From Nitrososphaeria archaeon (GTDB lineage: Archaea > Thermoproteota > Nitrososphaeria > Geothermarchaeales > JDFR-13), in assembly GCA_027078545.1 (NCBI GenBank), contig JALWXN010000004.1, forward strand, positions 480,001 to 544,000: 64,000 nt of DNA. Direction: 5' to 3'. The notes beneath the pieces are model-generated. The model saw only the letters and a list, made by a program, of their open reading frames with translations, ran no database searches and had not been told where the DNA came from. This document shows positions 1 to 64,000 of the stretch, in pieces. The translations under genes and the position numbers were made by a program. Position 1 is the first letter of the stretch, and each line of letters begins with the position of its first letter.

Positions 1-2
1 GG

Positions 3-746
3 GGGTTTAGATACGTCCATATAGTCGATGTTAGGCGGCGCTTCCTAGATGCGTTGAGGGGTGTGGCTGATCCGAGGGAGAAGAGGAGCGTCTTCAGTAG
101 GCTTTACTTCGAGGTCTTGAATGAGGTTGTCTCTAGGCTTGAGGATAGGTATGGCTCCTTCCGATATCTTGGCCAGGGGACTCTATACCCGGATGTAGTC
201 GAGACTGGGAGGACGAGTAGATACACAGATATGATTAAGGGGCATCACAACGTTCTGCACAGCGAGCTCTCCAGGCTTGAGCCCCTCGAGCCCCTTAGAT
301 ATCTCTATAAGGATGAGGTTAGGGCCGTGGCTAGGAGGCTGGGTATTCCTAGGGAGGTCTATATGAAGCACCCCTTCCCGGGGCCCGGCTACCTGGTTAG
401 GATCATCGGGCCGGTTGATGAGGAGAGGCTTGAGATTGTTAAGAAGGCCGACGCGATAGTTGTGGAGGAGCTCCGGAGATCTGGGCTCTACGAGGAGGTT
501 TGGCAGGGCTTCGCCGCCCTCCTAGGGGTTAAGACCGTGGGTGTGAAGGGGGATACACGTAGCTATGAATATGCAGTGGCGATAAGGATCGTCCAGAGTG
601 AGGATGGGATGACCGCGAGGCATTATGAGGCTCCGCATAGCCTCTTGGACAGGATTGCCCGGAGGATCCTTGACGAGGTGGATGGTGTGAATAGGGTCTT
701 CTACGACCTCAGCGATAAGCCGCCAGCCACTATCGAGTATGAATAG
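3..746 (+). CDS. guaA: GMP synthase (ATP-PPase/B subunit region), 5' end lies outside the window
   Basis: Frame open from base 3; motifs LGQGTLYPDVVE, IKGHHNV, LYKDEVR, HPFPGPG, C-terminal DKPPATIEYE. Confidence 0.95.
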   Translation, partial: GFRYVHIVDVRRRFLDALRGVADPREKRSVFSRLYFEVLNEVVSRLEDRYGSFRYLGQGTLYPDVVETGRTSRYTDMIKGHHNVLHSELSRLEPLEPLRYLYKDEVRAVARRLGIPREVYMKHPFPGPGYLVRIIGPVDEERLEIVKKADAIVVEELRRSGLYEEVWQGFAALLGVKTVGVKGDTRSYEYAVAIRIVQSEDGMTARHYEAPHSLLDRIARRILDEVDGVNRVFYDLSDKPPATIEYE

Positions 747-1797
747 CGGTCTCCACGATCCTATCCCTGAGGCCTAGGAAGAGGTCTAGGTTCTCATCCC
801 TATGTATCCTCGCCTTCCCAATCAAGACGCCGCTCACAAGTATAATAGCCTCCATACCCTCCCCCACAGATATCTTTAGGCTATACCTAGTCCTACCAAG
901 TACTCTGTAACCCAGGTTCTCAGCCGTCTCGCTAAGCCTGTCTAGGCTCAGCCCAGCCACCACCTTGTTCACTATGTATATGGCCGAGCCGTCCCTTGAG
1001 CAGCTCATCTCTGCCTCGGGTATGGATACCTCTACTGGCTCTCCCCTAGGCCTATCCCCACATACTGGGCATGTCTCCACCCTCTCTATATCGATCTTCT
1101 CGAAGCTCATCTGCCTCAGGTCTATGTATAGGAGCTTCCCCGCTAGGCTGGGCCTCTTCCCGGTTATTATTTCAACCGCCTGCTCCACCTCGAGGGCAGC
1201 CACCAACGTGGTTATGCTTGGATGTACACCTACGGTGGCGCATCTAGGTGCATCCTCATCACTGTATACTGGGTAGAAGCATTCGAGGCAGGGTGTCTCC
1301 CTGGGTATGATAGTGGTGATGTTACCGTACATCTCAATCCCCCCGGCGAAGACGTAGGGCTTCCCGAGCTTGACGGCGGCCCTATTGACTATATGCCTAG
1401 CCGCCATGCTGTCGAGGCCGTCAACCACTACATCTGCCTGCCCAACAATCTCCTCAGCATTACCTTGGTGTATAGGCTCGGGGTAGCTAACGGTCTCTAG
1501 CCAGGGGTTGAGCTCCCTAAGCCTCTCCTCAGCCGCCTCCACCTTCGGCACATCGACGTCTGACAACCTATACAGAGGCTCCCTATGGAGATCGGTGGCG
1601 GACACGACATCCCTATCCACTAGGACGAGTCTACCAACACCCATAGAGGCGAGAAGCATAGCCGCGGGGCTACCCAGACCACCAAGACCAATAACCGCCA
1701 CCGTCGATCGGGACAGCCTCTCCTGGCCCTCAAGCCCAATATCCTCAAGAACTATCTGACGGGAATACCTCTCAAGCCAGCCAACATCCATTACCAC
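730..1797 (-). CDS. moeB: ThiF/MoeB family E1-like adenylyltransferase with C-terminal extension
   Basis: RYSRQ, GLGGLG, DRDVV..TDLHR, CxxC (CLEC) and CPVC Zn motifs, catalytic Cys in RCATVGV. Confidence 0.9.
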   Translation of the reverse strand: MVMDVGWLERYSRQIVLEDIGLEGQERLSRSTVAVIGLGGLGSPAAMLLASMGVGRLVLVDRDVVSATDLHREPLYRLSDVDVPKVEAAEERLRELNPWLETVSYPEPIHQGNAEEIVGQADVVVDGLDSMAARHIVNRAAVKLGKPYVFAGGIEMYGNITTIIPRETPCLECFYPVYSDEDAPRCATVGVHPSITTLVAALEVEQAVEIITGKRPSLAGKLLYIDLRQMSFEKIDIERVETCPVCGDRPRGEPVEVSIPEAEMSCSRDGSAIYIVNKVVAGLSLDRLSETAENLGYRVLGRTRYSLKISVGEGMEAIILVSGVLIGKARIHRDENLDLFLGLRDRIVETAIHTR

Positions 1798-1855
1798 ATA
1801 ACCATATCAACAGCCAGAGTCATTAAAGCAATACACCACCCAAGTACTCCGACAC

Positions 1856-3762
1856 CAACAAACCCTTCCTAGTCTGGTTCTAACGGGACCCGGAGTTCCA
1901 AGAGCTGATACGAGACAAGATAGTTCTTTCAACCCTTCCTAGTCTGGTTCTAACCTAAGCGCTACATATGGCTAGACTACGACACCAAGAGCGAAGCTTT
2001 CAACCCTTCCTAGTCTGGTTCTAACTCAAAATCCTTATGCAATACCCAGTCTCTATACCGCCAACTGCTTTCAACCCTTCCTAGTCTGGTTCTAACTATA
2101 TGGCTAGGCGTGATCCTCATACTCGTATACATACTTTCAACCCTTCCTAGTCTGGTTCTAACACTGCTTCTCGGCAGCCTAGGGAGGTTGATGATGCTGT
2201 TGCTTTCAACCCTTCCTAGTCTGGTTCTAACCTTTTCACTCGTGAATGATGTGATCAGGAAGGAACTGACTTTCAACCCTTCCTAGTCTGGTTCTAACGA
2301 CTATGAGGTATTACTAGGACTCTACGTGGGCAACGAGTTCCTTTCAACCCTTCCTAGTCTGGTTCTAACGTTTCAGGCTCTGCGAAGTCGATCATGGTGA
2401 ATGCGGTCTGCTTTCAACCCTTCCTAGTCTGGTTCTAACTTAACTATGTCGGGATTCCTGACATAGCGTGAAGACTGAATCTTTCAACCCTTCCTAGTCT
2501 GGTTCTAACAATCGAGTGGAATCTCAAATGTCGATGTGAGATTCGTCCTTTCAACCCTTCCTAGTCTGGTTCTAACCAGTTTCGACGACTCCCGCCCAGC
2601 TGGGTGCAGATACATATGTACTTTCAACCCTTCCTAGTCTGGTTCTAACCTGAGGGCGGACTTGTCTAGGGGGAATTGGGCTGGATATCTTCTTTCAACC
2701 CTTCCTAGTCTGGTTCTAACACCTCTGGGGCGAGAACCGGGACTATAGACACTACCCCCCTTTCAACCCTTCCTAGTCTGGTTCTAACATTAAACCGCCG
2801 TAAAAGTGATAATGCAATGGGAATAGCCTCCTTTCAACCCTTCCTAGTCTGGTTCTAACGAGATAGAGATTACAGCGAGGCATATAGAGTATATTCTGCA
2901 CCTTTCAACCCTTCCTAGTCTGGTTCTAACAAATGTAAGGACAGTGGGCACTACTATCTTTACTTCGATAACTTTCAACCCTTCCTAGTCTGGTTCTAAC
3001 TATACTGATGTGAACTATCATAGACAGTACGGTAGCTTCCTTTCAACCCTTCCTAGTCTGGTTCTAACACAGACACATAGACAGTACAGGCGTGATTACT
3101 CTTGTCGTTCTTTCAACCCTTCCTAGTCTGGTTCTAACCCTTGGATCACTACTTCGGTAAGTGTCAATGCATCTTGGGCTTTCAACCCTTCCTAGTCTGG
3201 TTCTAACTATTCCAAGAGTCTAACATCATGATATATGTTTTCGATCTTTCAACCCTTCCTAGTCTGGTTCTAACACGCTTGAGGATTTCTTCGAGCTTTA
3301 TTTCAAGCACGAGATCTTTCAACCCTTCCTAGTCTGGTTCTAACATTATGAGAAGTTCATGTCGCAACTGAGGAAGTTATACGATCTTTCAACCCTTCCT
3401 AGTCTGGTTCTAACCTATGTTCATCTTCGTATCGCTCACCATTGCTATCCTAATTCTTTCAACCCTTCCTAGTCTGGTTCTAACTACGGGGTGAATGTGG
3501 AGGCCGCCATGAAGGAGTTTCTCTCTTTCAACCCTTCCTAGTCTGGTTCTAACCCCCCAAGGCGTCAATAGCGCTCCCGCCACACCCAAGACTTTCAACC
3601 CTTCCTAGTCTGGTTCTAACTGTATAGTCACGATTCGTGTTGATGATGAGACGCTTAGGATTATGACTTTCAACCCTTCCTAGTCTGGTTCTAACACCCT
3701 CATTGAGATTGTAGCACTCCTATCAGGGATCGACTTTCAACCCTTCCTAGTCTGGTTCTAAC
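1856..3762 (-). CRISPR. CRISPR array 1, repeat family A, about 28 repeats / 27 spacers (about 37-46 nt)
   Basis: Plus-strand repeat CTTTCAACCCTTCCTAGTCTGGTTCTAAC (29 nt); degenerate repeat at the left end and AT-rich leader on the right indicate minus-strand transcription. Confidence 0.99.
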
Positions 3763-3900
3763 CCGTGGGTTTTCTTCTGTTTCTATATAGGTATTTCTTG
3801 TGTTTCTCTTATTTAAGTTTTATGTGTGTCAAACCTCTGATCCTGCAGGGGGTTTATAAAGATGTGACGCAAAAAAGTATATAAACCCTTATAAAGGGGG
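3763..3900 (-). promoter_or_regulatory. CRISPR leader, family A
   Basis: Near-identical to 17935-18071 and 48156-48294; contains TTTATAAA and TTTATATA boxes. Confidence 0.92.
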
Positions 3901-3920
3901 TTAGGTGGGGAATCAGTTTG

Positions 3921-4532
3921 CTACTTTATTTTTCCGTCTATTATCTCTAGGGTTGTGTCTGCTATTCTGCGTATCTCTTCTCTGTGGCTTGCTATGATTA
4001 GTGTCTTCTCCCTATAGTTTTCCCTTAGGTGGTTTAGGAGTTTCTCCCTGTATCTCCTGTCTAGGTGGTTTAGGGGCTCGTCGAGGACTAGTATCTCCGG
4101 CTCTACTGCTAGGCCTCTCAGGATCGATACTAGTTTCTGGTATCCTGCCGAGAGGTTCTCGGCTGGTTCTTCTAGGATGTCTTCCAGCCCGAATATCCTG
4201 GCTATCTCAACTGCTCTTTCGAGGCTCTCCCCCCTTATCCTTAGTCCGTAGGCTATGTTCTCATATACACTCCTCCTGAGGATTACTGGCTTGTCATGGA
4301 TGTATACCGGCTTCTCCACATCTTCACGGTAGATGTCCCTGCCTCTGACTAGTATCCTACCGCTGAGAGGTGGTAATAGTCCTGATAACGCCTTGCATAG
4401 CGTGGTCTTCCCACTCCCGTTCTCACCCATCACAAGGGTTATCCCCCTCCCTATCTCCAGGTCTATCTCCCTTAGTATGGGTCTCCCGTTGTAGCCCAGC
4501 GATACCCTCACGAGCCGGATCATCTCCTCCAC
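3921..4532 (-). CDS. tupC: Tungstate ABC transporter ATPase
   Basis: Walker A GENGSGKT, LSAG signature, LVLDEP; in an operon with tupAB. Confidence 0.85.
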   Translation of the reverse strand: MEEMIRLVRVSLGYNGRPILREIDLEIGRGITLVMGENGSGKTTLCKALSGLLPPLSGRILVRGRDIYREDVEKPVYIHDKPVILRRSVYENIAYGLRIRGESLERAVEIARIFGLEDILEEPAENLSAGYQKLVSILRGLAVEPEILVLDEPLNHLDRRYREKLLNHLRENYREKTLIIASHREEIRRIADTTLEIIDGKIK

Positions 4533-5164
4533 CCCAGTAGCCTGATGATCGCTACGAGGACGAGGTCTATGAGGAGTAGGATGAGGCCTAGGCTTATCGC
4601 TAGGTCGAAGCGGCCCCTATGTATCTCCAGTGCAATCGCTGTTGTGAAGACCCTTGTGTATCCAGCTATGTTCCCCCCGAGCATGAGGGCTATACCCAGC
4701 TCACCCACTGCCCGCTGGAAGCCTATGACTATGGAGCCTATTATCCCCTCCCTATTCTCCTCCACTAGGAGCTCCACCACCTCCCTACCCCCCGCCCCAA
4801 AGGTCTTAGCCATCTCTATTAGCTCGCCCCGCTCCTTTGAGACCACCTCATATATCATGGAGGATATTAGGGGTGTGACTAGGACCGCCTGCCCAATTAT
4901 CATCGCCTCGGGGGTGTAGAGTAGGCGTAGTATGCCTAGTGGGCCTGACCTTGAGAGGAGTAGGTAGAGGAGTAGGCCTATAAGGACTGTTGGGAACCCC
5001 ATCAGGGTGTTCATGATTGATATGTATCCCCTTGAGAGCCTCCCACCCCTGTATACGGCGTAGATCGTGGCTGGTATGGACCATGTAGATGCCAGTAGGG
5101 CTGCGGATAGTGAGACGTATAGGCTCCTAAATGTTATCTCGACTATCTCTCCCGGTAGGCTCAA
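4520..5164 (-). CDS. tupB: Tungstate ABC transporter permease
   Basis: LLSRSGPLG, FQRAVGELG..LMLGGNIAGYTRVFTTAI typical of TupB. Confidence 0.9.
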   Translation of the reverse strand: MSLPGEIVEITFRSLYVSLSAALLASTWSIPATIYAVYRGGRLSRGYISIMNTLMGFPTVLIGLLLYLLLSRSGPLGILRLLYTPEAMIIGQAVLVTPLISSMIYEVVSKERGELIEMAKTFGAGGREVVELLVEENREGIIGSIVIGFQRAVGELGIALMLGGNIAGYTRVFTTAIALEIHRGRFDLAISLGLILLLIDLVLVAIIRLLGWRR

Positions 5165-6033
5165 CCCCGATCGCCCGCCAGCTCCTCCCAGGTATCTCTG
5201 AGGCTACCCGTGTATTCAGAGGTCTTATAGAAGATCTTCGACCCAGCCTCTGAGTTGAAGGTCTCTATAAGTATGTCTATATTCTCGACTATGTAGTTGT
5301 AGAACCTCCTGGCCTCGTCGCCAGCCCCCTCCACCAGGTATATGCTGTAGATGTTTATCAGCTCCGTGCCACCCTCATATAGCTTCTCCAGTGCTATCCT
5401 CCCCTCCTTCCTATATATGACGTAGGTTCCTATGTCGCTCAGGGTGTATCCGCCCATCTCGTCCGTGATTAGGAGGGTCTGCCCCATGCCTGAGCCGCTC
5501 TCGATGTACCAGTCGCCACTGGGCTCTATCCCTGCCAGCCTCCATAGCTCAAGCTCCTTCACATGTGTCCCGCTATTGTCCCCCCTGCTTATGAATATGG
5601 CTCTGCCCTCCAGCCCGGCTTGGTAGATCCTCCTGAACGCCTCTATAGGCGTCTCCGCACTGGATATGTTTGCAGGGTCGTCTGGGGGGCCCACTATCAC
5701 GAAGTAGTTGTACATGATTATCCTACCCTCCCTCAGGACGCCCTTCTCGATATACTCCTTCTCCAGGCTGGGGGCGTGGGCGAAGACCACCTCTCCATCG
5801 CCCCGTGCAGCGGCCTCCAGGGCTGCACCGCTCCCTAGGGAGACGATCTTGACTATGCTGCCTGGGTATAGGGATTCGTATCCCTCCCGGGCCATGTCTA
5901 GGAAGCCTGTGGCATAGAGGGATGTGGTGGTTACTACCACGACCTCTGACCCGGGCCTGTATATCCATGTGTAGATGGATGCCACGAGTAGGAGGGCAGC
6001 AGCTATGACTAGTATCCATCTATATAGTGGCAT
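5161..6033 (-). CDS. tupA: Tungstate ABC transporter substrate-binding protein
   Basis: N-terminal TM anchor, TTTS motif, GSGAAL, FISRGDNSGTHVKE, YTLSDIGT. Confidence 0.92.
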   Translation of the reverse strand: MPLYRWILVIAAALLLVASIYTWIYRPGSEVVVVTTTSLYATGFLDMAREGYESLYPGSIVKIVSLGSGAALEAAARGDGEVVFAHAPSLEKEYIEKGVLREGRIIMYNYFVIVGPPDDPANISSAETPIEAFRRIYQAGLEGRAIFISRGDNSGTHVKELELWRLAGIEPSGDWYIESGSGMGQTLLITDEMGGYTLSDIGTYVIYRKEGRIALEKLYEGGTELINIYSIYLVEGAGDEARRFYNYIVENIDILIETFNSEAGSKIFYKTSEYTGSLRDTWEELAGDRG

Positions 6034-6119
6034 CCCGGACCACTACTAGAGATATTCCCTGCCCGGCGTAATATCACCTGTTTATAGATGGAGTGGGAGA
6101 CACACTTATATGGTCATAG

Positions 6120-7454
6120 ATGCTGAGGGCTAGGATAGATGGGGCTGGGTATAGGGATAGGCCAGTGCTTAGGGATCTCGAGCTAGATGTTGATGGGGAG
6201 AGGGTATTGATAGCTGGTGCCTCGGGCTCCGGTAAGACCACCCTCTTCCTAGCCGTGACGGGTGTCCTAAGCCATCTCCTAGACGGCTATGTGGATGGGG
6301 AGGTGGATATCTCCGGCTACGACCCACTGGAGCATGGCTTGGAGGGGGTGGCTGAGAGGATAGGCATCGTACTCCAGGACCCTGAGAGGCAGCTCGCCAT
6401 GCCAGTGGTTAGGGATGAGGTTCTCTTCACCCTGGAGAACCTTGGCTTAGAGCCTGATGAGGAGTATGTCGAGGATCTCCTGGCCCGCTTCGGACTAGCC
6501 GCGTTGGGGGATAGGCATGTGGAGGAGCTCTCGGGGGGTGAGAAGAGGAGGCTCACTATGCTTACCGCGGTCGCCCATAGCCCCGACACCATCCTGCTCG
6601 ACGAGCCCACAGCCTCGCTCGACCCCTGGGGTATTAGGGATGTCCGTAGATTTGTTGAGGGGCTGGATGAGGCGGTTATTATTGAGCATAAGGCCGGCTA
6701 CTTCACCGACCTGGTGGATCGGATATATGTGCTGCGGGGTGGGAGGCTTGTCGAGGCCCATCCGGAGGAGCTTGAGGGGATGGGTGTCGATACGGCTCCC
6801 CGTAGGAGGCTCCCACCTATAGAGCCTGTTAGGCGTGGCCCGGCGTTGGAGGCGAGGGATCTAGTTGTTGGGTATGACGAGCCTGTGCTGGAGGGTTTAG
6901 ACCTAGTGGTGGAGCGTGGGGAGGCGGTCGCCATAGTCGGGCCTAACGGGTCTGGGAAGTCCACCCTCCTCAAGACGATAGCCGGTTTCATCGAGCCGCT
7001 GGATGGGCGGATTAGGCTATATACAGAGCCGCTCTACCTCCCCCAGGAGCCCGACATATTCTTCCTCCACCCCACTGTTAGGGACGAGATCCTGAGCGTC
7101 TCTGGTGAGGAGGCCCTCAGCCTCTTCCCTAGGGAGCTACACCCGATGCCTCCATACCTCCTGAGCCATGGGGAGAGGAGGCGTCTCCTCCACCTATTGG
7201 CTAGGCTCTATGGGCATGGCCTCCTACTACTGGACGAGCCCACTACTGGCCTGGACCTGGAGAACTATCTATCCATAGCGACGGATCTAGTTGGGATGAA
7301 GCGGGGTGGTAGGGCATTATTGATAGCTACCCATGACCCGAGGCTTGTGCTTGACGTCTGTGACAGGGCATACATCATCGGTGATGGGCTTAGAGAGGTT
7401 GGTAGCGAGGAGGCTGCTGAGTATCTCCTCGAGCCGGTGATGGGTATTGCATAG
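6120..7454 (+). CDS. ECF transporter double ATPase (YkoD-like)
   Basis: Two ABC domains (GASGSGKT/LSGGE; GPNGSGKS/LSHGE), ECF-type Q-loop LQDPERQ. Confidence 0.88.
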   Translation: MLRARIDGAGYRDRPVLRDLELDVDGERVLIAGASGSGKTTLFLAVTGVLSHLLDGYVDGEVDISGYDPLEHGLEGVAERIGIVLQDPERQLAMPVVRDEVLFTLENLGLEPDEEYVEDLLARFGLAALGDRHVEELSGGEKRRLTMLTAVAHSPDTILLDEPTASLDPWGIRDVRRFVEGLDEAVIIEHKAGYFTDLVDRIYVLRGGRLVEAHPEELEGMGVDTAPRRRLPPIEPVRRGPALEARDLVVGYDEPVLEGLDLVVERGEAVAIVGPNGSGKSTLLKTIAGFIEPLDGRIRLYTEPLYLPQEPDIFFLHPTVRDEILSVSGEEALSLFPRELHPMPPYLLSHGERRRLLHLLARLYGHGLLLLDEPTTGLDLENYLSIATDLVGMKRGGRALLIATHDPRLVLDVCDRAYIIGDGLREVGSEEAAEYLLEPVMGIA

Positions 7455-8169
7455 GCCTAGGCCCTCAACCCTCTTCATATACGCCTTGGGCATAACCCTC
7501 GCGGCCTTCATACTTAGGGATCCCGTCCCCCTAGCCTTCTTGGCTATTCCCCACTTCATCCTAGGACTCCTCCTTGGCTATAGGAGGTTCAAGATATTAA
7601 TACTCATCTTCCTCCTCGGGATGACAGGCCTATACCTCAACGTGGTGGCTGTCCACTCTGGCCCAAGCCTAGAGAGGTTCCTAGCCAGCCTATTTAGCCC
7701 CGAGGTCATAATCGGCTTCCTATCAATAGCCTTTAGGCTTATGGCAATCACGGGGGCAACAATGATATTCCTATCCCTTGTGGAGCCCTACCCAGCTGTG
7801 AAGTCGCTGGAGGAGGATCTCTACCTGCCCAAGGGCGTTGCCTTCTCGATATACTATGCCCTACGCCTCCTACCACTTATCCAGCGGCTCGCCAGGGATA
7901 TATCCAACGTGAGGCGGATGAGGGGGGCCAGGCCATATATAGCCACGCCCGGTGACTTCATAGGCTTCCTCAGGCCACTCCTATCAATACTTGTTGAGCG
8001 GGCCCTATGGACGGGTATAGCGGCTGAGCTCCGGGGCTTCGCCCGGCGTAGGCCTAGGAGGCGTGGCTATAGGCCGGGCCCAATGGATATCCTGGTACTC
8101 ACACTACTGGTTGTAGAGGTCTTGATAGCCCTCCAGCTGCCCCCGGATCTCACCCTCCAGCCCTTATAA
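7447..8169 (+). CDS. ECF transporter transmembrane T component (YkoC-like)
   Basis: Hydrophobic; RRMRG and AELRGF motifs typical of EcfT. Confidence 0.85.
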   Translation: MHRPRPSTLFIYALGITLAAFILRDPVPLAFLAIPHFILGLLLGYRRFKILILIFLLGMTGLYLNVVAVHSGPSLERFLASLFSPEVIIGFLSIAFRLMAITGATMIFLSLVEPYPAVKSLEEDLYLPKGVAFSIYYALRLLPLIQRLARDISNVRRMRGARPYIATPGDFIGFLRPLLSILVERALWTGIAAELRGFARRRPRRRGYRPGPMDILVLTLLVVEVLIALQLPPDLTLQPL

Positions 8170-8237
8170 CCCTTGAGGTATAGCTTGAAAAGATTCTCGG
8201 GCCTTGGCTACATAAAATATTAATAAAGGGTTATAGC

Positions 8238-8798
8238 GTGGACAGGGGATATACAGGAATGGCCATGAATAGGGGTGGCTCCTGGAGATATACGGCTGTA
8301 GACTTCGCACTCCTCGGCGTGGTCGCCGTAATAATGGGGATCATATTCACATTCGCATGGTCTGTCTACGAGGCGGTGAAGACGATCGGGGGTCCCATAG
8401 CGGCTAGGCTATTCACCTATGGACTATGGTTCATCGGCGCACCATTGGCAGCCACGCTTATCAGGAAGCCACTAGCCGCATTCCTCGGAGAGACGCTGGG
8501 AGCCCTCCTTGAGGCACTACTCCCAACCCCGGGTGCCTTCACAAACCTCATCTATGGTGCTGTCCAGGGAGCCCTGAGTGAGCTGGCCTACCTATTGACT
8601 GGCTATAGGAGGTTCGACCCCTTGATAGGGGCTGTGGCAGGAGCCCTAGCCGGGCCGGGAGCAATAGTGCTCGACGCCATCCTATTCGAGTCGATAGCTA
8701 CTCCCGAGGTCATGACACTCTGGTTTATAGCCGCCACTCTGAGCGGTGCTATCTACGGCTTCCTCGCCTCCTCAGCCGCCAGCATATTCAAGAGATAG
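8238..8798 (+). CDS. ECF S component, YkoE-like (thiamine/HMP-related); true start probably ATG 8259 or 8265
   Basis: YGLWF..LIRKP.AAFLGE, YGAVQG..SEL motifs of the YkoE family. Confidence 0.8.
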   Translation: MDRGYTGMAMNRGGSWRYTAVDFALLGVVAVIMGIIFTFAWSVYEAVKTIGGPIAARLFTYGLWFIGAPLAATLIRKPLAAFLGETLGALLEALLPTPGAFTNLIYGAVQGALSELAYLLTGYRRFDPLIGAVAGALAGPGAIVLDAILFESIATPEVMTLWFIAATLSGAIYGFLASSAASIFKR

Positions 8799-8817
8799 GG
8801 GGATAGTTTCTATATTG

Positions 8818-9912
8818 ATGCTGGATAGGAGGCGCTTCCTGAAGCTGGTTGGGGCCGGGGCCATACTGGCTGGCTTGGGCTACGTAGCCCTTAGGATGGC
8901 TACGAGGCCTGAGTACGGCGAGGTCGAGGCAGAGTATGAGCTTGTTGACCTGGCCACCGACCTGACTATACCCTGGGCAGTTAGGATGGTGGGGGAGGGA
9001 CTACTCGTCACCGAGAGGCCTGGTAGGCTGGTCTATATCGAGGATGGGTCTCCCAGGCTTATCCATAGCTTCGACGTAGCAGCTGTAGGGGAGGCTGGCC
9101 TACTGGGGCTGGAGCTAGACCCCGACTTCGAGGCAAATAGAAGGATCTATCTATACATGAGTGTGTATAGGGATGGGGAGATAGTGAACCGTGTGGTTAG
9201 GGCCAGGATTGACCCTGACTTTAGGGGCCTCTCAAGTATCGAGACGATCCTCGACGGTATACCAGGCGCGAATATCCATGACGGGGGGAGGATCAGGCTG
9301 GGGCCAGACGGCTATCTATATGTAACCACTGGTGACGCCAACATACCGAGCCTGGCGCAGGATCCGGAGAGCCTTGCAGGTAAGATACTCCGGATAGGGC
9401 TTGACGGGGAGCCGCATCCCGACAACCCCTTTGGTAACGAGGTATATAGCTTGGGGCATAGGAATCCACAGGGCCTCGACTGGCACCCAGTTACTGGGGA
9501 GCTGTACAGCAGTGAGCACGGCCCAATAGGGCATGACGAGATAAATAGAATAGTTCCCGGTGGAAACTATGGCTGGCCGATATACGCTGGCTACAGCAGG
9601 GACGAGAGATACATATCACCAGTATTCGAGACCGGGGACAAGACGATAGCGCCTAGCGGAGCGTCATTCATAGATGGCCGCATACTAGGCCTCGACGGCT
9701 ACGTCTTCGGAGTGGCATGTCTAAGGGGTTCACAGGTATTCATCTATGATCTAGACAATGGCGCAACATATAGTATCCTCTCAGGAACATTGGGGAGGCT
9801 GAGGGAGCTGATACCCCACGAAGATGGATTCATCGTAGCCACAAGCAATAGGGATGGGAGGGGATCTCCTAGGGAGGGGGACGACAGGATTGTCCTGGTT
9901 AAGATGGGTTAG
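8818..9912 (+). CDS. PQQ-dependent aldose sugar (glucose/sorbosone) dehydrogenase with Tat signal
   Basis: DRRRFLK twin-arginine signal, VTERPG, GEAGLLG, HDGGRI, GHRNPQG, GGNYGWP, GRLR. Confidence 0.92.
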   Translation: MLDRRRFLKLVGAGAILAGLGYVALRMATRPEYGEVEAEYELVDLATDLTIPWAVRMVGEGLLVTERPGRLVYIEDGSPRLIHSFDVAAVGEAGLLGLELDPDFEANRRIYLYMSVYRDGEIVNRVVRARIDPDFRGLSSIETILDGIPGANIHDGGRIRLGPDGYLYVTTGDANIPSLAQDPESLAGKILRIGLDGEPHPDNPFGNEVYSLGHRNPQGLDWHPVTGELYSSEHGPIGHDEINRIVPGGNYGWPIYAGYSRDERYISPVFETGDKTIAPSGASFIDGRILGLDGYVFGVACLRGSQVFIYDLDNGATYSILSGTLGRLRELIPHEDGFIVATSNRDGRGSPREGDDRIVLVKMG

Positions 9913-10043
9913 CATTCTCTAAAACAAGGTGTATCAATAAAAATAAGACCTGTGACACACTTAATTTATAAACTATATGTTCGGATTAGCGTAGCCCCAA
10001 TATATACTATACACTAATCATTGTACGATGTAGGATTTTAGGT

Positions 10044-12473
10044 GTGAAGCGGGTAATAATTCTCCCGGTGTTTATTATAATCGTACTTCTCGGACTTGGC
10101 CCAGTGCAGGGTGCCAGTACCTACCAGGTACCCACCGATTTTCCTGACATATATACAGCGATCAATAGTGTTCCACCAGGCTCTGTGATCGAGGTTAGTG
10201 GTGTCCAGCTGATAACTATGCCTGTAGTGGTCTTCAAGGATCTGAAGATCGTAGGCGGTGTCTATATACCCATCGATGGTTATGAGGTGTTCTACGACCC
10301 TATCTTTGTCGTCTCTGGGGCAAATCTCACCATGGTTGGGGTGCGGATCATCGATGACGATGTTGTTGATCCGTATAAACTGGTGGGTATCCATGTGATG
10401 AGTGGAAGGCTGGAGCTGATACAGTCGAACATAACGTTGCCGATTACAGATATCCTCTTCCCGGGTGGTGGCCGGGGTTCCTCTATCTTTGCCAACACGG
10501 GTATATTCGCCACGGGAGGGACAACCAATGTGTACTCTTCATTTATCAAGGCCGAGATTGCCGTTATGATAGGTTCTACACCGAGCCCGCCCAGCGATCC
10601 TATCAAAGTATTCCCCATAGGGGAGGAGAGAGTGGAGCCTGGTAAGGGGAAGCAGTATACTGAGATAATCATATCTCCGACCAGGGAGATATCTATTCCG
10701 GGAGAGGCTAGAAAGGAGGAGGTGGTTAGGACTGCTGTAGCTTGGCTCGAGTCTAGTCGAGTGGCTGCTCAGCCAATGCCACAATTCCCGACCCCCTCAC
10801 AAGTCTCACTTAATAACCCGATACATGTCAATGTATACGGCAGTCTATTCGTGGCAGACGTAGGTTACTACATCTCCTCTACCCTAGAGTCCCCAGTGTT
10901 GAAGTCCCAATCCAATCTAATGTTGGCCGAGATGGGTGTCTATGCAGCCTTCTCACCCTTTGCTCCATATGACATACCGATTACTTCTCTGTTAATCGAG
11001 GTGATTAGGGACAGGATATACTCGTGGAGTGGCGGCGGGGGGATAGCGTTCACATATCCAGGTATCTCCTCGGTTGTTGCTGGTGCGAATATGTATGTGA
11101 GGTTCGCTGGTGTGGAGGCCTCTGGACAGGGCTTCGGACATCTAATGGTTGTCGGTATAAGGCTGGGTAGAATCGGTGGAGCGACCAACTTCTACTACTA
11201 TATTGACGGAGGGAACTATCAGCTGAGCAACTCTCCATTCTTCTTGGGAGCCCAGACCAGATACACATTGTCACCACTATACATCGTCCTGAATAACCTG
11301 GACGTGGTTAACGAGGGTGATACAGAGTGGTCAAACAAGTTTGCATGGATCATTACAGATCGCTCATCGTTGGGTCTCGATATGTATGTAAGGAACGTGG
11401 TCGAGGAGGGATATATAGAGGGGATACGTCTCGACACAAGGGACTACATCAAATATCTCAGGGTATTTGGGCTTGGCTATTTCCACTGGGAGCGGAGTGG
11501 ACCGGGGCTTGTGATGAATGTTCTTCTCGGCTGGGCCAATAATCCGTTGGGCTCGGATCCGAAGAGTTTTCTAGAGATGATTTCTGAACCTGTCGAGGGC
11601 GAGGGTTTGAATGAGTTGATATCTTATTTGGCTGAGCGTGACGACGTAGTCTTCCTCTACAGTATCCTATGGTCTATATGGCTAAACTCGTTTGATGAGA
11701 GGAATGGCCTCGGTGTATCGCTTATAGAGACAGTGTATGTACAGAGTACGGAGTCTATACTCAGGAATGCATGGATAAATAGTATATGGACGCTGGAGAC
11801 ACTAGTCCTTAGCCAGTACACGGATACACCTATCCAGGGTGCATCTGTGTTATATACACATGCAGGGATGTTAAAGTCCTCAGGCGTTACTGGTCCTGCC
11901 GGAAGCTATACCTCCACATTTATACACCGGGTAGACAGGTCGTCATACATACCTCTCAACATCTTCAGCATCCAGAGCAGCTTCATCTCACCATTAAGGG
12001 TTGATGCCAAGTTCCAGGGAGCCTCGGCCGGGACATGGTACATACCCTATGTTGGAGACGATATAACACTGCCAAACTGGTTCGGCAGGATAGTTCTCCG
12101 CCTACCGGTACTGGCTGTAAGGGTACTGGGCTTCAGCCACGACATGGGCACCACATACCTGGAGATCCTTGGATATAAGGGTGGATTCGCAGGTTTCTAC
12201 AGCTATACACCTGATGAACTCGGGGATATAAGGGGGGAGGAGCCACAGCAGCAGGGCCAGGTAAGCCCTGCATCCGGTTTTTGGAACCAGACTAGAACTG
12301 GCTACCGCTACTATGACCTGAGGATAATCAAGGTGGCCTATTCACCTTCATATATTAGGATCGATGCCATGATACTTTACGAGGGCTTTTGGCAACCCAC
12401 GGTGATATATATCAACACTATTGAGAGACTTGTCTGGAGCCCAGGACCAGTAGACTTCAGAGGATGGTACTAA
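10044..12473 (+). CDS. Large secreted protein with pectin-lyase-like beta-helix N-terminal cap; function unknown
   Basis: Signal peptide, VPTDFPDIYTAIN cap motif, beta-rich S/G/Y/I composition. Confidence 0.6.
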   Translation: MKRVIILPVFIIIVLLGLGPVQGASTYQVPTDFPDIYTAINSVPPGSVIEVSGVQLITMPVVVFKDLKIVGGVYIPIDGYEVFYDPIFVVSGANLTMVGVRIIDDDVVDPYKLVGIHVMSGRLELIQSNITLPITDILFPGGGRGSSIFANTGIFATGGTTNVYSSFIKAEIAVMIGSTPSPPSDPIKVFPIGEERVEPGKGKQYTEIIISPTREISIPGEARKEEVVRTAVAWLESSRVAAQPMPQFPTPSQVSLNNPIHVNVYGSLFVADVGYYISSTLESPVLKSQSNLMLAEMGVYAAFSPFAPYDIPITSLLIEVIRDRIYSWSGGGGIAFTYPGISSVVAGANMYVRFAGVEASGQGFGHLMVVGIRLGRIGGATNFYYYIDGGNYQLSNSPFFLGAQTRYTLSPLYIVLNNLDVVNEGDTEWSNKFAWIITDRSSLGLDMYVRNVVEEGYIEGIRLDTRDYIKYLRVFGLGYFHWERSGPGLVMNVLLGWANNPLGSDPKSFLEMISEPVEGEGLNELISYLAERDDVVFLYSILWSIWLNSFDERNGLGVSLIETVYVQSTESILRNAWINSIWTLETLVLSQYTDTPIQGASVLYTHAGMLKSSGVTGPAGSYTSTFIHRVDRSSYIPLNIFSIQSSFISPLRVDAKFQGASAGTWYIPYVGDDITLPNWFGRIVLRLPVLAVRVLGFSHDMGTTYLEILGYKGGFAGFYSYTPDELGDIRGEEPQQQGQVSPASGFWNQTRTGYRYYDLRIIKVAYSPSYIRIDAMILYEGFWQPTVIYINTIERLVWSPGPVDFRGWY

Positions 12474-12714
12474 CCCCTGTTTCACCTCTTTTTATTATCT
12501 TTTCAGATCATCGGGTTTGAATCCATTATGCGTGTCTACGTCACTAGATAACAACAACTTTGTTCAAATTAGAAGGTAACGATCTAGGTGTGGGACGTCT
12601 CACAAGTAAGTGTTTCTATTAATTCTACGGCCAAGCCTTAGATTACCATAATTCGATGTTAATCATGCCTCTTTAGACTCTGATTGAGATTGTGGATCAA
12701 GGTGCGCTACGTTA

Positions 12715-12823
12715 TGGAGCCGGGGCCGGGATTTGAACCCGGGTGGAGCAGGTGTCCGCCGGTCATCCCTGGCTTGGTCTCTACACCTGCAGCCTGCCGC
12801 CTAGACCACTCGGCCACCCCGGC
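12715..12823 (-). tRNA. tRNA-Cys(GCA) with 33-nt intron at 37/38 (12754-12786) and encoded CCA
   Basis: Reverse complement folds as a cloverleaf: GCCGGGG/CCCCGGC acceptor, U73 discriminator, GCAGG-CT-GCA-G[intron]A-CCTGC anticodon arm, GGTTCAAATCC T-loop. Confidence 0.93.
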
Positions 12824-12942
12824 CCCAGTATATGATTATTCTTTCTCGCCCTCCTTTTAAGCTGGTCTAGACGGTTCTTGGATTGGGTATTTATATTGTA
12901 TCAGGTCTCCAACCAAGTTGTGTCGGGCGTGGGTGTATAGCT

Positions 12943-13716
12943 GTGGAGCTAGTGACGATGATCCTCCTGGGCCTCTTCGGCCTGGGGGTCTCGATACTCT
13001 CGGCTGTGACTGGTATCGGTGGCGGGGGGTTCTACACTCCGGTGCTACACTTCGTCCTCGGGCTTGAGATTAGGAATGCCCTGGCCGTCTCCAGTGCGGG
13101 TATACTGGTTGGGAGTGGCCTCGCCTCGATAGTCTATCTCAGGAGGGGAGTAGCTAGACTGGGCATAGCCCTACCGATACTCGCCGGCCAGCTAATCACC
13201 TCAGCCATAAGTACTTATCTCACGGTCATTGTACCCAAGACCGTGATATACATCGTCCTGGCCAGCGTACTCCTCTACAACGCCCACCGGATACTGGGTG
13301 ATAGGAAGGTGGGGCGCGGAGGATCCAGGGAGCCATCCATCGCCGAGCTGATCCTTATCGGGCTTGTCACCGGCCTGATAGCGCCTTTGGCCGGTATAGG
13401 GGGAGGGATAATCATCGTTCCTAGCCTAGTAGCGCTATACGGTGTCGATAGCAAGGTGGCCACGGCCTCCTCACTCCTCGTCATAGCCCCATCATACATC
13501 CTCGTAACCTCGATGCACATATGGCTGGGCAACATGCTCCCAGAATACGCAGCACCACTCGTCGCAGGGATCCTGATAGGAAGCCTGATAGGCACAATGG
13601 TACACAAGAGAAGCGGGAGCAGGGAGATAAGGCTGCTAGTCGGACTAATAGCACTAGCCTTCGGAATATACACGTTATACAAGCTAGGTGAGCTGTTAAT
13701 CTTGCTCAACACATAG
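12943..13716 (+). CDS. TauE/SafE family sulfite exporter-like permease
   Basis: Two GIGGG motifs, about 8 TM segments, AVSSA / ATASSL; start adjusted to GTG 12943. Confidence 0.88.
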   Translation: MELVTMILLGLFGLGVSILSAVTGIGGGGFYTPVLHFVLGLEIRNALAVSSAGILVGSGLASIVYLRRGVARLGIALPILAGQLITSAISTYLTVIVPKTVIYIVLASVLLYNAHRILGDRKVGRGGSREPSIAELILIGLVTGLIAPLAGIGGGIIIVPSLVALYGVDSKVATASSLLVIAPSYILVTSMHIWLGNMLPEYAAPLVAGILIGSLIGTMVHKRSGSREIRLLVGLIALAFGIYTLYKLGELLILLNT

Positions 13717-13784
13717 ACGTGGGGGATATGTGAAAGTAAGTTTAATTATTTCCTTGTCAAAATAGTTTGACTGGTGAGTAACTG

Positions 13785-14201
13785 GTGGGGATGGATAGGA
13801 TCCAGAGATATGCAGATGAATGGCTTCCGGAGGAGATTCGGGTCATACTGAAGGCGCTGGGTAACGAGACTAGAATGGCTATAATAAGTTTCCTCTATGA
13901 GGAGGAGCCAACCACGTTTGTTGAGATTGTGAAGGGGTTGGGTCTGAAGAGTAACAAGCTCTCCTACCACCTTAGGATTCTTAGTCAGGCCGGCCTAATA
14001 GACAGGTACTATACTAGGGAGGGTGGCAGGGAAAGGATAACATATACATTGTCAGACCTGGGTAGGCATGTATATGAGTCGGCTCCAGTCATATTCATCC
14101 CCCGTGAAGCACTTGTTCGGGAAGTAATAGACCGGAAAGCTAAGGACATGATCAACATGTCTATGACGACTATGCAGATAATGGACAAGTTGCCACGGTG
14201 A
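13785..14201 (+). CDS. ArsR-family winged HTH regulator
   Basis: KALGNETRMAII..., LSYHLRILSQAGLI, YTLSDLG. Confidence 0.88.
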   Translation: MGMDRIQRYADEWLPEEIRVILKALGNETRMAIISFLYEEEPTTFVEIVKGLGLKSNKLSYHLRILSQAGLIDRYYTREGGRERITYTLSDLGRHVYESAPVIFIPREALVREVIDRKAKDMINMSMTTMQIMDKLPR

Positions 14202-14211
14202 GACTCTAGCA

Positions 14212-14577
14212 ATGACGGATGAGTATCACGTGTTCCTAGAAAGGCTTATTCAGCATCTCAGGACGCTAAGGACCAGGGATGACATAGAACTAGACGATGT
14301 TCTCAGGCTTTCGGAGATTGATAAAGAGGCTGTAAGATGGTCAAAGGAGAGAAGGATCCTTAACCTATATATTTTCGCCAGAATATCGTTGTCTACCCGG
14401 TTGGTACCATATCTTATCTTTAATACAGACCCGCCCAAGGACCTTATCAGAGAGATACTTGGTAGTCTGGAGAAACTGGTAGAAGCCATTAGAGACGAGG
14501 ATATGGATTTAGTAGTGGAGGCTCTACTCGATTTTATCACGATAGTGCCGTTCAAACTGGAGGGGTCAGAGACATAG
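14212..14577 (+). CDS. Hypothetical all-helical protein
   Basis: 121-aa ORF starting 10 bp after the ArsR gene, plausible codon usage. Confidence 0.65.
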   Translation: MTDEYHVFLERLIQHLRTLRTRDDIELDDVLRLSEIDKEAVRWSKERRILNLYIFARISLSTRLVPYLIFNTDPPKDLIREILGSLEKLVEAIRDEDMDLVVEALLDFITIVPFKLEGSET

Positions 14578-14642
14578 TGCGCTCCCCCGGCTCAGAACCC
14601 AAAATATAACAAGATATGCACACAATCTAAGATTATCGGGAC

Positions 14643-15206
14643 ATGTCCTCAAAACCTAAGAGGAAGAAGCCGTATAAAGCATTGATAGATAGGTATAAGA
14701 GGTCTATAGAAGTTGTTATCCTCGGTCCTTATAGAAGAATAGATTTATTGGAGGCCCTAAGGGACACGCTGATTGAGAGGGGATTTAAAAAGGTTTTTCT
14801 AGCTAAGGATCTTGATCCAAGAGAGGTCATAGGCGAAGATATAGATGCTCTGAGCGAGGACGAAATAAACAGGATGATGAGTGAATACGTCCTTAAAAAT
14901 AGTGACTTTAGGGTCTTTGTCATCGCCTCACCGCCTGAGATAAACATAGGTGTCTATAGCGAGCTTGAGATCTATGTGAATAGTAGATACTTCGACCGTC
15001 ACGCATGTATAGTCCTAATTGAGAGCTCCCTATATGATGAGAGGAGACAGACACTCAGACTAGGGTCCTCACTCCCAGCTGGGTTGCTTAAGATACGGGA
15101 TCTCCCTATTGAACCATATAAGGATGAGGGTGAATTCGAGAAGGCTGTGATGGGCAGGCTAATAAAATTTATCCATGCAAAGCTTTCGTCACAAGAGGAA
15201 GATTAG
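14643..15206 (+). CDS. Hypothetical protein with predicted nucleoside deoxyribosyltransferase (NDT)/TIR-like fold
   Basis: VVILGPY, LRDTL..RG..VFL, SDFRVFV, GVYSELE (possible catalytic Glu). Confidence 0.55.
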   Translation: MSSKPKRKKPYKALIDRYKRSIEVVILGPYRRIDLLEALRDTLIERGFKKVFLAKDLDPREVIGEDIDALSEDEINRMMSEYVLKNSDFRVFVIASPPEINIGVYSELEIYVNSRYFDRHACIVLIESSLYDERRQTLRLGSSLPAGLLKIRDLPIEPYKDEGEFEKAVMGRLIKFIHAKLSSQEED

Positions 15207-15433
15207 TGCTTCGGATACATAACATGGCCTTAAGGATATGGATAAAATGGAATTGTTACGTTGGTTACTGGGTTTAGAGGCTAGCCAACCATGAGGAACT
15301 ACACCATCGAGTGTGATAGAGGTCCCACCCACATTATATAATTCTTCTTGCAGATCGATTTGTGATTAAAAAATAAATACACTAGCTACGCCAATTACTC
15401 CCTATAGATGGGTTTAACAAACTATATGGTGTA

Positions 15434-15685
15434 TTGGATTTGAGTGAAAAACGTGCCGTGATGCTTAGCAAGGAAACTCTGGAGGCCCTCGGGAGGATCA
15501 AGATGGAGAGGGGGTTCGCCAGCCTTGATGAGGTGGTGAGGTGGCTCATCGCTAGGGAGAGGAGGCTTAGACTGCTGGAGGTCTTGGAGGAGGCCTGGAA
15601 TGAGAAGCCCTCAGAGGATGAGTTGGAGAGGCTGGTCGAGACCGTTGGGATGCTAAGGAGGAGTGGAAAGTGGTTGACAAGGTAG
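15434..15685 (+). CDS. VapB-like RHH antitoxin
   Basis: AVMLSKETLEAL..IK...GF.SLDEVV..L pattern; overlaps the PIN gene start. Confidence 0.75.
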   Translation: MDLSEKRAVMLSKETLEALGRIKMERGFASLDEVVRWLIARERRLRLLEVLEEAWNEKPSEDELERLVETVGMLRRSGKWLTR

Positions 15686-16085
15686 TGGTGGATACCTCCT
15701 TCCTAATAGAGCTCCTAGACAGGGGTAGGAGGGAGCTGGTTGAATATATCGTTGATAAGGAGGTTCTGATACCCTTAGTCGTACTCTACGAATATCTCTA
15801 TGGATATAGGTCATTGGTAGGGATGTGTCGAGGAGGGAGAGGATATTGGAAGGTCTGGGAACCATAGTATGGATGGATCAGAACATACTACTGAAGCTGA
15901 TAGATGTGAGGTATAGAGCTGAGAAGGAGGGCCAAAAGATCCCGAAGGCAGACCTGGTAATAATTGCTACTGCATCGACACACCAGGCACCGATACTCAC
16001 GCTTGACAAGGCACACTTCACCAGACACAGTATTGCAGATGTACAGGTAATCATCCCTGATCAAAACCAAAGATTTATGCGCTAG
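15670..16085 (+). pseudogene. vapC: VapC PIN-domain toxin split by a 1-nt frameshift near 15816
   Basis: VVVDTSFLI and VLYEY in one frame, ADLVIIATA and ILTLDKAHF in the other; adding one G at TTGGTAG restores ...LGRDVSRRERI. Confidence 0.85.
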
Positions 16086-17355
16086 GCGATTATGCGGTAA
16101 TACCGGGGCTAAAATTCCTACTTATGGGTGGCCTAAGGAGATGCTGTGTGTGAGGGTTGCCCGAAGAAGTGGGGATAGCCTCATACTAGCCCATTCCAAA
16201 TTTTTGTGGCGGTAGCTCCTCTTGGGCAGGGCTGCATATGTAGGGGTTGGATGCAATACATATGCATTAGCCCCCCAAGATTCAAGCCATACATATTCAA
16301 TTATCCCCCCATATCCGCCTGTCCAATGTCTACATATGACCATATCCCCCTCCAAGACATATTCTACCGCCCCCTCCCATAACTCTCACATATTACTCTA
16401 TCCCCTCTTCCCAGGCTAGTGTTGATAGAAGCGTCATGGAGGAGGGTTAAGGAGGGGTCTCTATATATTTGTGGGATAGAAGAGCCCCCTTATCCCTCTC
16501 GGGGAGGTATAGGAATATGTAGTCCCGCCATAGGGACATATTCTCATGGCCCCTCGGAGCTCTGGACATGGTGGAGACATTTAGAAGGTCCTGAATATTT
16601 ATCCCTTTTAAGGATCGGTTCTCCAAGCCGTTACAGTTATTGATAGATGGTTTATAACAGTTCCCTAGAGGGAGGGGTAAGCTATTATACGGGCTATGGC
16701 TCGTTTAGGGCTGACAATGGATAGATGAATACGTGGTGTACAGCCGAACATATATTTTTACATCCCCCTCCAAGACCCAGATCCTCAGCAAGCTCCACAA
16801 ACCTGCATGTGGGATCTGTGGAGATGAATGTGTAGGGCTGGGCAGGGGCTGTCTGGGACGCTTCACAACCCCCACGAACCATCATCGACAACCCAGCCCA
16901 GACGTGTGGAGGGGGGAGGGGGTGGAGATGAGGAGGTGTCGGGAACGCTAAACTCTCCACAAAGCCATGTTGAGTATTTGTGGAGCGGGTTCGGAAATGT
17001 GGGGGATAATGTCATATGTATATCGCTCCATAGACTAGGGCTAGATAGAGTGATAGAGTATAGCTAGGCAGAGTCATAGGACACAGGTAGATAGAGCCAT
17101 AGGGACAACCCAGCAACCACACCATAATATGTGTTGTCCTGTGTTGTTGTATTTGTTTGTGTGTTTGTGTGTTGTGTTTTTGTTCTGGCTTATATGGTTT
17201 TGATGTGTGTATGTGTGGTTTGTGTTGTTGTTTGGCGTCGCTATCTATAGCTGATCAACGGGGCTTGTAGGCTATGCTGATCTCATCTCCTCCCATGCAT
17301 CATAGCCATGTATCCTCATGACTAGGCCAATGTCTCGTCAATAGACACTTCATAA

Positions 17356-17625
17356 GGGATCGGCTATAGCTGGACCGGCGATACTCCACTCTTCCCACCT
17401 GTTCCTGGGCTTGGTTATGACCCGTTCCACGAGTTGGAGACGGTGTTCCACAGTGTTGCTCCATATGTCAGGTATGTGTATGGGGAGGTGTATCACCTGA
17501 GGGGGCTGAACAGGAGGTATGTCGAGACTGCTCTAGGCGTCCCTGTTGGCTACGACCCAGCCCTCGACACGGCTCTGGGGAGGAGGTTTGAGCGTCTCAT
17601 GAGGCTATACGGCTTGGATGGTGGA
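17356..17625 (+). pseudogene. Gene fragment running into array 2, possibly the C-terminus of a radical-SAM (SPL-like) protein
   Basis: Coding-like frame PVPGLGYDPFHELETVF...YVYGEVYHLRGLN with no credible start; family call weak. Confidence 0.3.
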
Positions 17626-17934
17626 CTTTCAACCCTTCCTAGTCTGGTTCTAACCAGAGCCGTATATTGAAGACGAGCTCCGTAATCTTTGACTAGACTT
17701 TCAACCCTTCCTAGTCTGGTTTTAACTCTACCTCACTGAGCTCCACCGTGTCACCGACTGACAGGTCTTTCAACCCTTCCTAGTCTGGTTTTAACCAGGG
17801 AGGTGGTGGAGTAGTGGCGATTGAGGATCTTGTTAGCTTTCAACCCTTCCTAGTCTGGTTTTAACGGGCTCTATATCTGGACTTCTCATCGATGGATGTT
17901 GCGTTCTTTCAACCCTTCCTAGTCTGGTTTTAAC
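17626..17934 (-). CRISPR. CRISPR array 2, family A, 5 repeats / 4 spacers
   Basis: Same repeat as array 1; the four leader-proximal copies read GGTTTTAAC instead of GGTTCTAAC. Confidence 0.98.
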
Positions 17935-18071
17935 ACAGGATTTTCATTTGTTTCTATATAGATGTTTTTAGTGTTTCTCTTATTTAAGTTTTGTGTGTGT
18001 CATATCGCTGAAGTTGAGGGGGGTTTATAAAGATGTGACGCAGAAAAGTATATAAACCTTTATAAAGGGGG
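17935..18071 (-). promoter_or_regulatory. CRISPR leader, family A
   Basis: Homologous to 3763-3900. Confidence 0.9.
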
Positions 18072-18114
18072 TCTTGCTTCTTGGTGATCTTCCCTTCTTT
18101 TGCTATTCTTTGTC

Positions 18115-18768
18115 TCAGGATTTGTTGATGATTTCTAGTGCGATTTGATATATTTCTAGGTATACTTCTCCTAGGTTGGTAAGTCGGTATCCTCCTCCTC
18201 TTCCGGGTAGTTTTATGACTAGTCCTTGATCCTTGAGCTTCTTAGCGGTTGATCTGTTTTTGCTAGTTCCCTTTTTCTTTATGTTGTCTAGCTCGTCTCG
18301 GTATTTGACTATCCAGGTTGGGGACATGTTTTTTATGGGGTTGAAGATAGGTACTTCGACGTGTCTCGACACGTTCTCGCTATATACAAATATTTTGGCG
18401 ACTCTGGGATCCATCTGTCCGTATAGGGTGAGTATGGATACTTGGCTCCTAGTCCCTCCGGAGAGTAGGAGGACTATGGGGCCTTTATACTTATCATCGT
18501 TGTTCCAGGTTGCCTCTATCAGTTTCTTTATGGATGGGTATACGTCGGCGTCGTCGATATCGACTATTTTATACCTATATTGGTTAAAGGCCTGTTCTAT
18601 AGCGTCCTCCGTCTCCCTAACCTTTTGTAGCAGCCCCTCGTCCCTATCCTCACCTGTCTCTGGGCGTACAAATATTATCCTGTCTTCCTCTGTAAGGCTT
18701 ATTTCCTTGAACTTTGCAAGGACATTTGTAATGTTGAACCCGATGCTCACGATGTATATCGTCATCAA
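18115..18768 (-). CDS. csa3: Csa3-like CARF + wHTH CRISPR transcriptional regulator
   Basis: IVSIGFN, LLSGGTR CARF motifs; C-terminal KLKDQGLV...YRLTNLG wing; ends next to a CRISPR leader. Confidence 0.8.
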   Translation of the reverse strand: MMTIYIVSIGFNITNVLAKFKEISLTEEDRIIFVRPETGEDRDEGLLQKVRETEDAIEQAFNQYRYKIVDIDDADVYPSIKKLIEATWNNDDKYKGPIVLLLSGGTRSQVSILTLYGQMDPRVAKIFVYSENVSRHVEVPIFNPIKNMSPTWIVKYRDELDNIKKKGTSKNRSTAKKLKDQGLVIKLPGRGGGYRLTNLGEVYLEIYQIALEIINKS

Positions 18769-18913
18769 TCAGATGTCTTGTGTGGTGATGCTTATAACTT
18801 TGTTGTTCCTTGTCGAGCCTTCTCGACATGGATTTCCCCATGTTTTCGTGTGTGGTGTCTAGGCTGGTTGACAGAATCTATATATGTGTCGAGCCTCTCC
18901 CTGCTTCCCTGGG

Positions 18914-19792
18914 ATGATCCGGACGTATGGGCTTGGTAAGAGGTTTGATGGTGTCTGGGGTGTCCGTGGACTGAGCATAACGGTTGAGCCCGGCTCGGTC
19001 ACGATGCTCCTAGGCCCCAACGGTAGTGGTAAGACTACTACTGTCCGCCTCCTCGCCACGGTCTATAGGCCTAGTGAGGGTGACGCCGAGGTCATGGGTC
19101 TACGCCTTACGAGGGACTACCGGAGGATCCGTAGATTAGTGTCCTATCTCCCACAGGAGGTGAGCCTATACAACATGTGGACCCCGATGGACGCGGTAAA
19201 GTGGGTCCTGGTGGCGAGGGGCTACTCCAGGGGCGTGGCGTCATCCATAGCTAGGGATTGGATGGAGAGGCTTGGCATCTGGGAATATAGGGATAGGAAG
19301 GGATGGGCATTGAGCGGTGGGATGAAGAGGCGTGTCCTCCTAGCGATGGCCCTGGCTCCGGAGTCTGAGGTGGTCTTCCTCGACGAGCCGACCACGGGTA
19401 TAGACCTCTCGGCGAGGGTCGATATATGGAGGGTTATCAGGGAGGAGGCACGTGGTGGGAGGACGATCCTACTCACTACCCATGACATGATGGAGGGTGA
19501 GGCATTGGCTGATAAGGTTGTACTCCTCCATAGGGGCCGTGTCCTTGTGGAGGCTCCTCTCAAGACACTTCTAGACGAGTTCCCCTACAGGTATAAGGTG
19601 ATCCTCCATAGCATGCCCAACGGTGTAGATGCACCGGTAATACCGGTGGGGGATAGGTACATGCTCCTCGTGAGGAGTAGGGAGGAGGCATTGGAGATCC
19701 TTTCCCAAGCAGGTGGTGTGGGCGAGGTGTCTAAAACAGGTCTGGCCGAGTACTACCTCTACCTCTCGGGTGGTAGTGATGGGGAGGCTTAA
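18914..19792 (+). CDS. ABC-2 type exporter ATPase
   Basis: GPNGSGKTT, LSGGMKRR, FLDEPTTGID, LTTH. Confidence 0.9.
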   Translation: MIRTYGLGKRFDGVWGVRGLSITVEPGSVTMLLGPNGSGKTTTVRLLATVYRPSEGDAEVMGLRLTRDYRRIRRLVSYLPQEVSLYNMWTPMDAVKWVLVARGYSRGVASSIARDWMERLGIWEYRDRKGWALSGGMKRRVLLAMALAPESEVVFLDEPTTGIDLSARVDIWRVIREEARGGRTILLTTHDMMEGEALADKVVLLHRGRVLVEAPLKTLLDEFPYRYKVILHSMPNGVDAPVIPVGDRYMLLVRSREEALEILSQAGGVGEVSKTGLAEYYLYLSGGSDGEA

Positions 19793-20501
19793 CAGTGTCC
19801 TGGGCTACGCCTATCTCTCGATGCTATGGATCATCAGGGAGCCTATATGGCTCCTCAACGGCTTCGTATGGATCGTCGGCTTCTTCATGATCTTCCACTT
19901 CTGGGGCGGCTCCGAGGCGCTCATCAACTATACAGTGGTCATCATAACGGCTGGATACTGGAGCATGGGGCTTAACGTAGGTGGCCAGGAGTATGGCTGG
20001 AACAAGATAACGAGGCTGGAGGAGTACTACATAGCGAGCCCCGTATCCTTCGGCGACTACTTCATTGGGATCACGATGGGTATGACCGCCACCTCACTAA
20101 TATACTCCCTCCCAGTCTTCCTCATAGCCCATCAGCTAGGGGTGCTACACCTGATGCCCCTCGTAATCCTCCTAGGTGCCTACCTAGTATTTGTCGGGAC
20201 AGCCACCTCGGTAGTGATCATCTCCAGGGTTAAGAACCCGATGAACATCTCCGCCTTGACCAACACTGTAAGCACGGTCCTCTCACTGGTCCCGCCTCTA
20301 TACTACCCAGCAACAGCCCTTCCCAAGCCCCTAGACGCATTGTCGTCGCTCCTCCCACATGTAGCCGCCACTGAGTATGTGAGGAGTATCGTGGGTATAG
20401 GCTCTGCACTACCACCGCTCCACAACCTCTTGATAATGGCTGGCTGGGGATTGGGGCTACTCATCCTTATCCATCGATATGTTACCTGGGGCTGGGAGTA
20501 G
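19779..20501 (+). CDS. ABC-2 type permease
   Basis: About 6 TM segments, PPLYYP..LP motif, overlaps the ATPase stop. Confidence 0.85.
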   Translation: MGRLNSVLGYAYLSMLWIIREPIWLLNGFVWIVGFFMIFHFWGGSEALINYTVVIITAGYWSMGLNVGGQEYGWNKITRLEEYYIASPVSFGDYFIGITMGMTATSLIYSLPVFLIAHQLGVLHLMPLVILLGAYLVFVGTATSVVIISRVKNPMNISALTNTVSTVLSLVPPLYYPATALPKPLDALSSLLPHVAATEYVRSIVGIGSALPPLHNLLIMAGWGLGLLILIHRYVTWGWE

Positions 20502-20585
20502 ATATCCGGTAAACCATTGTTTACCCATTGTTTACAGGGCTGTGTGGCTTGAACGGGATATAACTGCGTAGCGGATAAATGTTAC

Positions 20586-20659
20586 GAGGGGGATGATGAG
20601 AGAGGCCCTCAGGGACTCCTGATGACCGGATCCCACGGGGGCTCGTCAGACCCTCCACA
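20586..20659 (+). ncRNA. Putative structured sRNA (C/D-box-like or long hairpin)
   Basis: GAGGG/CCCTC terminal stem, ATGATGA (box C), internal CTGATGA (C'), CAGA (D-like); GATATAAC about 25-30 nt upstream. Confidence 0.45.
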
Positions 20660-20661
20660 GG

Positions 20662-21750
20662 CTATAGAAGCTCCAGGAGCTCCCTACCCTTATCAGAAAT
20701 TATCCTGAGGGGTATCCATGAGATCCCCGTCCCCAACAGCTCCTCATAGAGCGCCTCATAGGCAGCCCTCTCAACCCTCCAGAATAGGAGGCTGGCCATG
20801 TAGAGACTCTTATCAATATCTCTGTATAGCTGGGCATATACGGATTCCACTAGTCTATCCATGATCTCGTAGGCGTTGCCCATACGTCTAGGCCTATGCC
20901 TCCTTAATATGTACTCGAAGCTGTTGAGTAGTGACGCGACATCCCTAAGTATCTCCTCCACATCCCTCCTAGGTATCGGCTCTCTATAGGGCTCCCCCAT
21001 ATAATCGGTTAGGAAGAGCTGTTTACCCATGCGTATGTACTGGCCCAGATGTATATCTCCATGTAGAAACCCGTAGTGCTTCATCGCTGTTGGTAGCCTC
21101 TTCCTCCTGAGGGCATCATGTAGATCCCTAAGGAGCTGTGGGGCCCCCCTTATACCTAGCCCCTCAAGCTGGTAGGCCCTCACTAACAACCTGTTACGCC
21201 AATCATCAACCAGGTATTCGGGATCAGATATTGCTATTCGGCGCATCTCCATCAGTATCGAGTCGGCCTCCATAAGGGTGTCTAATGCACTGTTCAGTAG
21301 CATCGAAACCTTCCCCCACTCCTCGGATGAAACTAGCCCGTCTATAACCGTGTCCAGCCTCTCACCAGGTAGATACTCAGTCAAGACCGCTACCTCGAAG
21401 TTCCCGTAGTTACCACTCTCCACCAAGTACCTCCCCAATGGCTTGGGTGAGATGCCAATCCTCCCCAATATTCTGAGTAGGGGCTCTTCATAGACTCCTT
21501 TGGGGACGAGTCTCCTAATAGTCAGTAGCTTATCACCCAGCCTGTAATGTACTGATTCGCAGCCTCTACCCATAGGCTTGGCCCCGGGTAGGAACCTATC
21601 TACAATGGCCTTTATAGCGTCTTCCCCAGGGACTAGATATTCCGTCTCGTGGATCCTTATCACCCTGTGGCTAAACCCTATTCCACTTATTTCCCCCAGC
21701 TCCGCTACGTCATAGATCTCTGGTGAATAGTCTATGAATGGACACCTCAT
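20662..21750 (-). CDS. Maltokinase (Mak/Pep2)-like phosphotransferase
   Basis: HGDIHLGQ, DYMGEP, RDVASLLNSFEY, ERAAYEALYE. Confidence 0.8.
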   Translation of the reverse strand: MRCPFIDYSPEIYDVAELGEISGIGFSHRVIRIHETEYLVPGEDAIKAIVDRFLPGAKPMGRGCESVHYRLGDKLLTIRRLVPKGVYEEPLLRILGRIGISPKPLGRYLVESGNYGNFEVAVLTEYLPGERLDTVIDGLVSSEEWGKVSMLLNSALDTLMEADSILMEMRRIAISDPEYLVDDWRNRLLVRAYQLEGLGIRGAPQLLRDLHDALRRKRLPTAMKHYGFLHGDIHLGQYIRMGKQLFLTDYMGEPYREPIPRRDVEEILRDVASLLNSFEYILRRHRPRRMGNAYEIMDRLVESVYAQLYRDIDKSLYMASLLFWRVERAAYEALYEELLGTGISWIPLRIISDKGRELLELL

Positions 21751-21839
21751 CCCCAGACATTTTTAATGAGGAGGGATATGCTAAATCACGTTTTCCGTAA
21801 ATATCGGGTTCAAATATTCTGCGAAACATATTTTTACAT

Positions 21840-23306
21840 ATGTTTAGGAGGCTTGTGGCCCTCCCCCTAGTCCTCCTGCTCCTCCTATCGCCGGTGGCCG
21901 CCTTCTTCATAAACGTTCCTCCCGACCAGGAGACCATTGGCCTAAACTTCGACGACGCTGGGAATGACCTCGAGTTCTTCGGAGCCAATGACGCGGTAAC
22001 AGTTGTTGGCTATGCCATGCTTAACGGTACGTATAGGGTCGGCTATGTAGGCCTCTTCAACAACGGTGTAGCCAAGTTCCACAGGTATTTCGAGGTGCCT
22101 GGCCAGCTCACCAGCGGCTTCTACGACGTCGAGGTCTATAACTTCAACGTTACGATGCCGGCTATAGGGGCTGCCGTGGGATGGGTAGAGTTCAACGTGA
22201 ATGATACCAGGCCGATCTTCATCTCGTATGACGATAGTGGGACACTTCTCTGTAGCATAGTGATGAGGTTCTCGGTAGGTGGTCAGAACCAGTCATGGTT
22301 CGAGGGACTCGCCCTGGTGAATAGCTCAGGAATATACACGGCCTATGCAGTTGGGACGGTGGATGGAAAGGGCCTGATAGCGGCGATTACCCAGACCACC
22401 CTGCTTAGCTGTAGGGTTGAGTGGGTACGTGTGATCCTCCCGCCGACCGGCTATAACTCCATGACCCTGGTGGATATAGAGGAGATAAATGGCTCCGGCT
22501 CGTTCCTGGCCTTAGCCGAGCTTAGGTCTGGACAGTCAGTAGACATGGGTATTGTTAGGATATCGTCCTCCGGCCTGCCAACAGACATAACGATCCTCAA
22601 CAGCGCCACGGATATCGAGCCTGGCGACATGTATGTCAATTCCACTAGGCATGTGATAATAGTTGGGTCGCAGCAGAACGTGGCGGATCCAAACATGGTG
22701 CTCGTCGTGCTAGACCCGACACTGTCCCCGGCCTGCTCCCTAGAGGTTGATATAGATATCTTTGACAGGGCTACCGGGGTAGAGCAGGATGGATATGGAA
22801 ATATACATGTCTCGGGCTACTATGAGGGGCCAGGAAATCTAGGGGTCGCCTATAGGGGGGTCTTCTTCCCCGACTGTAGGCCTATCCAGTTCAATGGATA
22901 TCTCACGACTACGTCACGCTTCATGGATGTGGAGCCATATGTAAACAAGACTGGGACGCCCCACTACGGCTCGGTGGTGTACTTCACTGGCTGGGTTAGC
23001 AGCGGCTTCCCCAACGACTTTCCACAGATAAACTATGACTATCGCCCGATGAACATCTCAGTCTCGACCTATAGTCTGACTAGATATGGTGTCCCAACTG
23101 ACTATTCACGGGGAGTACTCAACCCGTTGAACCCTGCTATCAATACACCGGTGAACCAGGATATACTCTTGATGCGTGTATCGAGTAGCCTACCCATCAT
23201 TCCCGAGGCCCCGACCCCAATACTGTTCCTGGCTGTGGCTGCCGCGGCTGTAATCCTGTTTAGGAGGGCTAGGTGGGCGGCGTCTCGAGGCTCACGGGTC
23301 CCGTAG
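21840..23306 (+). CDS. Secreted beta-propeller-like surface protein with PEF-CTERM-like anchor
   Basis: Signal peptide, many N-x-S/T sites, DGYGNIHVSG blade motif, IIPEAPT + TM + basic tail. Confidence 0.65.
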   Translation: MFRRLVALPLVLLLLLSPVAAFFINVPPDQETIGLNFDDAGNDLEFFGANDAVTVVGYAMLNGTYRVGYVGLFNNGVAKFHRYFEVPGQLTSGFYDVEVYNFNVTMPAIGAAVGWVEFNVNDTRPIFISYDDSGTLLCSIVMRFSVGGQNQSWFEGLALVNSSGIYTAYAVGTVDGKGLIAAITQTTLLSCRVEWVRVILPPTGYNSMTLVDIEEINGSGSFLALAELRSGQSVDMGIVRISSSGLPTDITILNSATDIEPGDMYVNSTRHVIIVGSQQNVADPNMVLVVLDPTLSPACSLEVDIDIFDRATGVEQDGYGNIHVSGYYEGPGNLGVAYRGVFFPDCRPIQFNGYLTTTSRFMDVEPYVNKTGTPHYGSVVYFTGWVSSGFPNDFPQINYDYRPMNISVSTYSLTRYGVPTDYSRGVLNPLNPAINTPVNQDILLMRVSSSLPIIPEAPTPILFLAVAAAAVILFRRARWAASRGSRVP

Positions 23307-24885
23307 CTGACATGTCTCCCCCGAGGGCTGCGGAGATGTTCCTAAGCATCTCCGGGCCCCACTCCTTTTTCTCAGCCGCTTCGTAGGCCTCCTTCACCCC
23401 GAGTATCCTAGCCGTCGAGAAGAATAGCTTCTTGGCCCTCAGTAGGAGCTCCTCACCCTCCATCGGCCTAGCCAGCTGGATAAGGGTCTCCTTGGCCTCC
23501 TCGGCAAGCCTCTTATCAACCAGCCTGACTATGCCCACCGCCTCCTCCAGCTCGGGTAGGAGCCTCTCTATCCCCCTCTTCCTATATAGGGCCTCCAGCC
23601 AGTCGAGGATATGTATATTCGTGGATCCCTCCCATATCGTGGTGACCAGAGCCTCCCGGTGGAGACGCTCCACTATATGCTCCCTCAGGAAGCCCCGGCC
23701 CCCTAGGAGCTCCATAGCCTCCCCAGTGATCTCGACGGCCTCCCTGGCTACGTAGCCCTTTGCGAGGTGGTTATAGACCCTGGCATGGATATACTCCGGG
23801 CTGTATGGAGGCTTCTCATTGGCTACCCGTCTCCACAGCTCCACAGCCCTGTGGGTAAGGGCTAGTGCTATGAAGCTCCTGGCGTCCAGCCTACCCAGGT
23901 CGGACCTGTAGATAGGCTGTTCGATCAATAGCCTGCCGAAGACCCTCCTCCGGCTGGCGAAGGCCAACGCCTCTAGGAGGCTCCTCCTAGCCAGGCCCAC
24001 AGCACCAGCCGAGTTTGCTAGCCTAGAGATCATCAGGTTCTCCAGGGCGTAGTATATTCCTAGATCCTCCCTACCGACAGGCTCGGCATAGCTATCCTCC
24101 AGCATCACCTCCCCGGTAGGCACGACCAGGGTGCCGAGCTTCTCCTTAAGCCTTACGACGCGGTAGTTTGGCTCGCCATCATGTGTACGGGGGAGGTAGT
24201 AGAGGCCCAGGCCACGGACACCCTCCTCACCACCCTCCCTCCTAGCCAGGACCAGGGCATGGTCAGCCAGCCCCACGTTACTCGTGAAGAACTTGTAGCC
24301 GGTTATCCTCACACCATTACCTGCTCTACGGGCTAGGCTCTCTATCCTGGCCAGGTCGCTACCGGCCTCCACCTCGGTGAACCATGTCCCGCCATACTCA
24401 ACCCCCTCTAGCCCCGCTAAGGCCCTATACTCCCTCGTCATGCCGGGCATATACTTCTTCAGGGCGAACGCCGTCTGGGCAGTGACGGTCAATATACACT
24501 CGTAGCCGGCGTCGCCTATCAGGTATAGCTGTGCCATATGCCCATGCCAGTCACCATCCTCAGTAGCTCTTGAGATACATCTAAACCTCTTAACCGTCTC
24601 CTCAAGTGTTTGGAGAAGCTCATCGGGAAGGTAGACCCTCCACTGGGGCCTACCCATCACATCCCAGTGGACGAGGCGAGGACCACCCATAGCCTCCACA
24701 GTCCTCACAGCGTCGAGAATACCCGTGTTGCAATACCCTGAAAACCTGCTAAGCCCCTCCCTAGGGACGCCCCACCTACTGAGCACTGCGTCCAGCCCAG
24801 GGTCAAGCCCAAAAGTCTCGAGGCCCTCCAGGAGACTATACCAACCCCCCAAGACAGACCCCAAGACAAGGAATAGCAGATACAC
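23269..24885 (-). CDS. Acyl-CoA dehydrogenase (AidB-like); start uncertain
   Basis: TWFTEVEAGSD, ITGYKFFTS, RLKEKLGT..VPTGE, RRVFG, LGGRG, IWEGSTNI. Confidence 0.9.
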   Translation of the reverse strand: MYLLFLVLGSVLGGWYSLLEGLETFGLDPGLDAVLSRWGVPREGLSRFSGYCNTGILDAVRTVEAMGGPRLVHWDVMGRPQWRVYLPDELLQTLEETVKRFRCISRATEDGDWHGHMAQLYLIGDAGYECILTVTAQTAFALKKYMPGMTREYRALAGLEGVEYGGTWFTEVEAGSDLARIESLARRAGNGVRITGYKFFTSNVGLADHALVLARREGGEEGVRGLGLYYLPRTHDGEPNYRVVRLKEKLGTLVVPTGEVMLEDSYAEPVGREDLGIYYALENLMISRLANSAGAVGLARRSLLEALAFASRRRVFGRLLIEQPIYRSDLGRLDARSFIALALTHRAVELWRRVANEKPPYSPEYIHARVYNHLAKGYVAREAVEITGEAMELLGGRGFLREHIVERLHREALVTTIWEGSTNIHILDWLEALYRKRGIERLLPELEEAVGIVRLVDKRLAEEAKETLIQLARPMEGEELLLRAKKLFFSTARILGVKEAYEAAEKKEWGPEMLRNISAALGGDMSATGPVSLETPPT

Positions 24886-24950
24886 ACACTTAACTGGGGA
24901 GAGGCTGTGGACAGCCTATATCGTCGGTAAGCAGGAATAGTTTCTATGGA

Positions 24951-26621
24951 ATGGGGGATGGACACGTCAGGAAGGTCTACATAGCCACATGGGGAGACTT
25001 CCACAGGTGGGATAAGGTAATCTACGAGTACAATAATAGGAAGAAGGAGGCTAAAGACTCACTCGCCATAGTCGCAGAGGTTGAAAAAGCCGGGAAAGGA
25101 AAGAATATCAATGATAATAAGTTTAGTATTCTCATATTTCTGCCCGAGAGCCTCGTAGCAACTATTCGTAAGCCTCCCAGAGAGCCGGAAGACGTGTCCT
25201 ATGCGATAGAGAGTCTAAAATCCGAGTGTAGATACTTCATATACCACGAACTAGGAGTTACGAGTGATGATGATCTGGCTATAAGGGTCATACCTAGTAA
25301 AGGGCTCTTCATAGCTAATAGCTCGCCATGCTCCTCAAAAATTTGGTTTGATACGCACATGGCTGACGCCAAACACATTATGTATAAGCACCTCATGGAC
25401 CATATTATCCGGGAGATTAGGCTCCTCAGGGAAGAAGCTGATAATGGTGGCAAGAGGGGAGGTTCAAAGCCTAGGCTCGAAGTCATCCTAGACCTGACAC
25501 ACTCTATTAATTACTTCTCGGCCTTGGCTCATGAGAATGTGATGAAGCTGATGGGGCTCCTTGAGATAGTGAAGAATCTCCTAGGCATAGATACTGTTCT
25601 CAAGGTAATAAACGCCGACCCCTATATTCCCGGGATGAAGAAGCAGAACCTCACTGTAAACCCCCTCTACACTGTCGATAAGGCAGGAGGGGGTAGGAAG
25701 TCCTACATCATAAATCCCTACCTACCCTTCATACATTCCACGAAAGGTGATAGGCTCAACGATAAGAGGCCATACTCATTCAAAGGGGGTAGTGACCTGG
25801 CTCGGAAGCTCAGCCCCTATTTGAAGAAATATGTCGAGGAACGCGTAGAGTATGTCGAGTTCCTGTCTAAGGCCTACTACTTGAACGCCCCCTTGGCATT
25901 GATGGCTACACCTCTAGACATCATGGAGCGTGGGATAGGAGAGATTATAGACATAGTGTTGGATACATACTACAACAAGGCAACAGAGGCATGTAAGGGC
26001 GGTGACACAGAGGATGACCGAGAGGGGCGACGATGCAAGGAACGCGCACCAGAGGCATATAGGGACGGTGACATCCTCGTGATTAAGCGGCACTTGATCC
26101 TGACCGACTCATTCCACGACATAGTCTCCATCTATGGATTCGCCAGACTACTGAACATGAGTGGAAGAGTCAACAAGTGTAGGCCTACTATGAGTGAGTT
26201 AGCCAACTTCTCCAATGCACTCTATCATAACAATGTCCAGAGTAGGATGATCGTGGATAATGAGATAGGATCCATAGCCAACAACATATGTAGATACGTT
26301 ATTCGTAGGGTTAAGTCGGGGGAGGGGCCTAGACGTATAAAGAAGGGGCTGGTGGACGTATTCGGGGAGACGATGGGCATACAGTATGCCATGAGCGATA
26401 AGAAGAAAAGTACAAGGAACTTCGTGGCTCATGCTGGGTTGGCCAAGGAGGTTGTATGTATAGATTTGGAGGTTGGTAATCGGCTAGTCTCGATGATTAA
26501 TAAGAATCTTGAGGATGGGAGTGAAGAGTGTAGGGGGATACAAGAGATAATTGGTAGGACAAGGCTATGGTATAACAAGGATTGGAGGTCTCTACTGAGG
26601 AGCCATATGGCTGTTGTGTAG
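24951..26621 (+). CDS. csx1: Csx1 CARF-HEPN cOA-activated ribonuclease
   Basis: IATWGD..RW..VIY, LPES, DLTHSINY CARF motif, RNFVAHAGL HEPN Rx4H. Confidence 0.92.
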   Translation: MGDGHVRKVYIATWGDFHRWDKVIYEYNNRKKEAKDSLAIVAEVEKAGKGKNINDNKFSILIFLPESLVATIRKPPREPEDVSYAIESLKSECRYFIYHELGVTSDDDLAIRVIPSKGLFIANSSPCSSKIWFDTHMADAKHIMYKHLMDHIIREIRLLREEADNGGKRGGSKPRLEVILDLTHSINYFSALAHENVMKLMGLLEIVKNLLGIDTVLKVINADPYIPGMKKQNLTVNPLYTVDKAGGGRKSYIINPYLPFIHSTKGDRLNDKRPYSFKGGSDLARKLSPYLKKYVEERVEYVEFLSKAYYLNAPLALMATPLDIMERGIGEIIDIVLDTYYNKATEACKGGDTEDDREGRRCKERAPEAYRDGDILVIKRHLILTDSFHDIVSIYGFARLLNMSGRVNKCRPTMSELANFSNALYHNNVQSRMIVDNEIGSIANNICRYVIRRVKSGEGPRRIKKGLVDVFGETMGIQYAMSDKKKSTRNFVAHAGLAKEVVCIDLEVGNRLVSMINKNLEDGSEECRGIQEIIGRTRLWYNKDWRSLLRSHMAVV

Positions 26622-26739
26622 TGGCGTAACACCTCCGTTTCCCAGAAGTATATATCACGATTTTTAGAAAAGTTGGAAATCCAAAAATCGGATTTTCCAA
26701 TAGATTTATATAGCATCCGCCTGATGTTGATTAGCAAGG

Positions 26740-28155
26740 GTGGTGTCTAGGCTGAGTAGGATATTCTTTCTCCCACTGCTCCTGGTCTTGCTCTTGCCTC
26801 TCGTCGGTGGTCTCCCCCAGTATCACTGGGCTAGTGTTACTGAGATTGGTGGTGTGGATATCCTTTGGAGGGATGCAGCGGTATGGGGTGACGCGGCTGC
26901 CCTTGGTGGGAGCTTTGCCGAGTATCCCCTCGTAGGCTTCATGAACATGACGAATTCTGGTTTCTGGTTATCCAGGATAGATACTGAGGGTGTCGCCTCG
27001 GCTGTGGAGCTCGTAGCTATAGCTGGTGACCTATATATAGCGGTGGGTGGCTGGGTCTTCGACCAGACAGGCTTGAAGAGGCCCTACGTAGCATTGATGA
27101 ACATGTCCGGGGAGCTGGTCGACTCAGAGGCCCCGCTCAACATTACTTTTGAGGATGGTGGGGTGACGGATCTCCTCCTGGGTCTGGATGGGAACCTCTA
27201 TGTCTTGGGCTATGCATTCGTTCCAGGCTCTGGCTATACACCCTTCTACTCGAGGTATAACCTAACCAGCCTCTCGATCGACTTCACCATGACCTACCCG
27301 GGTATGGGTAGGAGTACGAGGATGGCCTGGACAGATGCCTCGGCACTACTGGTCTCGAATAGGGATGGGGACATATTCCTCCTCGAGGTCGGGATCATCG
27401 ATGGGGTGCCGATCCAGTTTACACGGCTCTCTGGCGATGCCTTCGGACCAGAGATCTATGGCTACGACATCGCCTATGAGAACTGGACTATACTCCTGGC
27501 CGGTAGGACATCTGGGGGCTCAATGATGCTGGTCATGGAGTATCCGGGCTACAACCCCCTATGGCTAGGTAGCCAGACACTGGTCAACATGACTGGCGCC
27601 GAGTTCGACGGGCTTGGATACATGTATTTCATAGGTAGTGGTAGGGCCTTGATGGGTCAGAACACTAGTGGAGCCATTATATACCGCTTCAACCAGACCC
27701 CCACAGGTGGAGTGTTGCTAGACTACTGGCTGGTGGACAGCCCAGCTGAGGACGTGGTGACCGGCTCGGATATTGATGACCAGATCGTGGTGGCGGGCTA
27801 TGGGGACAGCTTCAGCCAGCCTGGTAAGGACGGATTATCCTTCCTCTATACCCACCAGCTAATGGACATCACCTTCCCAGCATGTCAAAACATTGGCACG
27901 ATAGATGTGGAGAGATATGCGAGGAGCCTCAACAGCTTCGCCGAGGAGCTCGAGGTTATACGTGAGGGTCCTGGGAGCAGCCCGGGTAGGCCGGAGCCAC
28001 TGGCCCTCACGGCATCAATGTTCGAGGAGAGCTTCACATGCATCGGCTATGACCCCAACAACCCGCCGATCATACCGGAGTATACACCCCTCCTCCTAGT
28101 AGCCGCCGCGGCTGGTGGGATAATCCTATACAGGGTGCTGAGGAGATACGCCTGA
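26740..28155 (+). CDS. Secreted beta-propeller-like surface protein with PEF-CTERM-like anchor (similar architecture to 21840)
   Basis: Signal peptide, DGNLYVLG blade motif, IIPEYTP + TM + basic tail. Confidence 0.65.
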   Translation: MVSRLSRIFFLPLLLVLLLPLVGGLPQYHWASVTEIGGVDILWRDAAVWGDAAALGGSFAEYPLVGFMNMTNSGFWLSRIDTEGVASAVELVAIAGDLYIAVGGWVFDQTGLKRPYVALMNMSGELVDSEAPLNITFEDGGVTDLLLGLDGNLYVLGYAFVPGSGYTPFYSRYNLTSLSIDFTMTYPGMGRSTRMAWTDASALLVSNRDGDIFLLEVGIIDGVPIQFTRLSGDAFGPEIYGYDIAYENWTILLAGRTSGGSMMLVMEYPGYNPLWLGSQTLVNMTGAEFDGLGYMYFIGSGRALMGQNTSGAIIYRFNQTPTGGVLLDYWLVDSPAEDVVTGSDIDDQIVVAGYGDSFSQPGKDGLSFLYTHQLMDITFPACQNIGTIDVERYARSLNSFAEELEVIREGPGSSPGRPEPLALTASMFEESFTCIGYDPNNPPIIPEYTPLLLVAAAAGGIILYRVLRRYA

Positions 28156-28215
28156 CCACCGATCCCTGGGACGGTAGGAGTAAAATCTGGGTGGATACTA
28201 TACTAGGATATTGAT

Positions 28216-29064
28216 ATGGACCGCGGCCTCGATAAGATCTATAGGCTTCTATGGCCGATGAGGCCTGGGGACAGTGGTGCCATTGAACGGTTCCACCGCC
28301 TAACCATGGAGTTCACTAGGCTGATAAGTAGCTGTGAACCGCTGAAGAGGCTGGGGGAGAGGGGTGTAGTCAGGATCCTCGAGCTGGGTAGTGGTACGGG
28401 GATAGCGGGTGTAGCCCTCTCCAAGGCGCTTCACGGCATGGGTATAGGTGTAGATATAGACTTCACAGATATCAGGGAGGGGGATCTCGATGCTGTTGAG
28501 GAGTGGCTCGAGACAGTGGGGCTCAGAGGGATAAGGCATAGGAGATACGTCCTAGACTCACGCAGCATACCTAAGAAGCTAGGCGGGGAGGAGTATGACC
28601 TAGTCCTATTCTTCGGCTCCCCACTACCCCATCTAGACGTGTTCGAGTATATCCTCACCGTCGCCGGGATTAGCCAGGTACTCAGGAGAGACGGGGTGTA
28701 CATGGTGGAGCAGTACAACCTGGGCTGGGAACTGCTGAGGAGGCGTGGGTTCCAGGAGATACTCCTGGAGAATAGGCTCGGCGAGGGGGAGGCGCTGATC
28801 TCTATCTACACAGGCTACGACGAGTATAGGGGTGTCCAGGAGAGGAGCTACTACAGGATACCAGGTATGGAGTATATAGGCAGGATGAGGTCTAGGCTAT
28901 GGGACATAGCCTCGATAATAGGTATCAACTGGATATTCTTCAGGAACGTGGAGATCAGGAGCTTCAGGGACATCCGGGAGGCCAGGGCGATAATCTCATG
29001 GGATACTAGGAAGGAGAAGCCAGGCTGGGAAGAACTATACAACACCCTCCCCAGCCAGGAATAG
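28216..29064 (+). CDS. Class I SAM-dependent methyltransferase
   Basis: ILELGSGTG motif I, FTDI, YDLV, LRRDG. Confidence 0.88.
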   Translation: MDRGLDKIYRLLWPMRPGDSGAIERFHRLTMEFTRLISSCEPLKRLGERGVVRILELGSGTGIAGVALSKALHGMGIGVDIDFTDIREGDLDAVEEWLETVGLRGIRHRRYVLDSRSIPKKLGGEEYDLVLFFGSPLPHLDVFEYILTVAGISQVLRRDGVYMVEQYNLGWELLRRRGFQEILLENRLGEGEALISIYTGYDEYRGVQERSYYRIPGMEYIGRMRSRLWDIASIIGINWIFFRNVEIRSFRDIREARAIISWDTRKEKPGWEELYNTLPSQE

Positions 29065-29178
29065 CCAGGCAACGAACCAACGGAGACATATACACCCCCA
29101 ACCAACAGGCACCAGCCATAGACCCAGTAAAAAACTTAAAGCCTTAAATAGGGAATATAGTATCAACAGGTATGGAGT

Positions 29179-29271
29179 AGCCGGGTGGCGCAGCCAGGCA
29201 GCGCGCCGGGCTCATATCAAGCTCCGGGGGATACCCGGAGGTCGGTGGTTCAAATCCACCCCCGGCTACCA
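29179..29271 (+). tRNA. tRNA-Met(CAT), probably initiator, with about 16-nt intron (29217-29232) and encoded CCA
   Basis: AGCCGGG/CCCGGCT acceptor with A1:U72, CCGGG-CT-CAT-A[intron]A-CCCGG with three G:C pairs, GGTTCAAATCC. Confidence 0.9.
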
Positions 29272-29472
29272 TTTCTCCTCCTGGGTTTTGACGTGTCTAT
29301 TAACAATGTGGATAGGCTCCTCTACTAAGGGAAAATTGTTAAAAATAGAGGTTCTAGAAAGCGTAGATTTAACAATAATCTGGCTAGGCAGGGGGTCTAG
29401 ATAAGCCTAGGGGGATGGAGCATTGCCACTCCACATGGGGTTGACCGCAAACATGTCTATACTCAGCAGTCC

Positions 29473-30141
29473 TCAGGATCCGTTGAGCTTATCTAGTTCA
29501 AGGGTTTTCCAGAGTATCCTATCCACCTCCTCCACATCCACCCAGCTAAGATTGGTGAACCTAGCCACTATCAAGTACATGAAGGAGAAGATGGCGTGGC
29601 GCCCCGCATCTATGACGACCTCCTCAGAGCTTGACACCTCCCTAAGCCTCTCCAGGAGAGCCTCCCTCTTCTCCTCCACCTCCCTATCAACGGCCTCCAT
29701 ATCCTTGGGGTATAGGGCGAATATCACTTCCACTTGGTTCCAACCCTTCTCCTCCCTGTAGAGGACCAGCCTAGACACTCCCTTCTTCGGGGGTAGCTCT
29801 AGTAAGAGCTCAAGACTATATCTTAGGGGGTCAACAGATATGCTAAGCAGCCTTGGGATCCTATCTTCAAAGCCGAGGTCTCTAAATATATTTTTAGCCC
29901 ATCTCTCATACATCTCCTCGGCCAGGACAAACATCGCACCGAACGACTCAGCCCTACCAGACCTAAGTATCCTAGCCACCAACCCCTCTCTATCCCCAAT
30001 ATCATGGACATAGCCCTGCATCGCCCTAATCACATTAACAGCAAGCCTCAAAACCTGCTCCATACTAATATCCATATCATTGCTGAGCCTCAGCAACTCT
30101 CTCCAAACATCCATAGGAATCTGGTTCAGCCTACGCTCCAC
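29473..30141 (-). CDS. Hypothetical protein with RHH-like N-terminus, downstream of the array 3 trailer
   Basis: IPMDVWRELLRLS..DISMEQVLR.AV pattern; the longer ORF start (30246) runs into low-complexity flank. Confidence 0.6.
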   Translation of the reverse strand: MERRLNQIPMDVWRELLRLSNDMDISMEQVLRLAVNVIRAMQGYVHDIGDREGLVARILRSGRAESFGAMFVLAEEMYERWAKNIFRDLGFEDRIPRLLSISVDPLRYSLELLLELPPKKGVSRLVLYREEKGWNQVEVIFALYPKDMEAVDREVEEKREALLERLREVSSSEEVVIDAGRHAIFSFMYLIVARFTNLSWVDVEEVDRILWKTLELDKLNGS

Positions 30142-30244
30142 CACAGAAACCCAGGGAAAAACAGACAGCCAGAAATACATAAACAAAAACTTACCACATC
30201 TAAAACCCCTCTGGATACAAACATACCACCAATAAACACCCACC

Positions 30245-31522
30245 AAAACAAACCCTCATAGGTATGCTGGAACTCCTTCATCACTAGGCTTGCTAGATAC
30301 TCTGCCACTGTGTTTCAAACCCTCGTAGGTATGCTGGAACCAGTGCATTCCTGATGAGGTCGAGGAATGTCCTAGAGTTTCAAACCCTCGTAGGTATGCT
30401 GGAACGAGACCGACGAAGCCGTGTAGCGGGTGGAGACCCGCGTTTCAAACCCTCGTAGGTATGCTGGAACCCTGTCCAGAGTTCCCAGTATACGTTACTA
30501 TCCACTAGTTTCAAACCCTCGTAGGTATGCTGGAACTAAGGGTTAAGAAGATGCCAGTGGAGGAGGGCGGTCGTTTCAAACCCTCGTAGGTATGCTGGAA
30601 CCCACACCGCCACCACCACCGCCACCCAAGACGGGCTGTTTCAAACCCTCGTAGGTATGCTGGAACTGTCCTTGTCCTCTTGGGGGTGGTTGAAGTGACG
30701 ACTTGTTTCAAACCCTCGTAGGTATGCTGGAACACTCATTCCTGTCTCCCTCCAGGATTTCGACCGGTGGTTTCAAACCCTCGTAGGTATGCTGGAACGT
30801 CCTTGTTTTTGTCCTTGGGGGTGGTTGAAGTGTCGTGTTTCAAACCCTCGTAGGTATGCTGGAACCTAGAGCCGACCAGAACCTACAGAAAATCAGAGCC
30901 GCGTTTCAAACCCTCGTAGGTATGCTGGAACACTCATTCCTGTCTCCCTCCAGGATTTCGACCGGTGGTTTCAAACCCTCGTAGGTATGCTGGAACCCGA
31001 AGTAACCATCCCCTAGCCACCACAGATAGCTGAAGTTTCAAACCCTCGTAGGTATGCTGGAACTTTTTCAGACAAAATGGTGTTTTTGTCGGGTTTTTAG
31101 TTTCAAACCCTCGTAGGTATGCTGGAACGTGATAGCCATGACCAACGCCGACGTATTCGACGTCTCGTTTCAAACCCTCGTAGGTATGCTGGAACACGCA
31201 CTGTTAAGATTATATGTACGCAGTGCATTCTGTTTCAAACCCTCGTAGGTATGCTGGAACGTGATTCCATGGTGAAGCCTATTCACGACGACATAGTTTC
31301 AAACCCTCGTAGGTATGCTGGAACTCCGTGGGCCCGCCACCCTCCCTGGGCGGGCGGCTTGTTTCAAACCCTCGTAGGTATGCTGGAACGCGTCGTTCAC
31401 GCTGAACCTGGTGGACTGAGGTGAGAAGTTTCAAACCCTCGTAGGTATGCTGGAACCCTTGTTGATGATTTCCAGTCTTCTCAGTATGGAGTCGTTTCAA
31501 ACCCTCGTAGGTATGCTGGAAC
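30245..31522 (-). CRISPR. CRISPR array 3, family B, about 20 repeats / 19 spacers (35-38 nt)
   Basis: Plus-strand repeat GTTTCAAACCCTCGTAGGTATGCTGGAAC; degenerate left repeat; leader on the right. Confidence 0.99.
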
Positions 31523-31650
31523 CCGTGGTTTGTATAATATTTATTTGGTTTTCTTAGTTTTTAAGTTGTTTTTTAAGGATTGGGTGGCGACCACTAAGCT
31601 CAGCAGGAGGAGTATATAAAGCCGGTCACTAGGAGGGTTATGGATATCAT
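31523..31650 (-). promoter_or_regulatory. CRISPR leader, family B (back-to-back with the cas8b promoter region)
   Basis: Inverted homolog of 40830-40956; TTTATATA box. Confidence 0.88.
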
Positions 31651-31790
31651 TTACCTCATATGAGTATAGGATAATATTGTTTCTTTCTTTGTTTTCCATT
31701 TATTATTTCTCCTCTATCATTGTTATGTTTGCCTATGAATGAACGTGGATATACTGTAAGTAGTCCCTATCGTTATGGGGTGGTTAAGCT

Positions 31791-33839
31791 GTGATCGAGT
31801 CTCTAAGGATGATTGGTCTCTGGAACTTCTCCCGTTCTGGATATAAGACCCCTAGAGAACTAGTTATCAAAGGGAGAATCGAAGACCTAGACAAATTTAT
31901 AACCAGTAGGGTCCAGGGGGTGAAGAATAGGCAGATTATAGTCCTCATACTTGACCCGGCCAACCAGACGTTAAGAGTCGTTCCACGAGAGGTATCTAGG
32001 GAGGAGCTTATCAGACTCTCATTTATAGGTCATAGGAAGGCGAATATCCCTCAGGATGTCCTCACGGTCTTATCAATTAGCTACTTGACTGGCAAGGTAG
32101 ATATAAGGAACGGGAAAGTGAAGGAGAAGAGTCCATCCATACTCACGCTTATTCGTAATCTCAGGGATAGGCTTCAGAGGATTGATGAGGAGGTTTTTAA
32201 AGCCATATGGGAGGACGAGGCCATAAATGGAGTCAAGTTTGGGGAGATAATTGAGATGCTCGGTAAAGCGTTTGAAGATAAGCGGTTTAGGGACTGGCTT
32301 AGGAGAGAGGTCTCCACCAATGAGACAGTAACCGGGTGTAAGAAGAACTGTGTATACACATTAGCGATTAAGCTAGAGAGTGGGGAGGTAGTGGAACTGG
32401 CCACAACTAGGCCCTATAAAAGATATCTGCTGGCTACAGAGATCTATCCAATAATCTCACCTAGAATCAACATTGTGAATGGCTACTGCTATGTATGCAA
32501 CGAGAGGCGTATGGTGTTGACAGAGCCGATATTCCCACAGGCCTCACTACTAAAGATCTACACACTTGACAAGATCAGCTTTGTACAGGGGTTAGCGAGA
32601 GATCCCAAAGGTAAGATGAGAAACTTCTCCATATGTCCAGAGTGTAACTTCCTAATTGTTGATGGCTTGAGGTATGTTGAGAATGAATATACCGTCAGAA
32701 AGGTAGTCGTTGCTAGACACCGGGGTGGAGGCAAAGAGGGCGATAAACGTGATAATAACCTTTATGTAAATATGTATATAGTTCCAGCCGTTTCAAACAA
32801 GAAGGTGGGGGTAGATCTCCTAGGTATTAATGAGGAGCTTAAAACTCTTTTCACTTGGGAGGATTGGAATTATTTGCAGAAATTCCTGAATAAGGTAAGA
32901 GTAAAGCTGTCCCGGATTGCTGGGTCCATGTACTATATACATCTGATATTCGGGGGGACTAAGGCAAACAGTAGTGACTTTACATATGTGGGGTCGGTAC
33001 AGGATGTACCAGTATTTGACATGATTCGACTTGCTCAAATAGTTTCTGAGGTTAAACGCGAGAGTGGCTTCAAAGCAACAGATGCCCTTCTAAGGAACTT
33101 CCCAGTAGGGACATTGAAAAATATACTAAGAGTAGATCCGAAGGAAGAGGAAGTTAGTGTCCGTGATTTCCTATATCTAATGCGGGTACTTATGGTTAGA
33201 GAGCCATTTAATGATCATTTTCTATATATTTGGGCAGGGAAGACTGCTAAAGCATTGAGATTTAGATTGAATTGGTCTAAGACTAAGAATGCCGAAAAAA
33301 TATTCATTGATACGATACTAAAGTATTTGTTTCTGTTAAAGATTATTTATAAAATACTTGGAAAGAATAATATGGGTAGCATGTCTTCTAGCAATGCTAG
33401 CCAAGCCTCCCCCACTGATCAGGTTCTTGAGGAGACGCTGAAGTTACTTGAGGATGGAGAGCTGGCCAAGTTCATAAAATTTCTGGGGCTGGACAGAGCA
33501 AAGGCTGCATTATTCCTTCTTGGTGTCCTAGTGGCTGAGATAGGATGTGAACAGGCTAAGAAGGGAGATAACAGAAAAGCAGTTCTTAACAAACTTAAAT
33601 ACCCTGGCATGGATAGGTATGATGTAGTTGACCTTGCCAATTACATACCATTCGGTCTAAGGCACTACAGAATCTTTGGAGATTATGAGACTCTGTATTC
33701 AGCGGCAAAGAGACTTCTAGATATGGGTATTGAAGATCTCGGGACACCGGAAGAGAATCTTTTCTATATACTGAGCGGATATGCATATCAGACGTATCGC
33801 CTAAATAGTGGGGGAGGATGTGGTGAGGTGGAAGGTTAA
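31791..33839 (+). CDS. cas8b: Type I-B large subunit Cas8b (Csh1/TM1802-like)
   Basis: CYVC...CPEC Zn motifs, IYTLDK..F, FLLGVL, FYILSGY C-terminus; first gene of the Cascade operon. Confidence 0.88.
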   Translation: MIESLRMIGLWNFSRSGYKTPRELVIKGRIEDLDKFITSRVQGVKNRQIIVLILDPANQTLRVVPREVSREELIRLSFIGHRKANIPQDVLTVLSISYLTGKVDIRNGKVKEKSPSILTLIRNLRDRLQRIDEEVFKAIWEDEAINGVKFGEIIEMLGKAFEDKRFRDWLRREVSTNETVTGCKKNCVYTLAIKLESGEVVELATTRPYKRYLLATEIYPIISPRINIVNGYCYVCNERRMVLTEPIFPQASLLKIYTLDKISFVQGLARDPKGKMRNFSICPECNFLIVDGLRYVENEYTVRKVVVARHRGGGKEGDKRDNNLYVNMYIVPAVSNKKVGVDLLGINEELKTLFTWEDWNYLQKFLNKVRVKLSRIAGSMYYIHLIFGGTKANSSDFTYVGSVQDVPVFDMIRLAQIVSEVKRESGFKATDALLRNFPVGTLKNILRVDPKEEEVSVRDFLYLMRVLMVREPFNDHFLYIWAGKTAKALRFRLNWSKTKNAEKIFIDTILKYLFLLKIIYKILGKNNMGSMSSSNASQASPTDQVLEETLKLLEDGELAKFIKFLGLDRAKAALFLLGVLVAEIGCEQAKKGDNRKAVLNKLKYPGMDRYDVVDLANYIPFGLRHYRIFGDYETLYSAAKRLLDMGIEDLGTPEENLFYILSGYAYQTYRLNSGGGCGEVEG

Positions 33840-33853
33840 GGAGGTGGGAGTAG

Positions 33854-34813
33854 ATGGATAGCGATATCCTGTTCATATACCAAGCCAAGATGGCTAACCC
33901 GAATGGGGATCCAGACGAGGAGAATAGGCCCAGGATGGATAAGTGGACGGGTAGGAACCTAGTCAGCGATGTTCGGCTTAAGAGATATCTAAGGGACTTG
34001 ATAATAGAGGAGGAAGGTTGGGAGAGAATCTGGGTAACAAAAGTCGAGGATAAACATGTAAGGGCTGAAGAAAGGCTCCATAAAATACCTGGTATAACCA
34101 ACGAAAGTGAACCTGAGGAAATAATAAGTAGAGTTACTTCCCAATGCATAGACGCTAGATTATTTGGGGCTACAATACCTATTCAATCAAAGGGTAAGGG
34201 TGAGGGAGAGACTCGCGGGAAGGGCCGCTCCATTAGTATAACAGGCCCTGTACAATTTACTTGGGGGTTTTCACTGCATAAGGTACAGCAGATGGAATGC
34301 ACTATAACGTCTATGTTTAAAGGTCGTCCGGGAGGTTCTGATGATGAAGGTGAGGCTGGTACGATGGGAAAGGACTATAGGGTGTACTATTCAATGATCG
34401 CTTTCTATGGGAGAGTGAGTAGTCAGAGGGCCAAGTATACTGGACTGACCTCTAAGGACTTGGAGAAGTACATCGATGGAAAGCTCTGGGAGGCTCTCAA
34501 AAGAATGACTAATACTAGGAGTAAGATAGGCCAGTCGCCACTACTATACATGAGGATACAGTATGAGGAGCCATTCTCAATCGGTGATCTGAGATCCCTC
34601 ATCGAGGTGGAGGAGCTAAAGGAGTCGATAAGGGATATGGATGACCTCAAGGTGAGCTTTGATAAGCTTGTGAAGCGATTAGAGGAGGTCAAGGACAAAA
34701 TTGTGACGGTAGTGTTGAAGGTGAATAAGGACTTCGAGGAGAGATTCGGTATTGCCAAGATATTGAAGGACAGCGCGGTTGGTGACAAGGTGAAGGCGGA
34801 GGACATGGTTTAG
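33854..34813 (+). CDS. cas7: Type I-B Cas7 (Csh2)
   Basis: NPNGDPDEENRPR, SDVRLKRYLRD, IDARLFGA, TGPVQF, TRSKIGQ. Confidence 0.96.
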   Translation: MDSDILFIYQAKMANPNGDPDEENRPRMDKWTGRNLVSDVRLKRYLRDLIIEEEGWERIWVTKVEDKHVRAEERLHKIPGITNESEPEEIISRVTSQCIDARLFGATIPIQSKGKGEGETRGKGRSISITGPVQFTWGFSLHKVQQMECTITSMFKGRPGGSDDEGEAGTMGKDYRVYYSMIAFYGRVSSQRAKYTGLTSKDLEKYIDGKLWEALKRMTNTRSKIGQSPLLYMRIQYEEPFSIGDLRSLIEVEELKESIRDMDDLKVSFDKLVKRLEEVKDKIVTVVLKVNKDFEERFGIAKILKDSAVGDKVKAEDMV

Positions 34814-34834
34814 CCCTGCCGGTGCATAGGTAGG

Positions 34835-35638
34835 ATGAAGGAGCTTGAGCTGACCTGGTTCGACGTTAAGGGCTATATGGCCCACTTCAGAAAATTTTTC
34901 TCGACTACCACATCCCTGTCCTATATATTCCCACCGAGGACAACACTAATGGGCCTTGTAGCTGCAATAATAGGGATGGATAGAGACTCGTACTACGAGC
35001 TTTTCTCGCCTAGGAACTTATTCATAAGTGTTAGGATACTGTCACCCATACGAGTGGTTTTACAGGCGATTAACCATTTAAAGGTAAAGGAGCAACCAGA
35101 GCACAATATCAGAGGCTTGTATAGGGATAAAACTGGGCGTCTTAGGACATATGAGAGGATACAAGTCACAACAGAGTACGTGATTAATGGTTGGAGTTCT
35201 GAGGACTCACTAACCTATAGAGTCTATCTGGCAAGTTTATCACGTGATACGAGTGATTATGTTGAGACGCTTAAAAACTATCTGTCAAGAAGGATATCAA
35301 TGTATCCTATATCTTTAGGTCCTGCTTATGCTTTAGCTTGGATAGACAAGTATGGAACATTGACGGCGGAGGTAAAGACGTCCACAGGTGTTAATCATAT
35401 AGATCTAGTTTCTCCAGTTCCACTAGATTATGTTCAGGAAATCGATACTGGTTATGATAATAAATCCATTTATTATGAAGAAAAGGTTCCAAGGGACATG
35501 ATGAGTGGAAGAATTATTAGATCAACAGCTGATTATCTGGTTCCTGTGGGTAAACCGTTGAAGGTGAGGCTCACTGAGGGAGTTAAGTATTATACCTTCC
35601 TTGAAGATGGATATATCCTCTCCGTAACAGCTCTATGA
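34835..35638 (+). CDS. cas5: Type I-B Cas5
   Basis: AHFRK...TSLSY.FPPRTTLMGLVAAIIG, ISLG. Confidence 0.95.
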   Translation: MKELELTWFDVKGYMAHFRKFFSTTTSLSYIFPPRTTLMGLVAAIIGMDRDSYYELFSPRNLFISVRILSPIRVVLQAINHLKVKEQPEHNIRGLYRDKTGRLRTYERIQVTTEYVINGWSSEDSLTYRVYLASLSRDTSDYVETLKNYLSRRISMYPISLGPAYALAWIDKYGTLTAEVKTSTGVNHIDLVSPVPLDYVQEIDTGYDNKSIYYEEKVPRDMMSGRIIRSTADYLVPVGKPLKVRLTEGVKYYTFLEDGYILSVTAL

Positions 35639-38229
35639 GGAGGGAAAAAGAGATGAATACTCAGTTTATCTCACACAGACCTTCTTACCCCCTAGGGAAA
35701 CATCTTCTGGAAGTATCGGGGTTGTCTTATAGGTTCGCCGAAAAGACAGGGGTGGAGGGCAAGATCATTGAGGTTGCTAGATATATAGGGGCCCTGCATG
35801 ATGTGGGGAAATATACAACATTTTTCCAGAGATATATCAGGAGGAAGCGGAGTAGATATCGAGGTAGGCATTCTCTTGTATCAGCCGTGATAGCCTATGA
35901 GGCCTCTAAGATATACGGTCCATTGGAAGACATGGGTATGGCTGAGCGGTTAGCCTACATTTTTGTACCTATTGCTTCTCACCACACTAGCCTTGACAGT
36001 CCTCATGTAAACCAATACGTCATCGACAACAATGAGACAATGTTATCTGATCAGCTGAACGATCTTTTCTTAAACAAGGAAAAGATATTTGAGGACCTTC
36101 GAAATTATGGTCTAGACTGGTTAATCACACCTTTAGACAAAACGTTTTCAAGACTAAAAGATCCGAGTACCTATATCGAGGGCCTAAGAGACGAGCTAAT
36201 CGAAGTAAACCTAGACATCTCAGAAAAAATTGAGCATTTGTCCTCGGAGGGTATGGCAGGTACATTGGAGTATTATCTTAAGTCAAAACTATTGTTTTCG
36301 ATCCTGATAGATGCGGACAAGAGAGCAGCCAGTGGTCTCATGGAGTCTCACGAGAATACGACCCATCTGATGAGTACTCATATCGAATCCTTCATAACGA
36401 GGTTCCCAGTAGAAGGGATTAACTGTGATCGTAGGCGTCTATTTGAGGTGCTTATGAAAAGGCTCTGTAGACTCTCCCCTCATGAGTATGATGTTTATGT
36501 AGTTAATGCGCCTACTGGGGCTGGTAAGACGTTGATGGGTATATATACTGCGCTTTGGATTAGGGAGCGTCTCGATGGGGATGGTCTTAGGAGGCCTGTG
36601 ATCTATGCCCTCCCACTCATAAATATTGTGGAGCAGACATACGAGGTAGTTAAGAAGATCTATTCAGAGGTACTTGGGGTTGATCATCCCGAGCCTGGTC
36701 AGCTTCTCAAGTATCACCATTTAAGCATGGTTGGGCATTTCGAGAGTAGGGATGACGAAAGGCCGGTCGATGAGCTCCTCCTCTCGGTGGACTCGTGGGA
36801 ATCCGACTTTATAGTCACCACTTTCAACCAGGTCATCGAGGCCTTTGTAAAGCCCCAGAATTCGTTGAATAAGAAGCTGCACAACATGGTTCCCTCGATA
36901 ATTATCATTGATGAGGTCCAGGCCCTGCCCACTGAGTACTGGCTCCTCCTACGGAGGCTTATCGAGGAGACTACGAGGGTATACGGGATAAAGTATGTCT
37001 TGATGAGCGCCACTATACCCCCATGGATAGTTAAGAGTGGAGACTTCAGATGGGTGGAGCTCCTGACCAACGAAAGAATAATCAATAGGATGGGTTGGGG
37101 ATATAACAGGTGGCGCCTAGTCGACCAGTCCCAGGCCGATATGGATACGGATGGCCTCGTGGATATAGCCTGTGAAATGGTTGATAGGTATGGGTCGCTA
37201 CTCATAGTGGTTAACACCATCCCAAGGTCCAAGGAGGTCTACCAAAGGCTCCGTAAGAAGCTATGCGCGAAATACAAGGTGGTGAAGTACCACACAGGAA
37301 AACAGCTCTGGTGTAGGGATAAGGGGGCCACGATAATCCTTAGCTACCTATCCACGAACGTCGTTCCAAAGGAGCGTATAGCTAGGATAGAGCGTCTCAA
37401 GCACCTGATCAGCGAGGGCTGGAGAGTAGTCCTAGTAAGTACGCAGGCCGTGGAGGCGGGTGTGGATATCGACTTCGAGGCGGGTATAAGGGATGTTGCC
37501 CCGATAGACTCGATTATACAGGTGGCCGGTAGGTGTAACAGGAATGCCAGGGGCGATCCTGCTCCGCTCCACCTAGTAAGGCTATGTAGACAAAGCGTTG
37601 ATGATGCTGAGGAGGGAGGGAGTAGTGAGAAGAGGTGCGATGCCAGGATTATATATGGCGTGGTGAGTGATGAGATCACGAGGGAGTCGTTGGAGGAGCT
37701 TAGGCGTGAGCTAAGGGATGACATTACGGAGAGGGATATGCTTCTCCGTATAGGGAGGATATTCGACAAGGTTGTTAGGAACAAGGCTGTGGAGACTAGT
37801 GACGCCTCTAAAAACGTCCTGAAGAAGATGGCTATGATAAGCCCTAGGGATAATGAGGTCAAGAACTTCAGTCTGCTGGAGGAGGGCTACAAGGCCGTGG
37901 ATATCTATGTAGAGCTCGATGATGAAGCGGTGAGGCTGAGGGAGGAGTATAACGACCTGGTAAACCAGTATAGAGATCTCCTCAGGAGGTTCTCAGAGGG
38001 TAGGGCCGAGCTTAAGGATGTTATCAACATGAGGAGGAGGCTTAGGTTGAAGTGGGCAGAGATGAGTAGGTACATAGCCAGCGACATACCCAGCAGAGTT
38101 TATATTGGTGATTATGAGGAGTGGGGGGATGCGGGGCTATATGTTGTGCGTAGCGAGGATGTTGGACACTTCTACGACCTAGTTACTGGGATAGTGCATA
38201 GGGATGGGGAGGGCACGGTCATAGACTAG
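35635..38229 (+). CDS. cas3: Cas3 HD nuclease-helicase
   Basis: LHDVGK, SHH, LIDAD, APTGAGKT, DEVQ, MSAT, STQAVEAGVDID, QVAGRCNR. Confidence 0.97.
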   Translation: MRREKEMNTQFISHRPSYPLGKHLLEVSGLSYRFAEKTGVEGKIIEVARYIGALHDVGKYTTFFQRYIRRKRSRYRGRHSLVSAVIAYEASKIYGPLEDMGMAERLAYIFVPIASHHTSLDSPHVNQYVIDNNETMLSDQLNDLFLNKEKIFEDLRNYGLDWLITPLDKTFSRLKDPSTYIEGLRDELIEVNLDISEKIEHLSSEGMAGTLEYYLKSKLLFSILIDADKRAASGLMESHENTTHLMSTHIESFITRFPVEGINCDRRRLFEVLMKRLCRLSPHEYDVYVVNAPTGAGKTLMGIYTALWIRERLDGDGLRRPVIYALPLINIVEQTYEVVKKIYSEVLGVDHPEPGQLLKYHHLSMVGHFESRDDERPVDELLLSVDSWESDFIVTTFNQVIEAFVKPQNSLNKKLHNMVPSIIIIDEVQALPTEYWLLLRRLIEETTRVYGIKYVLMSATIPPWIVKSGDFRWVELLTNERIINRMGWGYNRWRLVDQSQADMDTDGLVDIACEMVDRYGSLLIVVNTIPRSKEVYQRLRKKLCAKYKVVKYHTGKQLWCRDKGATIILSYLSTNVVPKERIARIERLKHLISEGWRVVLVSTQAVEAGVDIDFEAGIRDVAPIDSIIQVAGRCNRNARGDPAPLHLVRLCRQSVDDAEEGGSSEKRCDARIIYGVVSDEITRESLEELRRELRDDITERDMLLRIGRIFDKVVRNKAVETSDASKNVLKKMAMISPRDNEVKNFSLLEEGYKAVDIYVELDDEAVRLREEYNDLVNQYRDLLRRFSEGRAELKDVINMRRRLRLKWAEMSRYIASDIPSRVYIGDYEEWGDAGLYVVRSEDVGHFYDLVTGIVHRDGEGTVID

Positions 38230-38230
38230 C

Positions 38231-38497
38231 CTATATGATGAAGTCTGTGGGCGCCTTCTCCCTACCCAGAACCTCCTTCTTGAGGAACTTCTCGGATGGG
38301 AGGCGGTAGATAAGTATTGAGTCCTCATCCTCGTCGATGATCTCCCTCAGCATCTCCTTAAGCCTCCTCAGGTTGGCCTCCGTGATCTCACCCTCGAAGA
38401 CGCTGTTCTGAACCCAGTTGAGATAGACCCTACAGGTCTTCAACACCTTACCAAGCCTCTCAACGTTGATGTCATAGACCAGGATGACATATACCAT
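38231..38497 (-). CDS. cas2: Cas2
   Basis: ILVYDI, WVQNSVFEG, DSILIY. Confidence 0.97.
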   Translation of the reverse strand: MVYVILVYDINVERLGKVLKTCRVYLNWVQNSVFEGEITEANLRRLKEMLREIIDEDEDSILIYRLPSEKFLKKEVLGREKAPTDFII

Positions 38498-38510
38498 GCC
38501 TGGCAGCCCC

Positions 38511-39494
38511 CTATAGCTTCAAGACATATGGCCTATACTCCTCATCCCTCATCAGGTGCCTCTCAATCTTATACAGCTCTATACGTATAAGCCTCTCATA
38601 CTTCATCCTCCTCTTCCCACTCCGGAATGTCGCCTCCAGCCTATCGTTAAACTCCTTCACAAACCTCTTCATAGCCTCGCTGGTCATGAAGACCCCCTTC
38701 ACATCGTTGTGGAAGTCCCTAGGCGTTATCACCCTATTGTTCACAAGGTTGAATATAGTCCTATCGACGAATAGTGGCTTGAATATCTCGGCCACGTCTA
38801 GGTTCAGGGTGAAGCTCCTGAAGTTGGACTCGTGGAGATACCCTATACGGGGATCAAGCCTCGTCCGGTATATCTGGCCGAGCACCACCCTGTAGAGCAG
38901 GCTGTTCCCAAAGCTTATCAAGGCGTTTATCCTGTTCTCCGGTGGCCTCTTACTCCTCCTGTCGAAGCCGAAGCCCTCCCTAGTGATTATCCTGTTCCAA
39001 GCCATGTAATAGACCTTCCTAGCCCCACCCTCTAGGGCGAGTAGCTCTCCTATGGAGTCGATATTCCCCAGGTTCTCCAGCCTCCCCCTAAGTATTGATA
39101 TGGCGTCGTCGAGGTCCCTACCCTTCCTCCTATAATACATGAGCAGCCCAATCATATTCCTTATCGATCCCTCAACGAACTTCTTTGCGAGCCCTAGGCG
39201 GCACTCAGGGTTGAGGTAGCATTCAGCCTGTTTAACAGTCATGTAGCCAGAGGCGTAGAATAGCCGGGGGTAGAATGTGCCTACGTAGTGGCCATAGTAG
39301 TCGAAGAGGTGGAGTAGGATCCTGTTCTTATTGAGGAACTCGAGGAGCCTCTTATTGAACTCCACCTCTGAGAAGACGTAGATCTCGCTGACATTCGTCA
39401 CGGGTATAGATCTCTTCCCACCCTCGTAGTAGAGGTAGAGTGTGTTCCCACTCCTCTTCAAGACCCCATTCCGGAATATGTAGAGCCTCTTCAA
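38511..39494 (-). CDS. cas1: Cas1 (I-B type)
   Basis: EG.ARK.YY, RRSKRPP.N.INALISFGN, GYLHE, LDVAEIFKP. Confidence 0.97.
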   Translation of the reverse strand: MKRLYIFRNGVLKRSGNTLYLYYEGGKRSIPVTNVSEIYVFSEVEFNKRLLEFLNKNRILLHLFDYYGHYVGTFYPRLFYASGYMTVKQAECYLNPECRLGLAKKFVEGSIRNMIGLLMYYRRKGRDLDDAISILRGRLENLGNIDSIGELLALEGGARKVYYMAWNRIITREGFGFDRRSKRPPENRINALISFGNSLLYRVVLGQIYRTRLDPRIGYLHESNFRSFTLNLDVAEIFKPLFVDRTIFNLVNNRVITPRDFHNDVKGVFMTSEAMKRFVKEFNDRLEATFRSGKRRMKYERLIRIELYKIERHLMRDEEYRPYVLKL

Positions 39495-40012
39495 CCCTCG
39501 GTACCCCAGCAGAAGTCCCTGTATCCACAGCGGTTACAGAACCTGATCTTCTTTGGGGGTGGGGGCCTAGGCATCATGACTATCTCCCTGATCTCCCTCA
39601 GGACATCCTCCAACATCTCTATATCCCCCTCCTCGAGGGTGACCCTGAATGTCTTATGCTCACGTGGAACCTTTATCCTACCCTCCATCTCCACGCCGAG
39701 CTCCCTCAGCCTGTAGAGATAGTACTTCAGCTGGAGCCTAGCAGCCTCGATGAAGGATGAGGAGGTCTTCACCTCATAGACCAGCTTCCTACCCCTTACA
39801 ACAACGTCGAACTTGACCCCCTCCAGCCCAACCTCCTTAGTCTCGGTGTCGAAGCTCGTCTCATGAATGGCGCGGCCCAGGTCTATCCGGGGGTCCTCCT
39901 CGTCAGGAGTTATGCTCCGCGCCATCAGCCATACCTGCCTCTTACAGATGGCGTAGTACCAGAGGAGAGTACCGGTTATCGCCCTATCCCCATCGAGGAA
40001 GTAGCTCATCAA
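39491..40012 (-). CDS. cas4: Cas4
   Basis: CKRQ, GRAIHE, D...EVK, QLKYY, C..C.Y...C Fe-S ligands. Confidence 0.96.
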   Translation of the reverse strand: MMSYFLDGDRAITGTLLWYYAICKRQVWLMARSITPDEEDPRIDLGRAIHETSFDTETKEVGLEGVKFDVVVRGRKLVYEVKTSSSFIEAARLQLKYYLYRLRELGVEMEGRIKVPREHKTFRVTLEEGDIEMLEDVLREIREIVMMPRPPPPKKIRFCNRCGYRDFCWGTEG

Positions 40013-40055
40013 GAAAAATGTATGGTTTTACGTCGAATAAAATCAGCCCGGGAAG

Positions 40056-40823
40056 CTATCCATCGAGAATCTTGAAGAGGCCGAAGCCCTGTGGATTCTT
40101 GGAGCCCAGCCCCGCCTCATATACAACCCTTATCAGGCCCAGTGACCCCCTGAGCCTATACAGGCCCTTCCAGCCCTTGATGACCGTCCCCTTGTAATAC
40201 GTCACGACCTCCTTGGGCCTCTTAATAGGAGTGATCTCTAGGTACATCTCGCCGGGGTCGCCGTGGAGTATGCTATACTTCCTCCTAGCATTCATGTTTA
40301 TAAGCTCGGTGAACTCCCTCTCCACCGGGTTGTAGTAATATGTCTTCCTCCTACCGTCGGGTGTCTGGAGGGTTGAATATACGGTGACTGGGCTGAGCAT
40401 CCTAATCCTATACTCAGCATCCTCCCTGTCATCCCCTCCCCATCTACGGTTCTCTACATGGATACTGACAACCCTGTAGCTCGAGCCACCTATCCTGACA
40501 AACCTATTCCTAGTCAGGCCAGTGACAAACTCGTCGATAAAGGTCTTTATAGGCGAGGATATGTAGAGAGACATCTCCCCCACGGGGATACCCACGCCCC
40601 CAGCCCTGTCCCACTTGACACCCCCAAGGATATCCGAGAAGCAGAAGAGCTTAAAACTCCTCCCACCAACCCTGAAGCCCTCCTGGTGGAGGAAACGGCT
40701 CAGCTCGGGGGAGACCACCCGGTAGACCATGCTCTGCACAGCATATCTATAGTGGAGAGGGATGGGATCATCCCCAACAAACACAACCCTAACCCTAACC
40801 ACAGACAGACTAATCACACACAC
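40056..40823 (-). CDS. cas6: Cas6 crRNA endoribonuclease
   Basis: LHQEG, FKLFCFS, LSP, C-terminal GLGSKNPQGFG loop. Confidence 0.96.
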   Translation of the reverse strand: MCVISLSVVRVRVVFVGDDPIPLHYRYAVQSMVYRVVSPELSRFLHQEGFRVGGRSFKLFCFSDILGGVKWDRAGGVGIPVGEMSLYISSPIKTFIDEFVTGLTRNRFVRIGGSSYRVVSIHVENRRWGGDDREDAEYRIRMLSPVTVYSTLQTPDGRRKTYYYNPVEREFTELINMNARRKYSILHGDPGEMYLEITPIKRPKEVVTYYKGTVIKGWKGLYRLRGSLGLIRVVYEAGLGSKNPQGFGLFKILDG

Positions 40824-40829
40824 GAGAAA

Positions 40830-40956
40830 TAAACCACAAAACCTACAAAGCGACCAGGTTTATATACCTCCTCCGCTGGGCTTGGCGGTCGCTACCCAAT
40901 CCTTAAAAAACCACTTAAAACCTAAGAAAACAGAATAAAATTAATACAAACCCAGA
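40830..40956 (+). promoter_or_regulatory. CRISPR leader, family B (back-to-back with the cas6 start)
   Basis: Homologous to the reverse complement of 31523-31650. Confidence 0.88.
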
Positions 40957-41906
40957 GTTCCAGCATACCTACGAGGGTTCGAAACCTACACCAACTACAC
41001 CTGTGAGTATCCACCACTTATAGTTCCAGCATACCTACGAGGGTTCGAAACAATATGGCTTGAAAAATACGGCGATAAAGATGGACTATGTTCCAGCATA
41101 CCTACGAGGGTTCGAAACCACCAAGTAGGATAGCACAGCTGATAAACACTAGGCGTTCCAGCATACCTACGAGGGTTCGAAACAAGTTGTAATAGGAATA
41201 GGTTTGGTGGGTATATAAGTGTTCCAGCATACCTACGAGGGTTCGAAACGTATGTCGTCTAGGAATATCACTGGTATATCCTCGAGGTTCCAGCATACCT
41301 ACGAGGGTTCGAAACGGTAGTTAGCCGTTAGGATGAACGACACCTTCTCATGTTCCAGCATACCTACGAGGGTTCGAAACCACTAGCCACGACCCTTTCT
41401 TCTTCCTCTCTTCCCAGTTCCAGCATACCTACGAGGGTTCGAAACTATCTGTCCTCACCAACATTCTCCATATATTCCAGCGGTTCCAGCATACCTACGA
41501 GGGTTCGAAACCTCCTAGTGGTCGGGGTGCTGGCTGGCCTAGTATACGAGTTCCAGCATACCTACGAGGGTTCGAAACGTGTGAGGACACCGCCCACATA
41601 GTCCCCCAATGTCTCGTTCCAGCATACCTACGAGGGTTCGAAACCTCGACATAGTGATCACCCCAGGTGGACTTTTTCTTGTTCCAGCATACCTACGAGG
41701 GTTCGAAACTGTCAGTGTTTTTCTCGTCTATCTCTAGTAGCTCGTAGTTCCAGCATACCTACGAGGGTTCGAAACTATGGTAAAAACGGGGTGATGAGAT
41801 GCCAGTAGTCGGTTCCAGCATACCTACGAGGGTTCGAAACTGAATATCTCCTTCAGCTTCTCAACGGCCTCGTCGGGGTTCCAGCATACCTATGAGGGTT
41901 CGGAGT
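40957..41906 (+). CRISPR. CRISPR array 4, family B variant, 15 repeats / 14 spacers
   Basis: Repeat GTTCCAGCATACCTACGAGGGTTCGAAAC; last copy degenerate. Confidence 0.99.
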
Positions 41907-42047
41907 GGGTGTTGTCTGTGTTTTGTTCTTGGTATGTTTGTGGTGGTTTGGTTAGATGTGCTTTTGCTATGAGTGAGGTATTTTTGTTTGGATGTTGGGA
42001 TTTATTGGTTGTGTTCTCTTTGGTCTCCACGGTCTATGTTGCTGTGT

Positions 42048-42404
42048 CTACTTGTTGCAGTATGTTTTCCGTATTTTGTAGTCGTCTCTGAGGAATACTC
42101 CGTCTCGGCATATCTCGTCTGCTATTGGGTCTCCCTTTGTGAAGAGCCTCTTAAGCTCCCCGGGGTTTAGGGGTATTACTTCGTAGTTGGGTGGTGGGTC
42201 TATCTTCCTGAGCCTCTCTGGGGGCCTACCCTTGAATACTTCTGATATGAGGACGATGTCGACGTCGCTCCACTCGTTGAAGTCTCCCCTGGCGTATGAC
42301 CCGATCAGGACCGCTGTACATTTGAAGCCTAGGCCCCGTGCCCACTCCATCGCCTCGGCGATGACCCTACTCCTTATTTCCCGCCTCTCCTCAATGATCC
42401 CCAT
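42048..42404 (-). CDS. Minimal nucleotidyltransferase (MNT)
   Basis: LIGSYARGD...SDVDI. Confidence 0.92.
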   Translation of the reverse strand: MGIIEERREIRSRVIAEAMEWARGLGFKCTAVLIGSYARGDFNEWSDVDIVLISEVFKGRPPERLRKIDPPPNYEVIPLNPGELKRLFTKGDPIADEICRDGVFLRDDYKIRKTYCNK

Positions 42405-42790
42405 GTCTCTTCCACCCACTTGAGGAGTCTCCAGGCCTGTGTCAACGCCTCTCTACAGTCCGCCTCGGTGTAGTAGTCCATCGGCGTTCCCTCGCCCCAG
42501 ACGTCTGGATACCTCGTGGGGATATACAGCTTATCCAGCATCCTAGCAGCCTCAAAAACCTCCGTGGGAACCTCAATGTATTCGGATAATTGTTTAAGCA
42601 ATATAGTTATGCTATGCCCACCCCTCCTAAACCCCAACCCATACATCAACGCCTTTACAGCGAACCCAGCCGCCTGCTGAGCCTTGAAACAAGCCCAGTT
42701 ATAAAACTCATTCTCCAGGTCTGAAGTTGCAGACTCGAGAGTCTCCCTAGCTGTAGAAATCCATCTACTAAACTCATCATTATCCAGCAT
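42374..42790 (-). CDS. HEPN domain protein (HEPN-MNT pair)
   Basis: YNWACF.AQQA...AVKA, GHSI, LD..YIPTRYPD. Confidence 0.92.
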   Translation of the reverse strand: MLDNDEFSRWISTARETLESATSDLENEFYNWACFKAQQAAGFAVKALMYGLGFRRGGHSITILLKQLSEYIEVPTEVFEAARMLDKLYIPTRYPDVWGEGTPMDYYTEADCREALTQAWRLLKWVEETWGSLRRGGK

Positions 42791-42907
42791 ACCACTCTAA
42801 CATACCAACCTACCTATCACAGTAATATACTCAACTGCGCAAGCATTCCACAAAACATCACACCAAGACCTCGACTCACAGACACTCAAGCATCTACCAT
42901 ACACCAC

Positions 42908-45900
42908 ATTCCAACCCTTCCTAGTCTGGTTTTAACCCTCGATGAACTTCCTTATCTTCTCTACGAGATTCTTCTTTCAACCCTTCCTAGTCTGGTTCTA
43001 ACAGTGAAGATGAGTGATAATAGAGTGAAGTATAAGATCCCACTTTCAACCCTTCCTAGTCTGGTTCTAACTCGATCCTTCCTTCCAGCTCTTCGATTCT
43101 TTCGATGAGTTCTTTCAACCCTTCCTAGTCTGGTTCTAACTAAGAGAATAGACATTGGCAGTCATCATATTGACTTGTTGTCTTTCAACCCTTCCTAGTC
43201 TGGTTCTAACTGGATGCTTCTCTGGAGACCCCTCCACAAACCGGGTCTCCTTTCAACCCTTCCTAGTCTGGTTCTAACGGATTACCGACAAACTCACTAC
43301 CTTCCTTTCTCGGCTTCTTTCAACCCTTCCTAGTCTGGTTCTAACATCCTTAGCATGCTCAACATACTCAAGAGCAAGTGCACTTTCAACCCTTCCTAGT
43401 CTGGTTCTAACATACTCCGTAGAGTCCTACCAGGCGGAGTAACAATAGTGCTTTCAACCCTTCCTAGTCTGGTTCTAACTCAAAAGGAACATGAGGCGGT
43501 TGTATATGAGTTGTTTCACTTTCAACCCTTCCTAGTCTGGTTCTAACTTGAAGAAGGGTTAGAAGAGGCGACAATCGACGTATTCCTTTCAACCCTTCCT
43601 AGTCTGGTTCTAACTTTGGGATGTCCAGTGCCAGATGAGGAAAGCATGGGAATCGCCTTTCAACCCTTCCTAGTCTGGTTCTAACCAAGAAAGCATTTTC
43701 GACGCACGATAGTTCTCATGCCCACGCTTTCAACCCTTCCTAGTCTGGTTCTAACGCTTTGACTATTACCATGAAGCGTCGTAAATCCTCTTCTCTTTCA
43801 ACCCTTCCTAGTCTGGTTCTAACGCTCTCTTGACACCTTGGGATGCCTACAAGGACTTGTTAGCTTTCAACCCTTCCTAGTCTGGTTCTAACGTGATCTC
43901 GATCGTGTCTGCGATGATGATGTCTGAGTACTTTCAACCCTTCCTAGTCTGGTTCTAACCCTCGTGGATGGCTGGGTATATCCTGACGGGCAGGGCGTCT
44001 GTACTTTCAACCCTTCCTAGTCTGGTTCTAACACAGAGCCGATCAGGAAGACCGCTAGACCAACCCCGCCACCATCTTTCAACCCTTCCTAGTCTGGTTC
44101 TAACCCAGACCCCGCCCCTACCCAGTCCTCTTAGTTAGTTTACTTTCAACCCTTCCTAGTCTGGTTCTAACTCTTGATGTCAAGGAAAACGAGAGCATAC
44201 TGGTAAATACAATAAACTTTCAACCCTTCCTAGTCTGGTTCTAACCGGTATTTCCCTTCCACCAGTGCCGTTTCGAGTATGTCCTTTCAACCCTTCCTAG
44301 TCTGGTTCTAACTCTGAGCGACCCTCCTGCCGTTGGCTCATGGACATAGCTCCTTTCAACCCTTCCTAGTCTGGTTCTAACTTGTTGAAGCACTCTTGAC
44401 ATAGATTGTTACTATACCCTTCTTTCAACCCTTCCTAGTCTGGTTCTAACCGAACAACCCCCAAAACCCAACCGCCGAAAAAACCAAGAATTCTTTCAAC
44501 CCTTCCTAGTCTGGTTCTAACTCATTACCCTCTTGGAGTCGCTGAATAATGCCAGACCGACTCTTTCAACCCTTCCTAGTCTGGTTCTAACCGAGGTCAT
44601 AACTGAGGTATCGCTCACAGCGGGTGAGATCGCTTTCAACCCTTCCTAGTCTGGTTCTAACGCCAGGGAGGGGGCGACATTCATGTCGATAGTTCATATG
44701 CACCTTTCAACCCTTCCTAGTCTGGTTCTAACTGTCCATAGAAAATTTAACTAGGAAGATAGATAGATTACTACTTTCAACCCTTCCTAGTCTGGTTCTA
44801 ACCTTAGATGACATGATAGAGGAAACTATTCAGCGGTTGGCTTTCAACCCTTCCTAGTCTGGTTCTAACGGGAACTCACTAGGGCGGAAATACCTGTCCA
44901 CCGCATCATGCTTTCAACCCTTCCTAGTCTGGTTCTAACTATCATTTTCCCGACAAATAAGCCGCTTATCATCAATGCTGCTTTCAACCCTTCCTAGTCT
45001 GGTTCTAACAGTCTGATTACATACTTACAGGTATGCTAGTATCGGGGGTTGACTTTCAACCCTTCCTAGTCTGGTTCTAACATACGATTTCGATCGATGT
45101 ATGTCAGTAGCTCGTCCAGTTCTTTCAACCCTTCCTAGTCTGGTTCTAACATCGAATACGGCGTCCGTGATGGTCGGAAACCAGAACGCCCCTTTCAACC
45201 CTTCCTAGTCTGGTTCTAACTTCAGTACCCGCTTCAATTGTTTTGAGTTTCAACAAAACTGACTTTCAACCCTTCCTAGTCTGGTTCTAACGGTACTTAG
45301 AGTGGGGTGGCGAATCTATAAAAACTACAGAACTTTCAACCCTTCCTAGTCTGGTTCTAACTATGGGATTTGAAGGTTGTTTGGAGGGCTGGGTTGGTTT
45401 TACTTTCAACCCTTCCTAGTCTGGTTCTAACTTGGATGCGTAGGTCAGCTACAAAAGGGTTTCATATTTTGACTTTCAACCCTTCCTAGTCTGGTTCTAA
45501 CACTGTTAATCGGCAAGGTTGCTGAAATTTATTGCAATTATAAGCTTTCAACCCTTCCTAGTCTGGTTCTAACACTCATATCGACATCGTGCTGTTGACA
45601 CCAGTCCTTGAACTCTTTCAACCCTTCCTAGTCTGGTTCTAACTAATTAGTCCCCCGAACTCATCTACTATCCAGTAAACGTTTCTTTCAACCCTTCCTA
45701 GTCTGGTTCTAACTTTTAAACTCCTCTCCAGTATTGCCGAGGTCGCTATCCCATCTTTCAACCCTTCCTAGTCTGGTTCTAACATCTAGAAGACCAAGAC
45801 CAGAACCTCCTGTAGAGAAGCCCTTTCAACCCTTCCTAGTCTGGTTCTAACGTCTGCCTCACCACCATGTATTATTTCTACCTGACTTTTGTCTTTCAAC

Positions 45901-48155
45901 CCTTCCTAGTCTGGTTCTAACGATAAGCTCTTCAACGAGTCAAATGTTCCCGAGTAGTTCCTTTCAACCCTTCCTAGTCTGGTTCTAACGCGTGAGACCC
46001 TGCTCCCCTGTCTCCACGACCTGACATATCTCTTTCAACCCTTCCTAGTCTGGTTCTAACACGTTTGCTCGGGCTCTTCCAGCCAGACCCGGCCGTATCG
46101 TCTTTCAACCCTTCCTAGTCTGGTTCTAACGTGATATGATACCTAACACCCGTAGCTGATTTTCAGTTGTCCTTTCAACCCTTCCTAGTCTGGTTCTAAC
46201 CGCCAGTTCCCCACTCGACATCCCGAACCGACCCCCCAGGGGAGCTTTCAACCCTTCCTAGTCTGGTTCTAACAAGATGATGTTGTTGAAACTCGGCAAT
46301 GCGAACTTGTTGTTCTTTCAACCCTTCCTAGTCTGGTTCTAACTACCTTGATTCAGACCTTGTCCTATATACTCGTGTACAAGGCTTTCAACCCTTCCTA
46401 GTCTGGTTCTAACGTAAACTTGTATGAATCTCACGACTACACCACTTGGAATCTTTCAACCCTTCCTAGTCTGGTTCTAACTACCACTTTTCTGGCTACC
46501 TCTCACCTGAAACCTTGTTCCAGCTTTCAACCCTTCCTAGTCTGGTTCTAACACAGTTTCTCAGTTGACATGAGTCTGTAGGTGGCTGACTAGGCTTTCA
46601 ACCCTTCCTAGTCTGGTTCTAACATGACCCCCGGTACGAATATCCTGTATCTACCATTTGGATCCTTTCAACCCTTCCTAGTCTGGTTCTAACTCCCTAT
46701 ATACCTTATATAAGGGTAATAGGGTCTATCATATACTTTCAACCCTTCCTAGTCTGGTTCTAACGAGCTATACTTCTTCAGAAAAATCAACGCAAAGACT
46801 TTCTACCTTTCAACCCTTCCTAGTCTGGTTCTAACCACACTTCTGCGACTAACCGGGAGGAAGAGCCACGAATTAGCTTTCAACCCTTCCTAGTCTGGTT
46901 CTAACTTTAGTCTTCTGGTTCACCCTGATTGTCAGTTGGTAGTCCTTTCAACCCTTCCTAGTCTGGTTCTAACGTTTACGCCTTTATCCCATCCCATTTA
47001 TTCTCACCTAAACCTTTCAACCCTTCCTAGTCTGGTTCTAACTCAACCCAAACAACCCAGGAAAACCCGCACCCCAAAAATCTTTCAACCCTTCCTAGTC
47101 TGGTTCTAACTGGTCAGGGTAGGTGGCGGTGGAGCGAAGGCAGAGGATATCCTTTCAACCCTTCCTAGTCTGGTTCTAACATTGAAATGTACCTAAACCG
47201 TGTAGGCGATAAAGAGAACTCCTTTCAACCCTTCCTAGTCTGGTTCTAACCTTGATTTTGAGGGATCGATATGCTACCAAAAAGATTCAGAATCTTTCAA
47301 CCCTTCCTAGTCTGGTTCTAACTTGGCGGGGGTGATGGGATGAAGTTGCTTAGACTTGGTGTGGTCTCTTTCAACCCTTCCTAGTCTGGTTCTAACTGCT
47401 CGACCTTCAGAGCCTGATCGAGCCTGGGCAGAAGGTGCTTTCAACCCTTCCTAGTCTGGTTCTAACGTAAGACTAAGAACATCACATTGACTGGTCAACA
47501 GTTACTTTCAACCCTTCCTAGTCTGGTTCTAACTGATACTGGGATGGCGAGCGACAACTCAGCCCCGATCTTCCTTTCAACCCTTCCTAGTCTGGTTCTA
47601 ACGTATTCTGGGCGGTGAGCATGGTTTCTAGATAGATCCTACCTTTCAACCCTTCCTAGTCTGGTTCTAACCCAACCTCCTTCTGATAGCATCTTTAACA
47701 AATTCAGCTACTTTCAACCCTTCCTAGTCTGGTTCTAACCTGGTTCTGCTGCTTTCGGGCCTTTTCCTGGGGATGTTCTTCTTTCAACCCTTCCTAGTCT
47801 GGTTCTAACTAACTATGGCGGGATTCCTGACATAACGTGAAGACTGAATCTTTCAACCCTTCCTAGTCTGGTTCTAACATTTCAATCAGTTCAAAAACAC
47901 GATGCGTAAAGTGTACACTTTCAACCCTTCCTAGTCTGGTTCTAACGGGAGCTCGAAGTCCTGCGAAGATGAGTTCCCGACCATCACTTTCAACCCTTCC
48001 TAGTCTGGTTCTAACTCTGAAGACCCGTCACCAGCACCAGGATCAGTACCGCTGCCCTTTCAACCCTTCCTAGTCTGGTTCTAACCAAGGAGGTGGATGG
48101 CCTTCGTCTACTCCTCTACACGAATCCTTTCAACCCTTCCTAGTCTGGTTCTAAC
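42908..48155 (-). CRISPR. CRISPR array 5, family A, about 76 repeats / 75 spacers
   Basis: Same repeat as array 1; degenerate left repeat; leader on the right. Confidence 0.99.
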
Positions 48156-48294
48156 CCGTGGCTTTTCTTTTGTTTCTACATAGATGTTTTTGGTGTTTCT
48201 ATTATTTAAGTTTTATGTGTGTCAAACCTCTGATCCTGCAGGGGGTTTATAAAGATGTGACGCAGAAAAGTATATAAACCCTTATAAAGGGGGG
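48156..48294 (-). promoter_or_regulatory. CRISPR leader, family A
   Basis: Near-identical to 3763-3900. Confidence 0.92.
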
Positions 48295-48325
48295 TCTTGG
48301 ATCTAGGCTTCTTCTGTCGTTGTCG

Positions 48326-50233
48326 CTATGTGTCTTTGGTGTTCTGTGTGGTTTTTTCTTCTTTGTCCTCGTCCTTGTCTTTGATCCCTAGTTTTTCTTT
48401 GATCCATTTGATTTTTAGTTCTAGTCTTTTTTTCCTGTGTCTTGGCTGGGCTAGGACGCTGTGTCCGTGGCTTCCCTTTAGGAAGACTAGTAGTAGGGAC
48501 TCTTTCTTATGGGTTCTGAGGGCTAGGTGCATTGCCAGTGCCTGGTCTATGTAGCAGCGGTAGTCCTCTAGGCTGTGGATTATGAGTACTGGTGTCTTCA
48601 CCCTGTGGGCGTGGTAGGCGGGGCTCTTCTCCACATATTTCTCCAGGTTGTCTAGCGGTGTCCCGCCTATCTGGTCTGGGTTGAACCAGTATCCTATGTC
48701 TGATGCCCAGTAGTCTGCTATCCAGTCGGCTATCCCGTTCTCGCTCACGGCTGCCTTGAATAGGTCTGTCTGGGTTATTATCCAGTTGGTCATGTAGCCG
48801 CCGTAGCTTATCCCGGTGACGGCTGTCTTCTCCCTGTCGACTGGGTATCTCTCCATGACCTCCTCGACGAACCTCATTATCTGTCTATAGTCGATCTCTC
48901 CGTAGCGCCCCCTTATATCGGCGAACTCCTCTGTGTAGCCCTCGCTCCCATGTGGGTTGCAATATGCAACCAGGAAGCCCTGGCTAGCCATTAGCTGCAT
49001 CTCTGGGTGGAAGTAGTAGCCGTACATCCCCTTTGGCCCGCCGTGGATATAGAGTATCAATGGGTATGGCCCATCCCCATCAGGCTTGATGACCCAGCCG
49101 TCGATCTCCTCCCCCTCGGCCTCTATGGTGAGCTTCTCCGGCCTATATAGCTTGGCCTCCTCCACGAGCCATGTGTTGAGGCTCGTGACCCTCTCCTCCA
49201 CCTCCTCGCCATACCTGTAGATCTCTGGCGGCTCTGTCGGGCTGGACATGACGTAGTATAGGTGTCTACCCCTTGCCGATGCCTGTATAACGTATTTCTC
49301 ACCCCTTACGAGGTCCTCTATCCTGCCGCCCCTATACCTCGCCAGGACGGACATGCCGGCGTCGCTGTAGGTTATGACTGGGTCCCCCATGTAGTCGCCG
49401 TGGATCCCGGTTATATCCCTGTCTAGGATGCCGCAGGAGAGGCATTCAGGCATGTTGTTGTATAGCATGTATAGCCGTCCATGGCTTGATATCCCTATCT
49501 CGAAGCGGTGTCCGAGGAAGTATAGCTTCTCGCCGATGGATCTCGGCCTGTATATATGCATGTCGCTGAGGATCTCCCTACTCTCCCCGGTCTTGGGATC
49601 GAGGACCTTAAGCTTGTTCTTGAGGGGGTTTATCCAGTCCTCATATATCGTGTAGTATATCCTGCCCATGTGTACCTCGTATTCGAGGACTCCGTGCTCC
49701 TCCTCCGTGAGCCTCTTCACGTGGCCCGACTCAACCTCCACCCTGTATAGCTGGTCCCTCCTACCGGCTATTATCCCCATCCTGTCGAACCAGAGTGGGG
49801 CGTTATCGGTGTAGACGTAGTCGCCGTCCGGGTCGTAGCCGTCGGCCTCCTCCCCAGCCTGGACGATCAGTGTCTTACCGTCGAGCCACTCCACACCGGA
49901 GACCCCGTGTTTGAACCATGCCACGAGCCTGGGCTCGCCGCCCCTACCCACCACGTAGACGCCGTTACCCTCCTTCTTATCCTCATCCCTCCTGCTTATG
50001 AATGCTAGGAGCTCACCGTCCGGGCTCCATGAGGGAGCGGCGTCGTCCTTCCCCTGGAAATAGGTCTCGCCCCCGTCTCTCCATAGGATCCTTATCTCCC
50101 CCTGGTACTTGTTGTCCTCTGGCCTGGGGACTGATACTGTGTAGGCTAGGTCGCCCTTAGCCGAGACATCTAGTAGGCCTATCCTGTTTAGTCGTATAAC
50201 GTCGTCTATCTCGAGCCTCCTCATACCCCTCAT
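48326..50233 (-). CDS. S9 family acylaminoacyl peptidase
   Basis: WSPDG propeller, IHGGP, GISYGG nucleophile, HSLEDYRC, GSHG. Confidence 0.93.
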   Translation of the reverse strand: MRGMRRLEIDDVIRLNRIGLLDVSAKGDLAYTVSVPRPEDNKYQGEIRILWRDGGETYFQGKDDAAPSWSPDGELLAFISRRDEDKKEGNGVYVVGRGGEPRLVAWFKHGVSGVEWLDGKTLIVQAGEEADGYDPDGDYVYTDNAPLWFDRMGIIAGRRDQLYRVEVESGHVKRLTEEEHGVLEYEVHMGRIYYTIYEDWINPLKNKLKVLDPKTGESREILSDMHIYRPRSIGEKLYFLGHRFEIGISSHGRLYMLYNNMPECLSCGILDRDITGIHGDYMGDPVITYSDAGMSVLARYRGGRIEDLVRGEKYVIQASARGRHLYYVMSSPTEPPEIYRYGEEVEERVTSLNTWLVEEAKLYRPEKLTIEAEGEEIDGWVIKPDGDGPYPLILYIHGGPKGMYGYYFHPEMQLMASQGFLVAYCNPHGSEGYTEEFADIRGRYGEIDYRQIMRFVEEVMERYPVDREKTAVTGISYGGYMTNWIITQTDLFKAAVSENGIADWIADYWASDIGYWFNPDQIGGTPLDNLEKYVEKSPAYHAHRVKTPVLIIHSLEDYRCYIDQALAMHLALRTHKKESLLLVFLKGSHGHSVLAQPRHRKKRLELKIKWIKEKLGIKDKDEDKEEKTTQNTKDT

Positions 50234-50264
50234 TATTGGCGCTAGGCCCGTGATAAATCCGGCT

Positions 50265-51908
50265 CTACATATCCATGTGGGGCCTCGACATCCAGTCCAG
50301 CTCTATAGCTACGAACCATATCGTCACTATCCACATCGCGATGGCTATCACTATCTCTATGGCTAGGTTGAGCCTCCTCTGCCTCACCAGTGTACCGGCC
50401 CCATGTATCCTGGGTAGTACCCTGTAGGATAGTATGGTGGTACATGTCATTAGGAAGGCCATGGCGAGTGTGTTTGCCGCACCTGTGAGTAGTATCAGCC
50501 CCCCGGGCTGGGAGAGCATTATCTGGGGTATGGCTATGGAGGTGTAGGCTATCCATGAGAGGTAGTAGGTCTTGGTGTAGCCTATCCCCCTCCTAGCCGC
50601 GAGGTAGATTATGGAGGGTATCATTACGAGGTAGAAGATGAGGATTACGTAGGATACGGGTGGGGATAGGGGTTTGAGCATCCGGAAGTGGAAGAGTACC
50701 TCTGAACCCATCGTGGCTAGGGCTGTGGGGATGGAGAGTATGAGTATCAGCTTGGGGAGTAGGTGGGGGTCGTCGCCATACTCCTCCCTCACCACGACGT
50801 AGGACGTCTCCGCCATGAACCGGCTGAACAGGTCTCCAGCCACTAGGTATATGTCGAAGAGGAATAGGAAGGCTATTGCTAGGAATGCTACCCTGCCGTA
50901 TACGCCGTAGAGCGTCTCCATCCACTGGCTCTGTATCTCCACCAGCTCATAGTCCCTTGGGAGGGTCACCCCTCTAGGTACGAGTATCGAGTAGGTGAGT
51001 AGTGTTGTGAGTATTATCGTGAAGGTGTTGAGGGAGACGCCTATCAGGTTGTCCGTCCATAGCCAGTTGACCCACCTCCTCCACTCCTCCCTATCCTCCT
51101 CGGTCTCGACTACGAAGTCGTAGCCCGACTCTGGCATCGCCTCCGGGGCGCCTGTCAATGGGCTCCTTATCCTGCCTACATGCCTAGCCTGTCCATAGCC
51201 CTTTTCCCTCACCCAGTAGCTGTAGGCGAGGTTCCATATCCCCCCTGCCCCCGTATAGGCCATGAGGGTTACCCACGTCTTATAGTCCTCCATCTCCCAG
51301 CCGGGGAAGGGTGGCCAGTTGAACTGTGTGAAGCCTGTTAGATAGTCGGGTAGTGCCCTGGCAACGTCCGGGCTTATCAGGGCCACCGCCAGTAATCCGC
51401 CCATGGCCGTTACTGCTGCGAATGACTCGATCGCCTCTATCACCCTGTATACCGAGGGCCCTATCAAGACGACTATCATTGTTATGAGTACCACTATGAG
51501 GGACCAGAGCCTGACACCCTCTACTGGGGAGCCGGGTGGATAGTTGGTGAGTGAGTATATGGCTGAGGCAGCCGCACCTGCGTAGCCACCTACCCATGTG
51601 AAGATCATGGATATCAGGATGACCGTTGCCCAGCCGACCCTCCTGTCGAGCCTGAAGAGCCCTGTTATTATCCCCTCGCCAGTGGCCAGTGTATACCTCC
51701 CTATCTCCTGGTTATACCATACCTGTATCGCTGAGAAGATTAGGAGCCAGCCTAGGAAGGATATTCCATACTTCGCCACCATGTAGGGCCACCATATCAG
51801 CTCCCCACTCCCCTGGCTAAGCCCCGCCCAGACTAGTCCAGGCCCCAGTACAGCAGCTACTCCCGGGAAGTATGGTATCCTCCTTCTCCTGAGGGGCTTC
51901 AGTGTCAT
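50265..51908 (-). CDS. Nramp/MntH-like (APC fold) secondary transporter
   Basis: LGPGLV...QGSGELIWWP, EIGRYTLATGE, YSYWVREKG; many TM segments. Confidence 0.8.
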   Translation of the reverse strand: MTLKPLRRRRIPYFPGVAAVLGPGLVWAGLSQGSGELIWWPYMVAKYGISFLGWLLIFSAIQVWYNQEIGRYTLATGEGIITGLFRLDRRVGWATVILISMIFTWVGGYAGAAASAIYSLTNYPPGSPVEGVRLWSLIVVLITMIVVLIGPSVYRVIEAIESFAAVTAMGGLLAVALISPDVARALPDYLTGFTQFNWPPFPGWEMEDYKTWVTLMAYTGAGGIWNLAYSYWVREKGYGQARHVGRIRSPLTGAPEAMPESGYDFVVETEEDREEWRRWVNWLWTDNLIGVSLNTFTIILTTLLTYSILVPRGVTLPRDYELVEIQSQWMETLYGVYGRVAFLAIAFLFLFDIYLVAGDLFSRFMAETSYVVVREEYGDDPHLLPKLILILSIPTALATMGSEVLFHFRMLKPLSPPVSYVILIFYLVMIPSIIYLAARRGIGYTKTYYLSWIAYTSIAIPQIMLSQPGGLILLTGAANTLAMAFLMTCTTILSYRVLPRIHGAGTLVRQRRLNLAIEIVIAIAMWIVTIWFVAIELDWMSRPHMDM

Positions 51909-51924
51909 CGCCCCACCTCTCTAT

Positions 51925-53043
51925 CTATCCCCTCAATAGGTCAGTCTCTATCTCGACGCCTATCCCTGGCCTGTCGCCCAGCGCCTCCTCGAGGTCTATA
52001 GCCCCATCCCTGACCTCCGGCCTACCCCTCCTGACGAGCCTGTCCCGTAGCTCCGCCTCTAGGCCGTCGATCTGTATGTAGGCGAGGCCCTCCTCCGCAG
52101 CAGCTAGGTGTAGGGTTGCGTAGAAGCCGTATAGGGAGGCGTAGTAGTGGGGGCTGTAGAGGACCTTGTTCTTCCTGACTATCTCTATCAGCTCCCTGGC
52201 TATGCGGTAGCCCCCTGTCTTGGATACGTCTGGCATATAGATGTCTATAAGTCTATACTTCTCGAAGAGCCTTAGGAGGTCATACCTGTCATATATGTTC
52301 TCCCCACCTGCTATCCACAGCTCGTCGAAGTTCATTATGGCTATCCTCTTCACCATGTCTAGGGCGCCTATGTCGTCCATGTAGACGGGCTCCTCGAACC
52401 ACTTTATCAGCTCGCCTACTTCCTTGAGGAGTGAGAGGGCCTCCTCCATCGTGTAGCCCATGTTGGCGTCGACCATCACCCTCTCTATCCCCGTAGCCTC
52501 CACGAACTGCCTCACCATCTCGATATCCCGCTCCAGGTCGAAGCCCACCCTGAGCTTGAAGTCCTCCACGCCCTTGTCCATCCATCCCCTTACCCTGTCA
52601 ATGTCTCCAGGGCCTAGGCCTGTAACGTATACCCTGGCTTCTCGGTTCTTCATCCCGCCTAGGAGCTGGTATACAGGCTTGTTCTCCATCCTGCCTAGTA
52701 GGTCGTGGAGAGCCATATCTATGCCTGACAATACCCTGGATATCGCGCCCTTCCCCCAGACCATGCGGAGGGGCTGTGTAGCCCTATAGAGGTGGTCGAG
52801 AGCCTCGTCAATGCTGCTCCATTCTCTATCCACAATTAGTCTGGAGAGCTCCTCAATGGCTGCTGTGGTCTCTATCACTCCCCACCTGGGGAATAGGCTG
52901 AATATCTCTCCCCAGCCCTCATACTCCCCCGAGACTATCTTGACGAAGAGGTAGGTCCTCTTATCCACCTCTCCATAGGAGAGCCTCAGTGGTCTGGGGG
53001 TCTTCTCCGTGGCTGTATAGATCTCTATCTCGTCTATCCTCAA
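51925..53043 (-). CDS. Mandelate racemase/muconate lactonizing enolase-superfamily enzyme
   Basis: GWGE, DMALHDL.G...PVYQLLGG, KLR, MVDAN, WFEEP, AGGEN, PDVSKTGG, SPH. Confidence 0.9.
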   Translation of the reverse strand: MRIDEIEIYTATEKTPRPLRLSYGEVDKRTYLFVKIVSGEYEGWGEIFSLFPRWGVIETTAAIEELSRLIVDREWSSIDEALDHLYRATQPLRMVWGKGAISRVLSGIDMALHDLLGRMENKPVYQLLGGMKNREARVYVTGLGPGDIDRVRGWMDKGVEDFKLRVGFDLERDIEMVRQFVEATGIERVMVDANMGYTMEEALSLLKEVGELIKWFEEPVYMDDIGALDMVKRIAIMNFDELWIAGGENIYDRYDLLRLFEKYRLIDIYMPDVSKTGGYRIARELIEIVRKNKVLYSPHYYASLYGFYATLHLAAAEEGLAYIQIDGLEAELRDRLVRRGRPEVRDGAIDLEEALGDRPGIGVEIETDLLRG

Positions 53044-53050
53044 CAGGTCT

Positions 53051-53449
53051 TCACCCCTCGAGTATCTCGTATGGACTTGGCGTGGGCCACTCGGGTAGGA
53101 GTGGGACGAGCATCACCCCGCCTACAGCCACGTATCTAAGGGTCTCCCTCCCCGTATTGATGACCCGGTGCCTAGCGTTCACGGGTATATATACCGCGTC
53201 CCCAGCCGATATCTCGTGCCTCTCACCCTCGACCTCCACCACCCCACTTCCCTGGACTATGTAGTAGACCTCTTCACACCTATGCCTATGTAGGGGTGTG
53301 GAGTGACCCGGCTCGACCTCGACGAGGCCTAGGCATAGGGTCTTTACGTCGAAGCCCTGCTCGGGATAGATCAGTTTCCAGTCCCTCACCCCGGGCCTCT
53401 CCATGGGGGCTCCGGATACATACTCCTCTCTACGTATAACCACCCTCAT
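53051..53449 (-). CDS. Cupin domain protein
   Basis: PLHRH..EEVYYIVQG, GDAVYIP...HRVIN. Confidence 0.92.
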   Translation of the reverse strand: MRVVIRREEYVSGAPMERPGVRDWKLIYPEQGFDVKTLCLGLVEVEPGHSTPLHRHRCEEVYYIVQGSGVVEVEGERHEISAGDAVYIPVNARHRVINTGRETLRYVAVGGVMLVPLLPEWPTPSPYEILEG

Positions 53450-53528
53450 AATACTGTAGATGCCCAGCCTATACTAATGAGGATCTTTACAGAGAGCCCC
53501 GTTTTATCTGTGGACGCCCTATTAATTC

Positions 53529-54362
53529 TTGATGACGCGCTGGCCATATGTGCTGGGCCTATCCATAGCTGTCCTCACTATCCTAGGCCTCCTACTCCCT
53601 AGGGACATCTCACTCCCCCTCTGGCTCGTGATGGATGTCCTAGGGGATGCGGAGGGCTATGTCGTCATAACCCTGGCACTGTACTTCCTCCTTAGCCCAA
53701 GGATAGGCTACTCCTCACTACTCATAATCCTTGTCAGTGGGCTTGTCAACATTTATCTGAAGGATCTGCTACGTATACCTAGGCCGGAGGATGCGTTGAT
53801 AGAGGCTGAGGGCTACTCCTTCCCGAGTGGCCATGCCCAGGTATCGGGCACCTTCTGGACGGCCCTCTACCTATTCCTCAAGAGCAGAGCCGTGGTGGTG
53901 ATCGGGGCTCCATACGTAGCCCTGATATCTGTCTCTAGGCTGGTCCTAGGAGTCCATACACCCGTCGATGTCCTGGGCGGCGTGGTGATAGGCTTCGTGG
54001 TGGGGCTCTCAGCACCATTCATCATTGAGCTTATCGACGAGTATCTATTGACGAGGTATGGTGTCCACGTGATCCTAGGTAGTATAGCCCTATTGATGTA
54101 TGTGGGGATGGGCTACGAGACGCTCCTAAAGATTGGGGGTGTCGCGCTCGGCATGGCCCTACACCACGTCTTCTACAGGGAGGACTTGGAGCTGGATATG
54201 AGGACTAGGCTACTAGGCTATGTGGGGTACCTAGTCCCCGCCTTCATACTCACTAGGCTGGCCATAGACCCTGTGACGACCTTCCTAGTCTTCCTAGTCA
54301 TAGGTGGCTTGGCACCGGTCTACTACTTCAGGTTCCTCCCCCGTATGGGTAGAGGGGGTTAG
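53529..54362 (+). CDS. PAP2 family membrane phosphatase
   Basis: K...RIPRP, SFPSGH, SRLVLGVHTPVD. Confidence 0.92.
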   Translation: MMTRWPYVLGLSIAVLTILGLLLPRDISLPLWLVMDVLGDAEGYVVITLALYFLLSPRIGYSSLLIILVSGLVNIYLKDLLRIPRPEDALIEAEGYSFPSGHAQVSGTFWTALYLFLKSRAVVVIGAPYVALISVSRLVLGVHTPVDVLGGVVIGFVVGLSAPFIIELIDEYLLTRYGVHVILGSIALLMYVGMGYETLLKIGGVALGMALHHVFYREDLELDMRTRLLGYVGYLVPAFILTRLAIDPVTTFLVFLVIGGLAPVYYFRFLPRMGRGG

Positions 54363-54431
54363 GAATCTGCTTAAACACATGGTGATCCTGGGTAGCCACC
54401 CTATTTAAGCGTTGGGGGGATCAGGATATAC

Positions 54432-56387
54432 ATGTTTAGGAGGGGTTTGGCACCCCTAATGCTCGCCGTGCTACTCATGCTCCCGATGCTTCCAGCGGCC
54501 TCCAGCCCCAGCCCAAGGCCTGTCCTACCCGGTGCTATAGAGGTGTACGACCTCTCATGGAGGGTGGAGAACGGTATACCCATCTTCTTCAACATCTTCC
54601 ACGGCATGGAGACTGTGGCGACTGTGGCGGAGAACGGCTACTATATGAACCGTCTAACCATGACTGAGCATACCTCGACCCATATGGATGCCCCCTGCCA
54701 CTTCGTCGAGGGGGCCTGGTGTGTCGATGAGATCCCTGTGAGGCGGCTCTACGGAGTAGCTGTCGTCATGGATGCGAGTAGATACATAATGGGTCCGAAC
54801 GACACTATAACCGCTAGTGAGATAAGGATCTGGGAGACGGTGACGGGGCTTAGGATCCCTAAGGGAGGGATACTCCTAGTCTACACCGGCTGGTCGGACT
54901 ACTGGGGCCTCTACGACTCATGGGAGGAGTACATGGACGCCACTGGTGGAGGTTTCCCAGGCTTCTCTGAGGACGCCGCTGACTACCTTATTGAGAGGGG
55001 TGTTATCGGGGTTGGTATAGATACGCTGAGCATCGACCCAGCCCCGAGCACCGACTTCATCTTCCATAAGAAGCTACTAGCCACGAATGCCTGGGCCCTG
55101 GAGAATGTTAGGATACCCAGGGAGATACTTAACAGCTACGTCTTCCTATTCGTGGCGCCGATGAAGATTGACCAGGGCTCGGGCGCACCGACCAGGGTAT
55201 TTGCATTCACGCTCGGCGAGGAGTACTTCCCCGTTGAGGAGGGGCTCATGCCACTTCCTGCTAAACCTGGCCCGCCGGTCCTGGAGGATTTCGAGCCTCC
55301 TAGGCACATGGTCCAGCTGGCCTTTGCACAGGAGATGAAGCGTGCCTTCGACTCTGCCGTTATATACGACCTCTCCTGGGAGGTTAGGAATGGCATCCCA
55401 CTCTTCTTCAACATATTCGACGGCTTCTCCAACCTAGCCACGATCGAGGAGCTGGGCTACTACATCAATAGGCTCGTAATGGTTGAGCATACCTCTACAC
55501 ATATGGATGCGCCGTGCCACTTCGTCGAGGGGGTGTGGTGTGTCGATGAGGTCCCGCCTGAGAGGCTGATCTCAAGGGCGGTCGTGATGGACGTCTCATG
55601 GGCCGTCTCGAGCCCTAACGATACTGTATCTGCTGAGGAGGTGCGTAGGTGGGAGAGGGAGGCTAATATCAGGATCTCGCCGGGGGACATAGTCCTCACC
55701 TATACTGGCTGGGGCGACTACTGGGGGCTGTACGACGAGTGGGGCGACTATATGGATGCTACTGGAGGCGGCTTCCCAGGCTTCGCCGAGGACGCGGCCC
55801 AGATCTTCGTATCCAGGGGTGTATATGGAGTTGGTATAGACACCCTGAGTACTGACCCAGCCCCATCCACGATCTTCCCCTTCCATAAACGTGTCCTAGA
55901 GGAGAATATCTATGGCCTGGAGAACGTCAGGCTCACCCGTGACTCCCCAGTCCTGAACAGGACATTCACAGCCTTTGTATTCCCCTTCAAGGTTGGCATG
56001 GGCTCGGGCGGCACGACAAGGATATTCCTCCTAGATGGGCTCGACATGTGGAGCGTCCTCGACGAGGTCGATGAGTGGCTAGAGATCTACAGGTATCTAG
56101 AGTGGAACAGGGCCTATAACCAGTACATAGGGAATGAGACGGCGTCACTGGGCAACTTCCTACGCAACATACGTGACGCGATAGACGATGTGAACAGCTC
56201 GTTGGAGGAGCTGGACCAGGCGGTGAAGGATCTCCAGCAGAGGATATCCGACCTGGAGGACGATGTCAAAGCCTCTAGGGAGGAGGTTGAGAGCCTATCC
56301 AGCCAGACAGGCCTAGCGATAGCGCTGTCACTCATAGCCCTGGCAGCCCTGGCACTATACATACTCATCACTAGGGCTAGGGAGTAG
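54432..56387 (+). CDS. Secreted, C-terminally anchored protein with two cyclase (kynurenine formamidase-like) domains and a coiled-coil stalk
   Basis: Signal peptide; EHTSTHMDAPCH, FPGF, GIDTLS.D, LEN, GSG motifs each occur twice; heptad region then TM. Confidence 0.85.
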   Translation: MFRRGLAPLMLAVLLMLPMLPAASSPSPRPVLPGAIEVYDLSWRVENGIPIFFNIFHGMETVATVAENGYYMNRLTMTEHTSTHMDAPCHFVEGAWCVDEIPVRRLYGVAVVMDASRYIMGPNDTITASEIRIWETVTGLRIPKGGILLVYTGWSDYWGLYDSWEEYMDATGGGFPGFSEDAADYLIERGVIGVGIDTLSIDPAPSTDFIFHKKLLATNAWALENVRIPREILNSYVFLFVAPMKIDQGSGAPTRVFAFTLGEEYFPVEEGLMPLPAKPGPPVLEDFEPPRHMVQLAFAQEMKRAFDSAVIYDLSWEVRNGIPLFFNIFDGFSNLATIEELGYYINRLVMVEHTSTHMDAPCHFVEGVWCVDEVPPERLISRAVVMDVSWAVSSPNDTVSAEEVRRWEREANIRISPGDIVLTYTGWGDYWGLYDEWGDYMDATGGGFPGFAEDAAQIFVSRGVYGVGIDTLSTDPAPSTIFPFHKRVLEENIYGLENVRLTRDSPVLNRTFTAFVFPFKVGMGSGGTTRIFLLDGLDMWSVLDEVDEWLEIYRYLEWNRAYNQYIGNETASLGNFLRNIRDAIDDVNSSLEELDQAVKDLQQRISDLEDDVKASREEVESLSSQTGLAIALSLIALAALALYILITRARE

Positions 56388-56425
56388 AGAGACCCACCAC
56401 CCACTTTTTATAAAGACCTATCCAG

Positions 56426-56512
56426 GAATGTGCCTGGGGCCGTCGATCCCCCGCCAACCTCATCACCAGGACACACCTAGCTCGTAGACGGGGGACGGTT
56501 CGCCCCAGGCTG
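56426..56512 (-). ncRNA. Archaeal box H/ACA pseudouridylation guide sRNA (single hairpin)
   Basis: Minus strand: 9-bp stem GCCUGGGGC/GCCCCAGGC followed directly by ACA; 6+6 nt pocket GAACCG/UCGACG; upper stem UCCCCCG/CGGGGGA; K-turn (GA / GAU-GA) closed by GCUAGG/CCUGGU. Confidence 0.8.
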
Positions 56513-56558
56513 TCCTTATATATGTATATGGCGCTAGTGGTTATCAATCAACGCCCAT

Positions 56559-57383
56559 CTATATGGCCTCCCTGAACACCTTTGCCCAGAACCCAAGCTG
56601 CTCCGAAGGAGTATACATGTCACCCTTGTCTTCTATCAGTCCGGCTCTCAGGAGGGCGCTTATATAGGAAGCCGCCGCACTACCTCCCTTAGAGATGCTC
56701 CCCTTGTTTATCAGCTTCTTGATGAGGTCGATATAGTCTCTGGGATAAGGTATCGGGGTCATGTCAGTAAGCTCTATATCATTGGGATCAGGGGCAAGCG
56801 TGGCTCTGAGATCGTCGGGCAACATGTCCAGTATCTCCTTCGCCCTCTCCTCGAACTCCTTTGGGGTATTCAGGGCCTTGAAGAATCTTTGCACGACTTC
56901 ATCATTGATTGAGCCACGGGCCCCATCTACCCCCTTGGTATATACGTGGTACGCCTTCAGCGGCCTGACAACCATAGACATTATCAGGGTTACTGTGGAG
57001 ACCATCTTCCTCCCACCCGTCACTAGTAGGTGTATACTGTAGTCGGGAGAGTCTCTAAAGAGCCTAAGCTTTCCAGCCAACATCTCCACAAACTTCTCCA
57101 CCTCGTCCCGAGTAGTCACGTCAGGGCCATCAATGAAGATGGATACGACGTCTCCATTCCCAAGCCCTAAGCTGGGTATGCCTCTCGGAGGTTTGCCATA
57201 GACGAGCTGGGCCTTAGCTATAGCGGCGGATGCATAACACCTCCTGTCGGAGCTCCCTATAAGCAGGACCTTGTCGGGCAGCACCCCCTGAGAAGCCATC
57301 TTATAGACGAAGCTAGTCACTACACCGGGGCTAAAGCCGATAGGACATATAAAGACGTTCAACACACTCCGAGGATCAGACAT
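56559..57383 (-). CDS. CARF protein of the Csx14/Crn1 ring-nuclease-like group with C-terminal wHTH
   Basis: PIGFSPGVVT, DVTT, VTGGRKMVS; L.RAGLIE...YT wing; divergent from the cmr operon. Confidence 0.75.
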   Translation of the reverse strand: MSDPRSVLNVFICPIGFSPGVVTSFVYKMASQGVLPDKVLLIGSSDRRCYASAAIAKAQLVYGKPPRGIPSLGLGNGDVVSIFIDGPDVTTRDEVEKFVEMLAGKLRLFRDSPDYSIHLLVTGGRKMVSTVTLIMSMVVRPLKAYHVYTKGVDGARGSINDEVVQRFFKALNTPKEFEERAKEILDMLPDDLRATLAPDPNDIELTDMTPIPYPRDYIDLIKKLINKGSISKGGSAAASYISALLRAGLIEDKGDMYTPSEQLGFWAKVFREAI

Positions 57384-57521
57384 TCAGGGAGACACCTCCA
57401 CCGGAAACAGGGGCAAACAAAAGACTCCCCCATAAAATATTTAAAAAATATAGGCGGCATCCCCAGCAAAAATTCATGAAATAAAAAGAGTTATATATTT
57501 CATAAACACAACAAAATTACT

Positions 57522-58490
57522 ATGAACTCCACCTCTGAACCCTCCTCATCCGCTACCTTCAGAGGTAAAGCAAACGTCCTATACATTGCCAGTATCACCC
57601 CGCTACACCTAGGTGTAGGCAGGGAAGAGGGAGTAGTAGATCTCCCAGTACAGAGAGACGCCTATGGAATCCCCACGATTTACTCCTCTAGTTTAAAGGG
57701 AGCTTTACGTAGTGCTTGGGGAAACTTCTTCACAGAGGGTGATAGCAATGGGGATGTAAACAGTGAATGTGTAGGTATACAGCGAGAGAGGGTTTTTGGT
57801 GATCAAGAGAATCCGGGTGCGATTAATTTCTTTGATGCATACATGCTCATATTCCCAGCACGAAGTTTAAAAGGAGTTGTGATAGGCGTCACGACACCCT
57901 TTCTTATAAAGAGACACTTCACTATGCTTAACATTTTAGGAATATGCGATGACAGTTGGGCTCAGATCGATATAGATGTGGATGAAGGAGATGCGATATT
58001 AATAACACAGGAAGGTGTGGATATAGAGACCTATATAGCAACTAGTGGAGACTGCTGTAAAGTTGTGATAAACGAGTTGGACTTCGAGGCTGTTGATGGT
58101 AATAACGGTGATGATATAAGCGATGATTTGAGATCCTTCGTGAAATCAGTATTAGATAATTTCTTCATACCGTATAAGGCGGTTGCAATAGTGCATGATG
58201 ACTGGCTAGGCTCACTATTAAATAGGTCTTTAATATACAGGACACGCGTAAGGCTCAAAGAAAAAACTAAAACTGTCGATGTGGGGCCTTGGACTGAGGA
58301 GCTGGTTCCTCCAGGCACTGTTTTCTCTATTTATTTGACAAATAACTCTCCTAAAAGAGAGGAGGTATTTGATAGGTATGTAACTTGCCTAGAGAATATA
58401 CTGACCTCTGGGATTTTCATCGGGGGAGATGAGACTGTTGGCTCTGGTCTGGTAAAACTTTTAGAGGGGGTTAATTGCGATGGACGCTGA
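57522..58490 (+). CDS. cmr4: Cmr4 (type III-B Cas7, catalytic)
   Basis: TPLHLGVG...VVDLPVQRD, SSLKGALR, FPARS, WTEE.VP, IGGDETVGSG. Confidence 0.96.
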   Translation: MNSTSEPSSSATFRGKANVLYIASITPLHLGVGREEGVVDLPVQRDAYGIPTIYSSSLKGALRSAWGNFFTEGDSNGDVNSECVGIQRERVFGDQENPGAINFFDAYMLIFPARSLKGVVIGVTTPFLIKRHFTMLNILGICDDSWAQIDIDVDEGDAILITQEGVDIETYIATSGDCCKVVINELDFEAVDGNNGDDISDDLRSFVKSVLDNFFIPYKAVAIVHDDWLGSLLNRSLIYRTRVRLKEKTKTVDVGPWTEELVPPGTVFSIYLTNNSPKREEVFDRYVTCLENILTSGIFIGGDETVGSGLVKLLEGVNCDGR

Positions 58491-59022
58491 AAAGGTTAGA
58501 AGGGTTCTAGAGATCTGTATGGATGCCTATCAGTATATGACTAGCCCTGAAGGATTGGGGAGAGACGAGAGGAATAAAAAAGAAGCTTTGGAAGCGTTCA
58601 GAACCGATGCTAGGAAATACCCAGCATTAATAGCTAAAGAGGGTCTCTTCATCCCCCTACTTGATATGCTTAGAGATAGTGTGGAGAAAAAACGGGATAA
58701 ACCTCATTTCGTTAAGCATAAAAAAGTATATAGCTGGGTAGTGGTTAGGGTACTCTACGAAGTAATAGTAGGGGATGAGCGTTTGTCACAATACGCCAGA
58801 AAGGAACGTATTACAAACGATAACAGAACCTTCGACCAACTTGTTCTGAATGTAGATGGGGTAGTAGAATGGATAATAAGATTGGCACCGGGAGGAGACT
58901 CGATCGAAACGAACTTCCGAAATGAACACATGGCTAAGCAGCTAGTTGAATCCCTGCTCATCGTGAAGAAGTTTGCCGAGGCTATGATACCCCCCAAAGA
59001 GACTGGAGGCGGTGGATCCTAG
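58480..59022 (+). CDS. cmr5: Cmr5 small subunit
   Basis: FR..ARKYPALI...GL, KKFAEAM; lies between cmr4 and cmr6. Confidence 0.85.
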   Translation: MDAEKVRRVLEICMDAYQYMTSPEGLGRDERNKKEALEAFRTDARKYPALIAKEGLFIPLLDMLRDSVEKKRDKPHFVKHKKVYSWVVVRVLYEVIVGDERLSQYARKERITNDNRTFDQLVLNVDGVVEWIIRLAPGGDSIETNFRNEHMAKQLVESLLIVKKFAEAMIPPKETGGGGS

Positions 59023-59925
59023 ATGGAGAATCTCATCTCGTTTACCTACCCGAAAGATAGAAGGGAGCTCGTTAAGTTCTATAGGGAAAAGGAATATAAG
59101 TCCTATTTCGCTGAAAGAGTTGCGCTTGCTAGTGCTGATTTAGTAAATACAGATGGCAATACTTTGGATGAGCCGCTTAACAGTGTGGTAACAAGCTATC
59201 TGAGGGTAATACATGACTCCCTTAGTGCTTCAGGAATCACGGTCTGGAGTATTAAGATGGAGACCGTCTCTAACTTGGCGTTAAATCTTTCAGGGGGCGT
59301 GTTCCATACAATCCTAAATCTAGGTGTTTCGTTGGATCCAATTCTAGGTATCCCGTTTATCCCATCGACGTCTATAAAGGGTGCTTGGCGTCATGCAGTA
59401 TGGATAATCCTTAGGAATCTATCACCAGATAATGCCGATACCCTGATAGAAGATCTCTTTGACAATATACCAGTGGTCGTGAAGGTATTCGATGCATACC
59501 CTACATATATCAACTCGGATGGTGGATACCTAGTTATTCCAGATATCCTGAACCCCCACTACACAAGTACTACTAGGAACGAGTTGGATGTAAATCCTAC
59601 GCCGATAATACATCTAACTATACCGAGGGGTATAGTGTTCGAAACAGTAGTGGGTATAGACGTAAAAGCTCTCATGAGGTCATTCGACGAGTCAACTGCA
59701 GAGGATGAGGAGGAGAGGCGTAGGATAAGGGATAGGAAGGAGAGGTGGAAAGACCTTATGAATAAACTGGCCGAGCGTCCAGAGGGGTCACGGGACAGGG
59801 TCAACAACATCGAGAAGACGATCCTGGTAATCCTGAAGGCCGGCCTCATGTTGGCTGGCAAGTTGGGTATAGGGGCAAAGACGTCGGTTGGCTACTCCCG
59901 CCTAGAGGTGGAGATAAATGAGTGA
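59023..59925 (+). CDS. cmr6: Cmr6
   Basis: GIPFIPSTSIKG, FDAYP, DILNPHY, P.PI, GIGAKTSVGY. Confidence 0.93.
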   Translation: MENLISFTYPKDRRELVKFYREKEYKSYFAERVALASADLVNTDGNTLDEPLNSVVTSYLRVIHDSLSASGITVWSIKMETVSNLALNLSGGVFHTILNLGVSLDPILGIPFIPSTSIKGAWRHAVWIILRNLSPDNADTLIEDLFDNIPVVVKVFDAYPTYINSDGGYLVIPDILNPHYTSTTRNELDVNPTPIIHLTIPRGIVFETVVGIDVKALMRSFDESTAEDEEERRRIRDRKERWKDLMNKLAERPEGSRDRVNNIEKTILVILKAGLMLAGKLGIGAKTSVGYSRLEVEINE

Positions 59926-62900
59926 GGGAGGGGAACCGAATAGATTTGATGTCTTGGCCGAGTTCTTTGATCAAAAGGCATGGGCCTATCTACACGACCC
60001 TCTGGCTAAGGCCTACTTCATATATGCCCCAGATAAGAAACATGAAGATGAAGCTGAAAATGCATTTTCCAACATATGGGGTGAGGTTAATATTGACGAC
60101 CCGTTCAAGAAAGCCATTAATCAGGCAGACATACTAGGCTCTATGCTGGATAGGAGATGGACCGGAATCTTCCATTCAGAAGCGATAGAGTCCTTTAGAT
60201 ACGTGAGAGCCGACGATTTCAGACTGATCATCAATATATTTGACCCCGATAAGAAGAAACATCTTTCAAGGCCATACGACGATCAAAGTTTTGTAGATAT
60301 ACATAACGAAGTAGTCAAAGATCTAGCTAAACTATTGAGTAAAGAAGCGTTCTTGGCAGCTAAGCCAGACCTATGTATAGAGGACGCTCATCAAGTTACT
60401 GAGGTTATAAGGAAGATTATTAGGTATCATTTTCTCTATTTCTATGCAGAGCCAATATGGATCGCTCATGGTGGGGAGCCTTTACCAGCGGATACGAGGG
60501 TTCCAAACCACACTATCTTTGATCACATATCGGCTGCTGCTACTGTATACAACTTGATTACTAGGGTGGGGGATAGTGATGACCAGGAGGGTGGTTACCT
60601 GGTCAGGATAGATCTCGGGGGGATACAGCAGTTCATATCCTTCTCTAGGAAGGTTAGGGATCTCTGGGCATCAAGCTATATCCTCTCAATGATGGTGTGG
60701 GCGGCCATCAAACCCCTCATATTCGTATTTGGTCCCGACATCGTCCTAGTACCCACAATGAGGCTGAACCCTGTCTACCACCATCAACTCCATATCTGGA
60801 TAAGAGACATATATAGAGATGAGTTTCTGAAGGATCGCATCTACTCACTGGATGAGAGAGTGTGGATATATGTTTTCCTAGATCTATACAAGAAAAGCTT
60901 GTTAAGTGTGCTACCACCTATAGAAGCATTAGAACAGCAGCAAGATGAAACTCTTAAGCCTCCTAGATATGCCCTCATACCAGCTATAATCACCTTAGCC
61001 CTTCCACCTCCGAGTGTACTAAGGGAGGGCCTGGAGCTTCTACTCGAGATCTCGGGTTGTGATGATATAACATGTGACGATGAATCAGAGGAGGAGCATA
61101 GGGGGGCAGGCATACTCTCTAGGAGCATGGTAAAGGTGATTAGGAAGAAGTTGGATGAACTTAGGAGGTCTGGGGATTCAGCTGGACCCGAGTTTGTGGA
61201 AAGCTTGATAACATCTCTGATTGAGGCGGTTTGGAAGGACGTGTACGAAGACGTTATGGGTCTCTGTACAGAAGGTCTTAATGACGATGGTATAAGAGAA
61301 TTATTGAGAAGCTATCTAGCTAAGCTTATTGTACCAAATAACTCTTCGGTCGATGTCGACCTGTCATCATTGAAAGTTGATGAGCTGAGACTGATTTATA
61401 ACTACATAAAGTCTGTGAAAGATACACCACCCGTAATTATTAGGGTCGGTGCAGCTAAGCTAGACAAGAATCTAAGGAAGATACTGGACATGGCTATAGG
61501 TTCAGGAGAGGATGGAGGAGATGGTCTTGCCCATGCAGTGGCACAGTCAATCCTCGAACTTATGAATGATAGGATCAGTAGGAGGCTGGAGAATAAGCAT
61601 CTGGTCAGGGATACTCCCTTCGCCTATAGGGACCTATCCAGACTAACTGAGGAGATATTTTCCAAGAGAAGGAATGGTGAGGACATCGGGCTTGGAGTAG
61701 TTGTGGAAGAGGTAAAAGAGGTGAATGAAGGTCAAAAGAAGAATACTGTTATAGGAGTGAACCCTAACCGCGGTAGGGGGTATGACTACTGTACCATGTG
61801 TAGCATATTACCAGCGATAATCCACTATCACAGAGAGGTTGAATATGACTCTCCATACATATCGAAGGGTGAGAAGCTTTGCCCAGTATGCCTCTTCAAG
61901 AGACTCATAGGAGTGGATACCGAGTCGCTCAAAAAATTCGTAAAAATAGTTTTCTCATTGAAGGGAGAGGATCCACCTCGCCTAGAGGTGTTGTCTACCA
62001 TAGATGTCGCAAACAGATACTTGGGAGAGAAGATATCAAAGATATTAGAGGAGTATCAACAGCTAACTAACAATGGATCCGCATCTGATATCGATGTACT
62101 CCTCTCCAAATTCACCAAATGCTCAAACCGTGACTGGATATGTGAAAATGTCCAGCAAGCTCCCGGCAGACCTGTGTCCTTTGAAGAGATTGATATGCCG
62201 TTAGGTATAGTTACGCGAGGGGAAGAGGAATTCGACGAAGATATGTATAAAAAGGTCAAGAATGCTTGGGAGACACTGTTTAGAGAAAAGCTTGGGATAG
62301 ACTTCCCGAATGGGATAACTATATACTATGGGATCTTCATCACTGATGCTGATAGGATTGGGAAGATTGTTTCTGGGGAGCTTTTCAGGGCGCGGCCCTT
62401 CAAAAAGCGTGATCCCGAGCTTTATGGTTATGAGGATGAGGTGAGGTTCTATGTCGACTATATTAGGAAGAGCCTCAACATAGGTGATCCTAGTGCGAGG
62501 CGGTTCTTCAATATCTTATTATGTAGCGTGGAGAACGTACTCCTAAGCCTTAGGCCATGGGACAAGGAGAATAGAAGTCTTGGTATAACATATGCTAAGG
62601 ACTGTGTCATTAGGAGGCTTATAGCTAGGGGAGCTATTCCTAAGGATAAGCTGGACGACGAAAGATATATGAGAGAGATCGAGAAGCTTGTCTACAGCGT
62701 ATTAATCTTCTTCTATAGGCCCGTAATTCGACGGGATGTAGATAACGGTTTTGAGATAGGGTTTATCTTTAGGCCTAGAGTCGTGCCCTCACCATCCTAT
62801 CTCGTCTCGATATCAAGATCATTGATGATCTCCCTCCTCAGGGATGTATATAACGTCGAAAAGTCCAAGGGTATCGTGATATACGCCGGTGGAGACGACT

Positions 62901-63802
62901 TACTAGCACTGCTACCACTCGTTAAGCTGGATATCAAGGATGATGATGGTAAGAAGATAGTCTGTATGAGGGAGAACTTCCTGGAAACTATGGAGAATGT
63001 TAGGTCCTTCTATAGTCTCGGTGATGGGGAGGGCTTCGCTGTAGTAAAGAGTAGTAGGAATGGTGGAACTATAGTGGAGTATCCAGTCCCTATGCTCTAT
63101 GGTCTGGGGAGGAGCCAGGTACTTTTGATGGCCCATTATAGGGAGCCTATGTCCAAGGCTATTCAGCTGGCGCATGAACTTCTGGATAGGGTGGCTAAGG
63201 ATGGCTCTAGGTGGAGGCTTGAGTGTAGCGAGGGAGCCATCTACGAGAGGGACGGTCTTGTAATAACATCATATTCAGGGGGAGTCGTCCGTGCCCCCAC
63301 ATCTCCCGTGCTTCAATGTATGCTGATAAGTGGCTGTGAGTACGAGCCTGTCCACAAGTATCTCAGGAGTCTCTATAGCTACATCTATGGAGATAAGATC
63401 ATCAGCACGGAGGTAGCTGAAGAAGGGGAATGTAAGAGAAACCTTCTTTCACACTCATTCCTAAGGGATTATGTCCAGGATATGGGTCTAATGGGGTTGT
63501 CAGGCAAGTTGAATCCGGAGATACCAAGGAAAACCATCGTGAGAATCATAGGTAGGAATCTTAGAATAGGGGGTATGGAGGAGGCTGATGGAGCTCTCAA
63601 TCTTGCCCAGGAGATTTACAGGGAGATCTTCGACATCCTGAGATGTATCTATCATAGTGACAGGCTGCTGGAAGAGCTTATACTGGAGCAGATGATGATA
63701 ACCGGGGAATACGTAGAGTATGAATTGACAGCAAGTGAGATGGCGGTATCCATGCTCCTCAAAATGTCCGTGGCCACGAGGGGTGTGGGGGGCAATGACT
63801 AG
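59918..63802 (+). CDS. cas10: Cas10/Cmr2 with HD and GGDD Palm motifs (1294 aa)
   Basis: LHDP, LPADTRVP.HTIFDH, IQ.FI..SRK.RDLWASS, CxxC..CxxC, DADRIGK, YAGGDD. Confidence 0.96.
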   Translation: MSEGGEPNRFDVLAEFFDQKAWAYLHDPLAKAYFIYAPDKKHEDEAENAFSNIWGEVNIDDPFKKAINQADILGSMLDRRWTGIFHSEAIESFRYVRADDFRLIINIFDPDKKKHLSRPYDDQSFVDIHNEVVKDLAKLLSKEAFLAAKPDLCIEDAHQVTEVIRKIIRYHFLYFYAEPIWIAHGGEPLPADTRVPNHTIFDHISAAATVYNLITRVGDSDDQEGGYLVRIDLGGIQQFISFSRKVRDLWASSYILSMMVWAAIKPLIFVFGPDIVLVPTMRLNPVYHHQLHIWIRDIYRDEFLKDRIYSLDERVWIYVFLDLYKKSLLSVLPPIEALEQQQDETLKPPRYALIPAIITLALPPPSVLREGLELLLEISGCDDITCDDESEEEHRGAGILSRSMVKVIRKKLDELRRSGDSAGPEFVESLITSLIEAVWKDVYEDVMGLCTEGLNDDGIRELLRSYLAKLIVPNNSSVDVDLSSLKVDELRLIYNYIKSVKDTPPVIIRVGAAKLDKNLRKILDMAIGSGEDGGDGLAHAVAQSILELMNDRISRRLENKHLVRDTPFAYRDLSRLTEEIFSKRRNGEDIGLGVVVEEVKEVNEGQKKNTVIGVNPNRGRGYDYCTMCSILPAIIHYHREVEYDSPYISKGEKLCPVCLFKRLIGVDTESLKKFVKIVFSLKGEDPPRLEVLSTIDVANRYLGEKISKILEEYQQLTNNGSASDIDVLLSKFTKCSNRDWICENVQQAPGRPVSFEEIDMPLGIVTRGEEEFDEDMYKKVKNAWETLFREKLGIDFPNGITIYYGIFITDADRIGKIVSGELFRARPFKKRDPELYGYEDEVRFYVDYIRKSLNIGDPSARRFFNILLCSVENVLLSLRPWDKENRSLGITYAKDCVIRRLIARGAIPKDKLDDERYMREIEKLVYSVLIFFYRPVIRRDVDNGFEIGFIFRPRVVPSPSYLVSISRSLMISLLRDVYNVEKSKGIVIYAGGDDLLALLPLVKLDIKDDDGKKIVCMRENFLETMENVRSFYSLGDGEGFAVVKSSRNGGTIVEYPVPMLYGLGRSQVLLMAHYREPMSKAIQLAHELLDRVAKDGSRWRLECSEGAIYERDGLVITSYSGGVVRAPTSPVLQCMLISGCEYEPVHKYLRSLYSYIYGDKIISTEVAEEGECKRNLLSHSFLRDYVQDMGLMGLSGKLNPEIPRKTIVRIIGRNLRIGGMEEADGALNLAQEIYREIFDILRCIYHSDRLLEELILEQMMITGEYVEYELTASEMAVSMLLKMSVATRGVGGND

Positions 63803-64000
63803 TATAAAGAGTCCCAAAACCGTGGTGGTTAGGCCCCTGGGTAGGGTCATGTTCAGAGGACCTGGAGAGTTTGATATGTCTAGTGCTGGTGTAAAGGCAT
63901 ACGCATCTTCAATGGCATACCCACTGCCCACGGCAATCGCATCGATATTAATCGGTGGTAAGTTCCGCGATGGCTCCAGACCACAAGACTATCCGTGGGG
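63795..64000 (+). CDS. cmr3: Cmr3, truncated by the window end
   Basis: MTSIKSPKTVVVRPLGRVMFRGPGEF...YPLPTAIA; overlaps the cas10 stop. Confidence 0.8.
   Translation, partial: MTSIKSPKTVVVRPLGRVMFRGPGEFDMSSAGVKAYASSMAYPLPTAIASILIGGKFRDGSRPQDYPW

Follow-up and report, generated by a model that had tools for sequence, protein, structure and literature searches.

CRISPR arrays and their flanks

The window, which here means the whole stretch of DNA analysed, covers 64,000 nt of a vent-dwelling Nitrososphaeria archaeon, GCA_027078545.1 (JALWXN010000004.1:480,001-544,000). Five of the 7 CRISPR arrays of the genome lie in it. Strand bias is given as K = (G+T-A-C)/length on the + strand, and genes were called with a home-made caller for which certain starts and small genes are uncertain. 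A preliminary description had reported that the + strand is A+C-rich to the left of arrays 1, 3, 4 and 5 and G+T-rich to the right of all five, and the measured values agree at each of these flanks.

Array 1 (28 repeats; 1855..3762, - strand) is oriented by a degenerate terminal repeat on its left and a conserved leader on its right. Its trailer flank (1560..1854; residual -0.34; K -0.39 at 1700-1860) is A+C-rich and runs into the 5′ end of moeB (730-1791, - strand; ThiF by Pfam), where outward-strand K at 4-fold sites is +0.42 in the first 60 codons and -0.02 in the remaining ones. The G+T-rich right flank (3763..4200; residual +0.26, third positions +0.41; K +0.26 at 3763-4150) comprises the leader and the 3′ end of an ABC ATPase gene (3921-4523, - strand; ABC_tran). 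Array 2 is short (5 repeats; 17626..17934, - strand), and to its right the leader and the 3′ end of a minus-strand ORF are G+T-rich (17935..18400; residual +0.29, third positions +0.58; K +0.30 at 17935-18400). Its left flank is not A+C-rich (K +0.14), as the preliminary description implied, and the reason may be a G+T tract at 16960..17270 that borders a low-GC island on the right (peak +0.30 at C4:496,967).

Array 3 (20 repeats of a second family; 30245..31522, - strand) has an A+C-rich trailer flank at the 5′ end of a minus-strand ORF that has no Pfam match (29950..30244; residual -0.39, third positions -0.35; K -0.43 at 30000-30250). Its leader flank is G+T-rich (31523..31800; residual +0.26, third positions -0.05; K +0.26 at 31523-31760) and the signal stops before the adjacent cas8b-type gene (Cas_TM1802). 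Array 4 (15 repeats; 40957..41905, + strand) has the opposite orientation to array 3. The A+C-rich left flank accordingly holds the leader, together with the 5′ end of cas6 (Cas6; 40650..40956; residual -0.32, third positions -0.14; K -0.38 at 40750-40950), and the G+T-rich trailer flank holds the 3′ end of a nucleotidyltransferase gene (41906..42210; residual +0.49, third positions +0.37; K +0.53 at 41907-42110). Array 5, with 76 repeats (42907..48155, - strand), lies between an A+C-rich trailer flank at the 5′ end of a HEPN gene (42600..42906; residual -0.32; K -0.34 at 42600-42910) and a G+T-rich flank made up of the leader and the 3′ end of an S9 peptidase gene (48156..48900; residual +0.39, third positions +0.60; K +0.34 at 48156-48550). 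Sense-strand K at 4-fold sites of the peptidase gene is -0.86 in the last 80 codons and -0.37 in the rest; the corresponding values in an array-less ortholog are +0.38 and +0.22. Most array-less homologs of flanking genes are without skew. An A+C tract (57300..57600; peak -0.33, K -0.30) also marks the left edge of an array-free low-GC gene block in the cas region, its G+T partner lying outside the window at C4:546,560-546,900 (peak +0.44).

Strength, range and base make-up of the skew

The 7 arrays of the genome have 14 flanks, and in 300-bp windows 13 of them rank within the chromosome's extreme 0.8% for K. With codon position, the strand of the gene and the regional background corrected for, the flips at the arrays are 0.60, 0.20, 0.65, 0.81, 0.70, 0.62 and 0.70, and so at least 0.60 at six of the seven. 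None of 1,087 control gene boundaries reaches a flip of 0.5 and 3 reach 0.4. The window ranks and the control boundaries rule out chance, and the latter also dispose of a general promoter or operon-boundary effect; neither of the two outcomes that the preliminary description had named as refuting, at ordinary boundaries and in array-less orthologs, occurred. Weaker flips had also been noted near some promoters. Divergent promoters and tRNA genes average only about 0.01-0.05, though the tRNA-Met example stands as a weak, one-sided bias (left -0.19, right 0.00). An artefact of gene orientation is ruled out, since genes that face the arrays and genes that face the other way both carry the signal, in this genome as in other lineages; an assembly artefact is ruled out by the same skew beside array 1 in the sister species and a third species.

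On the outward strand, third positions have a residual of 0.49-0.51 between 100 and 300 bp from the arrays, 0.21 at 300-400 bp, 0.13 at 400-600 bp and about 0 farther out, so that the fading over a few hundred bp described earlier is complete by ~600 bp. Leader and trailer sides are both skewed, as had been said, and equally so (0.31 and 0.30), even across the 5.2-kb array. In non-coding flanks GC and TA skews are both +0.37, while at 4-fold sites they are +0.10 and +0.61. The outward 4-fold composition is an exaggerated form of the genome's leading-strand composition, and with this polarity and base make-up the idea of a substitution footprint is upheld. Five leaders are homologous copies, and their non-coding counts cannot be taken as independent evidence, unlike the codon signal of the unrelated neighbours. 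Repeated sequence is limited to the ~170-bp leaders, and the skewed coding flanks are unrelated single-copy genes.

The skew had been said to enter the codons of unrelated neighbours, and it is at silent positions of such genes, in both orientations, that it is strongest. That location, and a preference for G over A at two-fold sites as part of the bias, make it very unlikely that selection maintains it, for instance to keep leader motifs or to furnish outward strands with U-rich terminators or insulators. The trailers are indeed T-rich on the transcribed strand and the leaders are conserved, as such selection would have it, but in outward genes such as moeB a T-rich sense strand would promote termination of the gene itself.

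Sites other than arrays

The flip is real and it is not CRISPR-specific. The strongest in the genome is at the lone 16S gene. (Assembly breaks inside 16S were considered as evidence of a homing intron and set aside: in a mesophilic relative the break falls at an identical model position, and this 16S is intron-free.) Sites of insertion or deletion, defined only by breaks of synteny with the sister species and measured at unbiased edges, flip in the same direction in 9 of 9 cases, by 0.10-0.50 (mean 0.31, compared with 0.02 ± 0.11 at 279 intergenic controls; p ~1e-6). They include sites where this genome keeps merely a 42-82 bp empty site. There is also a strong flip at C4:358.0k with no array, indel or RNA gene.

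Spacer integration happens at the leader end. Repair following integration by Cas1-Cas2, put forward in the preliminary description, would suit the fact that arrays give the most consistent signal. It is nevertheless extremely unlikely to have written the skew, with trailer flanks, at distances of up to 5 kb from the leader, matching the leader flanks in skew, and with 16S and non-CRISPR islands (all nine indel sites) carrying the same scar; for the latter reason the footprint is not array-specific either.

Transcription leaves a mutational asymmetry of its own, C>T and A>G on the non-template strand, which is bidirectional around vertebrate promoters. The array flanks resemble it in their mirror-image skew around a transcribed locus and in the dominance of transitions. 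Untranslated RNA from arrays (by sense read-through and cryptic antisense promoters), from rRNA genes and from AT-rich islands could expose the outward non-template strand in R-loops. The polarity would be right, 16S here and the linked rRNA operons of four other genomes flip, the fitted asymmetry is mostly transitions and cryptic promoters do exist within arrays (PMC10883916). Against this, 23S, long in place (its 3′ neighbour is conserved into another genus), has a flip of ~0 here and none in two other genomes (G003 and G007), and flips are absent at general promoters, at a 490-nt RNA and at 25 tRNA loci away from islands (mean 0.05). Sense strands lean the other way, to A+C, at 4-fold sites (K -0.09 to -0.14 relative to the region), and this leaning is uncorrelated with gene conservation (rho -0.05, p 0.09). 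Read-through zones average -0.01, the leader side equals the trailer side and a model with transitions only fits poorly (deviance 42 at arrays). Outward transcription is an unlikely but not a negligible source of the skew.

Relation to replication origins

The array flanks have the polarity of an origin, the outward strand having leading-strand composition, and on that ground it had been suggested that arrays may be recurrent sites of bidirectional DNA synthesis or resection. However, third-position skew at 2-20 kb shows no upward step across the array cluster (0.11 to 0.07) and none across array 7 (-0.02 to -0.03), which adjoins the cumulative-skew maximum, the inferred terminus. The arrays are therefore not ordinary origins. 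ORB-like motifs are absent at the arrays and present at C4:151.5k, upstream of cdc6 (cdc6 homologs are at C4:150k, 284k and 74k). The depth of the assembled contigs is flat per contig. That arrays are true bidirectional origins, despite a polarity matching the genome's origin-type flip, is very unlikely. The sole step is across 16S (-0.06 to +0.19), and the chromosome-wide skew minimum coincides with that gene and not with the ORB/cdc6 origin.

A local form of replication would be less demanding. If arrays, 16S and islands fired short outward forks, or re-primed stalled ones, the last 500 bp on each side would always be copied outwards with no extra mutation or exchange. This would account for a composition that is that of the leading strand, merely stronger, for array flanks whose between-species divergence is not raised and for the chromosome-scale step at 16S; recombination-dependent initiation is known in Thermococcus (PMC11005403). 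But forks would have to halt after ~500 bp on both sides, arrays lack a long-range step, the ORB/cdc6 origin itself has no local flip and the empty indel sites are left unexplained. We regard such priming as possible but improbable. Models with a fork barrier or a terminus were rejected by reasoning, as they predict the opposite polarity.

Proposed recombination at the edges of variable loci

What is common to arrays, variable islands and 16S may be repeated exchange or repair by homologous recombination, and the flips may be substitution footprints at the edges of loci so treated. This is the reading we favour, and would put just short of probable. Location, range, symmetry, concentration at silent sites, occurrence at non-CRISPR variable sites and lack of a long-range step are matters of observation; recombination as the cause, and the choice of biased step, we infer. 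At an exchanged locus the geometry would be fixed: invading 3′ ends would face the cassette, and gap-filling strands would run outward from it for a few hundred bases on both sides. Any strand-biased step would then yield a mirror-image skew of origin polarity that is local only. One candidate step is leading-strand-like repair synthesis with G/T wobble errors under-corrected; another is heteroduplex correction by NucS/EndoMS, by which G and T would be stripped from the inward strand. Recombination-primed local synthesis, an option of the preliminary description, is viable. Classical 5′-resection with deamination of the exposed 3′ tail predicts, by reasoning, the opposite polarity and was discarded.

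NucS/EndoMS cuts G/T, G/G and T/T mismatches and not A/C, A/A or C/C (PMC4838380), a substrate rule that is exactly the keto/amino axis of the scar (PMC4838380, PMC6159521, PMC7736090), and gene conversion in Haloferax requires NucS (PMC11276520). In bacteria whole-array recombination proved rare (PMC4524480), which counts against recombination as the cause. A crude equilibrium fit, with a model that is not identifiable from composition alone and does not resolve which transversion is involved, gives a C-to-G factor of 0.45 and no asymmetry in the direction that a G:G-cutting NucS predicts.

At silent sites, 15 of 17 indel flanks are less diverged from the sister species than their region is (mean ratio 0.77), and islands or 16S lie next to several of the genome's deepest divergence valleys (0.04-0.05 against 0.15), though skewed composition alone can depress divergence and linked sites do not count as independent. 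Low divergence at indel and 16S flanks is as expected under recent allele exchange. At the two array loci common to both species divergence is not reduced (0.28/0.35 vs 0.28; 0.38 vs 0.32), and it is reduced to the right of the 23S/tRNA block, where the flip is absent. Four strains of the sister species show about double the silent polymorphism within 600 bp of array 1 (16/177) that they show farther out (151/3403). Three-taxon polarisation near array 1 yielded too few changes, and G001, G003 and G004 are too distant to serve as outgroups.

The scar is present in Pyrobaculum and several other Thermoproteota. (In Pyrobaculum the linked rRNA operons have a flip at either end, and transcription accounts for this equally well.) nucS is at C4:127.5k in this genome and was found in the scar-bearing lineages searched for it; in five sampled genomes where a nucS match is absent or weak there is little or no scar. 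The pattern is confounded with phylogeny and probably with growth temperature, and has exceptions: Sulfolobaceae with nucS show a weak scar, and Caldarchaeum arrays are inverted or mixed. A search for related loci with cas1 brought up just four, all bacterial, none of which had more than one usable flank.

Known systems and significance

Tian and colleagues reportedly described, in 2008, mutation clusters in which the rate increase reaches only a few hundred bases away from polymorphic indels; the signal here is one of strand-polar composition, and divergence between species is reduced instead of raised. The strand skew of origins, with its G+T-rich leading strand, shares the polarity and nearly the 4-fold composition of the array flanks, which differ in fading within ~600 bp and lacking both a long-range step and ORBs. 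Another axis and another scale are the subject of a 2026 preprint, which deals with purine/pyrimidine asymmetry within repeats (10.64898/2026.07.20.739571).

The closest description found is that of GRINS, tracts of less than a kilobase whose GC and TA skews are correlated along the G+T/A+C axis; they recode genes and are tied to gene conversion (PMC8256042). The array flanks have the intense GC and TA skews of the same sign by which GRINS are recognised, but not a tract duplicated at >80% identity elsewhere in the cluster, only the ~170-bp leaders being repeated. GRINS are duplicated tracts inside paralogous modules, whereas these archaeal flanks are single-copy and mirror-symmetric about a cassette. 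The GRINS paper mentions neither CRISPR, archaea nor NucS (PMC8256042). GRINS are frequent in Streptomyces, a genus that uses NucS (PMC11109965). A survey of skew in archaea from 2026, in which CRISPR is unmentioned, argues that NucS cannot act strand-specifically in replication (PMC12999951). The NucS papers found contain no report of a positional or strand-polar footprint, and no published description of flank skews at arrays was found in a search covering few subscription journals.

It is conceivable, though doubtful, that NucS/EndoMS acting on heteroduplex of fixed polarity causes a strand-polar G+T/A+C gene conversion that marks every recurrent recombination boundary in these archaea, explains bacterial GRINS by the same chemistry and gives a map of hot spots from a single genome; intermediates at 16S might then also launch main forks and outweigh the ORB origin. 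The 16S-centred skew minimum bears on the archaeal mix of origin-dependent and recombination-dependent initiation. Whatever the cause, the ends of neighbouring proteins are recoded by position, and origin prediction and codon-based tests are misled near arrays and rRNA. If recombination is indeed responsible, base composition alone would map DNA exchange in archaea of hot environments, including loci from which the cassette has gone; a second, strand-polar kind of biased conversion would stand beside the GC-biased one, and the GRINS elements, as yet unexplained, would gain a line of explanation that can be tested.

Skew at the flanks of CRISPR arrays

The 1.24-Mb archaeal assembly, from hydrothermal-vent samples, has seven CRISPR arrays, five of them (two repeat families) in the window (C4:480,001–544,000). 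Strand composition was expressed as K, (G+T-A-C)/length, and as residual K after correction for codon position, gene strand and 30-kb regional mean, with genes called by a purpose-built caller. All nine intervals to which the preliminary description assigned a skew have the sign it gave them (|K| 0.26–0.53). Of the 14 array flanks, 13 rank among the most extreme 0.8% of the chromosome, and the residual flips, changes in K from A+C-rich on the left to G+T-rich on the right of the plus strand, are 0.60, 0.20, 0.65, 0.81, 0.70, 0.62 and 0.70 at the seven arrays. Among 1,087 ordinary gene boundaries of any orientation, none reaches 0.5. As originally noticed, the bias occurs on leader and trailer sides, equally so, and enters neighbouring codons; it is largest at the third position of codons, where it is about 0.5 between 100 and 300 bp out, and is gone by about 600 bp.

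The bias is tied to position, not to gene. Where an array adjoins moeB, argG or the S9 peptidase gene their skew rises towards it, and orthologs of the same genus without an array lack the gradient, though 2 of the 22 S9 and argG homologs with no array beside them have a similar one. moeB has had an array next to it ever since its lineage separated from a species that is 21% divergent. The flip reported at the tRNA-Met promoter is weak and one-sided.

Just outside the window are a second cas1 (contig C4, JALWXN010000004.1, 556946–557791) and a sixth array (C4:548212–549994). Arrays 1 and 5 have nearly identical spacers, with about 2 differences, at window 2440–2480 and 47810–47850, reflecting either exchange between the arrays or separate acquisitions from variants of a target, and in array 3 a repeat-spacer unit is duplicated exactly (window 30705–30798 and 30903–30996).

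Arrays and replication origins

Chromosome-wide, skew follows a replication-type pattern, its cumulative third-position value having a minimum at 193.8k and a maximum at 802.9k. The minimum coincides with the solitary 16S gene (C4:194063–195561), around which is the genome's strongest flip (-0.38/+0.72). Skew 2–20 kb out steps across 16S, and masking the 16S flanks leaves the best single breakpoint in place, a second, smaller step being near 133k; no such step crosses the array cluster or array 7. The origin-like character first ascribed to array flips therefore holds for polarity and composition (four-fold sites: A.09 C.26 G.28 T.37 on strands pointing outward, A.15 C.26 G.27 T.33 on leading strands) but not for range, and the arrays are not replication origins. 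Short local replication priming would yield this composition without extra mutation; it requires forks that die after 500 bp, and we consider it unlikely. Repair after spacer integration, also proposed initially, is disfavoured since trailer flanks are skewed too.

The 16S site is a possible main initiation site. From its inverted ORB-like motifs, C4:151400–151650, upstream of cdc6 (150150–151346), is likely the canonical oriC; this cdc6/ORB site, at 151.5k and 42 kb from 16S, has no local flip. Skew amplitude declines gradually from minimum to terminus rather than being flat, and over the same stretch silent divergence of C4 from the sister genome G002 increases, being about 0.17 close to the minimum and about 0.32 close to the terminus. 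Two sharp intergenic flips, C4:786900 and 794200, are near the inferred terminus. [Contig C1 joins reverse-complemented ahead of the C4 start, a sister-species contig spanning the junction. Contigs C2, C3 and C5–C11 are short with deviating GC; C3 and C9 are probably contaminants, since they resemble pieces of a 23S other than the one on C4.]

Flips away from CRISPR

The same scar at 16S and at indel sites is incompatible with flips being a property of arrays as such. The sister-species genome was rebuilt (about 89% identical and collinear), and indel sites were defined by synteny alone; 9/9 flip the same way, with decay as at arrays and a mean of 0.31, the 279 intergenic controls averaging 0.02 (p ~1e-6). 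A low-GC gene block without an array, window 57.5–66.5 kb, is bracketed by the same pattern, and sharp jumps in skew, counted in overlapping windows, are 44 up versus 3 down. One strong flip, at C4:358.0k, lacks a known anchor, with no array, indel or RNA gene; its G+T residual (+0.51, C4:357900–358900) lies inside two minus-strand genes without Pfam matches, and the sister species shares it.

The 25 tRNA loci away from islands (variable gene blocks) do not flip (mean 0.05), nor does the 23S block (0.02), an old locus, as its 3′ neighbour is conserved into another genus. Transcription with R-loops accounts for arrays and rRNA operons but not for these flip-free loci, and sense strands lean A+C, contrary to its expectation, making it an improbable source of the skew.

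Other lineages

Around cas1 in some 30 genomes of Thermoproteota, mean raw flips are 0.40 in the family of the genome under study and 0.46 in that of Pyrobaculum calidifontis; two other families, presumably those of Thermofilum and Pyrolobus, have 0.44 and 0.34, and one Desulfurococcales-related genome reaches 0.89. Fervidicoccus and Methanosuratincola have flips of about zero, one group, which we take to be Sulfolobaceae, has weak ones, and those of Caldarchaeum are inverted or mixed, where the inversion may be gene-specific codon bias. (At the Caldarchaeum loci L181 and L182 a stretch of about 3.5 kb to the left of the array is rich in G+T, the right side of L181 being A+C-rich; a genome with inverted array polarity has normal polarity at its own 16S.) The signal is present for both gene orientations wherever both were sampled. 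In 400 kb of P. calidifontis sampled elsewhere than at the cas1 locus, only 2 of 20 segments have jumps above 0.4. Linked rRNA operons of this species and three others flip at both ends. This lineage-spread positional substitution bias is real and strong. The nuclease gene nucS was found in the genome studied and in the flip-positive lineages searched, and was not found, or only as a weak match, in the five genomes with little or no flip, a pattern likely confounded by temperature and drawn in part from relatives that do not count as independent cases.

Recombination as a possible cause

Recurrent recombination, or exchange between lineages, could be the cause, a reading we favour, tentatively, over the others. 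It is the simplest candidate for a property common to arrays, islands and 16S and largely missing from tRNAs and 23S. In 15 of 17 indel flanks silent divergence from the sister species falls short of the regional value, it is as low as 0.04–0.05 to the left of 16S, and polymorphism among sister-species strains is about doubled within 600 bp of array 1. Against recombination, array flanks have no divergence valley, the 23S right flank has a valley without a flip, and in bacteria arrays seldom recombine (PMC4524480). [The deepest valleys, C4:421500–422900 and 1115000–1117400 (silent divergence 0.01–0.06 versus about 0.2), beside variable islands, probably reflect gene flow between the two species in the recent past.]

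With recombination at a cassette boundary, invading 3′ ends would point inward and fill-in strands outward on both sides, giving mirror symmetry over one repair-tract length. A+C on the left and G+T on the right might then arise if wobble errors were under-corrected in the outward strand, or if NucS, which cuts only mismatches composed of G and T (PMC4838380, PMC6159521) and which Haloferax needs for gene conversion (PMC11276520), led to correction of the invading strand. A crude fit, ignoring codon selection, lacks the C-to-G asymmetry predicted for NucS, which counts against that step; it also rejects transitions alone, weakening plain deamination. At four-fold sites transitions are only 39% of differences from G002, A/C and G/T transversions being another 39%.

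No paper on skewed flanks of arrays emerged from a literature search, and CRISPR goes unmentioned in a 2026 survey of skews in archaea (PMC12999951). The closest described phenomenon is GRINS (PMC8256042), which lie on the same axis of skew and are tied to conversion but are duplicated intragenic tracts in bacteria; the archaeal scar is not one of them. The positional bias has apparently not been described before; what is new here is the test on synteny-defined indels, the 23S and tRNA negatives, and the long-range step that is missing at arrays and present at 16S.
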